64,000 nucleotides of DNA, taken from contig OZ024750.1 in the NCBI GenBank assembly GCA_964016885.1, positions 36,766,001 to 36,830,000 on the forward strand. The letters run 5' to 3'. Shown one piece after another: positions 1-64,000 of this stretch. The notes below the pieces were generated by a model, which saw only the letters and a program-made list of their open reading frames with translations, ran no database searches and was not told the DNA's origin. This DNA comes from Eledone cirrhosa (taxonomy: Eukaryota). How positions within the stretch are numbered: position 1 is the stretch's first letter; every line of letters begins with the position of its first letter. The translations under genes and the position numbers were made by a program.

Positions 1-228
1 TTCAATATTCCTTGTCTGGCTTTGTGGGGAATAGAGGAAAGGTGTTTCCTCAAAAACCAGTATGACTCTAAAAACCGGTTTGTCTGTGTGTTTACATACA
101 GAATAGCTGGCCACTCACAGTAAAGTGACCAGGGAAAAAACTTGGTACATCTACATATGTATACGTGTGTGTATTCATATACATACTAGTATTTCAGTAT
201 ACATATATGGATGTACATCTTTAACTTA

Positions 229-482
<254 letters not shown>

Positions 483-1142
483 CGCACACATTCCAATTAG
501 TTTTAAACACTGTGGGCAATATAATACAGAAATAGCTATAGTTTATCATGATAATTATCAAGCTAATAACCAGTTATACTAATGATATCACAACCAATCA
601 TTGTTTATTTGATGATATACAATTATTTTATATATCTGCCATGATGCTTCTGAGTAACATTATTTATTCCTAGACTTTATATGGTAAATTGTTTACTGTA
701 GTATAGTTAGATAAAAAAAAAAATAGGCAACAAGAAGATACAGCAATATTTTCTGAAAAATCTTTGTATCAAATAACAGTAGTCGTTTGATTTCTTTTAT
801 TTTATTTTTTTTTTTGGTTTGCCAGTAAACCTCATAAATAGAAGGCATTGGTTTTCTAAACTAAAGCTAAGTTAAAACATATTTATGCCTCTAGAAATTA
901 CAAATCTAGAAAAAAATAATATAAGCTTCTGACATAACTTTAATAATATAAACTTCAGACTTCATTTCATGGTTGTTAATGATGGTTATTGCAATATAGA
1001 AAAGTAAAACTTCTTTCCTATAGCAAACAAACAACCAAGCAACTACAAAACAAGCTATCAATACCACAAACAGTCTTGGACAGATTGTGTCCATCATTCT
1101 ACCATAATTATTCTAATAATCAGTGTTAATGTATCAGCTTGG

Positions 1143-1420
1143 AATCATCATCATCATCTTCATTTAACGTCCATCTTCCACGCTAGCAAGGGTTAGACGG
1201 GAGTTGTCCCACTTGCGGCAAGGTTGGTCGGGTGACCATGTCTCATTCATATAGGACTGTCTGGCAGGTTTTCTACAGCTGGATGCCCTTCCTAACACCA
1301 ACCATATTTACAGTGTGGAACTGGGAACTTCTTACCGTGTTACCTACACGGCAACATTACAGCGTGGACTGTGGGTTTTTTTTTTTTTTGTGACACCTAC
1401 ACGATCTCGATCTCATTATA
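1143..1420 (-). mobile_element. RTE LINE 3' UTR fragment with (GAT)n tail
   Basis: Reverse complement of 14210-14470; shared GTTGGTGTTAGGAAGGGCATCCAGC block and ACGTTAAATGA(TGA)n end. Confidence 0.85.
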
Positions 1421-1699
1421 TTTTTATTAATTATATTTTCATGTTAAAAAAGTAATCGTTTTGCAAGATCTTTCACATAAACATTGAAAATACATAAGAT
1501 TAAATCTATATCAGATGAAATGCTGACTATGGGAAAAAAAAATTTATTCTAAGATATATATATCTACAGTAAAGCAAGAAAATGCTTCTAAAAGAGATTT
1601 TTCAACAGATAACCTTATATATATTTTATTTTAATGCATACCAATACAAGCCTAAGCTTGTAAAAATGGACAATATATATATATATATATATATATATG

Positions 1700-2258
1700 T
1701 ATAAAAAAGTGAAGGGCAATAAAGATAGATGGTAGCCACGGAGTAGGCAGACCCAGAAAAACCTGGGACGACCTGATAAATTCCGACCTCACACATTTAC
1801 ACCTCTCCAAGACAATGTCACTGGACCGAGATCTTTGGCGGTACTCAGTAATAGAGAAGACCCGCCTTGCCTAAATACAAAGTAAACCTACTACAGTCAG
1901 TAGGCATCTCTAACAAAATACGCCCCCGTCACACCACCCCCACCCAATTCACACCGCCCCTTTCAATGTAAAGTTACGTTGGTGCCACAACATCCAGGCC
2001 GAAACAAATGAGATCGTGTAGGTGTCACGACAAAAAAACACACAGCCCACGCTGTAATGTGGACGTGTAGGCAACACGGTAAAAACCTCCCAGCCCCACA
2101 CTGTAAATGTGGTTGGTGTTAGGAAGGGCATCCAACTGTAGAAAACCCGCCAGACAGTCCTATGCGAGCAAGACAACCACTCTTGCCTCAAGTGGGAAAA
2201 CTCCCGTCCAAACCCATTTAAGCGTGGAACATGGACGTTAAACGACGATGATGATGAT
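1700..2258 (+). mobile_element. 5'-truncated RTE LINE (ORF C-terminus + 3' UTR)
   Basis: Encodes IDGSHGVGRPRKTWDDLINSDLTHLHLSKTMSLDRDLWR (GRPRKTW...DR..WR is a typical RTE C-terminus); ends in (GAT)n. Confidence 0.9.
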
Positions 2259-2389
2259 ATATATATATGTATATACAAATAAATAAATATATATATACAT
2301 ATATATATACAAATAAATATATATATATACAAATAAATATATCAAAATAAAGATCCGAAGGCATGGTATAAATTTCCAATCATTTTAAC

Positions 2390-2461
2390 CACGACACATG
2401 TTTCAATAAGAGATAGATCGATCGTGTAGCCATGATCGATTGACACTGATCTCGTCAGGTG
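2390..2461 (-). ncRNA. Type I hammerhead ribozyme motif with long stem II
   Basis: Minus strand: CAC-CTGACGA-GAT..(internal ATCGATC/GATCGAT hairpin)..ATT-GAAAC-ATGT-GTC-GTG; palindromic stem III ACATGT, GUC triplet. Confidence 0.7.
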
Positions 2462-2515
2462 AAAATGAATTGTCTTCAAATCCTTGATATGAGGGAGAAA
2501 ATTAACGGTGTTCAG

Positions 2516-2557
2516 TCACAGAGTTTAGTCCCTCATATGAGGGACTAAACTCTGTGA
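2516..2557. repeat. Perfect 42-bp palindrome (foldback) next to (TA)n
   Basis: TCACAGAGTTTAGTCCCTCAT|ATGAGGGACTAAACTCTGTGA. Confidence 0.95.
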
Positions 2558-2561
2558 TTTA

Positions 2562-2609
<48 letters not shown>

Positions 2610-2685
2610 AATATATATATATATAAGGGATAAAGATGAAATTGAAAATGCAACTGGAGTCTTTTTTAAAATATTTATTTGGTTC

Positions 2686-2721
2686 CTTTACCGGTTTCGC
2701 AGTTCTTGTGCTTTTCAAAAG
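2686..2721 (-). ncRNA. Minimal type I hammerhead, U3-A8 core variant
   Basis: Minus strand: CTT-TTGAAAA-GCA-caagaac-TGC-GAAAC-CG-GTA-AAG; stems I and II, palindromic ACCGGT stem III and GUA triplet all present. Confidence 0.75.
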
Positions 2722-2915
2722 TAGAATTGAGATGGAAGGTTTGTGGTTTTTGTCGCATCAAATGCGAGAAAAACCACAAACATATATATATATACATATA
2801 TATGTATATATATATAAATATATATATATAATATATATATATAACCAAAAGTTTATATGGTTCGTTGTTTATTCAACACCCTCTGGTGATGTGCAGCAGA
2901 AGTAAGGGGGACAAC

Positions 2916-2956
2916 CGTCTAAGCAAATTCAGCCTTAACTGGCCTTCGTCAGGACG
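2916..2956 (-). ncRNA. Degenerate type I hammerhead motif
   Basis: Minus strand: CGTC-CTGACGA-AGGCC-agttaa-GGCT-GAAT-ttgct-TA-GACG; 4-bp stem I, but GAAA is altered to GAAT. Confidence 0.55.
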
Positions 2957-3359
2957 ATCCCTCCCACCGCTTGCGACTGCTGGACTAGAAGACAGCCGAG
3001 AATATATAGTTTTCTCGTCTGTGTAAATGAGGTGATTAATCTCATTTGCATATGAAGCTGCATAAGTTGGCTCAACTTATAATAGAAAATGCATAGACGG
3101 TTGTCCACATTGCTTCTGCTGGACATCACCAGAGGGCGTAACCCCCCCCCCCTGGTGTTTGCATAACTATAGCTTCCTAAAACCATATTTCTTTGGAGAT
3201 ATGAAATATTTATATATATACAAATAAATATATATATATATACAAATATACATATATATATGTATGTAGAGGTTATATTTAATTTGTTGGGATACAACAA
3301 GAAAATTTCCATTTGTTAATATATTGTATATATATATGTATATATATAAATATATAAAT

Positions 3360-3550
3360 ATCTGGTTCCTATAGCAGAATCAGTAGAGGGGCTGGAGAAT
3401 AAATTCTGGCTATGGAAACAGCAGTTGGAATGAAGCGGACTGAGAGTGAATCTAGCTAAGACAAAAGTGTTGATGAGTAGAAAAGAGGACAAAACTCTGA
3501 TTCCGTCCAGGAAATGGCCATGTTCGATATGCATAAAAGGAACTGGCATC
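3360..3550 (+). pseudogene. RTE LINE reverse transcriptase fragment
   Basis: IAESVEGLENKFWLWKQQLE*SGLRVNLAKTKVLM...KWPCSIC; lacks the rest of the ORF and has an in-frame stop. Confidence 0.85.
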
Positions 3551-4498
3551 CGTTGCTTTCAGCAGGATCACTTTCGAAAAATTCCCACTGTACCTCTATA
3601 TTGCACGTCTCTAATTGCTCTTCCTTATTGTCAAAGGCATCAAGTAATAAGCTTTTAAATTTGTCACTGGCTATGGGGTCCTTCAACTTACATATTCTTC
3701 TCCTGAAGGTAGTCCTCCGCTGTCGTCGAGTACGTCTATTCCTGACTATGAGGTCACTAACTACTAGGCTATGTTGGGAGGTGCATTCTTCACGGGGGAG
3801 GGATTTAGTGTTTACAACAGACACTTTGTCACGTCTTCTAGTAAGGATATAATCTATCTGGCTGGCGTGTTCCCCTGATCTATAGGTGAACAATTGGTTT
3901 TCTCGTTTTTTGAAGTTTGTGTTACAGATAGTTAGGTTATTAGCTTCACAGAATTCCAGGATTCTGAAGCCTTCCTCATTTCTATTTCCAAAGCCATACC
4001 CTCCATGGATTCCATCATAGCCATCACTATGTTGTCCAACGTGACTGTTTAGTTTGCCAGCAATAATTAAGTAGTCGCTGTCGGTTATTTGGGAGGTGGT
4101 ATGCATTAGCGTCTCATAGAACCTGTCCTTTATAATGTCAGGTAGACCAGATTGGGGTGCATAAGCAGATGTTATTGTCACAGTAGTTCTATTTAGAACT
4201 AGTCTTATTTTAATTATTCTGTCATTCACTCTATTTACGTCAATTACCTTATCTACCCATTTTTTAGCTAACGTAATTCTTACACCACCCAGTCCGTTGT
4301 CATTTCCCACCCAGAAAAGTTTACAGCATCGTTTTTTACCCACAATGAATCTGGCAGACCCATCTCTCCACCTAGTCTTGAACACAACAAACATCAACTT
4401 CTTTATGTTCAAGCATCTCTACAACCTCATTTGAGCGACCTTTCAATGTGCCTACGTTCACGGTACCAACTCTGAAGTTGGGAGGGTGGGATGGATGG
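3551..4498 (-). pseudogene. RTE LINE apurinic-like endonuclease fragment
   Basis: ORF 3456..4412 has SAYAPQ, G.LNSHVG, GYGFGNRNEEG, NTNFKK and QIDYIL motifs; joined in inverted orientation to the RT piece. Confidence 0.92.
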
Positions 4499-4681
4499 GT
4501 TATATATATATATATACAAATAAATATATATTACAATTGGTTTTCAAGCTATTGCCAAAGCATTGTGACATTAAATTTAGGTGTGATTTAAAAGCTGAAC
4601 AATGTATGATGAAAATATATGTAAAACATATTTGTGACTGATGTTGCTCTGACACAACAACTACTCCTATTAATAATAATA

Positions 4682-4971
4682 ATTGTTTCTACTTTTGGCA
4701 CAAGGCCAGCAATTATCCCAGTGTATTACTGGTACTTTATTTTATCGACCCCGTAAGGATGAAAGGCAAAGTTAACCTCAATAATAATGTTTCTACTTTT
4801 ACAGAAGGCCAGCATTTACTCCAGTGCATTACTGGTACTTTATTTTATCGCTCCGTAAGGATGAAAGGCAAAGTTAACCTCAGCATGATTTGAACTCAGA
4901 GCATAAAGGGCCATAACTCTATCTGCAAAGCATGGCGTCCGACCCTCTACTGATACTGCCAATCCACCGCC
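4682..4971 (-). mobile_element. SINE family A (tRNA-like head, Meta-type core, ATT tail): one partial plus one full copy
   Basis: Reverse complement of GAGTTCAAAT...GAGGTTAACTTTGCCTTTCATCCTTACGGGGTCGATAAAATAAAGTACCAG. Confidence 0.9.
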
Positions 4972-5379
4972 ATAGTAATCCAATAATAATACTACAATAG
5001 ATTTTTCTTCCGTTGTGGAAATGTATGTTATAAATTCTTCTGAAACCCTTAGTTGAATTATTACATCACTTACTGATATTTGAAGCACTTGAGGCCCTGC
5101 CATTGATGAAACGGCTCATTCGCAGCAGGTAGTTTTATCCACAATCAGAGATCTGCTGTCCGGCACTGACTGACTCTAATAGTCAGACTCTACTATCCCA
5201 TTAAGTATTCTGCTGAATAATGGTGTTACTAGATTAAAACTGGTAAAATCCTGATCTCTTCCTCTATATATATATATGAAATTTATTATACTTATTCACC
5301 AACCAACTAAATTACTTCTCTAAAAACCTAGCATTTCGAGCCACTTTTTTCCATATGAAACAGAAGTAACATTCAAAAC

Positions 5380-5595
5380 ACCAACCAGATGTGAGAAAAA
5401 CCACAAACCCTCCATCTCAATTCTTCTTTTGAAAAGCAGAACTGCAAAACCGGTAAAGGGACCAAGTAAATATATATTGTTATAAAAATAAGACTCCAGT
5501 TGCATTTTCGATTTCATCTTTTTTTCTTATACTTTCATTCGTGTAGGACATCTCGTTTTTTTTTTCATTTTGTAAAACATCACTTTCTAACAATA
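5380..5595 (+). mobile_element. 3' end of hammerhead-bearing Penelope-like family (same as 2625-2780, 23550-23650, 63630-63860)
   Basis: Hammerhead 5426-5458 CTT-TTGAAAA-GCA-gaac-TGC-AAAAC-CG-GTA-AAG (G12>A), then AT-rich tail running into (TA)n. Confidence 0.7.
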
Positions 5596-5835
5596 TATAT
5601 ATATATATATAAATTAAAGTATAGAAATTGTTGTGAGCGTGAAGCCAACAATATTTCATAATATATAAGTGACTATAACGTCAAAATGGAAAAATAGTTA
5701 ACGTAAGATGTGGGAAAATAATTCAAACTCAATTAAAAAAAAATCAAGACAGATTAATCCATAGAATTTTGTGAAATCCAGGGAAAAATCAATAGAGCCT
5801 TAACTCAGAATAAAATAAAGCTTAAATACTCATCC

Positions 5836-5896
5836 TATATTATATATATATTATATATATTATATATATATATATATTATATATATTATATATATA

Positions 5897-5937
<41 letters not shown>

Positions 5938-5985
5938 TATATATATATATATATTATATATTATACATATATTATATATATATAA

Positions 5986-6028
<43 letters not shown>

Positions 6029-6095
6029 ATATATTATATATTATACATATATTATATATATATAATATATATTATATATATATATATAATATATA
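5836..6095. repeat. Degenerate (TA)n tract
   Basis: Direct reading. Confidence 0.97.
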
Positions 6096-6098
6096 AAA

Positions 6099-6279
6099 CG
6101 GTGGATTGGCAGTATCAGTGGAGGGTCGGACGCCATGCTTTCCAGCATAGTTACGTCCCTTTACGATCTAAGTGCAAATCTCGCCGAGGTTGACTTTGCC
6201 TTTCATCCTTACGGGGTCGATAAAATAAAGTACCAGTAATGCACTGGATAATTGCTGGCCTTGTGCCTAAAGTAGAAAC

Positions 6280-6284
<5 letters not shown>
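6099..6284 (+). mobile_element. SINE family A full copy
   Basis: GGTGGATTGGCAGTATC...GTAGAAACAATT. Confidence 0.92.
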
Positions 6285-6364
<80 letters not shown>

Positions 6365-6366
6365 GC

Positions 6367-7100
6367 GAGTCCTATGCGAGCAAGACAACCACTCTTGCCT
6401 CAAGTGGGAAAACCCCCGTCCAAACCCATGCAAGCGTGGAACACGGACGCTAAACCTGATGATGATGATGATGATATATATGATGATATATATATATTAT
6501 ACACGTGATGCGCATGAAAGTCGATAGCTGTATAACAAAGTGCAGGGCAATAAAGATAGACGGTAGCCACGGAATAGGCAGACCTAGAAAAACCTGGGAC
6601 GAGCTGATAAACTCCGACATCACACACTTACACCTCTCCAAGACAATGTCACTGGACCGAGACCTTTGGCGGTACTCAGTAACAGAGAAGACCCGCCTTA
6701 CCTAAATATATAGTAAAACCTACTCCAACCAGTAGGCATCTCTAACAAAATACACCCCGTCCCACCACCACCACCCCCACCCCATCCACACCACCCCGTT
6801 CTATGTAAAGTTATGTTGGTGCCGCGCCATAGGCCGAAACAAATGAGATCGTGTAGGTGTCACGACAAAAAAACACACAGTCCACGCTGTAATGTGGCCG
6901 TGTAGGCAACACGGTAAAAACCTCCCAGACCCACACTGTAAATGTGGTTGGTGTTAGGAAGGGCATCCAACTGTAGAAAACCTGCCAGACAGTCCTATGC
7001 GAGCAAGACAATCACTCTTGCCTCAAGTGGGACTACCCCCGTCCAAACCCATGCAAGCGTGGAACACGGACGTTAAACATTGATGATGATGATGATGATG

Positions 7101-7101
<1 letters not shown>
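6367..7101 (+). mobile_element. RTE LINE 3' pieces (short tail 6367-6475, longer copy 6500-7101)
   Basis: GRPRKTWDELINSDI ORF and 3' UTR matching 1700-2258; (GAT)n tails. Confidence 0.9.
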
Positions 7102-7131
<30 letters not shown>

Positions 7132-7217
7132 ATATATAATATATGCATAATATATATATATTATATATATATATTATATATATATATTATACATATATTA
7201 TATATATATATATATAC

Positions 7218-7427
7218 TATTCCACATCACAGCACACAGATTGATGTGAAACTCCTTACCCCCAATCCCTCTCCACTATCACACTAACTGACTGTATTTC
7301 ATTCTATTTTTCAACAGCTAGATCTAACTGTTGAAAAATAGAATGAAATACAGTCAGTTAGTGTGATAGTGGAGAGGGATTGGGGGTAAGGAGTTTCACA
7401 TCAATCTGTGTGCTGTGATGTGGAATA
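7218..7427. repeat. Foldback palindrome, 105-bp arms, no spacer
   Basis: TATTCCACATCAC...CAGCTAGA|TCTAACTG...GTGATGTGGAATA, one mismatch seen near the centre; starts at the edge of a (TA)n tract. Confidence 0.95.
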
Positions 7428-8361
7428 ATTGTTCTTTAACCATCGCTATAGGTGAAGGTTTTGATGTTTACCATATATGGTCAAGAGGGTAGAGAAGGTA
7501 TATATATATTTATTTGCAGATAGATGGATAATATAAAGATAGACAGACCGACAGGTGGACGGGTGTTAGGATATATGCACGCAGACACAAATATTCTTCT
7601 GCGTTGGGGAATAATTTGTATCTGTGTAACTGAGTAAATCTATGTTCTTGTAAACACGAAATTGCTGAAGATAAAATGTTAAGGTGGGGAGAAGAGAGGA
7701 TGATACATAACCTGAGACTTAATGTCTTTCATTATGAAAGAAAACAAATTTAATAATAAACGCATTTTTCTTTCTTACACACAAATGTAAAAAACCCCAA
7801 CAAAACCTAATCAATAATATGGAAGTATCTGGAATACATTGTGAATGTTTTGATATTGCATCTGGAAGATTCCTAAGTCTTCTACAATATTCCTTTTAGA
7901 ACCTCCACCACCACCACCTCCTCCTCCTCCTCTAACTGCAGCCCCCCCCCCATTTTACTCTTTCTGTTAGTATGTATTTGTTATATTTTACTTCTCATCA
8001 GATATAGCCTTGAGAGTAGATGGGATTAGATAACTTGTGTTCTTATGAGTTATGCAGGACCGAGATAATAGTGCCACTAGTATAATAGTGTGGAATGTCT
8101 TAATTACATATCTTTCATGGCTAGAGGTGAGAAATAAAATATTAACATAGCTGAAGTGTACAGAACCCCTGCTCAGTTACATGAATCAAGACAGAATATC
8201 TATAGAATTAATCAGTTTTGGATGACAAAAAGGTTATTTCCAACTCCTTCTGGTTAGGCTATTATGTGTAAGAGACAGATTAATAAAAGTGTTCATGTAT
8301 TTAAACACACTACTTAATAGGATTATATGTATATGTTTACATGTATGTATATATATATATT

Positions 8362-8714
8362 ATCATCATCAATTTATTTTATGTCTGCTTTTCCCTGCTT
8401 GCAAGGAACTGATTCTGGCTTGATTTCTACAGCTGGATGCCCTTCCTAACACCAGCCTCATTTACAGTGACGCCTACACGTCCACTTTACAGTGTGGGCT
8501 GGGTGTTTTTTTGCTTTGGCACTTCCACAACCACTTTGCAGTGGAATGATATGGACCCCAGCCCCTATCATCTCATTTCTACAGCTGAGTGAACTGGAGC
8601 AATGTGAAATAAAGTGTCTTGCTCAAGGAAACAACACATCACCCGGTCTGAGAATTGAACTCACAACCTTTCGATTGCAAGGCCAATGCTCTAACCACTA
8701 ACCCGTGTGCCTTC
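8362..8714 (-). mobile_element. SINE family B (tRNA head, CCTTGAGCAAGACACT core, RTE-derived tail)
   Basis: Reverse complement of 27821-28148. Confidence 0.92.
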
Positions 8715-8737
8715 GTAATATATATGTATATATATCT

Positions 8738-8767
<30 letters not shown>

Positions 8768-8775
<8 letters not shown>

Positions 8776-9120
8776 GAAAATAACAGATTAAAGTTTAAGC
8801 AAAGAATCGCTGCTTTCACCCTTAACGGGATCTTCTGAAACTAAAAAAGTCAATCTGTGAACGCAGAAGTAAATATTTCAAAAAACGTTCTTCCTGTCTT
8901 CCTCCGGTTGCAACGTTTTTTGAAATATTTACTTCTGCGTTCACAGATTGACTCTTTTTAGTTTCAGAAGATCCCTTTAAGGGTGAAAGTAGCGATTCTT
9001 TGCTTAAACTTTAATCTGTTATTTTCATAAATATTTGCTCTACGGTTCTTATATATTTGATATATATTTATCCTTATCGACCCCTCTTTGGATTTTACTC
9101 TTCAAATTTATTATTATTAC
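8768..9120 (+). mobile_element. (TA)n-embedded element 3' end with ~122-bp foldback (8768-8889 / 8912-9034)
   Basis: Near-perfect inverted arms with 22-nt loop; family also at 36990-37100 and 63885-63952, all ending ATTTATTATTATTAC(TA)n. Confidence 0.8.
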
Positions 9121-9276
9121 TATATATATATATGTTCTTCTGGTTTTATAATTTCACAAATGTTTACTAATAGAGAGAGAGAGTATGTATGTATGTGGTG
9201 TTTCAACAGCTATTTCTGAGTTGTCCAGAAATAGCCGTCGAAACGGCTTGAGCTCTGCCGTCAAGGTCTTGAACAT

Positions 9277-9335
<59 letters not shown>

Positions 9336-9566
9336 GAAACACACAGATACATGCGGACACACACATATATACATGAATGCATCCGCACCCAACTGTGAGT
9401 TAAGGGTGCCAACTTCACCGATGTTGCTCAATGAATGACTGGGACAGACCAATTCAGTTTGAACCAGACTGAACCAGTATCAGAGTTAAAAATACATTAT
9501 GAAGAGAGAAGAAACATTTAGATATAATTAGTAATAAAATGTATCATACCTAAACTGCTCCTAAAT

Positions 9567-9654
9567 TCCTCGACTACGTAGTTTCGTGGCATAAACAAAA
9601 ACAATATATCAAAGATATAGAGTCCTTGCGAGGTCTGCCAACTTATCAAGAGGA
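9567..9654 (-). ncRNA. Type I hammerhead, U3-A8 variant (mirror copy)
   Basis: Reverse complement of 10427-10514. Confidence 0.8.
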
Positions 9655-10426
9655 TACCTCATTTTACTAGTCTCAAGAACGCGTCTACACGACGTGAGAA
9701 AGAATCCCAAAAGGCGGAGGGGGAGATAGTCACGCGATATAACGGTCGAGAAACAGAGCTAAGCCTCTTATAACCACGAAGAAAATACCACGGAGGCGGA
9801 GGGGGTATTCATATCGAGGCCGTAGAAGAGGTAGTGAAGAAGGCGAGAAGTATGAGTAATGGAAGCTTTCCAGTTGTCCCCACACTTCAAAGATTGCTCG
9901 ACCAGAGGGAGTTATTAATATATTTAGAAACACACAGATACATGCGGACACACACATATATACATGAATGCATCCGCACCCAACTGTGAGTTAAGGGTGC
10001 CAACTTCACCAATGTTGCTCAATGAATGACTGGGACAGACCAATTCAGTTTGAACCAGACTGAACCAGTATCAGAGTTTGGCACCCTTAACTCACAGTTG
10101 GGTGCGGATGCATTCATGTATATATGTGTGTGTCCGCATGTATCTGTGTGTTTCTAAATATATTAATAACTCCCTCTGGTCGAGCAATCTTTGAAGTGTG
10201 GGGACAACTGGAAAGCTTCCATTACTCATACTTCTCGCCTTCTTCACTACCTCTTCTACGGCCTCGATATGAATACCCCCTCCGCCTCCGTGGTATTTTC
10301 TTCGTGGTTATAAGAGGCTTAACTCTGTTTCTCGACCGTTATATCGCGTGACTATCTCCCCCTCCGCCTTTTGGGATTCTTTCTCACGTCGTGTAGACGC
10401 GTTCTTGAGAATAGTAAAATGAGGTA

Positions 10427-10514
10427 TCCTCTTGATAAGTTGGCAGACCTCGCAAGGACTCTATATCTTTGATATATTGTTTTTGTTTATGCCACGAAAC
10501 TACGTAGTCGAGGA
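10427..10514 (+). ncRNA. Type I hammerhead, U3-A8 variant, extended stem II
   Basis: TCCTC-TTGATAA-GTTGGCA..TGCCAC-GAAAC-TACGTA-GTC-GAGGA; 5-bp stem I, G10.1-C11.1 pair, palindromic stem III ACTACGTAGT, GUC site at 10507-10509. Confidence 0.82.
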
Positions 10515-10583
10515 ATTTAGGAGCAGTTTAGGTATGATACATTTTATTACTAATTATATCTAAATGTTTCTTCTCTCTTCATA

Positions 10584-10648
<65 letters not shown>

Positions 10649-10653
10649 TATAC

Positions 10654-10729
<76 letters not shown>

Positions 10730-10730
<1 letters not shown>

Positions 10731-10808
10731 AAGATGAAATAAAGATGGTTATAAGAGTTCCATATATTTTATTATTTGAATCTTATAACCATCTTTATTT
10801 CATCTTTA
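10730..10808. repeat. Foldback with ~28-bp arms next to (TA)n
   Basis: TAAAGATGAAATAAAGATGGTTATAAGA ... TCTTATAACCATCTTTATTTCATCTTTA. Confidence 0.9.
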
Positions 10809-10950
10809 TTATATATACTCCAGTTCTACCAACTGTTGAGTGCTACTTATCTGATATATGCATAGTTTTATTGTTCTAGAATATTACTCAACTTCTCTCT
10901 CTCTATATATATAGAGAGAGAGAGAAGAGAGAGAGAGTGAGAGAGAGAGA

Positions 10951-11050
10951 GAGTCAGAACCCTCAAGAGCTCAAGCCGTTTTGACAGCAATTTCTGGACT
11001 CAGAAATAGCTGTCGAAACAGCTTGAGCTCTGTTGTCAGGGTTCTGACTC
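10951..11050. repeat. Foldback of the GAAACRGCTTGAGCTCTGYYGTC family (also 9200-9270, 35633-35747)
   Basis: Inverted arms around ATTTCTG-gact-CAGAAAT. Confidence 0.85.
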
Positions 11051-11448
11051 TTTGGAGATATATTTTCAGGCTTCAAATGTCAATTTGTACGCCCATATAC
11101 GGTATACATCTTTATACACACATACACACACGTATGTGTGTGTATGTAAGTATATAATCTATATATGTATGTGACTATGTATGTGTGTATGTATATAAGT
11201 ATATTTATATGTATGTATATAATTATATTTATGTGAGTATGTATGTATGTCTGACTATAGATATAATTATCCCATGCTGTCGATGGACCATACTAGCACT
11301 ATTGAAAGACTGACATGGTAAAGAAAGCTTTCTTTCCCTTTCACCAAAATGTCAACCTAATAACATTCTTTTAATATGTTCTCAGTGGGGGAGCGGTTTG
11401 ATTATTTGTCTTTGTTTTTATTGTTTCTACTGTTTTTCATTGATGATA

Positions 11449-12315
11449 ACATCATCATCATCTTTTAACATCCATCCACTATCTCTGCTGGCAAAGACGG
11501 AATGTGTCTGAAGACCAAGTCAGTACTGAAGTATATCTATTGATCTCTGACGATGGCCAGGTGTGTGGGGGAAGACAACATCTCAGTTACATACTCTACC
11601 AAGTGCATTTTATCTCTGTATCAGCATTAGTGAGGTTGTCATGCCTTTGATACAACTGATGGGGGTCTCCCAATCCTTTGTTTGACAAGCTTTTTATGGC
11701 TGGATGCCTTTCCTATCACCAATGACTTTACAGCATGTATTAGTTGCATTCATTGTATAGATCCCCAAACTAGGTAGATTTTCATTATCTTGACATAACT
11801 GAAGTGTCCTCCCAATCTTTGTTTGGCAAGCTTTTTACAGCTGATGCCCTTCCTTTCACCAACCAATTTACAGAGTGTACTGAGTATGTTTATCAGGTAG
11901 GTTACCAACATTAAATATTAGATGTCAATATCATTTCAGAGCTTAGGAGGCAATTACAGTCTACATTGCGAGAGAGAGTGTGTGTGTGTGTGTCTGAGGG
12001 TAGATAAGGTTTTGTTTATGTATATCAAGAATGAATGCTTAAACAAGATAAACATTGTGTAAAGTGGATGTGTAGGTGTCAAAACAAAAAGCACCCAGTC
12101 CACACTGTAAAGTGGTTATCTGGGAGACATGGCAAAAAGCACCCAGCACATACTAAATGTGGTTGGCATTAGGAAGGGCATCCCACCATAGAAAACCAGC
12201 CAGAAACAGTCCTATATGAGAAAGACACGGTCAACCAACCAAACTTACCTCAAATGGGACAAACCTGTCTAACCCATGCTAGCATGGAAGATAGACGTTA
12301 AATGATGATGATGAT
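11449..12315. mobile_element. Old RTE-tail/SINE remnants
   Basis: Degenerate GCTGGATGCCCTTCC blocks at ~11700 and ~11840 (minus) and 12070-12315 (plus, (GAT)n tail). Confidence 0.65.
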
Positions 12316-12857
12316 ATATATATATGTGTGTGTATATATATATATATATATGTGAAAAGTTAATGGAAACAACAAAGCAAACAATACAATGCCATGAAAA
12401 AATGTATTAGTTTAACACTTGATATAGTAGGAAAAGTGTCTTAGTGTTTAGGACACTAGTCTTTCATCAAAAGATAGAATGAAAAATAAAAGAAGAAATA
12501 GAAAGATAAAGGAAGGGCAAAAAGTATTTTTGTAGAAAATACACATGTGTTCAGTCAACCATATATATATAACCATGTATAAAAGTGCAGTAATAATGAT
12601 GAATGTTATCCAACATTGATTTTCAAATGTCCTGTGTGGCCTAAGGTGTGCCTCTCAAATGTTGGTTTAAAGTTACACCAATGAACACATGATGGTAAAG
12701 TCCAGGTTGACTATTGAAACTTTGTTGCAGAGAATCAGTTCCAGTGCCATGTTTGTCAGAAAATCAGATGGCGGATTGAAGCGGCATCTGAACATACATA
12801 TTAAACAAACTCAAAGTGGAAACAAGAACGAAATAAGACATCATTGTATTATTTGTG

Positions 12858-13038
12858 GATGGCGGTATCGGTAGAGGGTTGGACGCCATGCTTTCCAGCA
12901 TAGTTACGTCCCTTTACGATCTGAGTTCAAATCCCGCCGAGGTTGACTTTGCCTTTCATCCTTACGGGGTCGATAAAATAAAGTACCAGTAATGCACTGG
13001 GTAATTGCTGGCCTTGTGCCTAAAGTAGAAACAATTAT
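12858..13038 (+). mobile_element. SINE family A with target-site duplication
   Basis: Full body; ATTATTTGTGGATGG occurs on both flanks (~12848 and ~13034). Confidence 0.9.
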
Positions 13039-13164
13039 TTGTGGATGGGTATTTCAGAGACTTTTGGGATTCAAATGCCATTTGAAATCTCAAGCCAGGT
13101 AGGAATGGACATAAATTGCAAGAAGTGGTCAAGCGTTGTATGAAGCAGGCAGCTTTCTAATTAT

Positions 13165-14473
13165 TGCGGTCACATTGGACAACATAGTGATGGCTATGAT
13201 GGAATCCATGGAGGCTATGGGTTTGGAAATAGAAATGAGGAAGGTTTCTGAATCCTGGAATTCTGTGACACTAATAATCTAACTATCTGTAACACAAACT
13301 TCAAAAAACGAGAAAACCACTTGATCACCTATAGATCAGAGGAACACGCCAGCCAGATAGATTATATCCTTACTAGAAGACGTGACAAAGTGTCTGTTGT
13401 AAACACTAAATCCTTCCCCCATGAAGAATGCACCTCCCAACATAGCCTAGTAGTTAGTGACCTCATAGTCAGGACTAGATGTACTCGACGACAGAGGAGG
13501 ACTACCTTGAGGAGAAGAATATGGAAATTGAAGGACCCCATAGCCAATGACAAATTTCAAAGCTTATTACTTGATGCCTTTGACAATAAGGAAGAGCAAT
13601 TAGAGACGCACAATATAGTTGCTGAGATGTTGAAGTCATCTGGAATGGTGGGACATACTATGGTCACCCGTATAGTAAAACAAGTAATACATGGGGTCAT
13701 ACCAAAAGACTGGCATAGCAGCATCATCATTAACTGCTACAAGGGTAAAGGGATGCTCTAGATAGGGGAAACTATAGAGGCATTAAGTTAGTTGACCAGG
13801 TCAGGAAAGTCACAGAAAGAGTTATAGCGCAATTAATCAGAGAGCGAATTGATCTAAATGAAATGCAGTTTGGCATGAAAGACGACAGCTGTATAAAAAA
13901 TTGCAAGGTGACCAAAATTGAAGGTAGTTACGGAGTAGGTAGACCCAGAAAAACCTGGGACGATTTGATAAATTCCGACCTTACACACTTGCACCTCTCT
14001 AAGACAATGTCACTGGACCGAGATCTTTGGCGCTACGCAGTAATACAGAAGACCCGCCTTGCCTATATACAAAGCGAAACCTACAGTCAGTAGGCCCCTC
14101 TTAACCAAATATACACCCCAATCCACTACCCCCTACCCTATCCTCCCACTCCCACCAACACCACCTTCTCTCTGTAAAGTTGGTACCACAACATTCAGTC
14201 TAAATAAATGAGATAATGAGATCGAGATCGTGTAGGTGTCATGACAAAAAAACACTGTCCCCGGTGTACTGTTGCCGGTAAAAAGTTCCCAGTCCACACT
14301 GTAAATGTGGTTGGTGTTAGGAAGGGCATCCAGCCGTAGAAAACCTGCCAGACAGTCTTATATGAGCGAGACACGGTCACCCGACCAACCTTGCCTCAAA
14401 TGGGACAACTCCCGTCTAACCCATGCTAACGTGGAAGATGGACGTTAAATGAAGATGATGAGATGATGATGAT
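13165..14473 (+). pseudogene. Internally deleted RTE LINE (EN, RT start, C-terminus, 3' UTR)
   Basis: Closely matches the reverse complement of 3600-4040; AEMLKS..IPKDW..YKGKG, NYRGIKL, MQFG then jumps to GRPRKTW; (GAT)n tail. Confidence 0.9.
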
Positions 14474-15190
14474 CCACTCTGCTTCTTCCACACATACACT
14501 ATGGATCTCTAACATACATACATGCCCACACACTGTGTCTGTAACACAAACGCACACACAATGTGTCTTTAACACCCACACACACACACTCACACACAGC
14601 TGCCTTCAAAGTATTTTGCTATTTTTATGAATGCTAAAATCTCGACTAATTTGGAACAATTTTCTTTGATTTCTTTCAGCCCACCATTTAATGTTTGGTT
14701 TTTCTATTATTTTATTATAAATTACATCCATTGTTACTATTTTCTATATTATTATTTATCTTTATATTTATATTTTGTCAATGTGCACAAATAATTCATT
14801 TGATTATTTCCTTTTAGAACTATATATATATAAATAATTTTTAGACACAATGTCATTTTTCCTCTGGATATGCTAATACAGATATATAAACAGCTAAAAG
14901 TGAAATAAATATTTATCCGAGAAAGAACCATTTACACATGACACACAAGATCAAATGTATTTTTATTTAATGTTGTAAATGTGTTCAGTTGAAAATCCTA
15001 TAACTAATTGTATTTGAATTATTTGCAATGTAATTAGGATCAAAGTATTTAAATTTAAACTGGGTTAACACCCTTTCCTATGGACAAGGGGTCGGGATAG
15101 GTGGAGTAATACAATATCTATATAAAATAGTTTAACAACCTTTGCTGTAGACAAGGGGACAAGATGGGTGGAGTAATAAAATATCTCCCT

Positions 15191-16101
15191 CTATCTAGGG
15201 CGGGTAAAATTCCCGAGATCATGGACGAGTTCTCTCCAGCGGTCTTTGTCCCTCATTATCGCTGCCATGCCCTGCGTCTCCAACAGACCAGTGTCTGTCC
15301 TTAGGGCATCAACATACGTTAACCTTGGTCTTCCTCTTCCAGTGTATTTGGGAGCAAAGATTGGGAATATGGAAGATGATGTGGTTGAGAGGAAGAGCAA
15401 AGCCTGGGCGGCGTGCCACAGCTTGAGATCGGTGTGGAAGTCGGACCTTCGTGAAGACCTGAAGATACGCCTCTTCATTGCTGTAGTGGAGTCTGTGCTG
15501 CTGTACGGGTCTGAGACTTGGACACTGACCAAGAAACTCACCCAGATGGTGGATGGGTGCTAGACGAGAATGCTGAGGATGGCTCTGAACATTAATCAGT
15601 ATACACTGAGGATGAAAAACTCAGAGCTGTATGGGAGCATCCCAAAAGTCAGCTCAAAAGTGACACAGAGGAGACTGAGGTTAGCTGGACATGCTCACCG
15701 ACATCCAGAGTTGACACTGCACTTAGTGCTCCTGTGGGAGCCCCTACATGGACACACTGGAAGAGGGAGGCCGAGGATATGTAGGGGTGTGTGTATATAT
15801 ATAAATACAGCTTGAAAGTAACGCAGAGGAGACTGAGGTTAACTGGACATGCTCACCGACATCCAGAGTTGAAACTGCACTTAGTGCTCCTGTGAGAGCC
15901 CCTACATGGACACACTGGAAGAGGGAGGCCGAGGATATGTAGGGGTGTGTGTATATATATATTTATATATACAGCTTGAAAGTAACGTAGAGGAGACTGA
16001 GGTTAGCTGGACATGCTCACCGACATCCAGAGTTGACATTGCACTCAGTGCTTCTGTGGGAGCCCCTACATGGACACACTGGAAGAGGAAGACCGAGGTT
16101 A
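15191..16101 (+). pseudogene. Second RTE family: RT C-terminus with inverted 3' piece and tandem re-copies
   Basis: SVLLYGSETWTLTKKL..RMLRMAL..RRLRLAGH..GRGRP; 15191-15345 is the true 3' end in minus orientation; the RRLRLAGH-GRP block is present three times. Confidence 0.85.
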
Positions 16102-16260
16102 ATACAATATATATAATGAATAATGGTTCAAAATTATTTGTTTCATCGAATTCGCTATGACTGACATATTTTCCACAAAATTTGATTATTCAAAATAATG
16201 TAACTTTCATGAGTTTTTCAATACTTTCTGTGTACTAAACTTCTTCTAAGAAGTTTAGTT

Positions 16261-16717
16261 ATCATCATCATCACCATCGTCATCACCATCATCATCGTCA
16301 CCACCATCATCAGCATCGTCATCACCACCATTGTCATTACTACCATCAGCATCACCATCGTCATCACCATCACCATCGTCATCACCATCGTCATCACCAC
16401 CATCGTCATCACCACCATCGTCATCACCACCATCGTCATCACCACCATCGTCATCACCACCATCGTCATCACCACCATTGTCATTACTACCATCATCATC
16501 ACCATCGTCACCACCATCAACATCACCATCGTCATTACTACCATCATCATCACCATCAACATCATCACCATCATCATTATCACCATCATCATCACCACCA
16601 TCATCATCCTCATCATCAACATCACCACCGTCGTCACCATCATCAACACCACCACCACCATCATCAACATCACCACCGCCGCCGTCATCATCATCATCAT
16701 CATCGTCATTGCCATCG
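16261..16717. repeat. Compound (CAT/CAC/CGT)n microsatellite
   Basis: Expanded (CAT)n tail of the minus-strand retroelement remnant beginning at 16718. Confidence 0.95.
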
Positions 16718-16981
16718 TTTTAACGTCTGCTTTCCCTGCTAACAAGGGTTGGACATATCTACATAGACTAAGTTAGTACTGAACCAAGGCAACAGTCCAG
16801 GGATCTGTGTCTTCCTTATGCACAGTCTCATGTTCTACTAAGTGCACTGGAGAGGTTGACATATCTTTCACACAACTGAAGGGTCCTCCCAACCCTTTCT
16901 TTGGCAAGCTTTCTATGGCTGGATGCCCTTCCTACCATCAACCACTTTACAGCTTGTATTAGCTGTGTTTATCATGTAGAT

Positions 16982-17641
16982 CAGTGCTTCACAAACTATT
17001 TGATGTGGTGGACTGGCATTTTTTTTTTTCAATGTGCCAAGTACCGCTAATATTTCGTAGTAATATGGATTGGCAGTATCGGTAGAGGGTCGGACGCCAT
17101 GCTTTCCAGCATAGTTATGTCCCTTTACGATCTGAGTTCAAATTCGCCGAGGTTGACTTTGCCTTTCATCCTTACGGGGTCGATAAAATAAAGTACCAGT
17201 AATGAACTGGGTAATTTGCTGGCCTTGTGCCTAAAGTAGAAACAAATATTAATTTATACCGGAAACGATTTATATAATGAATATAATAATTGTTTCCACT
17301 TTTGGCTCAAGGCCATCAATTACCCAGTACATTACTGGTACTTGATTTTATCGACTCCGTAAGGGTGAAAGGCAAAGTTAACCTCGGCGGGATTTGAACT
17401 CAGATCGTTAAGGGACGTAACTATGCTGGAAAGCATGGTGTCCGATGAATATAATAATAGTTGACCATTTTGTTATCTTATATTTATTTTGTAAACAAAT
17501 AATACAATATCAAAACATAAAAAAGTAATAAAAGAATTCCTCAAATGACTCCTTAGCATGGGCTGGACACTGGCCACGTACCAGTAGCTGATGGCTCGCA
17601 TACCGGCACCGGTCCACGGACCACCACTTTGAGTAGCACTG
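16982..17641. mobile_element. Non-autonomous hAT-type DNA transposon with two nested family A SINEs
   Basis: Ends CAGTGCTTCACAAA / TTTGAGTAGCACTG; 8-bp TSD ATGTAGAT / GTGTAGAT; SINEs at 17066-17247 (+) and 17288-17444 (-). Confidence 0.75.
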
Positions 17642-18069
17642 GTGTAGATCACCAAACACTAGTGATGTTGTTATATCCTTGACATGACTGCCAGCCTTTC
17701 TATGGCTAGATGCCCTTCCTACCGTCAACCACTTTACAGCTTGTATTAGCTGTGTTTATCATGTAGATCACCAAACACTAGTGATGTTGTATCCTTGACA
17801 TGACTGCCAGCCTTTCTATGGCTAGATGCCCTTCCTACCATTCCATCAGAAGATAAAAAAGGGGACAATGCCGATGGTCCATTCAGGCTTTAATAACCAA
17901 AGATCTTCAAATTATGAAATATTTTTACTGTAAACAAATTCCTTTGTTTTTTTAGTTGACATTTTTAGGGGTTCTTTTTTTCTTTTCTTTCTCTTTTGTT
18001 TGTTTTGATGCCAAATGATTTTATTTACAAATTAACAATGGACTAAATGATCAATGACAACAGTAATGG

Positions 18070-18076
18070 AAGCAGC

Positions 18077-18132
<56 letters not shown>

Positions 18133-18727
18133 CAGCTTTAAACCTGTTGCAGCAGCAGTAAAACCAGCAACAGCAAAATCAGCAGCAGTAACAGCTGTGA
18201 CAACCAGCAGCAGCAGCAATAACAACAGCAACAGCATAATCAGCAGCAGTAGGAACCAGCAGTAACAGCAGCAGCAGCAGCAGCAATAACAACAGCAACA
18301 GCATAATCAGCAGCAGTAGCAACCAGCAGTAACAGCAGCAGCAAACAGCAGCAGCAGCAATAACAACAGCAACAGCACAATCAGCAGCAGTAGCAACCAG
18401 CAGTAACAGCAGCAGCAACTAGCAGCAGCAGCAATAACAGCAGCAGTAGCAACCAGCAGTAACAGCAGCAGCAGCAATAACAGCAGCAACAGCACAATCA
18501 GTAGCAACCAGCAGCAGCAGCAACCAGCAGGGGTAGCAACCAGCAGCAGCAGCAACAACAGCACATTCAGCAGCAGCAGTAACAGTAGTAACAACCAGCA
18601 GTAACAGCAGCAGCAATAACAACAGCAACAGCACAATCAGCAGTAGTAGCAACCAGCAGTAACAGCAGCAGCAACCAGCAGCAGTAGCAACCACCAGCAG
18701 CAGCAGCAGTAACAGTAGTAACAACCA

Positions 18728-18773
<46 letters not shown>

Positions 18774-18946
18774 TAACAACAACCAGCAGTAACAGCAGCA
18801 GTAACAACCAGCAGTAACAGCAGCAGTAACAACAAACAGCAGCAGCAGCAGCAGTAACAACAATCAGCAGTAACAACAGCAGTAACAGCAGCAGTAACAA
18901 CCAGCAGTAACAGCAGCAGTAACAGCAGCAGTAGCAACAATCAGCA
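18070..18946. repeat. (AGT)n plus degenerate (CAG/CAA/TAA)n array
   Basis: Low-complexity triplet array with internal re-duplications; poly-L/C/A ORFs are artefacts. Confidence 0.95.
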
Positions 18947-19074
18947 GGAACTAATCTGTTGCAGTGAGTATTAAAAAGAAGTGCACTGCACAACAGTGCA
19001 TATTGCACAACAGTGTGCAGTTGAGTGAGAAACTGTTGAAATGGAGAGGTAGAGAGAATGTGTTACTGTGACAG

Positions 19075-20645
19075 AGAGGGGGGGAATAATAGATAGAGAG
19101 AGGGGGGAGTAATAGATAGAGGGATATATTGTGTGAGAGAGAGGGGGGGAGTAATAGATAGAGGGATATATTGTGAGAGAGAGAAGGGGGAGTAATAGAT
19201 AGAGGGATATATTGTGAGAGAGAGAGGGGGGAGTAATAGATAGAGGGATATATTGTGTGAGAGAGAGGGGGGGAGTAATAGATAGAGGGATATATTGTGA
19301 GAGAGAGAAGGGGGAGTAATAGATAGAGGGATATATTGTGAGAGAGAGAGGGGGGAGTAATAGATAGAGGGATATATTGTGAGAGAGAGAGAGGGAGTAA
19401 TAGATAGAGGGATATATTGTGAGAGAGAGGGGGAGTAATAGATAGAGGGATATATTGTGAGAGAGAGAGGGGGAGTAATAGATAGAGGGATATATTGTGA
19501 GAGAGAGAGAGGGGGGAGTAATAGATAGAGGGATATATTATGAGAGAGAGAGAGGGAGTAATAGATAGAGGGATATATTGTGTGAGAGAGAGGGGGAGTA
19601 ATAGATAGGGGGATATATTGTGAGAGAGAGAGGGGGAGTAATAGATAGAGGGATATATTGTGTGAGAGAGGGGGGAGTAATAGATAGAGGGATATATTGT
19701 GTGAGAGAGAGGGGGAGTAATAGATAGAGGGATATATTGTGTGAGAGAGAGGGAGTAATAGATAGAGGGATATATTGTGAGAGAGAGAGGGGGAGTAATA
19801 GATAGAGGGATATATTGTGTGAGAGAGAGGGGGTAGTAATAGATAGAGGGATATATTGTGTTAGAGAGAGGGGGGAGTAATAGATAGAGGTATATATTGA
19901 GAGAGAGGGGGGAGTAATAGATAGAGGGATATATTGTGTGAGAGAGAGAGTGGAGTAATAGATAGAGGGATATATTGTGAGTAATAGATATATTGTGAGA
20001 GAGAGAGGGGGAGTAATAGATAGAGGGATATATTGTGAGAGAGAGAGAGGGGGAGTAATAGATAGAGGGATATATTATGAGAGAGAGAGAGGGAGTAATA
20101 GATAGAGGGATATATTGTGAGAGAGAGGGGGGAGTAATAGATAGAGGGATATATTGTGTGAGAGAGAGGGGGGAGTAATAGAGAGAGAGAGAGGGGGAGT
20201 AATAGATAGAGAGAGGGGGGAGTAATAGAGAGAGAGAGAGGGGGAGTAATAGATAGAGAGAGGGGGAGTAATAGATAGAGGGATATATTGTGAGAGAGGG
20301 GGGGAGTAATAGATAGAGGGATATATTGTGTGAGAGAGAGAGGGGGAGTAATAGATAGAGGGATATATTGTGAGAGAGATGGGGAGTAATAGATAGAGGC
20401 ATATATTGTGAGAGAGAGAGGGGGAGTAATAGATAGAGGCATATATTGTGAGAGAGCGAGAGGGGGTAATAGATAGAGGGATATATTGTGAAAGAGAGAG
20501 GGGGAGTAATAGATAGAGGCATATATTGTGAGAGAGAGAGGGGGAGTAATAGATAGAGGCATATATTGTGAGAGAGAGAGGGGGAGTAATAGATAGAGGG
20601 ATATATTGTGTGAGAGTGTGTGAGAGAACGACAGGAGTAATAGAC
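19075..20645. repeat. Purine-rich minisatellite, ~40-45 bp unit
   Basis: GGGGGAGTAATAGATAGAGGGATATATTGT(GA)n, roughly 35-40 copies with variable GA/G spacer. Confidence 0.97.
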
Positions 20646-20989
20646 TGAGATAGAGAGAGAGGGGTAGTGAGAGGGAAGATGCTAGCGAGAGGTAGTGAGA
20701 ATGAAGGGCTTAGAGGGAGGTTTAATTGAGAAGAGTGAAAGTGGGAGAACTCACAGGGTATCTCTCTGGTTATTATATTTTTGTAAGGTGGAAAGATAGA
20801 GGGGGAGAGAGGTAACAGACAGATATATACAGAGAGGTGGGCGGAGGGGGGGAGAAAAGGAGCAAAATATAACATGAAAGAGATAGAGTAAGAGAAAAGG
20901 GTAGCAGGCAGAGAGATATAGAGGTAGATAGGGGAGAGACAGAGTGGGGTAGTAGATAGAGAGAGAGAGAGATAACTTGAGAGAGGGGA

Positions 20990-21870
20990 GGGGGCTGGTG
21001 ACAGGTAGCTATAACATGAGAGAGAGGGAGGGAGGGGTGACAGTCAGATATAGCATGACAGAGAGAGGGAGGGGGTGACAGGCAGATATAACATGACAGA
21101 GAGAGGGGTGACAAGCAAATATAACATGACAGAGAGAGAGAAAGGGCGTGACAGGCAGATATAACATGACAGAGAGAGGGAGGGGTGACAGGCAGATATA
21201 ACATGACAGAGCAAGAGAGAGGGGCGTGACAGACAGATATAACATGACAGAGAGAGAGAAAGGGCGTGACAGGCAGATATAACATGACAGAGAGAGAGGG
21301 GGGGGGGTGACATGCAGATATAACATGACAGAGAGAGAGGGATGGAGTGACAGGCAGATATAACATGACAGAGAGAGAGGGGGGTGACAGGCAAATATAA
21401 CATGACAGAGAGAGAGAGAAAGGGTGTGACAGGCAGATATAACATGACAGAGAGAGAGGGAGGGCATGACAGGCAGATATAACATGAGAGAGAGAGAGAA
21501 AGAGAGGGAGGGTGACAGGCAGATATAACATGACAGAGAGAGAGTGAGAGCATGACAGAGAGCGGGAGGGGGTGACAGGCAGATATAACATGAAAGAGAG
21601 AGAGGGAGGGAGGGGTGACAGGCCGATATAACATGACAGAGAGAGAGAAGGAGGGTGACAGACAGATATAACATGACAGAGAGAGAGGGGGGTGACAGGC
21701 AGATATAACATGACAGAGAGAGGGGGGTGACAGGCAGATATAACATGACAGAGAGAGAGAGGGGCGGTGACAGGCAGATATAACATGACAGAGAGAGAGG
21801 GGCGGTGACAGGCAGATATAACATGAGAGATAGAGAGACGGGCGGTGACAGGCAGATATAACATGAGAGG
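20990..21870. repeat. Purine-rich minisatellite, ~36-42 bp unit
   Basis: GTGACAGGCAGATATAACATGACA(GA)nG(n), about 22 copies. Confidence 0.97.
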
Positions 21871-22104
21871 GGGTGAAAGAAGTAAAAAAAGAGGGGGAGA
21901 AGGGTAAGAAACAGAGAGGGGAAAGGGTAACTGATAGACAGAGAGAGAGAGAAAAGGATAAGATACAGAAAGAGAAGATGGTGAAAGAAGAGAGAGCTAG
22001 AGAGAGGAAGATATTTATGGATATAATCCAGTCGAGAATTCAATTGAAATAACAGTTATTGATTTTCCATTGACTTTTTCTACTTTCTTCAAACTGCAGG
22101 AAAA

Positions 22105-22612
22105 TGATGAGAGAGATATGGCATGGGTTGTAGTGTTGATATCACTGATATAGCTGAGTTTGATGAGAGAGATATGGCATGGGTTGTAGTGTTGATATCA
22201 CTGATATAGATGAGTTTGATGAGAGAGATATGGCATGGGTTGTAGTGTTGATATCACTGATATAGATGAGTTTGATGAGAGAGATATGGCATGGGTTGTA
22301 GTGTTGATATCACTGATATAGAAGAGTTTGATAAGAGAGATATGGCATGGGTTGTAGTGTTGATATCACTGATATAGAAGAGTTTGATGAGAGAGATATG
22401 GCATGGGTTGTAGTGTTGATATCACTGATATAGAAGAGTTTGATGAGAGAGATATGGCATGGGTTGTAGTGTTGATATCACTGATATAGAAGAGTTTGAT
22501 GAGAGAGATATGGTATGGGTTGTAGTGTTGATATCACTGATATAGAAGAATTTGATGAGAGAGATATGGCATGGGTTGTAGTATTGATATCACTGATATA
22601 GATGAGTTTGAT
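22105..22612. repeat. 56-bp tandem repeat, 9 copies
   Basis: TGATGAGAGAGATATGGCATGGGTTGTAGTGTTGATATCACTGATATAGATGAGTT; units start at 22105, 22161, etc. Confidence 0.97.
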
Positions 22613-22879
22613 TAGGGTGATAGTAATATTTGGGAGGGTGGAGAATAGTAATTGTGGGGATGGTGGTGATGTTGTTAATAGTTGGGGGTGTTAGGGAGAG
22701 GGGGATATAGATTGTAGCTATAGTTGATGATATTGATGTTGGAATGAGAATCTATTCATACCAGATGCACATACACACATGCATATAAATTTTTAATCAC
22801 AGATATTCGTTATTTGTTTGACCCAAATTACTTGATAACCATCGTCTCAGTGTGTTTGGCCTTTAACGTTTGTTATAGC

Positions 22880-23500
22880 TCTGGTTTATCTGAATCATTG
22901 AGCACTTGCCACACATCTCGGAGGTTGTTTTTTCGTTATTTCGTGGGCCGAAATGCGATTCTCGATAATTTATATTTATATATATATATATATACAATAC
23001 ATTAACAGAGAAAGCCTTAAGCTATACTCTGACTGGCTACCATCTCACTCAACAAACATTAGGATATACCTTAGTATAATCCCAATTTTATGTTTGGGGT
23101 GCTAACTATATGTATTTTGTGGAAAGCCAGTTGTATTATTTTATATGAGATATAATTAAAATTAAAATATATCTCTCTTTCCAAACAATTGTTTCATTAT
23201 AAGTTTTCTACAAGTTGGGAGAATGTTTCCGGGTTATGTAGAAGCCTGCATATTTTTCTGTAAGAACATATGCAGGTGGGTACTTATAAATCATCAGTGG
23301 ATGCCCGTCAAACATTGATATAAGAAAAAATCTCTTACCACTGTCAGTTTTCGTGTCAGCAAATTGCCCTTCCACGCATCATAATGACCGCCAAATTTGA
23401 AATTCCAGCAGTCTCAGAATGAGGAATTTCACAGCGTCACGAAGCGGAAAATGTAGGCAATCGCGAAACACAAGAAAGTAAAATAATTTACACGTGGGTC
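22880..23500. promoter_or_regulatory. Candidate promoter / CpG-retaining unique sequence
   Basis: Clustered CpGs at 22915-22965 and 23340-23500 in a CpG-poor background; CGTCAC, GCGGAA, ATCGCGA and CACGTG motifs; no repeat match elsewhere in the window. Confidence 0.35.
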
Positions 23501-23595
23501 AATTAATTTTTTTTTTTTTTTTTTCTTTATATATATAAGGAAAGAAATTGAAAATATCTCGCGAGACAAACCACAAACCCTCCATCTCAATTTTA

Positions 23596-23631
23596 CTTTT
23601 GCAAAGCATAAGAACTGTGAAACTAGTAAAG
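23596..23631 (+). ncRNA. Degenerate U3-A8 hammerhead (family of 2686-2721)
   Basis: CTT-TTGCAAA-GCA-taagaac-TGT-GAAAC-TA-GTA-AAG; A6>C; stem III is still palindromic (ACTAGT). Confidence 0.6.
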
Positions 23632-23649
23632 GACATAAACAAATATTCT

Positions 23650-24010
23650 TACTGTTGAGGAGCTGCTTCGCCATGCCGAAGCTCCTCTATACCCTTTGCA
23701 ATGCTCCGTGCTACACCCACGCATCTCTCCTCGCTGACCTCGTTCCTTGTATCCGACCGGCAGCAGAGGAGATATGCAACGTCAGGTTTGATGACATTGT
23801 ATGGCAACAGGCCACTTTACTTGTCAGATATGGTGGCCTTCGTCTCCGGTCCCCGATCTCCTTGGCTTTGCCAGAATTTATTTTATCGGTAACCTCATGC
23901 CACATCCTCGTCAGTAGGGTTCTCTAAAACACAACGGAACCCTCTGTGGTCAGGGAACGTGAGGCCGCCTGTGAGTCGTGGGACTGGACTGGCTGAGACT
24001 TAGCCCAGTA
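23650..24010 (+). pseudogene. CRE-like (RLE) non-LTR retrotransposon, post-RT fragment
   Basis: PKLLYTL..WQQATLLVRYGGLRLRS..LALPEFILS resembles the W.QA.LP...GGLG.R....A.PAF.AS motif. Confidence 0.7.
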
Positions 24011-24128
24011 GAGGTCCCTTGAGAGTAAGGGTGATATGGGTCGAATTGGGAAGGAGGTGTAAGATGTGTGAGGTGTATATTGGATTAAGAGGTGCCTACT
24101 GAGTGTAAGTTTAAAGCTATGCACATAC

Positions 24129-24219
<91 letters not shown>

Positions 24220-24220
<1 letters not shown>

Positions 24221-25472
24221 TAGCAGAGGCACCCGGTATTGCCTGGGAATGAAATTGTTCCTTATATATTAGAAGGAAGAAGCTAAATATGTTGTATAGA
24301 AATTTGTTATTCTAAATTCAATTTATTCTTCAATTGGGATACATGATGAAATCAATTCTGAATTCATAATACAAAAAAAAAATACTAATAATAATAATAA
24401 TAAATGAAAATACAAAATTTACCACTTTTATCATATGCTGAAGGAAATTATATAAGAGCTTCTGGGTAAACAACATTCTTGGTTTTCTGGTTTGGAGCAT
24501 AGAAAAATAAGTCTTCTTAACTACCCACCCTGGAGCAACCAACATAAAGTTGACAATGAGAAAATCAAGGCTCAATTAAGTGCAAGCCAGTAGATTTCAA
24601 AGTCTGACCTTGAGCTTTATTAATAGACATTGCGAAGTAAAGTCTCACTAGGAATTGTGTTCGTTTGAACTCAAATGGTATGTCTGTTGGTTTGATTGGA
24701 ATTCTTGGAATGAAAACTTCTTCCCCAGAGGCACACCCAGTGATGATGGTAGCTTCTATCATATTAGGTGATAATGTCTTCTCAATCAACCTTGTCCTAT
24801 TGAATAATTTAGGAGGATCTAAATCTCTTAGAAGCATTATTGGGACTCCTACCTTCAGAAAAAGTTTATGTGGAGGAGTTCCAGGTGGCTCAAGAGAATT
24901 AAGGAACTCGGTTAGTGGACAGCTTGATTTTCATCAAGGACTGAATCAACTGATTTGTACTCCTTAATGACTGTTGGAATCTTATTCATTAATTCATGGT
25001 TAATCCTTGCTAATGTCTCATTTTTTTTAGCAAGAATTTCCCTTTCACACAACTATTTATCTGAATTATAATTATTACTTAAGTCTGTAAATACCCTGTA
25101 GGGTCAGAATTCAGCTTAGGATTCCTCCATGATAACAATATGAGCCAAATTGATATCACCATTCCCATCAATTGGTACTTTCCTATTTCCTAATTGGAAC
25201 TGGGTTGAAAACTGTTCTGCACATTGGTCCCTATGTAATAAGTATTGCATGTTAGTATTGAAGGAGAATTTCTGTACTTTATACGATAGCTGCGAAGACT
25301 TAATACATGCTTTTATTTCATCAGCTCTTGTTCCTCTCGGAATGACTGGTAATGTCTGTCTGAAGTCTCTTGATAAAACTAATGTAACTCCTCCCATAGA
25401 TTTATTGTTGCCTCTTATGTCTTGTAAGGTCTTATCAAGAGCTTCCATTGCACTGATATGTGACATGGTGCA
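24220..25472 (-). mobile_element. Helitron 3' portion: PIF1-like helicase pseudogene plus terminus
   Basis: ECTM..EALDKTLQDI..GGVTLVLSRDFRQTLPVIPRG and [28 protein letters not shown]; minus-strand end CCCAGGCAATACCGGG hairpin then CTAG into TA. Confidence 0.93.
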
Positions 25473-25520
25473 TTCCCTTGCAAGCAGGGAAAAATGGACG
25501 TAAAAGGATGATGATGATGA

Positions 25521-25848
25521 TATCTTTTTTACGTCCGCTTTTTCCCTGCTTGCAAGGGTGGGACGGGAACTGATTCTGGCTTGATTTCTACAGCTGGATG
25601 CCCTTCCTAACACCAACCTCATTTACAGTGAGTGCTGGGTGCTTTTTTGCCGTGGCACCTCCACGACCATTTTGCAGTGGAATGATATGGACCCCAGTCC
25701 CTATCATCTCATTTCTACAGCTGAGTAAACTGGAGCAATGTGAAATAAAGTGTCTTGCTCAAGGAAATAACACATCACCCGGTCTGAGAATTGAACTCAC
25801 AACCTTTCGATTGCAAGGCCAATGCTCTAACCACTAAGCCATGCGCCT
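25521..25848 (-). mobile_element. SINE family B
   Basis: Full copy; a short inverted tail piece lies at 25472-25520. Confidence 0.93.
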
Positions 25849-26169
25849 CTGATATATGTATATTATCTGATACGGACCATATATTTTGGTTGAAAGCAAT
25901 TTCAATTGGATGTCGATGACATACGATTGCATAAACATATTTTATCTGATATACCAGTGAATGTTTGCATGTGTGTATATATATTATTGTATTTTTAAGC
26001 CTATAAAGATATTTAATGGATATGTTTGATTATACTGAAGCATATCTCTACTATATACATATACATACTGACATTACAATACACTCCCTACACACACACA
26101 CACATACATGCACATGTATATATACATATATATATGTATATATATAGTAGGTGATGTGTTGTTATGGAG

Positions 26170-26338
26170 TCCATCTCATGGAGCAAGAAACGCTGGTCGT
26201 CCCAAGAAGACATAACATCAAGTAACTTGAGGACGATACTGGATGCACTGCGGAAGAACTGGCAAACGCAATGAGAGACAGAGATGGATGGAGGAAACGT
26301 GTCGTAGAAAGCCGAACAAGCTCGACCTGATGATGATG
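26170..26338 (+). mobile_element. RTE 3' end (third family)
   Basis: GRPKKT...EDDTGCTAEELANAMRDRDGWRKRV..* followed by (TGA)n. Confidence 0.75.
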
Positions 26339-26399
26339 TTATATATTGATACAAATGAAGTTTCGTTTACATGTATTTAGTTTTTTATTGTGTATCGAC

Positions 26400-26486
26400 C
26401 TATTCCACGTGTTTCACAGAGGATTGGCTCAGGATCACCCATAGAAGATATTGACCCTATTATTATTGATCTGCTCTTCAGACTAG
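26400..26486 (-). ncRNA. Degenerate hammerhead motif with long stem II
   Basis: Minus strand: CTAGT-CTGAAGA-GCAGA..TCTGT-GAAAC-ACGT-GGA-ATAG, then AATAAA; cleavage triplet not NUH. Confidence 0.45.
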
Positions 26487-26586
26487 CGATCAACAAACAT
26501 ATATAGTGTTGGTTTTTGTTTGTGAGATATGGGTATATATAAGTGTAACAGGTCATTACAAATTTAAAATAATTAATACATGTTAT

Positions 26587-26935
26587 GGAGGCACATGGCT
26601 TAGTGGTTAGAGCATTGGCCTTGCAATCAAAAGGTTGTGAGTTCAATTCTCAGACCGGGTGATGTGTTGTTTCCTTGAGCAAGACACTTTATTTCACATT
26701 GCTCCAGTTTACTCAGCTGTAGAAATGAGATGATAGGGACTGGGGTCCATATCATTCCACTGCAAAGTGGTCATGGAGGTGCCACGGCAAAAAAGCACCC
26801 AGCACTCACTGTAAATGAGGTTGGTGTTAGGAAGGGCATCCAGCTGTAGAAATCAAGCCAGAATCAGTTGCCGTCCCAACCTTGCAAGCAGGGAAAAGCA
26901 AACGTAAAATGATGATGATGATGATGATGATGATG
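26587..26935 (+). mobile_element. SINE family B
   Basis: A-box-like TGGCTTAGTGG, B-box-like GAGTTCAATTC, (GAT)n tail. Confidence 0.93.
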
Positions 26936-27039
26936 TTAATGAAACTTACTTGTTTTTAATTAATAAATTCACTCTGCCTGTGCATCGAGATCTCGTTTTG
27001 GAACCTCCAGTAATTCAATAAATCACATACATCATATAT

Positions 27040-27450
27040 ATCATCATCATTATCATCGTTTAACGTCCATCTTCCATGCTAGCATGGGTAGGACAGGTTG
27101 ACCCTTAGGGAGAGAATCAGGTCAGAGGACCATGTTCAGCTCACCCAGGGCAGATTTCGGCTTGCTTTCTACAGCTGGATGCCTTTCCTAACGCCAACCA
27201 CATTTACAGTGTGTACTGGGTGCTTTTTTGTCGTGATACCTACACGTCCATATTACAGTGTAGGCTGGGCACTTTTGTCTTGGAACTAGGGAGGGGGTTG
27301 GAGGAAGCTTGGGGAAATTGCAGATGTAAGTAATAGGGGAGGGGTGGTTACCACAGAGGGAGGTGTATGGGAGGGGAGAAGGTTGAGGAAGTTGTTGCCT
27401 ACTAGGTATAAGCCTCAGCCCGATAATAATAGAGGGCGGGTCTTCTGTAA
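27040..27450 (-). mobile_element. RTE LINE 3' UTR
   Basis: CATCATCGTTTAACGTCC..CAGCTGGATGCC..GGCGGGTCTTC. Confidence 0.8.
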
Positions 27451-27529
27451 GTTTATATATATATATATATATATAATTATAATAAAAAAACAGGAGGCTG
27501 GACTTGTGTAAATCCTTGAAAGGTTTATT

Positions 27530-27587
27530 ATACTATGATCATTTCAATGACCGGGTTCCGTATGAATCTGGTGATATCATCAGGTAT
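27530..27587 (-). ncRNA. Type I hammerhead motif
   Basis: Minus strand: ATAC-CTGATGA-(imperfect 31-nt stem II)-GAAA-TGATCA-TA-GTAT-AATAAA; palindromic stem III, AUA triplet. Confidence 0.65.
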
Positions 27588-27820
27588 TCGAAATATAATA
27601 AATAAATGTAACAGATAAAATCCATGGGGCTGAAAATCATAGACCCGAGGACGACCGACCATCCAGCATCTTCCACTTTAGCCGGTCGCCCTCAAGTTTG
27701 GGCGGTTGAGCTGCTTTACGTTGAGTACTCTCCATATTATTACATCAAGATTGACCATACGGAATTGACCAGCTCTATCCAGTGGTGAACCTTCAAACCT
27801 AAATAAATAAATATATATAT

Positions 27821-28148
27821 GGAGGCACATGGCTTAGTGGTTAGAGCATTGGCCTTGCAATCGAAAGGTTGTGAGTTCAATTCTCAGACCGGGTGATGTG
27901 TTGTTTCCTTGAGCAAGACACTTTATTTCACATTGCTCCAGTTTACTCAGCTGTAGAAATGAGATGATATGGACTTGAGTCCCTATCATTCCACTGCAAA
28001 GTGGTCGTGGAGGTGCCACGGCAAAAAAAGCACCCAGCACTCACTGTAAATGAGGTTGGTGTTAGGAAGGGCATCCAGCTGTAGAAATCAAGCCAGAATC
28101 AGTTCCCGTCCCACCCTTGCAAGCAGGGAAAAGTGGACGTAAAATGAA
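27821..28148 (+). mobile_element. SINE family B
   Basis: Full copy flanked by ATATATATGG-like duplication. Confidence 0.93.
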
Positions 28149-28316
28149 ATGAATATATATATAGGAGAATTAAAATACTAGAGTTTGTTGGAGTTAAACA
28201 CCCTCTTCATATTATAGAAATGACAGTATAAGATATAGCTCAATGTAATTAAACAGAGCCGAAGAATTATAAAAAATAAACCAAAGAAGCTTTCAATACA
28301 TCAAAAGTTTTTATTA

Positions 28317-28354
28317 GCCAACAATGTTTCATCCTATTAAGGACTCATCAGGGC
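28317..28354 (-). ncRNA. Minimal type I hammerhead
   Basis: Minus strand: GCC-CTGATGA-GTCC-ttaata-GGAT-GAAAC-att-GTT-GGC-TAATAAA. Confidence 0.75.
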
Positions 28355-29378
28355 AAGTAAAGCTACAAGAAGCACTATCGGCCAATACAAGCCAAAAACT
28401 CAGAAGAATATGGAGTATACATCTATTAAAGCTTAGGAAAGATATCAAGGAAAAGTTGGCTAAGATTAAGAGTGAGCAGTTACAAACATAGATATGGATA
28501 TAAATATATATACACACCACATATATACAGACAGAGAATGAGTGAGAAGTGCAGATAAATCTCTGTAGTTGGGATGAAGTTGTGAAGAACACCTTATGAA
28601 ATTGAAACTCACAACAGAAATGTCAAAGGACTACAAGAGTTGGTAACATTCTGTATTGAAGAAGATGTGCCTACCAGCAGAAGATGTGACCTGACCCATC
28701 TCCCACTCTTTCTACCACTAGCTACTCTTCCTATCACTCTGCATCCAACCCAACCCATTCATATCTCTTCTACAGCTATTCCCATCATCACTACACCCTG
28801 GGAATAGGTCGATACACAATAAAAAACTAAATACATGTAAACGAAACTTCATTTGTATCAATATATATCATCATCATCAGGTCGAGCTTGCTCGGCTTTC
28901 TACGACACGTTTCCTCCATCCATCTCTGTCTCTCATAGCGTTTGCCAGTTCTTCTGCAGTGCATCCAATAAATCCTCATACACAATAACTGCACACTCTC
29001 CATACTCTAAAGTGGTTTGTGATGGTGAAGGGCATTCAGCTGTAGAAAACCTGCCAAACAAAAAGTCAAGAAGTTCCTTCAGCTGTGTGAAGTACATAAA
29101 AACTTCCTTAGAGCTATTGTGACAATGAAATGCTGTTGGTAAAGTGTAGGATTGTATATGAGATGCATGCCCCTAACCCATCTCAAAGGTCAGTAATCCT
29201 GTTTGAGTGCTGAGACTATCTGTGAATATCTGTACAACCCATGTACAGGTATTCACAGGAAAAACATGTTAAATAATGATGACGATGATATATAAAGTGA
29301 TATGTTTATTAAGAAATTGGGTAAAATGTAAATAAAATTAATTTGCTTTTATTATGATAAGTTACGACAATTCATATA

Positions 29379-29510
29379 ATTGTTTCTACGTTAGGCACAA
29401 GGCCAGCAATTACACAGTGCATTACTGGTACTTTATTTTATCGACCCCGTAAGGATGAAAGGCAAAGTTAACCTCGGCGGAATTTGAACTCAGAATGGCA
29501 AGGGCCGTTA
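29379..29510 (-). mobile_element. SINE family A, 5'-truncated, with TSD
   Basis: GTTACGACAATTCATATAAT on both sides (29361 and 29507). Confidence 0.9.
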
Positions 29511-29899
29511 CGACAATTCATATAATGACTATAGCATAGTTGAATAAGTAATGTAGATTAATCTTGGAAATATCTCACATAATATTGAATCTATGAGATT
29601 TTGATATTATTTATTTTGAGAATAATACCTTAACATCAGTATGAACAGCCAGTTTGAATAGAAAGAGGTGATAGATTTCTGGTCGGATATGGCTGGTTTA
29701 AATGCTAAAGGGTTAAACCATACATTTGACATAGGCTAGATTGGGTGTGATAACCATTACACTAAAGTCTCTTGGTCAATCTTTCTTATCAGTTGATTAG
29801 AAATATAAATAAATTGGTGAGTTTTACAAAAAAGATTGGGTAAATTTGGAAATTTGTTTTTATTAGAAGTCATAGTGATGGTTGTGAGTGCAGTGATGG

Positions 29900-30112
29900 T
29901 CATGATGATGATGATGATCGTTATAGTTCTCATCATCATCATCAATGTCAACATCATCATCATCATCATTACCATCCTCACCACCATCACCATCCTCACC
30001 ATCTCATCATCATCACCAACAACATCATCATCAACATCATCAATATGATAAGGATGAGTACAACAATCAAGTTGATAATTATCATTACTATGATGATGAT
30101 GATGATGATGAT
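29900..30112. repeat. (GAT)n/(CAT)n microsatellite cluster
   Basis: Direct reading. Confidence 0.9.
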
Positions 30113-31309
30113 TAATCATTATCGTCACCATAAGAACACACTCAATAAATTATAAATGATAAATAATTAAATAAACATGAAATCAATCAGAAGACACCCC
30201 ATGTAATATTGTGATGTTCTCAGCATATCTTTCCTTTCCTTTCAAATATTATCTAGATCAGAGGTTCTCAAAGTGGGTGCTACTGACCCCAGTGGGCGTT
30301 GGGAAGGTTGGGGTGGGGTGGAGCTTATGGGGGCTGCGGGTGGTGGTGGTGGAAGAGATGATATAATTGTTTCTACTTTTTGGCACAAGGCCAGCAATTA
30401 CCCAGTGCATTACTGGTACTTTATTTTATCGACCCCGTAAGGATGAAAGGCAAAGTTAACCTCGGTGGGATTTGAACTCAGATCGTAAAGGGACGTAACT
30501 ATGCTCTAAAGCATGTCCTACCCTCTACTGATACTGCCAATTCAGCGCCCTAAGAGATGATATAATAGTATATTATATATCAAATGATGAATATCATACG
30601 TAGTAAAATAAAAAATATAAAATATCTGTGGTGGATTGGCAGTATTGCTGGAGGGTCACATGCCATGCTTTGCAGCATAGCGTTACGGCCCTTTATGGTC
30701 TTAGTTCAAATCCCGCCGAGGTTAACTTTGCTTTTCATCCTTTCGGGGTCAATAAAATAAAGTACCAGAATTGCACTGGGGTAATTGCTGGCCTTGTGCC
30801 AAAAGTAGAACTATTTATCTAATATATAAATGGCAACTTCTGTCTGTATGTTACCAGTTGGCGTCTAAACCATTGATCCGATCCTGACGAAACTTTACAG
30901 ACATGTTAAGCTAATATTCAGGAACAGGACTAGTTAATTGGATTTCAATAAAAATCAATAATGGAATCCATGGGGACATTAAACCCTCCCTCCCACTACT
31001 CCCCTTTCTCCTCCCACAATTCAAACCTCCAAAATGAGGCAACAAATTTTTTTTGTTCTTCATTCTATAGAGAGAGGGGATGAGGGAGAGGAGATAAGAG
31101 AGAGAGAGAGAGGGGATGAGAGAGAGAAAGATAGCCAAAGAAAGAGATAGAGGGGGGATTAGGGAAGAGAGAGAAAGAAAACAGAAAAATGATAGCATAG
31201 TTCGATAACTAACTTTTATTTATTTGTCTTTTAAACGCTTCTTAATTAACTCCTTTCTTAACGTTACTTCTCTTTCTTTCTCTCTTTCACAAAAGTCGTA
31301 ATGAGACCC

Positions 31310-31847
31310 TGTGTGTGCACGCACACACGTGTCTCTGCGTTCTTAAATTAGCGACAAGTGTGTGTGTGTTTATCACCATACTTAAGTTAGTGACATATAT
31401 ATCCCAGTCTACTGTCTCATCTATGTATATATGTATATGAAGCAAAATGGAAAGGTTGTATGTGACACCGCGATCTACTAGAAATATTAGCAAAATCCAT
31501 TTCAAATCACAGCGAACAGTCTTACGCATGCATGTGTATGTCATGGAAGACTGTGTGTGTATGTGAGCATACATGTGTGTGCCTCAGCGTTCTTAAATTA
31601 GAGACAAGGGTGTGTGTGTGTGTCTGTTTGTCACTGTACTTAAGTTAGAGACATATATATCCCAGTCTACTGTCTCATGTATGTATATATATATATATAG
31701 ATATATATATATGAAGCAAAAAGGAAAGGTTGTATGTGACACCCTCATCTACTAGAAATATTGGCAAAATCCATTTCAAATCCCAGCAAACAGTCTTACA
31801 CACACAAACACACACACATGCACGCGTGTTTGTATGTCATGGAAGCC
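31310..31847. repeat. Diverged tandem duplication (~270 bp x2)
   Basis: GCGTTCTTAAATTAG..ATCCCAGTCTACTGTCTCAT..GTCATGGAAG present twice. Confidence 0.85.
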
Positions 31848-31954
31848 ACTATAACTGTTGGTGTACCTAAAAGAAATAGAAAACAAATCTCCCTCAAACA
31901 AGATCCTACTGCCATAGAGGTAAAAGTTGGTGAAAGCTACAGTGTAAAAGTTTT

Positions 31955-32240
31955 AGTCAACCCAGGCTCTGCCAAACTTTGGGCCAAGGAACGTAAACTC
32001 TCCAAATATTGGTCGCTCTCTGACAGGTTTGTTGTTGAGCCCATAGCAATGGAGACGTCTGGTGTCCTTGGCTCTAGGGCTACCTCCCAACTCACCACCA
32101 TCGGCAAAGAGTTGGCTACCAGCAGGGGCGAGCCTTTCAAGCCGGAATGGATTTTCCAGCGCATCTCCATCACCATCCTTTATTGCAATCACCTCGGCTG
32201 CTGGGTGGCCAGCGCATGGGCCCCCATTTGCTCATAATAG
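31955..32240 (+). pseudogene. CRE-like RLE endonuclease C-terminal fragment
   Basis: ERKLSKY..FVVEPIAMETSGVLG..IGKELA..GEP..WIFQRISITI matches the K..KY..F.P.A.ET.G..G...QR.S..I pattern. Confidence 0.75.
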
Positions 32241-33189
32241 TGAGTGATGGGGAGATCGGGAGAGATGGAGGCAGTGACATGGGAGTTTGATGCCTGGTGT
32301 ATATGTATATATTTACCACACTCACATTTAAATAAACTTTCCTGAATTACAGAACAGAGTAAGTAAATTCTTCATTCATTCATAAACCAATAGTAAATTT
32401 ATTTTTTTATTTTATTTTATTCATGCTTTTTAAAATAGCCTTCATATTTTGTTTGAACTTCAGAGGTTCTGATTGTGCAAAAAAAATCAAAATAAAATCT
32501 AAATTTATTTTTTGGGTCATGCCCTATTCACTGACAACATACCTAGTGATTCTTCCAAGTGTGAAGCATTACATATGCTGATTATAATAGGGAGCAGTAT
32601 TATAAAAATCCCCACTGGACAAAACTAATAATATTTTTATCTATGATTTGCTTTAAACAAACGGCAATAAATATTCTGCTATAATTCCTACTTTAGTTAA
32701 AATTCAGCAATCATATTTCAATGGTCAAATATTGTAACTTTAATAAAATAACTGGGAATCACAGGGTTGCTCAGCTAGTTATATATAAATTAACAATTCA
32801 ATTTATTATATAATATTTACAATTTGCATGTAGGCAGGTCTCTCTGGAAATAGGGGTGGGGCTGCTGAGGGTATTATGTGACAATGAGGGGGAAGGTGGT
32901 TCCAAAAGGTTTGAGAACCTCTGATCTACTACCATCTCACTTGTTATGTTACCCTTGACATCCGAGGAAAATGAAAATTTTAAACATTTGATGAAACATT
33001 ATAATTATCTATCATGCCTACTTCTCTAATTTTTTTTTTCATTTTATATATTTACTAGATTTTTTTTTCAACACACTGATGTATATATCTATGCATTTGT
33101 GTATGTGCATATGCATACAATTATATGTATAAGTATATAAATATAAATGTGCAAACAGAGACACACTTAGAAAAATACACACCCACAGA

Positions 33190-33630
33190 CATACATTCAC
33201 AAAAACCCCACACACATACATTCACACAAACACACGCACACACATACATTTACACAAACATACACATACTCACACACAGCATAGCAAATGGAACGTAGCT
33301 GCTGTTTTGCTATAGTTTTTTCCTCCCTTTTACACACACATACATTCATACACACACACACGCACACACATACATTTACACAAACATACACATACTCACA
33401 CACAGCGTAGCAAATGGAACGTAGCTGCTGTTTTGCTATAGTTTTTTCCTCCCTTTTACACACACATACATTCATACACACACACACGCACACACATACA
33501 TTTACACAAACATACACATACTCACACACAGCATAGCAAATGGAACGTAGCTGCTGTTTTGCTATAGTTTTTTCCTCCCTTTTACACACACATACATTCA
33601 TACACACACATACATTCATACACACACACT
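33190..33630. repeat. 126-bp CA-rich tandem repeat, ~3.4 copies
   Basis: GAACGTAGCT at 33291, 33417 and 33543. Confidence 0.95.
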
Positions 33631-34134
33631 CACACAGATTGTGTGACACTCGAATTGGTATATAGATTTGATGAATGGAACATAATATAATTATCTGTCA
33701 TGCCTACTTCTCTCCCTTTTTTTTATTTTCTATATTTATTAGTTTATATATCTATTAACTTATCTCCCTTCTCTGATACAATCAGTTAATTATATTATAT
33801 TGTTTGAAGTGAATAATTTCTGCATGGTAATTGGACGATCAGATGTATTCTCCTATAGTATAAAGAATACAACATTGATGATTTATTCATTCTGTTTTGC
33901 TGAGTAAGGTGTTCTCTAATTACCAGTGTTAACTAATGAAGATAATATGCAAAACTAGACTTCACATAAATTGAATTTTCTAAAATTACTTGTTAAGAAA
34001 TCGTTGAAATGAAGAGCAAAATATTGTATCATATACAGTCAATAAAGAAGCACAAAATTGGTTTCTGTCTTTTCCTAAAATTATCTCACTCTCTCTCTCT
34101 GTCTCACTCTCTCTCTCTCTCTATATATATATAT

Positions 34135-34326
34135 CATCATCATCATCATCATCATCATCGTTTAACGTCCGTGTTCCACGCTTGCATGGGTTTGGACGGG
34201 AGTTTTTCCCACTTGAGGCAAGAGTGGTTGTCTTGCTCACATAGGACTGTCTGGCGGGTTTTCTACAGCTGGATGCCCTTCCTAACACCAACCACATTTA
34301 CAGCGTGGGACTGGGAGGTTTTTACC

Positions 34327-34329
<3 letters not shown>
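34135..34329 (-). mobile_element. RTE LINE 3' tail
   Basis: Reverse complement of 2075-2258. Confidence 0.9.
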
Positions 34330-34363
<34 letters not shown>

Positions 34364-34421
34364 CATGTATATATGTATGTATATATATATATAGATATAT
34401 ATGTATATATAAATATAGGTG

Positions 34422-34455
<34 letters not shown>

Positions 34456-34517
34456 TTTACATGTATATATGTATGTATATATATATATAGATATATATGT
34501 ATATATAAATATAGGTG

Positions 34518-34551
<34 letters not shown>

Positions 34552-34661
34552 TTTACATGTATATATGTATGTATATATATATATAGATATATATGTATAT
34601 ATAAATATAGGTGTATATATATATATATGTATATATATATGTGTGTATATATATATGTGTG

Positions 34662-34701
<40 letters not shown>

Positions 34702-35034
34702 AATTATTGTGTAAAGTGCTCAGGTGCACTACAACTCGTCAAAGGTGCATGTATAGTACATAGAATAATACACAAATGTCAGGGAAGTACATGTGTGTAT
34801 GTGTTAGCTGTAGTGTTGGCGGATCTCGGGAAGCATGGAGGCCTTAAAGGATGGAGTGTCTCGACAGCTAACAACTGATGCAGGGAGTTTGTTCCCTGCT
34901 TCAGCAACTCTGAGCGTATATATGTATATAGATATATAGATATATATGTGTGTGTATATATATATGTGTGTGTGTGTATGTGTGTATATATATATATGTG
35001 TCTGTATATATATGTGTGTGTGTGTGTGTATATA

Positions 35035-35527
35035 TCATCATCATCATCACCATTTTACATCCGTTCTTCTACGCTAGCATGGGTTAGACGGGTTGTCCTG
35101 TTGTGGGTAGTGTCCGGTCGGCTGACGATGCCTTGCTCATATGGGAACTGATTCTGGCTTGATTTCCACAGCTGGATGCCCTTCCTAACACCAACCTCAT
35201 TTACAGTGAGTGCTGGGTGCTTTTTTTTTCCGTGGCGCCTACACGTCCACTTTACAGTGTGGGCTGTGTGCTTTTTTGCCGTGGCACCACCACGACCAAT
35301 TTTGCAGTGGGAGGGTGTGGGGGCATATTGTCTATATGCTTCAGCTTCGGCTTGTTCCCATGGGGTGTCGGATCTTCTGTATTACTGCGTGGCGCCAGAG
35401 GTCAGGGTCGTGTGTCATCGCCTTTGAGAGGTGTAACTGGGTAAGGTCGGCTCTTATCACCTCATCCCAGGTCTTCTTGGGTCGCCTCACTCTGCGGTTT
35501 CCATCAACTTCTAGTGCTTTGCACCTT
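35035..35527 (-). mobile_element. RTE LINE 3' end, likely tail donor of SINE family B
   Basis: Minus strand CKALEVDGNRRVRRPKKTWDEVIRADLTQLHLSKAMTHDPDLWR; the 3' UTR at 35143-35310 matches the SINE B tail. Confidence 0.88.
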
Positions 35528-35632
35528 ATATATATATATTTATATATATATATAACAAAGGAATTGTGGTAAGGAACCAGATGGACTATAACGCACCAGA
35601 GTACTCAATACTTAGGGTAGTAGAGTGGGAAA

Positions 35633-35747
35633 TAGGAAAAAGTATGACCCCGACGGCAGAGCTCAAGCCATTTCGACGGCTATTTCTGGACGAGAAATAG
35701 CCGTCAAAACGGCTTGAGCTTTGCCGTCGAGGTCATACTTTTTCCTA
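35633..35747. repeat. Foldback, ~55-bp arms, in (TA)n context
   Basis: TAGGAAAAAGTATGACC..ATTTCT-ggacg-AGAAAT..GGTCATACTTTTTCCTA. Confidence 0.9.
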
Positions 35748-35753
35748 TATATA

Positions 35754-35810
<57 letters not shown>

Positions 35811-35859
35811 GATTCCTGATGATTTCTAATGAATGAAACAGTTCTAGTCCTGTAGAATC
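35811..35859 (+). ncRNA. Type I hammerhead ribozyme with canonical core
   Basis: GATTC-CTGATGA-TTTC-taat-GAAT-GAAACAG-ttctagtc-CTGTA-GAATC; 5-bp stem I, 4-bp stem III, GUA site ending at 35854; sits between CA/TA microsatellites. Confidence 0.82.
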
Positions 35860-36438
35860 TCATCTATATATATATATATATATATATACACAGTTCAAGA
35901 GTAACCAATCTTAAAGAGAGAGATTGAGATAGTAGAGGAGATATGAGAGGAAAGATTGGTGAGTTAGTTAGAAGCCAAAGCGTAAAGGCATGTGCTCAAT
36001 GTGCAATATGCAGTAGAAAGCAGCTAGGTGGCTGGGTTCATGCAGAGGTTAGGTGCGCAGAGCTGGAAATATTCATTAATTAAGCAAAACAAGACCACAA
36101 ATTTCACAAGGAAGACATTATTAAAAGATTGTCAACATATTTAGTTTGATGCAAAGAATGTAGAGAATAATAATAATAATAATATTAATAATAATAATGC
36201 CCGTTTACAATTGTTTCGCTACTCCGTATAATATTTCTGGATCAGATGACTATGTATCATAATTGATCTGGTTCAGTTGAAAATAATTAACATATTTAAA
36301 AAAACAGAGTGGCTCATCGGAACTGAAAGGAATATAAATTAAAATAATGTTACATAATATAATGTTCCATATATTAGTTTTTACTATTGTGCCTTTGTTT
36401 CATCAGCTGTCAGCCATAATCAAGCAGTACTCATCTGT

Positions 36439-36486
36439 CGAGGCTGCATTGTGTGAGATCTGCCTATCTCACACAATGCAGCCTCG
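36439..36486. repeat. Perfect 21-bp hairpin with 6-nt loop
   Basis: CGAGGCTGCATTGTGTGAGAT-ctgcct-ATCTCACACAATGCAGCCTCG. Confidence 0.92.
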
Positions 36487-36511
36487 TCGTGGTGGTGGTG
36501 GTGGTGGTGGT

Positions 36512-36800
36512 GGACGGGAACTAATTCTGGCTTAATTTCTACAGTTAGATGCCCTTCCTAACACCAACCTCATTTACAGTGAGTGCTTGATACTTTTTTT
36601 TCTGTGGTGCCTATACGTCCATTTTACAGTGGAATGACAGGGACCCAGTCCCGATCATCTCATTTCTACAGCTGAGTAAACTGGAACAATGTGAAATAAA
36701 GTGTCTTGCTCAAGGAAACAACACATCACCCGGTCTGAGAATTGAACTCACAACCTTTCGATTGCAAGGCCAATGCTCTAACCACTAAGCCATGTGCCTC
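36512..36800 (-). mobile_element. SINE family B
   Basis: Matches other family B copies. Confidence 0.9.
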
Positions 36801-37094
36801 TATATATCATATTTAATATAGAAATAGCTTCTGCAGGACTAGAACTGTTTCATTCCAAAGATTGAACCCGGAACTCACACATACACACATGCATGCACAA
36901 ATATATATCATCATCATCATCATCATTTTGCATCCGCTTTTCCCTGCTTGCAAGGGTTGGTCGGGTCCTATTCAGCACAGCATCTCTCCTTAAATAACAG
37001 ATTAAAGTTTAAGCAAAGAATCGCTGCTTTCACCCTTAACGGGATCTTCTGAAATGAGCCCTCTTCGGATTTTAGTCTTCACATTTATTATTAT

Positions 37095-37137
<43 letters not shown>

Positions 37138-37140
<3 letters not shown>

Positions 37141-37740
37141 TGATATGGAGTCACCAATGGAAGCTATGGACCTGACTCCATATCAAGAGAGAGGTGAAGG
37201 ATATAGCAACTAAACTAAGGTTAGATGTTATAATAGAGACACTAACCAACTAAATTGCTTTTATCACTATTAAGGAACATGAAAATAACCTCACGTCCAA
37301 CCCGAAGTGTAGATTAATAAACCCATCGAAATCAGTAAAGTTAGTAAAAGCATTTTAACATTAAGAAGGCCACCAATTTATGGCTGTGGGCAAACAGTGG
37401 AGAAATAATTAAATGGTTTAACAATACCAGTAATAATAGGAGCACCAGAATTATCCAAAAGGAAATTGTAGACTTTTATCCTTTCATCTCCAGAGATCTT
37501 GTAGATTTCACCATTTCACCCATAGAATTTACCCCATTACAGTGAGGATCATAATTTTATAATGCAAATGAGGAGAATGCTGCCCTTCAATGGCATAGAA
37601 AAAAAAAAGCGTTAAGAAGACAGAACCCTAGATTTCACTATTTCATCAATAGATTTTATCCCATAGACAGTGAGGGTCATAAGATGCACCTGAAGAAAAT
37701 GCTCCCAGTGGCACAGAATGGGTAAAGAAAACAGACCCAA
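37138..37740 (+). pseudogene. Penelope-like element reverse transcriptase remnant
   Basis: EVKDIATKLRLD..FITIKEHENNLTSNPKCRLINPSKS..WANSGEIIKWF..EIVDFYPFIS..IMQMRRML.FNG..EWVKK follows the PLE pattern FITLKDHK..P.CRLINP.KS / W.N...VI.WF / FDI.DFYPSI; starts at (TA)n with a 16-bp foldback (37138-37188). Confidence 0.85.
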
Positions 37741-37757
37741 GCACATTATTAGGTGCC

Positions 37758-37942
37758 ATTGGCAGTATCGGTAGAGGGTCAGACACCATGCTTTGATGCA
37801 TAGAGTTACGGCCCTTGCAATTCTGAGTTCAAATCCCGCCGAGGTTAACTTTGCCTTTCATCCTTACGGGGTCGATAAAATAAAGTACCAGTAATGCACT
37901 GGGATAATTGCTGGCCTTGTGCCAAAAGTAGAAACAATTATT
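37758..37942 (+). mobile_element. SINE family A with TSD
   Basis: ATTATTAGGTGCCA on both flanks. Confidence 0.9.
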
Positions 37943-38149
37943 AGGTGCCAGGTTTGATCGCATGGCATTGCATCTTGTACAAGACCTGTAGATAGTATCA
38001 ATAATGGAAAGATCAATGGAAATATTATTTCCTTGGTCCAATTTGATGCAGTGTATCCTGCTCTGTAAGTGAGTCGGGTCTGGGATCTTGTTGGTCATTC
38101 TTTCTTCTTCTTCCATTGGCCTACACATCACTAAGTCCAAAGTCTATCT

Positions 38150-38812
38150 TAAGCCAGAAGGCTCATCAGGCTGATGTTTATCCCAATTTTGTGGCGTGAA
38201 GTAACTGAATGTACAAAACCCACCCTGGATATGATGCCAGTCTGTTGCAGGGTTAAACCCCCAACTATTGTTGACACTCATTTTCAGCTGGAGCAATGTG
38301 AAATGAAGTGTTTTGCTCAAGAAGACAACACACAACCTAGACCAGGAATTGAACCCGTGACATTATGATCCTAAGTCCAAATACACCTACTACTAGGCCA
38401 TGTGCCTCCACATAGATATTCTAAATAATTACAACTAACTGCAATGTTCAGTTTTGCTGAGATTAAAACTTTCCAATGATTTCATTTGGCTTAGAGTGGC
38501 ATTCTATCAGTTACAACAAGTATTCCTGTTGATACATTTAATGGAAAAGCCTACTCGTGAAACTAACATGCAAGTGACTGAGCATTCCACACACATGCCT
38601 TTAACGTAATTCTCAGGGAGATTCAGCGTGATGCAGAATGTGACAAGGCTGGCCCTTTGAATTACAGGTACAATTCATTTTTGCCTGCTGAGTGGATAGG
38701 AGCAGCAGGAAATAAAGTGTCTTGCTCAAGGACACAACACACTGCCAGGAATCAACCTCACGATCTTACGATTGTGAACCAGTTACCCTAATCACAAAGC
38801 CATGTGCCTTCA
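38150..38812 (-). mobile_element. Two older SINEs related to family B
   Basis: GGAGCAATGTGAAATGAAGTG..TTGCTCAAG..GCCATGTGCC at 38150-38410 and 38545-38812, with different tails. Confidence 0.75.
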
Positions 38813-40479
38813 CAGTGGACATCTATAAGCCATGAAAATACTTTGTTGTTTGTCTTAGATCAGCCCTGTTCCTGCAAACCTTTTTTTTTTAAAGTGTTCC
38901 AGCTATGAGTATCTTGTCTTTTATATATCAAGGACTACATTGTCCAATGTATCCTGCTTTATAAGGTATAATCTAATGGGGATTTGGTTGTTAGTTCTAG
39001 ATGGTTGATTAACCATGTAGGTGCTCCCTTGCTATGTATTGTAACATTTGGGAGGTGTCTGGGAGTCTAATATCCTTGAGATACTTCTACTAATATAAAG
39101 TACAAGAACTAGAATTTGCAGCAGTAGCAACTTTTAATAATTAAGCTGCTCTTTATGTTTGCACAGAAAATAGAGTTAAAAATAAAATAAAATAAATATA
39201 TATATGTAAATTCTTTTGTTGATAAAAGTATTTAATATATTATTCACATCAGATATAGAGCTTTGAATTCTTTAGAAATAATTTATTTTTTCTTTTAGAA
39301 GAATACTTTTTCATTTTTTTATTAAAAAAAAAACTGTTTGCAGAGAATTTGAAGATTAAACATTAGATGAAGTATTAATTCTGAACATGTTTTCTCTTTA
39401 TGAAAGCAATTAGTTTTGTCCCAAGTTTGAAGGGTTTTGGAAAGTTATGAGAGCAAAAAAACACATCTATTATCTCCTCCTCTACTACATTTATCATGTA
39501 CCTGCATCATATCTATCCCACCGCCACCCAACAAAACCTGTTATCCTCTGCACCACTAAATTTACCATGTACCTGCATCATATGTACCACTCTGCTTCGA
39601 TCCACCCCACAAAAACATCCATTTGTTTTTATTTGTTTTTAGCAGCATTTTGTTTGTTTGTTTGTTTGTTTGTTTTTTGTTTTCTGTTTCGCATTCCTAT
39701 ATTCAATCAGAATGGCTATTCAAATATTAATATATATTTATTAACTTCTAAACTATATTGTTAACAAACACATTAAGTTTTTTTTTCTCTCCTTCTCACA
39801 AAAAGGAAGACAATGAAATTCTGTTTGTTGACATGGTTGGTTAGCTGCAGGAATCAAACTCTTTATATAGATTTTATATTGAATTCTATTTATGACTAAG
39901 TTTGAGAGAAAAATATATAAGTAATATTAAACAAACATTTGCTGATATATATATATATATATATATGATGATGATGATGATATATATACACACACACATA
40001 TATATGCATATATATATATGTATGTATAATGAAAGGTTCAAATTAAATCTAATGAAATAGTGTTATTTTTCTTGCTTTTGCTGTAACGAGAGATTTTTTT
40101 TTTACTGAGTTTTTATAGAAGCTGAAACTAAGATAGATGCAACATTGATTTATTGAATACAATTTTCTGGAGTATGGGGAACTTATCCTTTATGTCAAAA
40201 TAGCTGATTAATAACATTTTAGCTTGGAAGTCTCAGAAAGGAATCCACTTACAGTCAGTAAAAATTGATGAATATTGATTTTGACGAAAAGAAATTATAA
40301 AAACAGGCAGTGAAAAAGCTAATAGTGAGAAGCTTTCTAGAATTTACAGTAAATGGGAAAATATATGCTCCCATTAATTTTGACTTTATCATATCATGAA
40401 ACTTAAATGCTTTGATATTGTTAATGGAGAAATTCTAACCAGATATTATGCTAGTCTGTACAGTAAACATTATGGATTC

Positions 40480-40662
40480 TGGATTGGCAGTATCGGTAGA
40501 GAGTCAGACGCCATGCTTTCCAGCATAGTTACGTCCCTTTACGGTCTGAGTTCAAATCCCGTCGAGGTTAACTTTGCCTTTCATCCTTACGGGGTCGATA
40601 AAATAAAGTACCAGTAATGTACTGGCTAATTGCTGGCCTTGTGCCTAAAGTAGAAACAATTA
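40480..40662 (+). mobile_element. SINE family A
   Basis: Full body, ATTATGGATTC on both flanks. Confidence 0.9.
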
Positions 40663-40838
40663 TGGATTCAACTAGAAGTTTGTTAACTGTTTGAAAGAAG
40701 AAGAGGTATAAATTATAACAATATATATCATGTTTGTGAATAATAGAAGTAGTAAACCTAAGAGGTGTTTTCTCAAACCATGACTCATTATATTTATTGA
40801 AGATCATCCTACTACAGTTTAATTTCTGTGTTGTTCAG

Positions 40839-40925
40839 ATGTCTTCGTCTTCTTGAGGCATTGAAAACATTTGAGCTCCAGTGTCCTTGGTCGACCATTG
40901 CAGCACACAGATCCATTCCTATAAG
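40839..40925 (+). CDS. Candidate internal coding exon, product unknown
   Basis: TTAATTTCTGTGTTGTTCAG acceptor, 87 nt open (CLRLLEALKTFELQCPWSTIAAHRSIPI), AG|GTCTGT donor, GC above background, not a repeat in this window. Confidence 0.4.
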
Positions 40926-41868
40926 GTCTGTATCCATCTCAATGATTGATTTCAACGTGGAGATTTAGTAGACCCAAATTCAAATATTTCATATGTTCAA
41001 TCTTAACCCTTTAGCATATGCATTACTCTATATTTACTATTGTATTTACATGGTAAAGGCTTTTTCTCACATAATTATCACACATAATATCGAATTTATG
41101 AGATTTTAGTATTATTTATTTTGACCTTAACATTGGTATGAGTGACCTGTTACGGCCGGTTTGAACAGAAAGAAATGAGAGAATTCTGCATTTAGCATTC
41201 ACATTAATTTGTCAAATGTCATGTTTATCTATTCACATTATTTTCAGTTAAGGGCGGTGGATTGGCAGTATCGGTAGAGAGTCGGACACCATGCTTTGCA
41301 GCATAGAGTTACAGTCGAGTTCAAATCCCGCCGAGGTTAACTTTGCCTTTTATCCTTAAGGGGTCAATAAAATCAAAGCAGCAGTAACGTACTGGGGTTG
41401 AGTTAATTGACTTTCCCCTTGCTGTTTACGCAATTGTTGCAAATTTCATTTGTTGTGCTCATAGTTTTGCTCATTTGTGCTCATAGTTTTTGGCAGTAGT
41501 ATATATACTGGTTGGGTGCCCTTCCTAACACCAGCACTACTTTACAGCATGGACTGGGTGCTTTTATTCATGCCACCAGCGCTAGAGAGGTTGTCTTACT
41601 AGACTCAGGGGCCCTCTTTACCCCTCCATTTTACAGCATGGACTGGGTGCTTTTATTCATGCCACCAGCACTAGAGAGGTCGTCTTACTGGACTGAGAGG
41701 CCCTATCCACCCCTCCATCGCCCCTTGTCTGCTCGATTATATATTCACGAGTGGTTTTCATACAGCGTCGGGCATATATACCGAACGTGGTGGAGGTGGG
41801 GTGGGTGGGATTGAAATGAGAAGGAAATAAGGCTATACGCACAAATTTATATATCAACATTTATATCA

Positions 41869-42217
41869 CATCATCATCATCATCATCATTTTATTTTACG
41901 TCCGCTTTTTCCCTGCTTGCAAGGGTGGGACGGGAACTGATTCTGGCTTGCTTTCTACAGCTGGATGCCCTTCCTAACACCAACCTCATTTACAGTGAGT
42001 GATGGGTGCTTTTTTGCTGTGGCACCTCCACGACCACTTTGCAGTGGAATGATATGGACCCCAGTCCCTATCATCTCATTTCTACAGCTTACTAAACTGG
42101 AGCAATGTGAAATAAAGTGTCTTGCTCAAGGAAACAACACATCACCCGGTGTGAGAATTGAACTCACAACCTTTCGATTGCAAGGTCAATGCTCTAACGA
42201 CTAAGCCATGTGCCTCC
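41869..42217 (-). mobile_element. SINE family B
   Basis: Full copy with (CAT)n. Confidence 0.93.
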
Positions 42218-42538
42218 ATATATATATGAATATATATATATATATATATGTATATGCATATATCTATATATATGTATATCTCATGCAAACCAAAAAGTTT
42301 GGATATACGAATAATAATAAATATTGCCTGTACAGCTAATCAAAGGGTGTATACATTTTGGGGGGACACCCTGTATATATATATATATATATATATACTG
42401 GTGTGAGTGTATATATATGTATATGATGATGAATGTATGTATTGTATATTTGGCAATATACTGTATGTTTAATTAAAAACATTTTGAAAACTATTTATTT
42501 TAAAGTTTTAAAGTAGTGACGATGTCACTTACTTATTC

Positions 42539-42627
42539 TCGGCAAAAACAGCAGAGAGTGATTGTCAGACAGTCTGTTTCTCGCTTGTTAGCGTTTATCA
42601 AGACCCCATACTCTGCTGCCTTTGTCG
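42539..42627 (-). ncRNA. Hammerhead motif, U3-A8 core, long extended stem I
   Basis: Minus strand: CGACAAAGGCAGCAGAG..GTC-TTGATAA-A-CGCT-aaca-AGCG-A-GAAACAG-a-CTGTC-TGAC..CTCTGCTGTTTTTGCCG. Confidence 0.6.
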
Positions 42628-42917
42628 ATAATTATAGAAGCTGGATTCTTATAGAATTCCAGTAATAATCAGTATATTGCTAAATATACTATACATACAT
42701 CCATGTATACATCGTATTTCAGAACACCAATACTATTATATATATATATATAAAGGATAACAAAATATCGTTATAGGTAATCCAATTAGAGGCTGTGAAT
42801 ACTTCTTCTTATGGATAGTTTTAGCATATGGCTTTGCTTGATTCAACAAGAGGTTTATGTAGATGACGAGTTTATGATTTCACTTGTATTCCTATGTAAG
42901 TTTATCTTGGAGTAATA

Positions 42918-43849
42918 AAATTGAAAAAGTGGAGAATAACATAGTCAACAGTACAAAAAAGGCAATTTATTTGCAGTCTAACAATTATTTCACTGATAGA
43001 GTTGTCTAAAAATTGCTGAACACTAAAAGCAGTGCCACTCAATTTTAAATACAATGTTAACTCTATTAGATCATTGGAAACTGTTAAAACAAATATATAT
43101 ATGTAACCGGCAAATTTACAAATTCAAATTACATCATCAATAATAATTGCTTCTACTTTTGGCACAAGGCCAGCAATTACCCAGTGTATTACTGGTACTT
43201 TATTTTATCAACTCAATAATAATATTAATAATAAAGATATAGAGAGAAAAGGAGGAAGAAAGGGAGATAGATACAGTAAAGAAAAAAAAGGAAAGGAAGG
43301 AGATAGAAGAAGGAAAAAGAGAAAGAAGAAAAGGAGAAATTATTATAGATAGAAATATAAAGAGAGGAAGATATATAAAGAGAGGAAGATATATATCTTC
43401 CTCTCTTTATATTTCTATCTATAATAATTTCTCCTTTTCTTCTTTCTCTTTTTCCTTCTTCTATCTCCTTCCTTTCCTTTTTTTTCTTTACTGTATCTAT
43501 CTCCCTTTCTTCCTCCTTTTCTCTCTATATCTTTATTATTAATATTATTATTGAGTTGATAAAATAAAATACCAGTAATACACTGGGTAATTGCTGGCCT
43601 TGTGCCAAAAGTAGAAGCAATTATTATTGATGATGTAATTTGAATTTGTAAATTTGCCGGTTACATATATATATTTGTTTTAACAGTTTCCAATGATCTA
43701 ATAGAGTTAACATCGTATTTAAAATTGAGTGGCACTGCTTTTAGTGTTCAGCAATTTTTAGACAACTCTATCAGTGAAATAATTGTTAGACTGCAAATAA
43801 ATCGCCTTTTTTGTACTGTTGACCATGTTATTCTCCACTTTTTCAATTT
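42918..43849. repeat. ~930-bp palindrome centred at 43392/43393
   Basis: Arms 475 and 457 bp (18-bp duplication in the left arm), a handful of substitutions, no spacer; a SINE A tail is mirrored at 43143-43212 / 43553-43627. Confidence 0.95.
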
Positions 43850-44002
43850 ATATATATATATATATATATATAAAATTGAAGAAGTGGAGAATAACATGGT
43901 ATGTATAGGTATGTATATATAGGTATGTATATATTTATGTACATCTATACGTTAATGAACTTGTTTTGCAAGGTTTTTGATATGAAATCGTGTGTTAGAA
44001 CA

Positions 44003-44129
44003 AATATTGTTATATTTGGGGAGGGCCATGTTAGAATATTGCTAGAAATATACAGTAAAGGGAGTGTGTTTTTCTACATATTTCTGGCAATATTATAACA
44101 ACATGACCCTCTCCAAATATAACAATATA
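44003..44129. repeat. Diverged foldback next to (TA)n
   Basis: ATATTGTTATATTTGGGGAGGGCCATGTT..AATATTGCTAGAAATAT / ATATTTCTGGCAATATT..AACATGACCCTCTCCAAATATAACAATAT. Confidence 0.85.
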
Positions 44130-44866
44130 TATATACATATATATATATATATACATCCCATCTAAACCCATGCTAGCGTGGAAAATAGACATTAAACGAT
44201 GATGATGATGATGACATACATAGAGAGAGAGAGATAGAGAGAGATAGAGAGCAAATAATGACAAATAAAACTAAACAAAGTAATGTTTTACACAGTATAT
44301 GTTAATCCTTTACCCTTTATATATTTCTACTACATTGTACCAGTTCATTGTTTTACAACCATTTTTCCAAGGGTCAATTGATCAATGGAGACCGATGTAT
44401 CAACTAGCATGTTAGCGTTGATGTTACTACCTATTTCTAGTCTCAAAAACCCTGTTCAATCCGCCGTCCTCCTCAGAAATACTCTATATATAAATATTCC
44501 TGTTAGGGCAAGCATGGCATGTTAACAAGATTATGAAGCAAAACTATTGGCAACTTCTATTGTATACTTAATAATTTTGGAATATATTGAAATCAAACAG
44601 AATGCAAGGCCACGTTTTCAAAAATGCTGAATTAATGCTTTCAATGTTTGGCAATTTGCCACAAGAAGTTAAGTATCATATATGGATTTAAGATTGCCCT
44701 AAGAGGTCAATAGAAAGAGAATTTTGGGCTGAAAGACTGCATAATCTGAACAGAAAACTTTCAAATGTCTATGTTGACACAGTGACACCAAAAATATTAC
44801 TGAATCCTTTTCTTTCACTAAACCGATACGGAAATATACTTATATACATTATTTAAGGAAAACAGG

Positions 44867-45054
44867 GCGGTGGATTGGCAGTATCGGTAGAGGGTCGGAT
44901 GCCATGCTTTCCAGCATAGTTACGTCCCTTTACGATCTGAGTTCAAATCCGGCCGAGGTTGATTTTGCCTTTCATCCTTACGGGGTCGATAAAATAAAGT
45001 ACCAGTAATGCACTGGGTAATTGCTGGCCTTGTGCCTAAAAGTAGAAACAATTA
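44867..45054 (+). mobile_element. SINE family A with TSD
   Basis: ATTATTTAAGGAAAACA on both flanks. Confidence 0.93.
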
Positions 45055-46057
45055 TTTAAGGAAAACATCAGTGAGTACAGACACTATCAATATAAATGTT
45101 TAGTCCAGAAGTTCTCAAACCTTTTGACCCACCGCCCCCCCTCACGGCCACATAATACCCTCAGCCTCCCCACCCCTATTTCTAGAGAGACCTGCCTACA
45201 CGCAAATTGTAAATAAAATATCTATCTGTATACTACTAAAACTCTGTGTTTGCTTGCTCGTCTGTAATGTAATACAGCCAAAAGGGCGCATAATGGGAAA
45301 ATACTTTGAAAGGAAATTGCCCTTGAAATGGGAATACAAATGGAACAAAACAAGTTTCACATAAATCGGAGCAAGGGTTCCTGAGATATGGGGTTTTCTG
45401 CATACCTTCATAAATAGAGAGAGAGAAGGATAGAGAGAAAGAGAAAGTGGTTGTGAGAGAGTAGATTGAGAGTGAAACATAGAGAGGGAGAGAGAAGTAT
45501 AATGGAAGAGAGGGAGAGAGAGAGCTAGTGGTGTTGTTGAATGAAATTACAACCGGTGACTTCAAAGAAACGAATACAGCATTACTGTATCCTGCTAAAT
45601 AGAAAGGGTTTCTAAGTGTGTGTGAATATATGTATATATATAATAAAAATGTTTGTGAAGAAATAGGGGCTGTGTAGTTGCTCGATAAAGTATATTTATA
45701 AATAAGAGGAAGGCATGAACGGGGGAAGTTTCCCTTCATCAGTTGTCTGCTGGAGATCACGAACATTTCTATGCATTAAAGACAATATGTCTTGCTCCAG
45801 TGCGTCAATAACTAATGGAAGTTATTGGGGAAAAAGGTCAGACCTGTTTTTTTTTTGCTCCTTGCTTCACCGTCTACACAGCCTTGTTCTTAAATCCAGT
45901 AGCTCATGTGACAGCCTTTCTTTCTCTTCCATTGCTACTACACATGCTTTTCGTGTTTCCCTCTTTGGTATCTTTTTTTCTCCTTTTTTTCTTTCTTTTT
46001 TCCTTACTGTTATATATATATTTTTTTTCTCTTTCTCCTTTTTTCCCCAATAACTTA

Positions 46058-46943
46058 CAGGGTGCGGACGATATTTGTTCGCAAGATTACTGTCTAGGAA
46101 AAAATAACACAGTAGTTTTATTTTTTAAGATTTATTTATCAAACTTGGGTCAGTTTGTCTTCATGACTTGTTCTTTCGATCTCACTCGATAAACCCGCCA
46201 TTGGCTTTGATGACGGCCTCAAGGCGGCCTCGAAATCGGCTACAGGCCTTCGTCACTGTCCCCCAGCTTAGGCCCCTAAAGGCACTTGTGATCCTGGCCT
46301 TCAGATCGTCTTTCGTATTGCAGCTAGATCTGTTGGTGTCTCGTTCCATTGCGCCCCACACAAAGAAGTCAAGGGGGTTGCAGTCAGGCGAGCTGGGAGG
46401 CTAGATGTCAGGTGAAATGTGGTCGACGAAGTTCTCTGACAGCCAAGCTTGGGTCTTTCGGCTGGTATGGCAGGGCACTGAGTCTTGCTGCCACACGTAT
46501 GGCCTACCAGCAGCTACCTGGTCGATACAGGGCTTTACTTCCTCGCTCAGAACGTGGATGTAGCCATCGGTGTTCAGCTTGAGGCCCTCAGGGTAGAAGT
46601 GAGGTGGCATGATGTCACCTTGACTGCTGACAACACCTAAGATCAATGTCACTGGAAACTTTGTCTGCATGACTCTGGGCACGTTTTTGGATGAGACAGT
46701 GAGCCACCTGTTGTTCTGGGAGTTGATATTCTGGTCTTATCTGTCCTCCCGGCGTGGAATCCAAGAAGAACTCTGTGTCTCTTCCACAAATTTGGAGGTT
46801 CAAAATTATTCATAATCAATTATTCTGAAAATAAATAATGGAAATATAGTCACTGTTTTTATGAAGACAAGAGTGACAACGGAAGTAAAAAAAATTTGCA
46901 TAAAATTAGCAGTTGAAAATTGCGAACAAATATCGTCCGCACC

Positions 46944-46946
<3 letters not shown>
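46058..46946 (-). mobile_element. Internally deleted Tc1/mariner-superfamily transposon, DD37D (maT) type
   Basis: Perfect 27-bp TIRs CAGGGTGCGGACGATATTTGTTCGCAA with TA TSD; QQDSVPCH...*PPSSPDCNPLD gives 37 residues between the last two Asp; in-frame stop. Confidence 0.93.
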
Positions 46947-46992
<46 letters not shown>

Positions 46993-47421
46993 TATATGCA
47001 TCCCTAGTATATATAATGTAAAAAGTGATAAATGTAAGAAGGCTAAAACAATACAAAATGGAAGGTAAGGTGAAGGTAATGGAAAAGTTAGTTACCTGGT
47101 AATCTTTGGTTTTTGTTGTTGCTTCTTTCGTCCTAATATTTTGTCAGAATATAAGGAACTCTCACAGAAAAACATTCCCGTCTATTCATTTTGAAATTAG
47201 ATTTAGATGTAAAATGTATAAACCGCTTTCCAGCATTGTTTGACATTTGCTATAGTATTCAAGAGAAGCAGGAGTATGATGTCAATTGCTGTATGTAAAT
47301 TAAGTATTTTTCATATTACTTTAAAAACCACGAAAAGCAGTGTTTTTCTTATCAAGTTCTACTGCGTTTCTGCTGTATCTTACATTAGAAATATAGTAAC
47401 AAAACGGTTAATATTATTTTA

Positions 47422-47850
47422 GGGTGGATTGGCATTATCGGTAGAGGGTCAGACACCATGCTTTCCAACACAGAGTTGCGGCCCTTTACGGTCTAAGTTC
47501 AAATCCCGCCGAGGTTAACTTTGCCTTTCATCCTTACGGGGTCGATAAAATAAAGTACCAGTAATGCACTGGGTTAATGGCTGGCCTTGTGCCAAAAGTA
47601 GAAACAATTATTTTAGGGCAGTGGATTGGCGGTATTGGTAGAGTGTCAAACATGATTTTCATTATAAAGTTACATCCATTTATGTTCTGAGTTCAAATCT
47701 CACCGAGGTTAGCTTTGCCTTTCGTCATTACAGGGTTGATAAAATAAAACACCAGTTTAGCACTGGGGTCAATTTAGTCGAATTTCCCCTCCATCAAAAT
47801 TGTTGATCTTGTGCCTAAATCACAAACCATCATTTTAGGGCAGTGGATTC
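47422..47850 (+). mobile_element. Tandem SINE family A copies
   Basis: 47422-47611 and an older copy at 47618-47830. Confidence 0.88.
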
Positions 47851-50223
47851 GCATATTTTGGCAAATAGAACAGTAGGTTTTCTGCAGTGGAAAGATACTT
47901 TTGGTATGGTATGGTCCCATAACTCGTGATAGAGTCGTAGGAGTGCCATATTGACATACAGTGTTTCTTGGGCATTTCTTAAGATTGGCAGAGCCCATCT
48001 CCTCTCCAGGTGCAAGTGCAGCAAATTTCTTCCAGTGAAAGATAGAAAGTGAGATAGAGATATAGAGGAAGAATCAACCCCAATACTAGACTGGTAGTTT
48101 TTTTTATCAACCTTGAAAGGATGAAAGGCAATGTTTGAGAAGCTTTGCTGCCAGACTGTTTTCTATATTTGGGTCAACTTACATCTGTGAACAGAGTTTT
48201 TCCTGTCTTAAAATAAACACGTCCAAGAAATATCCATGTTTTCAGACACAAACCTACATGTTGTGCTGATAATTTCTACCAGTAACCCTGTACCAAATTT
48301 TGACCGCATTAAATCACTTGGTCTGGTATGTTTTGTGATATACAGATACAAATCGAAGAAAACTTTGTTTTTAGATTTTGTATTTAATCATCTTATTAAT
48401 TTATGTATTACAATGATGCAGTTTATATTTTCTATTTTCTAAATTCTAACTGAAGAAAAGTAAGGTTACTGGCACACAATATCCAATAATAAATGGTTCG
48501 GCCCTCAGGTATTCATGATCCAGTCAATGTGGACCCCGATCCAAAAAGTTTGCACAACCCTGATCTAATATATACACTCATTAGTTAGATTTATATGGAA
48601 TTATACTTGTCATGTCTCATGATGGGCTGTGTATAGTTTACTTTCATTAGTAAGACAATATTATGCATTTAACCAACTTTGAACCCCTAATTCAAGCAGC
48701 CACTGGTAACAGTTTTCCGTCTTTAAGATTATTTAACCAATATGTATAAGCTATTTTATAGCACTTGATTAATTGCAGTTATTTTCTGAATTTGAACAGC
48801 CTACACCTTCATATAAATTTCCTCAGCGCTTTGTAAGTTTGAAAATTTGAGCATTTGAGCTTCACACACAATATTTCTAACTGTTTTCTATATATTGCAT
48901 ATATGTATGGTCCTCTAACTCCTAAGTGAGTTGTAGGGGAGCCATATTGACATGCAACATTTCTAGAGCATTTTAAAACCTGATGTAGCTCATCTCCTCC
49001 CCAGGTCTAAATACAACAGATTTCTTCCAGAGATAGATAGAGAAGAGAGACTGGGGGAATAGAAGTGAGAAAGAGATATATAGAGGAAGAATCGACCAGA
49101 TTATTAGACTGGTACATTTTTTATCGACCTCAAATGGTTGAAAGTCAAAGTAGGCCTCAGCAGGATTTGAACTCGGAGACTAGAGAGGCAAAACTAATAA
49201 TGCAAAGCATTCTATCTGATGTTCTAAATACTCTCTCTGCCAATTTGCTGCATTTTCTATATATTTCAGAAGTGAGAAAGAAGCAAAACCAACATGAATC
49301 AAAGTAAGAATATAAATTGCAATATAACCAGATATGATCTGAAGGACTTAACCTTAAATTTGAATTATTATCGGCCATATAATAATTTACTGTTAGTGTG
49401 TTTTACATCTGTCACATTCCTGCTTTAGCTGCTCTGACAGTTTCTATTTACAATTACATTTAATTCATTGATTTATTTTTATCACTACACATTAATTCTT
49501 AACTTTTATCCCTGTTCTACAAGTTCTCTAGTTAATTGACAGCAATTTCAGGGAACATGAGAGAACATTGGCGGAAGAGGAGGAGAAGTAGAAGAGGAGG
49601 AGGAAGAAACAATCATGATTCATTATGTCAGAGATAATGATTGAAGAATGAAAATTAGTTTAACAAGAACTCTCCTTGAAAGTAGAAAATTTGAAATCTT
49701 GTAAATACCATACTGAATAAGAAAAGACATGAAGCTTATAAAATTCCATTAAATAATTATTGAGTAATATCAAAATATATATGTTGTCCAACTGAAAGAC
49801 ACCTTATCTGAAGGTTTTGTGCAAAACAACATTTATCTGATAGTACAGACAGCAAAGCTTGTTAATCTTTCAAGCAATGCTAGTCAATAGAGAAAGTATT
49901 GGTGGGAAATCTAGTCTTATTTTATAAGGAAATAATTAATTTACTTCATTGTTTAGATCAATTCATTTTTGAATACTTATGAATTCCTTCCATGTTAGGA
50001 ACAGAAATTCATTGGTTACATAAGCTTGTAGTAAAATGATTTCTGCAACAATATAATTGGATTTATACAAATAAGCATCTCCAGAAAACAGAATTTAAAT
50101 TAAGTCTTCTGCTTTAGAAAACTTATTTGAATGTCATGTTACATTATTTATCTAAATATGGATTACAAATAAAATTATGAATCATATTTGTTGTTAAAAA
50201 TCGTAGTTCAAATTAATTCAATT

Positions 50224-50642
50224 TAAGTATGTGAATTTTGTATATCTAATGATTTATGGTATGTCGACAAATAAACATTTTGAAAGCCCTTTTAGCTATG
50301 AATTTTGAAAGCTGACAGCTAGTGCGATTTAGCAGATTCCAGTAGAAGCAGTAGAGGATAACTGTCGGCGTGTTTCTGGCTTATGGCTGTCATCAGGACA
50401 GTGTTTCCTCCACCCTGCTCTATGCTGGAATATGATACAGGCAAAAAATATAGTTTTTTCACCTCTGTACATGGGCTGATTAGCCTCATTTGCATATGGA
50501 GCTGTCAGGCCAGCTCAGCCTGGTTGTAATCCGCTGGATGGCGCAAGCCAGCAGCTTTCAAAATTCATAGCTAAAAGGGCTTTCAAAATGTTTATTTATA
50601 AACATACCATATATCATTAGATATGCAAAATTCACATACTTA
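50224..50642. mobile_element. Inverted 91-bp arms around a hammerhead-bearing spacer
   Basis: 50224-50314 vs 50552-50642; the spacer resembles 2895-3080 (shared ATATAGTTTT..CTCATTTGCATATG.AGCTG). Confidence 0.75.
50361..50402 (-). ncRNA. Degenerate type I hammerhead
   Basis: Minus strand: ACTGTC-CTGATGA-cagccataagcca-GAAAC-AC-GCC-GACAGT; 6-bp stem I, triplet GUC>GCC. Confidence 0.6.
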
Positions 50643-52708
50643 TATGTATACAGCTATATTGAAGCAAAACCTAGATTCAATTTGTTTAATAGATCTCTAG
50701 TTTATGATATCTTTGTAATTTTGTAAACCTGACATGCTGGAAATAATTTACATATTAAAATTTCAAGAGTAATTATTGAAATATTAATATAGTACTGAAA
50801 AACCACAAGAGGAATTTCAAGGTTAAGCTAGCACACCTAGTTTCTAAGTTATTTTTAATGTCAATTAGAATAAGCTCTGCTGGTCGTGCTTGGGGATCCA
50901 ATCAGATCAATTGAAGATGGTTGCATCTGACAGGACTCACTGGAAGGAGTGTTTGAGGACTCTGTCTCCACAACCTTTCCAGGAATAAGTGGGCAAAGAA
51001 GGAGAAGAAAAATTAGAAAATTATATAATTATTTTTACATGGATTGTTGAATGCATCTACAAGAGATTTAAAGCATTTGATATTAGATATGTGTGTTTAA
51101 TATTAGAGTTAATTGTCTTAGTAATATTATGAATAGAGTTCTAACACCAATATGTACATAGTCTACTGTTGGAATCAGTTTAAGAATGCAAAAAAAAAAG
51201 GGTGGGGAAATACAAGGAAAAATCTAAAACTAAAACTAATATAAAATGCATATAGTCTATAAAACTATTCAGATAATAGAACTGAACTATGATCCCACTT
51301 CTCAGATTTAAAAACATCTTTATTCTGAGGCAAAAAGAGAGTGGTTGGGGTGGAGGGCACGGAAAATAAAAAGCAGACAAGTTTTATGTAAGAATTAATG
51401 GAACCAGATACAAAGCATGTGAGCATTATAAAAAAAAAAAATGATGGTGCTATGAAGTCATAGTACATCATGTATTAATATCAGCAGTGTTCAATTCACA
51501 TGGAAATCAATATAATATTTGTATGTTCTATATTCCTATACCAATAAATATACAATTGATAACATCAAAATTGTTGCCACATTTCCTTATTTTCAGGAGA
51601 ATTTTTGTTTTGCTATATCTAGCTGAACATAGTTGATGAAGTTTTAGGATTTTAATCCAAACTGTAGGAATTATATAAATTTGTAATATTTAAGAAATAG
51701 ATAGATTTATATATATTAACTCATTTATTAAGTGTTAAGTTAATGTTTAGACATTTAATGCAAAGAGTATAAAAATACTAACAATAAATAATCATGCGAG
51801 ATCTCTGACATTACGCACTAATACAGAAGACCCAACTTCCCACGGACACAGGTCAAAGCTGAAGCATATATACAGTATGCACCACCCTTATCTCCCATAT
51901 ATCTCCCATGAGGACAGACTGAAGTATACATACAGTGAAACCCCTAGTCCACATGGTAAAGTAGTCATAATTCAGTAAAAAGGACCCTGGCCACACTATA
52001 AAGTGGTCATGTATGGGAAAAGCGCCCAGCCCATATTGTAAGAAATGCCCAAGAAATGCTGTATGTCAATACAGTGCCCCTACAACTCCATTGGGTGCTA
52101 CATGACCATGTATATATACATAAAGTTTAATTTTCATTCTTCAATATCTTACAACCAACAATTGCTTCACATTGTATATTTTTTTAATCATGCTTTTATT
52201 TTTCAACACTATGCAATATTTTCAAAATTACAATGAAGTGATATTGAATGTAACCTATAGCTAATGATTAATCGTTTAATTAGTTTAGAAAAGAGCAAGA
52301 AACGTAACAGTTTTATGAAAACCTTCATAAGATAATGGAAAGAAAATTTTTAAGCTTCTTATTTTAATATGATTTTATCATTGTAAAAGACAGACTGAAA
52401 ATAATACCAATTTGTATACAAAAATAACACTATTAATGTTTGTTCTTTTCTCTTACAATCATTATTTTTAATAAGTTTAATAGAAATACGGATTGATTTT
52501 CTTCTGGGGAATTAATAAACCAAAATATTACAATATCATTAGTATTCTAATGATAATTGCTATTTAAAAATGACCCTCAAGTTACAAATTAGTTTAACTT
52601 TTTTTAAAATAAAATTTGTTTTTGCTCTAACATGGTGGATACATAAATGCATTCATAAGTGTAGCAGAAAAAATAAACTATTATTATTTTAGGGTTATTG
52701 CCCTACTC

Positions 52709-52749
52709 AATCTTGATAAAGAGCAATAACCCTAAAATAATTGTAGATT
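52709..52749 (+). ncRNA. Degenerate U3-A8 hammerhead with short upstream foldback
   Basis: AATC-TTGATAA-AGAG-caataa-CCCT-AAAA-TAATT-GTA-GATT; the inverted copy at 52683-52704 restores stem II AGGG/CCCT; G12>A. Confidence 0.55.
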
Positions 52750-53204
52750 ATTTTTTCTCTCTGCTACTGCTGGAACAAAAGGATGACAGTTGTCTAGAAC
52801 ACATGACATAATGAGGCTGTTTGCTTGCAAACAATCCAAATATTAATAATATTATTATTATATTATTGTTATTCACTCACGAATGTATTTTTAAAAATAA
52901 TTTTATTGATATTTTTTTTTTTTTTACTATATAATTTTTCTAGATGTATTATACTTCAGTAACATAATGAAAAGTAAAACAACAAAAAACAAAGAAGGAT
53001 TACAATATCCATCTTGACTGGACATTCTATCATATCTCTGCCCAGCAGAAAAGATGGTGAGAGCATTGCCACAAAGAACAGCCAGCAATACTTGCTGCAT
53101 CAAGCATTCCACCCCCTACAACTCTTTCCTCATTATATGTTCAGTAGTCTGCCCTGTCAAGCTGCTAATGGCAACAGCCACCCAGTGGTACATGGCTGCA
53201 TTAA

Positions 53205-53880
53205 ATCAGCTAAAGTACCAGTAATGCACTGGGGTTGATTTAATCAACTTTCCCCTGTCCCCAAATAGCTGGCCTTGTCCCTATAATAGAAATCATTATT
53301 AAAGTACCAGTAATACACTGAGGTTGATTTAATTGACTTTCCCCACTCCCCAAATTGCTGGCCTTGTGCCTATAATAGAAATCATCATTATTATTATTAT
53401 TATTATTATAGGCGGTGGATTGGCAATATTGGTAGAGGGTCGGACGCCATGCTTTGAAGCATAGAGTTACTTCCCTGTATGATCTGAGTTCAAATTGCGC
53501 CGAGGTTAACTTTGCCTTTCATCCTTACGGGGTCGATAAAATAAAATACCAGTAGTGCACTGGGGAAATTGCTGGCCTTGTGCCAAAAGTAGAAACAATT
53601 ATTATTATTATTAATTTATGAGTTACCTCCCTGTATGATCTGAGTTCAAATCCCGCCGAGGTTAACTTTGCCTTTCATCCTTACGGGGGTCGATAAAATA
53701 AAGTACCAGTAATACACTGAGGTAATTGCTGGCCTTGTGCTAAAATTAGAAACAATTATTATTATTATTAAATCCCGTCGAGGTTAACTTTGCCTTTCTT
53801 CCTTACGGGGGTCGATAAAATAAAGTACCAGTAACGCACTGGGTAATTGCTGGCCTTGTGCCAAAAGTAGAAACAATTAT
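53205..53880 (+). mobile_element. Stack of SINE family A copies and tails
   Basis: One full copy (53411-53600) and four partial 3' copies separated by (ATT)n. Confidence 0.9.
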
Positions 53881-54509
53881 TTAGCTGTAATGTTCAATTG
53901 AAGGCCTTAAGATATGAATCAATAGTTTATTTCAATTGTAATCTGTTGATCCTGTTCTTTAATTTTCATGTCTTTTATATGGCTCTTGGTATTATATTAG
54001 AAATGTACTATTAATGTTAAATTGTCAATACACTAACTGATTGAAACTGGAAACAAAGGAAGGAAACAATATTCAAACAGCTTTATCTTTTATTGGCAGT
54101 TTTATACACTTACTCAGACTACACTGAACAGAATTAACAATATTAATACAGTTTTTAACATGATATTTTATTAATTTTTCTCACATGAAAGATTTCTTCT
54201 TAACCTATTTAGTCCAATGTTTCTATCTAACCTAATAAGCAAAGTGACTCTACCATCCAATATAAGTTAATGATTAAAATAAAAATGTATTCCCTAGAAA
54301 ATAGTATAATGTATTAATTCAGTGAGGCAAAAGTAAATATTGATAATATTGATGCTGGAGTCAATTCAGTTCTATTTAAGCTTGTTGCAGTTTCTCATAA
54401 TGTTTGTATTGTTCTGACAAGTTTGATATCATCAATATAGGTATAATCAATACCATTGTTTAATATTCAGAAAACTATGTCCAGTGAAAGAAAATCATTA
54501 TTTTTCTAT

Positions 54510-55410
54510 GTTGTATATCATTGCTGGTAGAATAGATGAAACTTTTAATATAGAGAGAAGAATGTCATCTACCTCTATGTTACCAATCTTTGAGGGTCAG
54601 AGGGCTAGTGTTGGATATAGCCACAGCTACTTCTTATAAGAGGTGAATTGGCATAGTCATTAGAACGTCGGCTAGAATCATCATCATCATCATCATCATC
54701 ATTTCATTTTACGTCCGCTTTTTCCCTGCTTGCAAGGGTGGGACGGGAACTGATTCTGGCTTGATTTCTACAGCTGGATGCCCTTCCTAACACCAACCTC
54801 GTTTACAGTGAGTGCTGGGTGCTTTTTTGCCGTGGCACCTGCACGACCACTTTGCAGTGGAATGATAGGGACCCCAGTCCCTATCATCTCATTTTTACAG
54901 CTGAGTAAACTGGAGCAATGTGAAATAAAGTGTCTTGCTCAAGGAAACAAGGAATGCTTTATGGTATTTGTTCCTGCTCTCTGCTCTCTGAGTTTAAATC
55001 CCACTGAGGTCAACTTTGGCTTTCATCATTTTGAGGTCAATAAAAAATGTACCAGTCTTGTGCTGGGGTCGATTTTTCCTCTCTTTGGAAGGAATCTTCT
55101 GTACTTAGGCCTGGAGAGTGATGGGCTCCACCAGGCTTAAAATGCCCAAGGAACGTCATATGTTAATACGGCACCTCTATACTATATCAGGAGTTACGGG
55201 ACCATACATACTTCTCTACACCAAATAGTTGTTGTGTGTGAGTGAGGTTTTTGTATGTAAGTGAGATACAGGCTTCTGGCCCTTGCTGTGTTGTATATCA
55301 CTGCTGGTAGAATAGATGAAAGCTATAATATAGAGAAGAATACCATCGACCTCTATGTCACCTGTCTCTGAGGGCCAGAGGGCCAGTGTTGGATATAGCT
55401 CCAACTACTT
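54510..55410. repeat. Diverged local duplication interrupted by SINEs
   Basis: 54510-54633 resembles 55290-55411; truncated SINE B at 54678-54949 (-) and old SINE A at ~54950-55070. Confidence 0.75.
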
Positions 55411-56273
55411 CTCCACACCAAATAACTGTGGTCTGTGGGTGTGGGATTGTATGTAAGTGAGATGCAGGCTTCTGGCCCATCAATGAAGTGTGTATCTCCA
55501 CTTCAACACCAACCTGGTCAGCTGACAAGCTGTCTGACCCTTGCTCAGGAAAGTGTGGGAACAATGTAAACTCAATGTGATCCCTGGCCCATCTGAGAGA
55601 TCAGTGGATCCAGTTAATTAGTGGCTTCATCTGTGATGACCCATCCACCCATCCCAACTCTTGTACCATCTGGTTGTTGTGGATGTCTGAAACTTGCTTA
55701 TTTTTAAGGTTCATTTCTTGAGTTCAAATGTCGTTTTCATGGTTGTTACCTGATGGTGCACGACATTTATAATACTCAGTCTCTGTAGTGTGTGAATATG
55801 TGTGAGCGTGAGAATGTGTGTGTGTATCCAAACTGTTTATTCGATGTAGAACTGCTACATTAAAAAAATCCAAAGGTTTGCATGTTCCTCAGAAGCTCCC
55901 ACATTCAGCTTATTATTCTAGAATCTAATACTACAAAAATTATGCAGCAATGATGTTGCAACGTTCAAGAACGCTGCAAATATATATATATATAAACAAA
56001 TGTAGTAAACTATAAAGTAGTATTGTTAATGCAAGGTATATAATGAAAAAAGCTGGTAGAATGTGGTAGAAATATATAAAGAGCAAAGGATGACAAATAA
56101 AACAAAACAGTAATATTTTACACAGGATATTTCAACATAATATTTCAGAGCTAATACTCTCTTTTTAAATACGAAATAGAAATGGTTCAAAACAAAAACA
56201 AATTATTGATGTGTTCTTCCTTAACTGGCCTATGTGTCTGAAATACATATTCACTTTTAATATATAAGTTTAT

Positions 56274-56612
56274 GGAGGTACATGGCTTAGTGGTTAGAGC
56301 ATTGGCCTTGCAATCGAAAGGTTGTGAGTTCAATTCTCAGACTGGGTGATGTGTTGTTTCCTTGAGCAAGAGACTTTATTTCACATTGCTCCAGTTTACT
56401 CAGCTGTAGAAATGAGATGATAGGGACTGGGGTCCCTATCATTCCACTGCAAAGTGGTCGTGAAGGTGCTACGGCAAAAAAGCACCCAGCACTCACTGTA
56501 AATGAGGTTGGTGTTAGGAAGCACATCCAGCTGTAGAAATCCTGCCAGAATCAGTTCCCGTCCCACCCTTGCAAGCAGGGAAAAGCGGATGTAAAATGAT
56601 GATGATGATGAA
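56274..56612 (+). mobile_element. SINE family B
   Basis: Full copy. Confidence 0.92.
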
Positions 56613-58639
56613 ATGATGATGTAATTAAATATATTTTTATAGCTGATGAAAATTATATTTTCAACATTCCTCCCAATTCTAAAGCAGTAAAGTGTTAACT
56701 CATTTTAACTGAGACATTATTTGTTGACTCTTTCGCTAGTGTAAACACATAAAGTTTTACTCTTCTTATGTTGAAGTATATTGATTAATACTTTAATAAT
56801 ATACGCAAAGAATTGCAGTGAGGTCTTGATTAAATATTAACAAGGAAATAAATTGATATAACAAGAACTATCTAGAGAAATCATAAATATTATCAATACA
56901 ATCTCTCACTATTTAAAGATTAAATTTTAGAGACAGTGAGGAGTTGATATTTTAGATTATGATTTGCAAAGAACAGAAGACAAAGCAAATACTACGCTAT
57001 CTATTGTGAACAACTTTCAGCTTTCATGAATTGTTTCTCTCTAGTACTTCATCCTTTTATGACAGCTGTCAATTCTAATATATACGCCCATGGTTTCCTG
57101 CATGGAAATATTCTATCATGTTTCTGAATAACTTGGTAGACATAATTTACATTCCACAATCATATATGTTTCCAAGATCAATATATCATGTTAAAGAAGT
57201 CATATGTGATATCTTTTATTGAAATATTTCATTTTGCCAGGCAAAAAAGCAATGAAAAATAATGCAATGGAATACAATTTTTTTTTTCCAGAATAAATAC
57301 ATATATAAATATTACAAATACTTCTAAATATATCTGATTTATCCAGTTTTAATGTGTATATATCACATAGAAATCTAAACTTCATTAACCTGATGATTTT
57401 TGTAGTACTTTGGTCTACTACATTTTACACGGAAAATAATCCTCAATATAATAATATACTCACGTATATATTTCCTTAATATATAATTCATTCTTTTACA
57501 ATGAATTCAGACATGATTCAAACAAATATTAACATTTCTCTGAAATCAAATTAAAGGATTTTTGGAAACCACTTTTATTAAAAACTCAATCTCATATTTT
57601 TACGAACTGTTATTTCTAAATGTTAATAATATTCTATTATTATATAGAAACAAAACAATATGGTAATATGTAACATGCTGGGCATACATCACAAAATAAT
57701 TACTTTTCATTTTATTTTACATCAATGCTTTATTTTTCTTATAGCATCATTTCCACAGATATAGGTTTAAAATATCAAATTAATATCCATTGCTTAAAAG
57801 CATTTTCCTCAACTAAAACTACACAGATTATCAAAAGCAAAAACACTCTCTTACTAAATACATGTTTCAATATTTTATCTTCAGCAACACTGGAAAATTA
57901 CATACTTGCATTTCTTAGACAAGTTTTTATTAAAATAGCATGAATTAATATCATATTAATATACTCATGTATACATTTCCTTAGTATTGGCTTGCCTCAA
58001 AGTGTTTGGTAAAAATGCTGAGGAATGAAGAAGTAAAGCATGGTTGCTACTAAAATATATTTATTAGATTAATAGCCTGCTACAAAGCTATTATATTTGA
58101 TATTAAATACATGACCGAACTAGTTTAAAAAAACATAGGAACAATAATTTCATTACATAAAATTATTAGAGAGGCATCCCAGTGCTCCTCATGAAACTGT
58201 TATCTTTTGCTTTGGTAACAGCTTGGCTGTTCACCCCTTTCGCCTACATTTTGTTGTATGTAGCCCAAGATGTGTGTGCTACCTGCTTATGTGTTTTATT
58301 TTTATTTTCTCTTTCTTTTTTTGTTTCCTTTCCCTTTCCTTTATATTATATTTGTTTGTGCTTTCATTCTGTAAGCATTGTATTATTATATTTCTTTTTA
58401 CAGAGTATAATGTATATATTCTTATTATATTTAATGATTAAGCAGTATTTTTTTTCCTGATGACAATTACAACGATGTTGTTTTGTTACCTCCCTTGTCC
58501 TTCACTCTTTTAGTGAAAAACATTTGTTAGTGATTACGTTTAGGATTGGTTAGAATATTATTTAGTATTGAGTAGAAAATCAAAGCTTGGAGAAACAGAA
58601 GGAGAAACTGGGTTTAAGAGGAATACAAAGTGGTATGCA

Positions 58640-59122
58640 AGAGAGAATACTGCGTTGGTAGAGATGTGATGCATATGGATGATGATAACTGGGTGAAGAA
58701 GTGCCAGGAAATCTCAGTGGAAGGAAGACCAAGGAAGACCTGGGCAGAGGTGGTCAGAGCTGGGGTCGACAGAATAAAGTACCAGTAATGCACTGGGTAA
58801 TTGCTGGCCTTGTGCCTAAAGTAGAAACAATTATTATTATTGTAGTAAGGGCGGTGGATTGGCTGTATCGGTAGAGGGTCGGACGCCATGCTTTTCAGCA
58901 TAGAGTTACGGTCCTTTATGGTCTAAGTTCAAATCCTGCTGAGGTTAACTTTGCCTTTTATCCTTACGGGGTCGATAAAATAAAGTACCAGTAATGTACT
59001 GGGTAATTTGCTGGCCTTGTGCCAAAAGTAGAAATAATTATTACGGGGTTGATAAAATAAAGTACCAGTAATACACTGAGATGATTGCTGGCCTTGTGCC
59101 AATAGTAGAAACAATTATTATT
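58640..59122 (+). mobile_element. RTE C-terminal scrap followed by SINE family A stack
   Basis: MHMDDDNWVKKCQEISVEGRPRKTWAEVVR (58665-58760), then SINE A pieces. Confidence 0.85.
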
Positions 59123-59125
59123 ATC

Positions 59126-59167
<42 letters not shown>

Positions 59168-59168
<1 letters not shown>

Positions 59169-62100
59169 CCAACATTGCCATATTAAGAGTAGGAAGTTTA
59201 AATGTTCGAGGCCTGGAGTCGCCCTGGAAGCAGGGTCACCTGCTCAACGACCTCAGGGCTCTACAAATGGATGTAATTGCTGTCAGTGAGACCATGATTT
59301 CCGACACGTGTGCAATAGCCCCCATTTTCGATGACTATCGGATCTTCGCATCTGTTAGTCAGCCTGGAATGGGATGCGGAGTGGCAGTGCTATTTAGGAA
59401 AGGTTTGGATCTCAAGGTAAGGTTGATCTTCCGGGACCCGGACGGAAAGTCAGTGGTCCTGGATATGAACAATAGCGAAGATGGTGCCTTTAGACTGGTG
59501 GCCGTCTACGTCCCTACCGGGGAAGGACGGCCAAACTTCTTTATACGCCTGTGTACATCTCGCCCTTTATCATTAGTGGGGAAATGGAATGGCATCTTAG
59601 ATGCATGCTAGGACTGTGTGGGAGTAGCCGATAGGAGCGGGGGGTGCAATAGCCTCAAGTACCTGATCAGCAAGTTCCAACTGTCTGACAGATATTGACT
59701 ACATTTCCCTAATGCGGCAGTGTGGAGCTGGACCAATCATATAGGGTCATCTAGATCATATATAGACAAGATATTCATTAGGAAAATAGATAGAAATAGT
59801 GTACTCTGTCCACATTTTAAAACAGTCAACCATATAGATCACAAGTTTGTGATCTGAATAGGTGACCTAGAGAAGACTTGTAGATTAGGACCTGGTTACT
59901 GGAAGCTGAACATGTCGTTTCTGGCACAGAAGGCTTACAGGGATTGGGTCAACAATTTAGTTAAACAAAAATTGACAGAGGGGTGGTCATCAACAACAGA
60001 TGGTGGGGGGCTCTCAAAAGAGGGATTAGAGTAAGTTTGATATAGTTTAACAAAGAAGTGCCATTAGAGAAAAATAGAAAGGAGGGGGAGCTGGTAGCTA
60101 AGTTAGACGAGGCTATTTGTAGTGTCGGTGAGAATGGCATTAGACCATTTCTTCAATGCGAAACACAAAGGTTGCATTGTCAGAGCTAAGGCGTGTGCTC
60201 TGAGAAACAAGGGAACCAAAGTTGTTCGATAGGCCTGCGTGGCAGAGGTGCAGCGTGGTAATAAAACCACAATATGGTCTTTGACGGACTGAGATGGACA
60301 CGAGCTGAGCGATTCCAGGCGGATAGTGATGGACTTCAGTCTCTACCTCAACGGCTTCCTGCACCTTTTGACAGCCAACGTTGAGAGCTGTGAAAGGCTG
60401 ATAACTACAGACGAAATTCCTGATTCCCTTGTGCGCTGCATGAGGCGCAAATCACCCGGTTTGGATGGTCTGCCCTTCGAGCTTTACATAGATATGCCAG
60501 ACTTGTTCTCCAATCTCCTCATGCACTCTACTGTAACTGGCAGCAGAACGGAAGTATTCCCAGTTCTGTGAGCCAGGGCATAGAGACACTGATAAGGAAA
60601 GACAAGAACAAGAGGGACACATTAGATAACTTCAGGCGACCCATAACTCTGCTCAACACAGACTTTAAGATTTTGGCCAAGGTTGAAAATTTGGTTGGGG
60701 AGGCACAAACTTGTGCAATCACTACCAGGACCATACACAATAACCTCCACCTCATGCAATACATCATAGAGAGGGTAGGGTGTAAACCTAACTTTGGTGG
60801 GGCTCTGATCAATTTAGAGCAATCAAAAGCATTCAATAAAGTTGACCATCGCTACCTGGAGGCTGTCCTCAAGGCAGTTGGCTTCAACCCCATCTTCAGA
60901 AGCTGGATTGTTGCAATGCAGTACGGCATCTGCTCAGTGGTCAAAGTTCATGGCCACCTCTTGGAACCATGTCAGATCTCTCAATTGGCACCGTCAATGG
61001 TGTCCTCTTTGCTCCCTTCTGTACGTATTGACTCTCAAGCCTTTACTGCAGAAACTGAAGCTGTTGTAGGGCATCCCGCTCGAACTGGGATGCGGAAAGG
61101 CTGTGTCAGCTTATGCAGACAACATCACCGTGATGGGGTCAGACACCTTGGAAATCGAGGTGGTCGGCAATTTATTGGAGGAATATGAAAGGTTGACGGG
61201 AGCAAAACTTAACCCGGAAAAATCGGTGAGCTTGCAACTTGGCACTTGGAGAGGCAAGTCCATGCTGTCCAACAGTGTCATTGGGTGCTAGACAGATGGT
61301 CCGGTAAAGTTGCTTGGGGTTTGGTCGGGCCAGACCTCCTGGTGGATAAGAATTGTGATGAGGTGATGGGCAGGTTAGCCAGTCTCACCCAGAAATGGGC
61401 TGTGAGGAAGCTATCACTGAAAGGTTTGGCGGAGGTGGCGAATGCGTACATCACGTCGTCATCTATTACCCCTTGACCATCATGCCTTGCCCCTATCCGC
61501 GCCTCGCCAAGTTGGAACGGCTCCTCTTCAAATTCTTTTGGAGGGACAGGTTCCATTGGTGAGATGGTCCAATTGCTGCCAGCACCTTCTGCGCAGAGGG
61601 CTGGGCATGCCGTGGCTAATGATACGCTGAGATTGCGGCATCTCCAGATATTCTGCCTTGATGGTGCTCGCTGTTTGTCAGACAGGCCTTTCTGCAACAG
61701 TCCTGGGTCAAGTATAGACCGAGACTGGGTGACTGGCATCTGGAATGTTGCCAGGCACTTACTGCTCTCTACCAGGCAGGCTATGTGGTCAGTGGAATTT
61801 CAACTCTTGAGTTCTATAGAGGATTAGTGGTGGGCAAGTGTGACGACTCACTTGGAGAGACTTTGGGCATCAACGAAGTTCAACCGACCAGTCTGTTCAG
61901 GAGGACCTTCAAGCCAGGGACGATGGATAACTTCCAAAAATCCCTTGCTTGGCAGTGCTGCTGGGGGGGGGGGGGGGCACTGCCAGTTCAAGATAAACTC
62001 TACAGGTACAGAAGTGCTGTCAGATGGACCTGCCCGAGATGCGCGCAGAGCGACGAAACCATTCTGCACGCACTCGTTCAGTGTTCGTGCATTACTGACT

Positions 62101-62690
62101 TGTCGAGTTATGTCAGACAGCTGTTGTCGCATGTAGAACGGATCCGGCTATTGACCAAGTCCATAGTGAAGATTGATTCGCCGCCTTCTTTTGGCCAGGA
62201 AGAGCAGGCAATTTTCCTCTGTCTGGTGGCAGTTGCAAAAGAGGTTGTATGGTGGACGAGGCTGAAAGTCCTGAAGACAGACACTTTCTCTTCGGCCAAT
62301 CCCTCATCAACTTTTTCAAATTTCACTTGGTGAGGAAGGAGAGAGAAGTGCTGCCCCCCCCCCCCCCCCAGTACATTTGCTGAAAGGTGGGTGAATGTGG
62401 CGACAATGGCCCGCGTGAGTGGGCCTACCCTGATCATGATCCTGTAGGCTGGTGAATTTGAGGCGGAGAGAGGGGTGCCCTCGAAGTGTCAGGTGGTTCA
62501 GGATTGGTGGGGTACCTGAAGCAACCCTGAGTGGTTATCTCCCCTATTGGGGAATTTTCATTGTTGTATTTTTCTTATTGCTATTGTTTTCCTATTTTTT
62601 ACTCGATTTTTATGTAAAACCCCCACTGTCCCCGTCTATTGTATTGTGCCCTATATGTCGGCCCTTGTGGCCAATATATAAAACCATTAT
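59168..62690 (+). pseudogene. L1/Tx1-clade LINE, near-complete but disrupted ORF2 plus 3' UTR
   Basis: EN (GSLNVRGL, VSET, VAVYVP, SYIDKI, DH, GYWKLN), RT (KSPGLDGLP, RPITLLNTDFKILAK, KAFNKVDH, SAYADN), zinc knuckle CPRC..ETILHALVQC; many frameshifts and stops. Confidence 0.93.
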
Positions 62691-62730
62691 TATTATTAGT
62701 AGTAGTAGTTGTAGTAGTAGTAGTTATTGC

Positions 62731-62772
<42 letters not shown>

Positions 62773-63629
62773 TATTGCAGTAGTAGTAGCAGTAGTAGTT
62801 ATATAGTTATCTATTCATTGATCTATTTCTATGAGGAATATATGAAGTGCATGACAGTCAGTAGAGAATGGGGACAGGTAAAAACTTTAAGGAATAGATG
62901 GTGCAATTACCTGTTGCTGATTAAAAGAATTCATTTATTTTATAGAGTGAAGTCATTAGCTGTACATTAATCAACAATATTTTATATCAAAAGAAAATTA
63001 TTTTCTATTTCAGCAGTTTTTGGTAATAAAGACAATATTATTTGGCTATTTTATCTTCTTTCTATAATCTCTCATTAAATGGAGAGTCTTTGATTATTGA
63101 AAATATTCATCTTATTTTAAAAACAGCTATAAATAGATTATAATTTACATCAAAATTTCAAAATCACTGTTTAAATTAGCTAATGCATTTATCATGTTTT
63201 GCATATTACTAATAAAAAAAAAAATAATGAAATAAACTCAATAAATAAATAATGAGAAGCAGAGAAAATATAATAAAATCAAATAAAATCAAATGAAAAA
63301 AATAAAAAATAAAGAAAGGCAGAAATAAAAGTCCACAACAAATAGATGCTATCAGAATTCTGACAGTTAAAATTAAGTTGTTTTGGAAATGATATATATT
63401 ATATTACTTAGCAAAGTAAATATGTGTTGTTAGGGACAAAAGAAACTCTTAGAGGAACAAAAATTCTACTATTTGTTGGCAGGATATTGTTTCCCCACAG
63501 GATCGAACCAGGAAATCAATACACATACCACTTAAGATGCAAATCATAGATTTTAAAACAGACATACACATTGAGGGAGAGTAAAGGAAGATATAACTTT
63601 AATTGTATATATATATAGAGAGAGAGAGA

Positions 63630-63853
63630 GAGAAAAAGAGATGAAATCGAAAATGCAACGGGAGTCTTATTTTTTTTTTTTAAATATATATATTTATTTG
63701 GTTCCGCGAAACCGGTAAAGGAACCAAATAAATATATATATTTTTTTTTAAAAATAAGACTCCAGTTGCATTTTCGATTTCATCTCTTTTTCTTTATACT
63801 TTCACTCGTGTAGGACACCTCGGTTATTTTTCAATTTGTAAAAAAAACCTCAC

Positions 63854-63860
<7 letters not shown>
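63630..63860 (+). mobile_element. Foldback 3' end of the U3-A8 hammerhead family
   Basis: 63630-63705 is inverted against 63720-63790; hammerhead 3' half GC-GAAAC-CG-GTA-AAG at 63706-63720 sits at the junction; ends in (TA)n. Confidence 0.8.
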
Positions 63861-63890
<30 letters not shown>

Positions 63891-64000
63891 TAACAGATTA
63901 AAGTTTAAGCAAAGAATCTTTGGATTATAGTCTTCACATTTATTATTATTACTATATATATATATATATATCGTCATCATCATCATCATCGTTTAACGTC

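Follow-up and report, generated by a model that had tools for sequence, protein, structure and literature searches.

Foldback palindromes at TA microsatellites of Eledone cirrhosa, probable scars of short PLE insertions

Foldbacks beside TA tracts

The 64,000-nt stretch of Eledone cirrhosa DNA analysed here (the window) holds 13 foldbacks, all present where the original prediction had placed them. Their arms range from 16 bp (37138) to 512 bp (9492-10589), with loops of 0-74 nt and arm identities of 90%-100%. Nearly all were said to abut TA tracts, and this proved right: the outer end lies within 20 nt of a (TA)n tract of at least five units in 11 of the 13. One exception, the foldback at 10951, is 37 nt from such a tract, across a (GA)n run. 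The other, a 36-bp inverted repeat at 52666-52758 (foldback 52683), falls outside the TA pattern because the nearest (TA)5 is 3.2 kb off; even the nearest (TA)4 is 548 nt away.

An unbiased scan of the whole window for short-loop hairpins found 15; ten control windows with local shuffling gave 0-2 apiece. Of these 15 hairpins, ten are no more than 20 nt from (TA)5, where 10,000 random placements gave a mean of 0.74 and at most 5, and the proposed enrichment near (TA)n is thereby borne out within the window. The unbiased list lacks 37138 and 44003; it includes four hairpins away from TA (17145, 25475, 36439 and 52666), plus one at 10966. Five foldbacks form a single chain at 8768-11051 and are therefore not fully independent. 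We conclude that hairpin-forming inverted duplications next to TA tracts are real and far above chance.

Two kinds of inverted sequence were set aside as non-foldbacks: the long-spacer pairs at 25540-26897, 54720-56584, 17090-17445 and 30401-30780, which consist of SINE copies facing each other, and, at 46056-46948, a remnant of mariner-like type whose terminal repeats measure 29 bp. A fraction of 0.69-0.72 of the words sampled from 7200-11100 was present in three sequencing runs, all of one sample; since this is perhaps the source sample itself, the runs lend no independent support to the region. No RNA runs holding these words were among the matches listed. The idea that the foldbacks are of different ages is plausible given arm divergences of 0-10%, but arms of 16-30 bp are undatable, and conversion between arms could reset the apparent age.

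PLE marks and short repeat families

Marks of Penelope-like retroelements (PLEs) were found in six of the 13 foldbacks, a hammerhead-ribozyme fold in five and a remnant of a reverse transcriptase (RT), probably of the Hydra clade, in one; beyond these, two foldbacks belong to a dispersed family and five are unmarked. An exact-core hammerhead scan of the window gave 8 matches at 7 loci, versus 0-2 in 40 shuffles, and six of the seven loci lie within 250 nt 5' of (TA)5 (23% expected). The exact-core folds at -2458, -2718 and +10432/-9649 are pattern matches, that is, putative ribozymes, obtained with a descriptor that was relaxed stepwise after the sequence had been viewed. None of four hammerhead folds had a better folding free energy than its shuffles, the scores of families B and A fell within the shuffled range in one earlier descriptor scan, and Rfam at E<=1 reported no hammerhead in the window. 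What Rfam matched instead were hairpins, by microRNA-like matches, and tRNA-like SINE heads. The descriptor found no hammerhead at 7218, 10730, 42918, 44003 or 52683, and a hammerhead-like reading of 7218 was dropped when it failed. The hammerheads at -28351 and in family B show the Hydra helix II/III pattern; the U3-A8 core met below has been described from Schistosoma Cercyon elements.

The leftmost of these features is a PLE-like 3' end on the minus strand (2344-2557). Its hammerhead-like fold at -2458 has an exact core and a weak 3-bp helix II and lies 63 nt 5' of a TA tract, and its 5' end is a perfect 21-bp palindrome with zero loop (2516-2557). Family A is represented by a minus-strand copy at 2622-2781, which begins on (TA)n at the proximal site of the family, carries a minimal hammerhead with a U3-A8 core at -2718 and has a 20-bp foldback at its 5' end (2739-2781). 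On the plus strand, a copy at 5340-5592 has the full tail of ~65 nt and ends on (TA)n without a foldback, and a copy at 23540-23650 consists of an 18-nt inverted piece from the proximal site and an interrupted forward piece. A further plus-strand copy (63618-63859) comprises a (GA)n run, an inverted copy from the proximal site (63631-63705) and a forward copy that begins within the hammerhead and whose tail reaches (TA)13; its arms are as far from each other as from other copies (~90% each).

Family B, on the plus strand, includes at 8772-9120 an inverted copy (8772-8889), a 22-nt loop and a forward copy with a ~90-nt tail ending on (TA)n. Both arms hold a hammerhead-like fold with one core mismatch (+8965/-8837) and a Hydra-type U.U pair at the base of helix II. 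Two other copies are non-overlapping inversions, with 63 nt inverted and the last ~37 nt forward at 36992-37097, and with 32 nt inverted and the last ~33 nt forward at 63888-63952, between two (TA)n tracts. Inverted copies begin at a fixed family site in three of three cases in A and likewise in three of three in B.

The copies of family D are a 19-bp foldback ending on (TA)26 (9200-9280, plus strand), with a possible hammerhead 3' half; a stretch at 10913-11051 whose foldback (10950-11051) reaches (TA)n via a (GA)n run absent from the other arm; and a foldback at 35555-35748 with 57-bp arms (91%) and a 77-nt extension on one side only. The half-hammerhead, with 3 matches against 0-4 in shuffles, is not above background. 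All three D copies share a fold point, and D arms are closer to their own partner (90-91%) than to other subfamily copies (77-89%). Element E (9327-10589), with (TA)n on either side, consists of a partial tandem (a 161-nt repeat at 9327-9487 and 9918-10078, 99.4% identical), a full inverted unit and a nested forward copy; its arms of 512 bp are 99.6% identical, and its hammerhead-like fold (+10432/-9649) has a U3-A8 core and a GUC site. No full-length element in the window connects an ORF with A, B, D or E, and a metagenome scan with a family-A motif returned 0 loci.

The RT mark lies at 37138-37515 on the plus strand, where a 16-bp foldback (37138-37188) marks the 5' end of a decayed, probably Hydra-clade PLE RT fragment (37179-37515; one stop, one frameshift) that begins inside the foldback arm and adjoins (TA)20. 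Visual comparison with a published alignment first drew attention to this remnant, and tests bore it out: tblastn to a full-length relative gave E 9e-18, and HMM scores were 48.2 and 35.6 bits, against a maximum of 1.4 for the reversed control. The fragment itself does not span RWK, DKT or CxCX5C; the Hydra motifs were read from its full-length relatives (n = 120), with RW[KR] in 117, DKT in 115 and CxCx5C in 116. No ORF remnant was found at the other 12 foldback sites, Pfam, applied to 146 of the 235 ORFs of at least 60 aa, found no PLE domain in them, and a word-index protein search with the second RT fragment had no matches. A GIY-YIG endonuclease was not found in the window; among the relatives, one of six scanned had a sub-threshold match, and Y[IV]G occurs in 100 of 120. 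Visual inspection suggested GIY-YIG-like words in the 42918 arm, at 5278-5390 upstream of family A and at 63360-63600; these failed to exceed the reversed control and are discounted.

Several foldbacks lack a PLE mark. At 7218-7498, a 105-bp foldback with zero loop (7218-7427) is followed by 71 nt up to the next (TA)n; at 10728-10903, a foldback of 26-29 bp is followed by ~94 nt up to the next tract; and at 44004-44128, a gapped foldback of ~50 bp ends on (TA)n. The feature at 42918-43900, with neither hammerhead nor ORF, is a 460-bp foldback of host-like DNA centred on GATATATATC, after which comes another foldback, of 28 bp, with (TA)12 at its centre; both 42918 arms contain a SINE fragment and have a CpG o/e of 0.34. 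The predicted PLE link thus holds by hammerhead or RT marks for six of the 13 foldbacks and is missing from five, one of which duplicates host-like DNA.

Origin of the foldbacks

Since about half of the foldbacks bear PLE marks, they are most likely the head-to-head scars known from PLEs, here at TA microsatellites. We put at roughly 65% the probability that they are the scars of short aborted insertions whose cDNA folded back and copied itself before capture by (TA)n. First, the element's GIY-YIG nuclease would cut both strands within (TA)n, as published in vitro for another PLE. Second, one TA end would prime reverse transcription at the 3' terminus of the RNA; copies do end on (TA)n at common points. 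Third, the cDNA would halt after tens to hundreds of bases and prime itself at a self-complementary motif of 3-6 nt, by a presumed chemistry whose product, an inverted copy that is nested and has a short loop, is the structure observed. Fourth, the other TA end would anneal to the first AT-rich patch of the new strand, which would fix the family-specific outer end and leave the 65-90-nt tail on one side only; the microhomology and the fixed ends are both observed. In a variant, the second TA end may prime on the RNA at that patch and so give non-overlapping inversions, as in two family-B copies. Because every insertion would leave (TA)n on both sides, later insertions could stack into chains.

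Nesting was seen in all five assignable foldbacks (2739, 9200, 9492, 35632 and 63631), one copy holding both the inner and the outer extension, and a short copy nested in a long one favours cDNA snap-back. Foldback 10950 is ambiguous in this respect. The second end usually joins the element at a TA-like site, a point on which the original prediction was right: outer TA microhomology of at least 3 nt was found at 6 of 11 junctions, versus a null of 0.056 (p about 1e-5), its length at captured second ends being 3-4 nt. There is none at junctions 2739 and 37138, and at 42918 only after a 1-nt slip. Counting against snap-back and capture, five of the 13 foldbacks have no PLE mark.

The original prediction was instead that both cut TA ends prime on AU-rich sites of the same RNA (twin priming). 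In the form weighed here, one end would prime on PLE RNA at the distal and the other at a proximal AU-rich site, of the same RNA in turn or of two RNAs in a dimer, and the cDNAs would be joined end to end. As an account of all the foldbacks we regard this as unlikely. In the L1 model, twin priming starts at two places on a single RNA, so that separate stretches are copied and an inversion results, not a palindrome. Such non-overlapping parts do not occur in the 13 foldbacks, which overlap by definition, and do occur in B copies 36992 and 63888, with similar forward lengths of 33-37 nt; these two need second priming or later deletion, which means that snap-back alone does not explain everything. 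The proximal sites, too, are fixed and AU-rich, and both strands are cut and extended by the PLE protein of the anole, which has two tail-defining initiation sites and is a predicted dimer (PMC11167929). Twin priming throughout would, however, require the two cDNAs to end no more than 0-74 nt apart, and predicts nesting half the time where 5/5 assignable cases are nested; the short arms at 2516, 2739, 9200 and 37138 have internal ends without TA homology, one of them inside an ORF. Two-strand priming at (TA)n is therefore supported in part: it suits the two B inversions, but the palindromes are nested short-loop copies that better fit cDNA self-priming, and the idea is not new, its components having been published.

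A second alternative is that no retroelement RNA took part: (TA)n would break, by cruciform cleavage or a PLE nick, the resected 3' end would fold back, a repair polymerase would copy the flank, and end joining would follow, with PLE ends duplicated only as what happens to flank (TA)n here. The unmarked foldbacks at 7218, 10730 and 44003 are consistent with this, as are the 5-34-bp foldback inverted duplications described at yeast breaks (PMC11724301). It leaves unexplained the inverted copies that start at the same family site at three separate loci, the non-overlapping B inversions and the tandem-plus-inverted build of E, and where PLE marks are present, the element folds at its 5' truncation rather than at the TA tract; as a general explanation it is quite improbable. 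Foldback 42918, a duplication of host-like DNA, is a candidate for such a repair scar: its arms hold a SINE fragment and low-complexity DNA with host-like CpG depletion, its centre is a TA run, and a second foldback sits on (TA)12. For this foldback alone, break repair without retroelement RNA is rather probable, although 460 bp is long for foldback break repair.

A wider form of snap-back and capture is possible, if doubtful: in this genome a single such pathway, set off by PLE nuclease cutting within (TA)n, would also duplicate nearby host DNA (42918, perhaps 7218, 10730 and 44003) and, through stuttering where the end is captured, would create new (GA)n/(CT)n runs (10913-10949, 63618-63630). 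If true, TA microsatellites would renew themselves as sources of palindrome chains and of further microsatellites, and the route by which PLEs form the inverted copy would be settled by these scars.

Non-autonomous DNA transposons of the MITE/foldback type, with long terminal inverted repeats and targeting TA microsatellites, would typically leave TA-flanked inverted repeats; the window has its mariner-like remnant, and all three D copies fold at a single point. Copies within A, B and D nonetheless differ in arm length, loop, one-sided tail and inner junction, and copies bear hammerhead or RT marks, so that this origin is very improbable and, for A, B and 37138, already largely refuted. To library or assembly chimeras at TA tracts, which identical arms in four short foldbacks and >99% identity in the two longest might suggest, we give next to no credence, as arm differences reach 10% (16% in the 19-bp 9200 arm), the 4 differences in 42918 are all transitions, 2 at CpG, and the same boundaries recur at distant loci.

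Significance and comparison with known systems

The foldbacks are a known phenomenon in new families, and the gain is therefore one of mechanistic detail. The origin of PLE tandem and inverted structures is still termed undefined in the literature. A genome with several short TA-targeted families supplies many natural junctions, and the nesting test (are loop and tail on the same arm?), if run genome-wide, can separate self-priming from two-strand priming. Such chains also account for the short palindromes that crowd next to (TA)n and that usually stay unclassified in repeat annotation. We found no published description of families A, B, D or E or of the nesting test in the literature on Penelope twin priming, on self-priming and head-to-head copies and on cephalopod palindromes, subscription papers lying outside this coverage.

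L1 twin priming likewise has the second target strand annealing at an internal RNA site, and fits B copies 36992 and 63888; it differs in giving an inversion without a palindrome, where the structures found here are mostly palindromes of the nested kind. At double-strand breaks, foldback templated inversions (Yu et al. 2024, PMC11724301) are also self-primed inverted duplications with the far end captured by end joining. Their sizes agree with our 16-29-bp arms and their form with 42918-43900, but that system involves host DNA and induced breaks, is mostly 5-34 bp and is not known to have family-specific ends. Stem-loop extension by polymerase theta appears to be a related break-foldback system (PMC11292364).

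Published traits of PLEs include inverted copies placed head to head, palindromes at the junction, tails on a single side and insertion targeted to (TA)n, and two-strand cutting and extension has been demonstrated in vitro. In that work (Frangieh et al. 2024, PMC11167929), which is not known to model the inverted copy, the anole Poseidon PAc cuts both strands at AT-rich DNA and extends them, and two internal initiation sites define the tail, which we count as a likeness to our foldbacks. PAc, the sole PLE tested in vitro, initiates without target homology, whereas most second ends here have 3-4 nt of TA microhomology; this counts against our preferred reading of snap-back and capture.

Canonical endonuclease-bearing PLEs (Craig et al. 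2021, PMC8557442, Fig. 2; Arkhipova et al. 2013, PMC3846280) share with our elements partial tandems, a 5'-truncated copy that adjoins in inverted, head-to-head orientation, an extension on one side only and a hammerhead near the 3' end, and palindromes at their inverted junctions have been interpreted as self-priming. Both the partial tandem and the adjacent inverted copy occur in E, and inverted copies in A, B and D. The one-sided extensions here measure ~65 nt (A) and ~90 nt (B) versus tails of 30-40 in canonical PLEs, tail and flank being indistinguishable in single-copy arms. Any target-site duplication would be concealed by the (TA)n itself. Unlike canonical PLEs, the copies here are tiny (60-750 nt) and chained within one microsatellite, with no full-length element in the window.

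The Hydra clade (Hydra-1_Obim, Penelope-13_HM; Craig et al. 2021, PMC8557442, section 11, Files S1, S2) targets (TA)n as our elements appear to do, a preference on record for Octopus Naiad and Hydra PLEs. Five 12-13-nt motifs from A, B, D and E were absent from the supplement of Craig et al. 2021 by exact match, a weak test. A and E differ from the Hydra clade in using the U3-A8 core of the Schistosoma Cercyon type. The RT fragment at 37179-37515 is closest to proteins with Hydra motifs, and one Hydra-clade member is itself annotated with an inverted 5' copy (PMC8557442).

Foldbacks at (TA)n tracts

All 13 foldbacks (hairpin-forming inverted duplications, named here by their starts) of the original prediction are present in the window, with arm identities of 90–100%, matching the 0–10% divergence claimed. 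Nearly all had been said to abut TA tracts; the outer end lies within 20 nt of a (TA)5 in 11 of them, but not in 10951 (37 nt away, with a (GA)n run between) or in 52683, which is 3.2 kb away and outside the pattern. After masking of simple repeats, an unbiased scan found 15 short-loop hairpins against 0–2 per shuffled window (n = 10). The proposed enrichment within 20 nt of (TA)5 held in this window: 10 of these 15 hairpins qualified, whereas 10,000 random placements averaged 0.74 and never exceeded 5. The events are not all independent, since five foldbacks form a single chain (8768–11051) with a TA tract between each neighbouring pair. Two points speak against an artefact: the four differences between the 460-bp arms of 42918 are all transitions, two of them at CpG, and loci far apart in the window share boundaries. 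The foldbacks are real and strongly non-random. Absent from the first list were an inverted repeat at 145–216 (17 nt from (TA)68), a perfect 21-bp hairpin at 36439–36486 (abutting a (GTG)8 run) and a 35-bp inverted pair at 42429–42704 (spacer 206 nt).

All counts refer to this 64-kb window, AT-rich animal DNA (37% GC) crowded with (TA)n tracts, tRNA-derived SINEs and RTE-type LINE pieces. The appearance of the SINEs suggests a cephalopod. The window also holds a Helitron-type PIF1 helicase remnant (24220–25860; Pfam PF05970, PF21530) that ends beside a TA array, and within which a SINE insertion makes a 20-bp hairpin (25475–25558); a mariner-like remnant (46056–46948; 29-bp terminal inverted repeats, decayed transposase frame) that adjoins (TA)18 and is bordered by a 17-bp inverted-repeat element (45819–46056); and a plus-strand decayed L1/Tx1-type LINE (59140–62330) with endonuclease, RT and zf-RVT remnants. 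Long degenerate TA arrays (5836–6095, 6283–6364, 7101–7216) shift phase repeatedly and contain palindromes of up to 81 bp; they may be what recurrent cutting and repair left behind. The 7-nt word TTAATTG precedes three separate (TA)n tracts (226–232, 2559–2565, 63599–63605) and may mark where a further family that targets TA ends.

Arm families and Penelope-like element marks

Self-comparison of the window placed many arms, not all, in three dispersed families: A (2622–2781, 5340–5592, 23540–23650, 63631–63859), B (8772–9120, 36992–37097, 63888–63952) and D (9200–9280, 10950–11051, 35632–35748). All three inverted pieces of A share one internal start site, ~65 nt before the end reached by two complete forward copies; all three of B start ~90 nt before the point where each of its three forward copies ends. 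Judged from these copies, the offset is a one-sided tail. A further element, E (9327–10589), combines a partial tandem (161-nt repeat, 99.4%) with a 512-bp copy nested in the opposite orientation.

An Rfam search of the window found no ribozyme. A type I hammerhead descriptor with exact core, loosened stepwise after the sequences had been inspected, gave eight matches at seven loci, against 0–2 in 40 shuffles; six of the seven lie within 250 nt upstream of a (TA)5 (expected 23%). Three of these loci are assigned to listed foldbacks: −2458 in the element ending in the 2516 palindrome, −2718 in family A, and +10432/−9649 in both arms of E. The core in A and E is U3-A8, as reported for Schistosoma Cercyon Penelope-like elements (PLEs; Cervera and de la Pena 2014, PMC4209133). 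In family B a hammerhead-like fold has a single mismatch in the core and, at the base of helix II, the U.U found in hammerheads of the Hydra clade (File S2 of Craig et al. 2021, PMC8557442). By hammerhead score E alone beat all shuffles (37 versus a maximum of 30); folding energy favoured no hammerhead fold over shuffles, and a half-hammerhead in D was not above background. A minus-strand Hydra-type hammerhead with canonical core (28164–28360, core −28351), followed by ~156 nt to (TA)5, has no foldback, and from its sequence we take it to be a PLE 3′ end lacking one. Exact-core hammerhead-like folds also end 10 nt before (TA)n at 35805–35864 (+) and 58 nt before at 27476–27590 (−); the former has a 27-bp inverted partner at 36829–36855.

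A decayed reading frame begins within the right arm of foldback 37138. It has 284 protein matches at E ≤ 0.001 (tblastn E of 9e-18 to a 713-aa relative), and a profile of 120 relatives scored it at 48.2 and 35.6 bits (reversed control 1.4) and found nothing above 3 bits in the rest of the window. These relatives carry RW[KR] (117 of 120), DKT (115) and CxCX5C (116), motifs that define the Hydra clade (PMC8557442). The predicted link to PLEs is thus borne out by a PLE mark in six of the 13 foldbacks (2516, 2741, 8768, 9491, 37138, 63630) but not in the rest: two belong to family D, with no settled mark, and the search of the window found none at 7218, 10730, 42918, 44003 or 52683.

Proposed twin priming and snap-back

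The original prediction, that both cut (TA)n strands prime on the same RNA (twin priming), was half right. Twin priming on one RNA, as in L1, copies two different RNA stretches, so it yields no palindrome unless the first cDNA passes the second site. It is genuinely supported by the fixed AU-rich second sites and by the B copies at 36992 and 63888, whose inverted and forward parts do not overlap. Snap-back, in which new cDNA folds back and copies itself, requires loop and outer extension on one copy, which independent primings would give half the time. With the loop assigned from other copies, and with 10950 (ambiguous) and 8768 (unassignable) left out, the short copy was nested on both sides in all five assignable cases (2739, 9200, 9492, 35632, 63631), a small number. 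Loops are short; in the three D copies a 3-bp stem closes the shared fold point, and where there is no loop the centre is a self-complementary word that contains AT. For these reasons we prefer snap-back: the palindromes likely arose by cDNA snap-back and capture by a second TA end. A cut (TA)n would prime the first strand, synthesis would halt early, the cDNA would snap back, and the second TA end would capture the new strand at its first AT-rich patch; second priming on RNA may be a side route.

Among 11 outer junctions where one arm enters a TA or CT tract, six (counting 7218, with one extra base) finish with ≥3 nt of alternating T and A (null 0.056, p ~1e-5), two end in CT alternation, entering a (CT)n stretch missing from the other arm, and three have neither. 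The RNA and the snap-back strand share their polarity, so second priming and capture would look alike at the outer junction taken by itself. At 233–478, 10904–10953 and 63606–63630 (TA)n passes into (GA)n with nothing between; at the second and third of these loci the (GA)n extends the TCT at the inverted-arm end, is missing from the other arm, and may be junction stutter.

Foldback 42918 is an exception. Its arms hold a truncated SINE, with identical break points in both, and low-complexity DNA; their CpG depletion is host-like (0.34 versus 1.0–1.6 in A, B and E). A TA run lies at the centre of the fold, and (TA)12 at that of a second, 28-bp foldback. It reads best as DNA snap-back at a TA tract broken by a PLE nuclease or by the tract itself, comparable to what has been reported in yeast (PMC11724301). 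Foldbacks 7218, 10730 and 44003 could be either PLE insertion scars or DNA snap-back.

Comparison with known PLEs

Our literature search did not find families A, B, D and E, tails of 65–90 nt, second-end TA microhomology or the nesting test. A repeat annotation of Octopus vulgaris counts 31 PLE families as recently active, and its main text, as far as consulted, does not mention palindromes (PMC13282606); the portion seen of a retrozyme preprint holds nothing on foldbacks of this sort. PLEs are described with partial tandems and an adjacent inverted 5′-truncated copy, and with (TA)n targeting and a tail on one side, although of 30–40 bp rather than the ~65 and ~90 nt of A and B; Octopus Naiad and Hydra families are catalogued with (TA)n preference (Craig et al. 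2021, PMC8557442). Palindromes at the PLE inverted junction have been interpreted as self-priming (Arkhipova et al. 2013, PMC3846280), and both strands have been shown to be cut and extended, with two initiation sites and no target homology (Frangieh et al. 2024, PMC11167929). Since tandems, inverted copies, junction palindromes, (TA)n targeting and two-strand extension are already in print, we regard the foldbacks of this window as a further example of an architecture that has been described, mostly accounted for by known PLE biology.

Follow-up and report, generated by a model that had tools for sequence, protein, structure and literature searches.

PLE insertions are described as partial tandems that can be accompanied by an adjacent inverted, truncated copy and by a tail of 30–40 bp, often present on one side only, and targeting of (TA)n is known for the Hydra and Naiad clades (PMC8557442). 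In the account given for an anole PLE, the protein of the element cleaves AT-rich DNA on both strands and extends each of them, two internal RT start sites bound the tail, uncut RNA is the dominant substrate in vitro, and a start site lies 85–92 nt past the ribozyme cut, i.e., 111–118 minus 26 by subtraction (PMC11167929). The hammerheads of PLEs are reported to have U3-A8 covariation, a long stem II and a palindromic helix III, to act as dimers and to cleave weakly in vitro (PMC4209133). The retrozyme circles of invertebrates are given as 170–400 nt (PMC7229834), and in a preprint retrozymes are treated as non-autonomous PLE sequences with lengths of 51–972 bp (bioRxiv 10.64898/2026.07.22.740005). 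A process described for another element, L1, is twin priming, in which both target ends prime on one RNA (PMC2912911). Both PMC8557442 and PMC11167929 leave open how PLEs form their tandem and inverted copies and whether hammerheads or circles have a role in this.

The window analysed here is a stretch of 64,000 nucleotides from Eledone cirrhosa, AT-rich and dense in microsatellites, with remnants of LINE, helicase and other transposon sequences. It contains an insertion for which we hold the following reading with better than even confidence: a non-coding unit of 591 nt, multi-copy and with a predicted hammerhead, was inserted here recently; the unit is likely a non-autonomous derivative of a PLE terminal repeat; and the insertion was probably made by a PLE enzyme that primed from both ends of the cut (TA)n target on a single RNA, uncut and at least 2.1 units long.

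On the minus strand the insert reads a, b, TTTT, a and then (TA)n, with segment a repeating at a period of 591. The first copy of segment a (161 nt, 10078–9918) begins at the 5′ end of this long arm and is followed by segment b (426 nt, 9917–9492), which is pLTR-like and has start site 1 at its 3′ end (9492); TTTT (9491–9488) separates b from the second copy of a (161 nt, 9487–9327), which ends at start site 2. The second copy of a together with TTTT makes a one-sided “tail” of 165 nt, beyond which is the left (TA)n target microsatellite (9281–9332), the last 6 nt of which are common to the end of segment a. The long arm is fused head-to-head to a plus-strand copy (10078–10589) that is inverted, 5′-truncated and has no tail: it comprises 86 nt of a (10078–10163) and all of b (10164–10589), ends at start site 1, and runs into the right (TA)n target microsatellite (10587–10730). 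The arms (9487–10003 and 10078–10594) are 99% complementary, and there are exactly three substitutions among the copies (9420/10011, 9670/10411 and 9759/10322), i.e., 0.24% of 1263 nt; by comparison with the public sequencing runs X1, X2 and X9, one of these is private to the first copy of a and two to the inverted arm. The locus amounts to 1.27 units, with one predicted ribozyme per arm, and the unit has no further copy elsewhere in the 64-kb window. Its GC content is 41%, its CpG observed/expected ratio is 0.87 (9488–10078) compared with 0.45 for the window, and a 12-nt C-rich motif is present twice in b, 82 nt apart. The first-pass annotation had described an a-b-a insertion with an inverted copy, a period of 591, (TA)n at both outer ends and about three substitutions between copies, all of which are confirmed on the window sequence; its view that the insertion is recent is supported, for a unit that is non-coding, hammerhead-bearing and of PLE/retrozyme type.

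It had also been noted that there is no meaningful ORF, and this holds: the longest stop-to-stop frame inside the insert is 86 aa, and none of the nine insert frames scanned (frames of 30 aa or longer number more than nine) reaches the Pfam cut-off, the best E being 0.069. The insert has no ORF for the telomerase-like RT or the GIY-YIG endonuclease of an autonomous PLE, and of 10 further frames scanned in the window, none has a PLE protein annotation.

Elsewhere in the window there are broken remnants of LINE-type endonuclease/RT and of a PIF1-like helicase (3456–4418, 13252–14093, 59072–62333 and 24565–25622). Short palindromic MITE-like repeats of one family, about 80–88% alike, are located at 9200–9280, 10955–11055 and 35636–35744, and the first of them abuts the left (TA)n of the insert. 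A 267-nt MITE-like element with 80-nt terminal inverted repeats (8768–9034) adjoins a TA array, and its ends recur at 36992–37054 and 63878–63918. A dispersed repeat, whose 29-nt core is conserved, is present in 17 copies (e.g., at 4729, 6208 and 58963) and is probably a cephalopod SINE. The only match in the window at the Rfam gathering threshold is a weak, tRNA-like one (56281–56344, 29.9 bits), which is not called by ARAGORN and is probably a SINE head.

A ribozyme monomer had been proposed at first reading, without a position. A descriptor scan now places a predicted type I hammerhead at 9654–9567 on the minus strand and a second, identical predicted copy at 10427–10514 on the plus strand. 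The descriptor, which was widened for a bulge in stem II after a stricter version had missed the motif, has only two matches in 64 kb, one per arm, and matches none of 2000 shuffles of the unit; the first, strict scan gave two weak matches, unrelated to the motif. The predicted hammerhead has a stem I of 5 bp, the core U3-U4-G5-A6-U7-A8-A9 at 9649–9643, a stem II arm of 57 nt with a bulge at 9640, GAAA at 9585–9582, a palindromic (self-complementary) stem/loop III, and a predicted cut after the C at 9572. Position 9640, the predicted bulged base, is the only near-fixed difference from the family within the motif. When constrained to the hammerhead, the fold has −21.5 kcal/mol compared with an MFE of −23.1 kcal/mol, a cost of 1.6 kcal/mol. 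In Rfam, the insert has no hammerhead match at the gathering threshold or at E ≤ 10, and its 17 sub-threshold matches were set aside as chance resemblances to hairpins or miRNAs; as the 591-nt family shows, Rfam misses enlarged U3-A8 hammerheads.

Ribozymes in both polarities, a feature of viroid-like replicating circular RNA, were not found: when both strands were searched for hammerhead cores and Rfam families, the motif was present in the sense of each arm only. Scans with patterns of the 3′ half of the ribozyme yielded one viral and 18 metagenome loci, which were judged to be unrelated because they match the unit over only 16–25 nt around the pattern and the upstream core is absent; the phage collection searched gave no match. 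A 130-nt palindromic intergenic repeat, sometimes in tandem, was observed in GC-rich metagenome contigs (L003–L009, L011, L012, L014, L015 and L017), and is unrelated to the 591-nt unit.

The unit as a whole folds far better than its shuffles (z −5.45 as a linear and z −6.3 as a circular molecule, the latter against 40 shuffles). A predicted 19-bp hairpin (9510–9562, minus strand; z −2.66 for an 83-nt stretch) ends 18 nt before start site 1, and a predicted long hairpin (9929–9992, minus strand; z −4.57 for an 89-nt stretch) ends 11 nt before start site 2. Both start sites are 11–18 nt 3′ of a predicted long hairpin, and each has a few TA letters in common with the target.

The boundary between b and a is spanned by a candidate retained intron of 81 nt (9469–9549, minus strand), with a GTATGA donor, a TACTAAT branch, an AG-free pyrimidine stretch and a TTCAG acceptor. 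The descriptor for it was designed after the motif had been noticed and matches 58 of 5000 shuffles, and a skip of 81 nt by splicing is absent among the joints listed in the runs examined, for which the library kinds are not given. Introns are located at the pLTR in Penelope and Chlamys-3 as well, and on this ground b may be taken for the pLTR and a for the beginning of the parent body. The order from b to a looks like the natural order from pLTR to body, and the parent ORF would probably be 3′ of a, not 5′; the earlier expectation, that in an ordinary truncated PLE segment a would extend 5′ into an RT ORF, thus probably pointed the wrong way.

The unit was found in 20 public runs from 16 studies under 17 organism labels (24 runs listed). 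Among the 24 there is no RNA run that contains the unit, which does not bear on its expression. Four of the 24 listed runs (X1, X2, X9 and X22) were compared more closely and used as evidence, and three of them (X1, X2 and X9) have coverage; X22, a Hi-C run of which about 1 in 100 was read, yielded no reads of the unit and does not count as a test. The joint b-TTTT-a, which connects 10078 with 9488 (back 591), is present in all three covered runs, and this joint, which the first-pass annotation had wished to see checked at other loci, is not unique to the locus. X1, for which the library kind is not given, has one closed contig of 621 nt (591 plus a 30-nt overlap) without a branch and with a depth of 7.8, which is a circle or a tandem and fits both equally well. 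X2 has 1462 short contigs, the longest listed being 140 nt, with very high summed depth, and may derive from the source of the window itself. In X1 and X2, no share of the records compared continues into unlike sequence; the share is 0.22 in X9, where the records concerned match only a CA-rich part of 33–35 nt (9930–9968). The a-to-b path is continuous in contigs of X1 and X9 and closed in X1, and neither X1 nor X2 has ORF-like run-on, which indicates that at other loci, too, the 591-nt unit is present in ORF-less form; given the short contigs of X2 and the nine of its 88 loose ends listed, there may be a rare link to an RT ORF. An array of at least two full units was not directly seen in the contigs examined, those of X2 being short.

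Among the nine of 88 loose ends of X2 that are listed, (TA)n joins the unit at exactly 9492 (seven contigs) and 9918 (five contigs). These are the positions of the outer ends of the insertion studied, start site 2 recurring as a loose (TA)n end at 9918 (= 9327 + 591), and among the same loose ends there is none at the ribozyme cut at 9572. In place of the permuted starts that had been anticipated, there are two fixed sites 165 nt apart (9492 and 9918), neither of which is the ribozyme cut. Position 9640 is A in both arms of the insertion but G in about 94% of the depth of X2 and G in X1 and X9; this rare allele, being common to both arms, points to one donor. At the a/b border there are variants with a 3-nt insertion and, in two contigs, a longer TA run, which suggests that this border may preserve the trace of a former TA target at which the unit became closed. 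The unit has a depth of only 8–13 in two of the three covered runs, and its presence under 17 labels is explained more simply by trace carry-over from a very abundant repeat than by transfer, diet, related species or RNA being other conceivable sources; that a circle moves between hosts is very improbable.

If the two arms are placed one after the other, the 512 nt of the inverted arm and the 751 nt of the long arm, with TTTT between them, make a continuous path of 1267 nt, i.e., 2.14 units, in which only the 4 T are missing. The long arm stops 4 nt from start site 1, where the inverted arm starts; arithmetically, the chance that a random stop falls within 5 nt of that site is about 11 in 591. 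Start site 1 is 80 nt past the predicted cut, not far from the 85–92 nt derived for the anole PLE, and start site 2 is 165 nt further. In the mechanism that we propose, a tandem source locus would be transcribed as a multimer, and a PLE RT/GIY-YIG protein, supplied in trans, would cut both strands of (TA)n. One target end would prime at start site 2 (the end of a) and copy a, TTTT, b and a (751 nt) until it met the second complex, and the other would prime upstream at start site 1 (the end of b) and copy 512 nt, namely b and 86 nt of a. In the template RNA the ribozyme would not have been cut. The two cDNA ends would then be joined at a 1-nt overlap (or at AGTT plus one extra T), and TTTT would be missing at the point of inversion if the template were one RNA.

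The chief alternative is that the unit lives as a 591-nt circular RNA, cut and closed by its ribozyme and copied for more than one lap, as in the retrozyme model of Cervera and de la Pena, by a PLE enzyme working from two fixed sites at once. The closed 591 + 30 contig of X1 (from a library whose kind is not given), the strong circular fold, the circular RNAs shown for the retrozymes of coral, mussel and axolotl, and the fact that both arms cross the cut site, are nearly identical and have a rare allele in common are all consistent with it. On a circle, however, the long cDNA would have to pass start site 1 on its first lap and stop 4 nt before it on the second, and the second primer would have to use RNA that had already been copied; with a linear multimer neither would be required. 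Furthermore, none of the nine loose ends listed (of 88) marks a family end at the cut site, PLE-type hammerheads cleave weakly in vitro (PMC4209133), and eight of nine Xenopus dimers are reported not to have cleaved. The circle is therefore conceivable but rather unlikely, and, judging from the geometry of this one locus, a linear multimer is clearly preferred over it as the template. The original proposal of a template longer than one unit is upheld; of the two forms that it allowed, circular or tandem, the circular one is not favoured by this geometry.

Other explanations are improbable in varying degree. The insert could be an ordinary 5′-truncated autonomous PLE of which only the pLTR and tail were copied, with the period of 591 as a local partial tandem; its layout and ribozyme type are like those of autonomous PLEs, and the summed depth of X2 falls 5′ of 9808, as truncation would give, summed contig depth not being equal to copy number. 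This is improbable, as the a-to-b path is continuous in contigs of X1 and X9, closes on itself in X1, and does not run on into ORF-like sequence in X1 or X2. The locus could also have been built from two separate RNAs, by two successive insertions into the same (TA)n, or by template jumps between linear monomers ending at the b/a boundary: segment a begins almost exactly where b ends, as would be the case for a linear monomer with a UUUU terminus, and the family is abundant in X2. We give this little credence: (TA)n is absent between the arms, 9640A is present in both, and b-TTTT-a is regular family sequence with small variants only, not a one-off jump. Finally, the inversion junction was not seen in the four runs compared (three with coverage), as would be the case if it were a fold-back artefact of assembly; but the arms are asymmetric and differ at two positions, their outer flanks are unrelated, and the end of the inverted arm is one of the recurrent sites of the family, which makes an artefact barely credible.

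The reading preferred here, priming from both target ends on a linear multimer, can be told apart from the circle. If twin priming took place on a multimer, the long arms should end beside start site 1, which is not expected from a circle, and in a short, young and abundant family with two fixed start sites, counts of junctions in one genome could test the mechanism of PLEs. If the circle were nevertheless true, this very young family would document directly that an animal element can be retrotransposed from a circular template. In the literature searched (outside Repbase, Dfam and most subscription journals), no description of the family was found, although it may be catalogued, and twin priming was not found applied to PLEs.

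How, then, does the unit compare with known systems? By sequence, it has the features of an animal non-LTR retrozyme: a predicted type I hammerhead within the unit, no coding capacity, and head-to-tail closure (the X1 contig and the back-591 joint in X1, X2 and X9). As in the accounts of these elements in PMC7229834 and bioRxiv 10.64898/2026.07.22.740005, it is non-coding, with a GC content of 41%, strongly self-paired, and of a kind whose mobility is proposed to be driven by PLEs. It differs in that the unit is longer, and in that its ribozyme, a predicted one, is a PLE U3-A8 hammerhead with a 57-nt stem II arm. The earlier remark that the monomer is long for an animal retrozyme stands against the range of 170–400 nt (PMC7229834) but not against that of 51–972 bp (bioRxiv 10.64898/2026.07.22.740005). 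The preprint also has a rule of two consecutive units for an active retrozyme, whereas the locus has one ribozyme per arm. Under the same preprint, the retrozyme and the PLE partial tandem, first put forward as alternatives, are nearly the same thing.

The locus has the layout of a PLE insertion. With the EN+ PLEs (Penelope/Poseidon, Neptune, Hydra and Naiad; PMC8557442, PMC4209133 and PMC11167929) it has in common the partial tandem, the inverted 5′-truncated copy, the one-sided tail, the microsatellite target, the predicted hammerhead upstream of two RT start sites and a candidate intron over the boundary of pLTR and body; the 5′-UTR introns given for Penelope and Chlamys-3, of 75 bp and 398 bp, are likewise at the pLTR. 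In contrast to these elements the insert has no ORF, and its two start sites are 165 nt apart, making a tail of about 165 nt, i.e., four to five times the 30–40 bp described. As to the parent clade, Hydra fits by (TA)n and hammerhead, Neptune is also possible, and Naiads are described as without canonical hammerheads. The non-autonomous Chlamys elements (e.g., MRC1 of Chlamydomonas) are similar as ORF-less passengers of PLEs that form pLTRs and head-to-tail insertions, but they belong to a mostly ribozyme-less clade in green algae (PMC8557442). The 5′-inversion of L1 by twin priming is similar in that two target ends use one RNA and a short overlap links the cDNAs head-to-head (PMC2912911), whereas the insert is devoid of poly(A) and of a readable target duplication, has fixed internal start sites and would depend on a different enzyme. 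Thus, the kind of element is itself already known; its long tail and enlarged ribozyme are mildly unusual.

Follow-up and report, generated by a model that had tools for sequence, protein, structure and literature searches.

The hammerhead at positions 10427–10514 raises the question of whether a core that carries U3-A8 in place of the canonical C3-G8 pair is a product of decay or chance, or a state that its family inherits and keeps. We examined it in a window of 64,000 nucleotides, the whole stretch of DNA analysed here, which is AT-rich animal DNA from the 3.0-Gb assembly of Eledone cirrhosa. The sequence at 10427–10514 (+) folds as a type I hammerhead (HHR) with the U3-A8 core UUGAUAA at 10432–10438. 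Stem I is formed by UCCUC and GAGGA, stem II is closed by G10.1-C11.1 and carries a single bulge and a long extension, the GAAA is present, stem III is palindromic (A-CUACGUAG-U), and the GUC ends at 10509. The U3-A8 observation at this place is confirmed. The hammerheads in the window are the following:

10427–10514, plus strand: type I hammerhead, U3-A8, palindromic stem III, predicted cut after C10509; core 10432–10438
9567–9654, minus strand: identical hammerhead in the inverted arm of the family A insertion; core 9649–9643, UUGAUAA
2635–2759, minus strand: family B, fragment from the terminal repeat of a Neptune-type PLE, its U3-A8 hammerhead intact and with a GUA site; core 2718–2712, UUGAAAA
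5278–5528, plus strand: family B fragment, decayed hammerhead with G12>A at a CpG; core 5429–5435, UUGAAAA
23563–23646, plus strand: family B fragment, decayed U3-A8 hammerhead with A6>C, absent from the preliminary description; core 23599–23605
42374–42672, minus strand: family C, non-coding unit of about 320 nt, U3-A8 hammerhead with U16.1>A; core 42601–42595, UUGAUAA
52704–52866, plus strand: family D short element, U3-A8 hammerhead decayed by G12>A, with an inverted piece to the 5' side of the element; core 52713–52719, UUGAUAA
27583–27577 (core), minus strand: canonical C3-G8 hammerhead of another multi-copy family, likewise absent from the preliminary description
2458–2452 (core), minus strand: canonical C3-G8 hammerhead of another multi-copy family, also absent from it

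The preliminary description had cited six U3-A8 cores, and all of them were found, at 10432(+), 9649(-), 2718(-), 5429(+), 42601(-) and 52713(+); the G12>A changes of the 5426 and 52709 copies were also seen in the sequence. It had assigned them to four unrelated families, which is borne out, as families A (10427/9567), B (2686/5426), C (42539) and D (52709) have only microsatellite similarity in common. The mirror copy at 9567, given there as a further case, is the other arm of the insertion that holds 10427 and is hence not independent. Three helices, the order N3-UGA-N7-N8-A ... GAAA ... UH and complementary positions 3 and 8 are present in the copies at 10427, 9567 and 2686, and for families C and D at the level of the family consensus. 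Among the cited U3-A8 copies only these three passed the strict descriptor; the 42539 copy failed because of its U16.1>A, which the family C consensus does not have. In Rfam no hammerhead reached the gathering score in the whole window, the C3-G8 motifs included, and no hammerhead model matched 10300–10600 at E≤10; since C3-G8 motifs are missed at the gathering threshold too, the U3-A8 core alone does not explain the miss. A match to Rfam mir-268 (25 bits against a gathering score of 47) was set aside as chance. In addition, stem III is palindromic or near-palindromic in the C3-G8 hammerheads at 27577–27583 (-) and 2452–2458 (-), a short inverted piece lies at 42670–42748 beside the family C copy, and family B terminal fragments form an inverted pair at 63606–63798, where the first half of the core is missing.

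We then compared the core state across the copies of each family. In the whole genome the exact pattern of family A gave 6,637 matches with U3 and 14 with another base at position 3 (7 C, 4 G and 3 A, all with A8), while the reversed-sequence controls gave 0; A8 was present in 99 of the first 100 U3 matches listed (of 6,637). Among the 30 best-scoring loci of each other family, picked by similarity to the window copies, U3-A8 was found in 30/30 for B, 29/30 for C and 30/30 for D. The remaining copy of family C is U-G, and one of its 29 U3-A8 copies has a 2-nt deletion in the core. With 6,637 against 14 in A and 29–30 of 30 in B, C and D, U3-A8 is the state of the family and not decay, and in none of the four families is the consensus CUGANGA. 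That the cores are decayed canonical hammerheads, or chance in AT-rich DNA, is thus highly improbable: four U3-A8 copies in the window are indeed decayed (5426, 23599, 42539 and 52709), and C>T and G>A are common changes, but the family-wide state refutes it, U3-A8 is also found in young intact PLEs, and controls gave only 0–2 matches per Mb. The preliminary description had read the change of both partners as selection rather than decay. The second half of this holds, given the family-wide U3-A8 state and the rarity of mismatched cores. Its argument for selection from unrelated families does not, because these cannot show independent compensatory change when one U3-A8 ancestor could be common to them; the evidence comes instead from alignable sister subfamilies.

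Moreover, all family consensuses keep G5, A6, A9, G12, A13, A14 and a base other than G at 17. G12 is the consensus in 29/30 loci of B and 24/30 of D and the A variants follow a C-G dinucleotide, so that G12>A is copy-specific decay. Divergence in the core and in the flanks was 1/299 and 221/3765 for C, 1/225 and 82/2841 for E, 11/300 and 176/2264 for D, and 5/270 and 76/2938 for B; the lower core divergence is only suggestive because matches were chosen by similarity and B is little different. Family A sequences are too uniform for a test of compensatory change. A rule of U3-A17 avoidance was not seen, A17 being present in B, D, E, F and H. The family C consensus has an A-A mismatch at 10.1-11.1, and in the census hits L121–L220 a mismatch there (U-U, C-A or A-A) in place of the usual G-C is a family trait in many. 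Loci L341, L342 and L344 are C3-A8 copies of an older family A subfamily, about 75–80% identical to the young unit; this state may go back to a mismatch intermediate that was copied, or to decay in parallel.

The preliminary description had called for a count of core states, and we made it on 100 evenly spaced 10-kb stretches (1 Mb), with positions 3 and 8 free and type I layouts only. The first descriptor found 46 C-G, 13 U-A, 1 C-A and no other states. The second, which allowed a longer stem III, found 45 C-G (13 clusters), 15 U-A (4 clusters, 9 loci), 1 C-A and no others, U3-G8 included. C3-G8 is therefore the majority state in the sample, and U3-A8 accounts for 15 of 61 intact motifs. Chance matches are excluded, as 61 per Mb in the real sequence compare with 0 in the reversed and 0–2 in five shuffled ones. 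Scaling 15 U3-A8 per Mb to the genome overshoots, because family A was sampled at 6 per Mb and counted directly at 2.2. A search for CUGANGA only would miss about a quarter of this genome's intact type I motifs. The suggestion that U3-A8 may be commoner than catalogued was largely anticipated by the Schistosoma survey of Cervera and de la Pena 2014 (PMC4209133, as far as its text describes).

In that survey a U3-A8 descriptor gave about 1,300 matches beside about 2,000 canonical ones for the PLE hammerheads of Schistosoma mansoni. By its description, these share with ours the type I layout, the palindromic stem III, the position in PLE terminal repeats, the UUGAUAA and UUGAAAA cores, the many dispersed families and the inverted pairs a few hundred bases apart. 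Eledone cirrhosa differs from what is described there as follows: alignable sisters show both states; there is a third state, G3-C8; U3-A8 accompanies endonuclease genes of the Neptune type as well as of the Penelope/Poseidon type; and stem II of family A has a long extension. Natural covariation from C3-G8 to U3-A8 is also reported, with several examples, by Perreault et al. 2011 (PMC3088659), who cite earlier work for activity in vitro; U3-A8 is a rare core variation there, against 15/61 intact motifs in 1 Mb here. The U3-A8 variant and the element types are thus already known, and the finding as first written confirms them in a new genome. What our sequence comparisons would add is the census, the repeated switching in one superfamily and the G3-C8 sister family.

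Family A is a non-coding unit of 591 nt in head-to-tail arrays (591-nt spacing), with one type I hammerhead per unit and a longest stop-free stretch of 86 codons. The window's insertion, at 9327–10589, lies in (TA)n, has Penelope-type ends and consists of two arms:

9327–10078, minus strand: inverted arm with 1.27 of the 591-nt units; its outer end is at unit position 245 and abuts (TA)n (inverted repeat I1)
10078–10589, plus strand: forward arm with 0.87 of a unit; its outer end is at unit position 80 and abuts (TA)n

We surveyed the ends of family A in the window and 31 further loci, counting outer ends only where they lay inside the stretch read. All 51 of 51 fell at two unit positions, 74–81 (26) or 243–251 (25), beside TA-rich repeat, and the 18 complete two-armed insertions each had one end of each kind (18/18). 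The 5' ends are scattered, and the longest arms have 3.5 units. Within an insertion the median difference between units is 1 (14 pairs), and between insertions it is 5 (392 pairs), which fits a circular or uniform multimeric template. In two sequencing runs the unit assembled as a single contig of 620–621 nt, as fits a circle, a tandem array or trace DNA from a high-copy repeat. The window insertion has one hammerhead per arm, and is therefore unable to release a unit by itself; the two or more consecutive complete hammerheads by which Li 2026 recognises an active copy, as that preprint is available in part, are absent. This copy is probably a dead end.

Such elements resemble the animal non-LTR retrozymes (described in the consulted parts of Cervera and de la Pena 2020, PMC7229834, and bioRxiv 10.64898/2026.07.22.740005), which are likewise non-coding, arrayed head to tail and equipped with a single type I hammerhead in every unit. 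The unit lengths of families A and C lie within the 51–972 bp reported for them, and mobilisation by PLEs is proposed there; Li, Clavereau and Pollet 2026 (the same preprint) propose that retrozymes are non-autonomous PLEs. Unlike those described, families A and C are U3-A8 with loop 1-loop 2 contacts not evident, and family A has two fixed ends with 5' inversions and is known here from DNA alone. Two fixed ends are also found in PAc, a Poseidon PLE of Anolis carolinensis (PMC11167929, from its main description), where two starts of reverse transcription give two genomic ends and both DNA strands are extended. The two ends are offset by about 165 nt in family A against a 30–40 bp tail in PAc, and family A is non-coding.

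Links between hammerheads and PLE endonucleases were firm for three families, B, E and H, all of them U3-A8. The family B hammerhead lies about 1,050 nt 3' of the stop of a frame of 775 aa that contains RT and GIY-YIG domains (RVT_1 scores 27 bits and falls short of its 29.6 cut-off; GIY-YIG scores 28.1 bits and exceeds its own). The linker of this frame has C-X4-C-X2-C ahead of GIY-YIG, and the Neptune/Nematis linker is given as CX2-5CxxC before GIY-YIG in the available text of PMC8557442; judged by this motif, family B is the terminal repeats of a young Neptune-type PLE. Its tandem copies are 99.7% identical, and inverted 5' pieces are present. Intact 775-aa frames were read at L251, L252, L253, L254 and L255, and there are many near-identical copies genome-wide. 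This PLE has been active recently and is a candidate driver of the short families. Outside the window, family E has U3-A8 in 24/25 and lies behind a Penelope/Poseidon-type endonuclease, family H (U3-A8, two loci) has about 1 kb of contiguous homology to a Penelope/Poseidon-type endonuclease gene, and family G has U3-A8 in a few copies. The endonuclease tree places B as Neptune-type and E and H as Penelope/Poseidon-type (branch 99.8/100). The family C unit is about 320 nt, with direct repeats at 321 nt in 2/30 loci, and the short family D element has a comparable structure; among the loci examined, no autonomous PLE partner sharing terminal sequence with A, C or D was seen. A tree of endonucleases labelled by core state gave AU p=0.0014 for a single U3-A8 clade and was dropped as a test of switching, because the labels C3-G8 (L004, L127, L163, L172 and L178), F and F-prime came from neighbouring insertions. 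We also rejected a connection between the G3-C8 family and an autonomous PLE (L323/L352), since six other copies of that PLE's endonuclease family lose their similarity about 600 nt short of the motif.

The sisters of family C can be aligned with one another (47–92% identity among eight representatives) and hold both pair states. The first 100 of 2,396 matches to a core-free pattern of this C superfamily represent 98 sites, which by hand count are 44 C-G, 49 U-A, 3 C-A and 2 U-G. Among 12 representatives the 3-8 pair is C-G in 6, U-A in 6 and unpaired in 0, and two-sided changes occur in 9/13 pairs, among them all four of stem I. We built a tree from 20 of the 50 collected sequences (259 columns, with columns 3 and 8 removed), leaving out near-duplicates, incomplete sequences and most family C copies. 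It needs three switches, one of which rests on a weak node (47.7/76), and a single U-A/C-G split was rejected (AU p=0.013). In the alignment A2 the window row begins after the core and is so uninformative at 3-8. Recombination between elements can mimic such repeated change. A tandem array of the C superfamily, with at least 11 units of 310 nt that each hold a C3-G8 hammerhead, lies at L170:220-3403 (-).

A third state is found outside the window, in a sister of family F that we call F-prime. Family F is U3-A8 in 20/20 and has a long stem III. F-prime has a G3-C8 core in 30/30 loci (GUGACCA in 29 and GUGGCCA in 1), is 76–80% identical to F over about 135–143 nt, and is absent from the 64-kb window:

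L308:1556-1674, minus strand, and L309–L337: G3-C8 multi-copy family with long stem III, sister of F

At least 46 matches to this family were listed and 30 loci read. Across five representatives of F and F-prime, 110/110 cells are paired, two stem I pairs are compensated, and 3/22 pairs change on both sides with all cells paired. By hand count, the first 100 of 1,414 F-pattern matches are 95 U-A, 3 U-G, 1 U-U and 1 second G3-C8; the pattern's gap of 30–48 missed the main G3-C8 family, whose gap is 29 nt. Among the listed U-A matches each of the four bases is found at position 7, with 3 and 8 unchanged. Among the F-pattern matches listed and the loci read, no C3-G8 member of F/F-prime was seen. 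The G3-C8 family has A17, and so avoids the G3-C17 mispair implied by PMC3884650 in the part consulted. A swap from U-A or C-G to G-C needs two transversions. In print, a search of article texts and part of the supplements found engineered G3-C8 variants and no natural one; the engineered mutant in PAc (PMC11167929, main description) has its counterpart here in a natural family state. The second G3-C8 sequence, at G000:C1:94867332, has G7. The U3-G8 copies at G000:C1:96147587, 135216362 and 141062269 belong to the F sub-lineage most like the G3-C8 family, and possibly represent a copied wobble state.

Copy counts are not independent events, and the evidence amounts to about three switches within a single superfamily plus one within a second. 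A rival history has U3-A8 originating a single time, in an old PLE lineage, and spreading by descent and exchange of terminal repeats; the switches would then be recombination and say little about ongoing selection. All three firm PLE-endonuclease links (B, E and H) being U3-A8, the insertion of the elements side by side into the same (TA)n sites and the short C-superfamily tree agree with it. We nevertheless regard it as unlikely, since the sequence around the C-superfamily core follows the subfamily and not the core state, B is Neptune-type while E and H are Penelope/Poseidon-type, and G3-C8 needs two further changes whatever the origin. In stem I, some U-A and C-G members of the C superfamily share GCT/AGCT, and other U-A and C-G members share GTC/GAT. 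As a tentative reading, which we find plausible without leaning towards it, the 3-8 pair evolves freely: sisters may have switched between C-G and U-A several times, one lineage may have fixed G3-C8, and all three states would have founded multi-copy families.

On the whole, we consider it probable that type I motifs reside in PLEs and their short non-coding tandem derivatives, that U3-A8 is inherited family by family, and that the pair is kept because the source elements need an active fold. Selection on source elements only fits intact family consensuses together with decayed individual copies. Under the proposed mechanism, tandem units would be transcribed; two motifs would join by their palindromic stem III sequences to form a double hammerhead, probably helped by protein, and cut; the unit RNA would be circularised or kept as an uncut multimer; and a borrowed PLE enzyme would copy it from two fixed start points into (TA)n. 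Lineages that lose 3-8 pairing would rarely found new subfamilies, while C-G, U-A and G-C lineages all would. Folding predicts that two copies of the 10427 motif join as a double hammerhead, in which the intermolecular stem III has 10 bp and the core stays open (-59.7 kcal/mol, compared with 2 x -23.1); the lowest-energy fold of the monomer is not a hammerhead and lies 1.6 kcal/mol below the hammerhead fold. A double hammerhead through stem III has been proposed for PLE hammerheads (PMC4209133 and PMC6765202, in the parts available). Against a pairing requirement, mismatched cores have apparently been copied (U3-G8 is found in 3 of the 100 F matches listed, and C3-A8 in 3 of the 14 family A copies that lack U3).

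The motif might instead be kept as a fold or a protein-binding site for the PLE enzyme and not as a cutter, with a structural role for 3-8 pairing. Family A insertions run through the predicted cut site for up to 3.5 units, and several families are mismatched at 10.1-11.1. The 3-8 pair reportedly belongs to the active hammerhead conformation (Martick and Scott, 2006), and the consensuses of all families keep the catalytic-core positions G5, A6, A9, G12, A13 and A14 with non-G17, both of which speak against a mere binding site. According to the available text of PMC11167929, anole hammerhead mutants could still insert in vitro, and RNA ending at the cut site of the anole element was not observed, as a binding site would predict, but the C3G/G8C swap partly restores cleavage of that PLE hammerhead. 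On balance we hold this alternative to be quite improbable, and favour need for an active fold in the source elements. That related repeats hold the 3-8 pair in three forms likely reflects selection for self-cutting, as judged from sequence comparison, and we infer selection on hammerhead catalysis.

Hammerheads may or may not be of use to PLEs: published PLE hammerheads show poor cleavage in vitro (PMC4209133, as its text reports), 8/9 frog retrozyme dimers did not cut (bioRxiv 10.64898/2026.07.22.740005, in the portion consulted), and for one PLE insertion does not depend on cleavage. Joint change of a pair of the active fold between similar subfamilies is indirect evidence for a selected fold, and matched C-G, U-A and G-C sisters make such selection testable. 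If the three states cut, they would be evidence from natural variation that hammerhead catalysis is under selection in PLE-type elements, and would offer near-isogenic natural ribozymes with which to ask what catalysis serves.

Other repeats are also found in the window. An inverted repeat of 460 nt at 42918–43849 has arms that are 99% identical and 12 nt apart, with no hammerhead match. Fragments of LINE-type retrotransposons (endonuclease and RT, recognised by eye) lie at 3456–4418 (-), 13252–13761 (+), 15180–15563 (+) and 59072–62333 (+), and the helicase-like fragments at 24565–25622 (-) presumably resemble Helitron/PIF1. A 56-nt tandem array and degenerate purine-rich minisatellites of about 40 nt occupy 21993–22734 and 18951–22055. 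Finally, a tRNA-like head at 56281–56344 (+) (Rfam RF00005, 29.9 bits) stands on a dispersed repeat of about 300 nt, with further copies near 8391, 25527, 36478, 41894 and 54707, and this repeat is probably a SINE.
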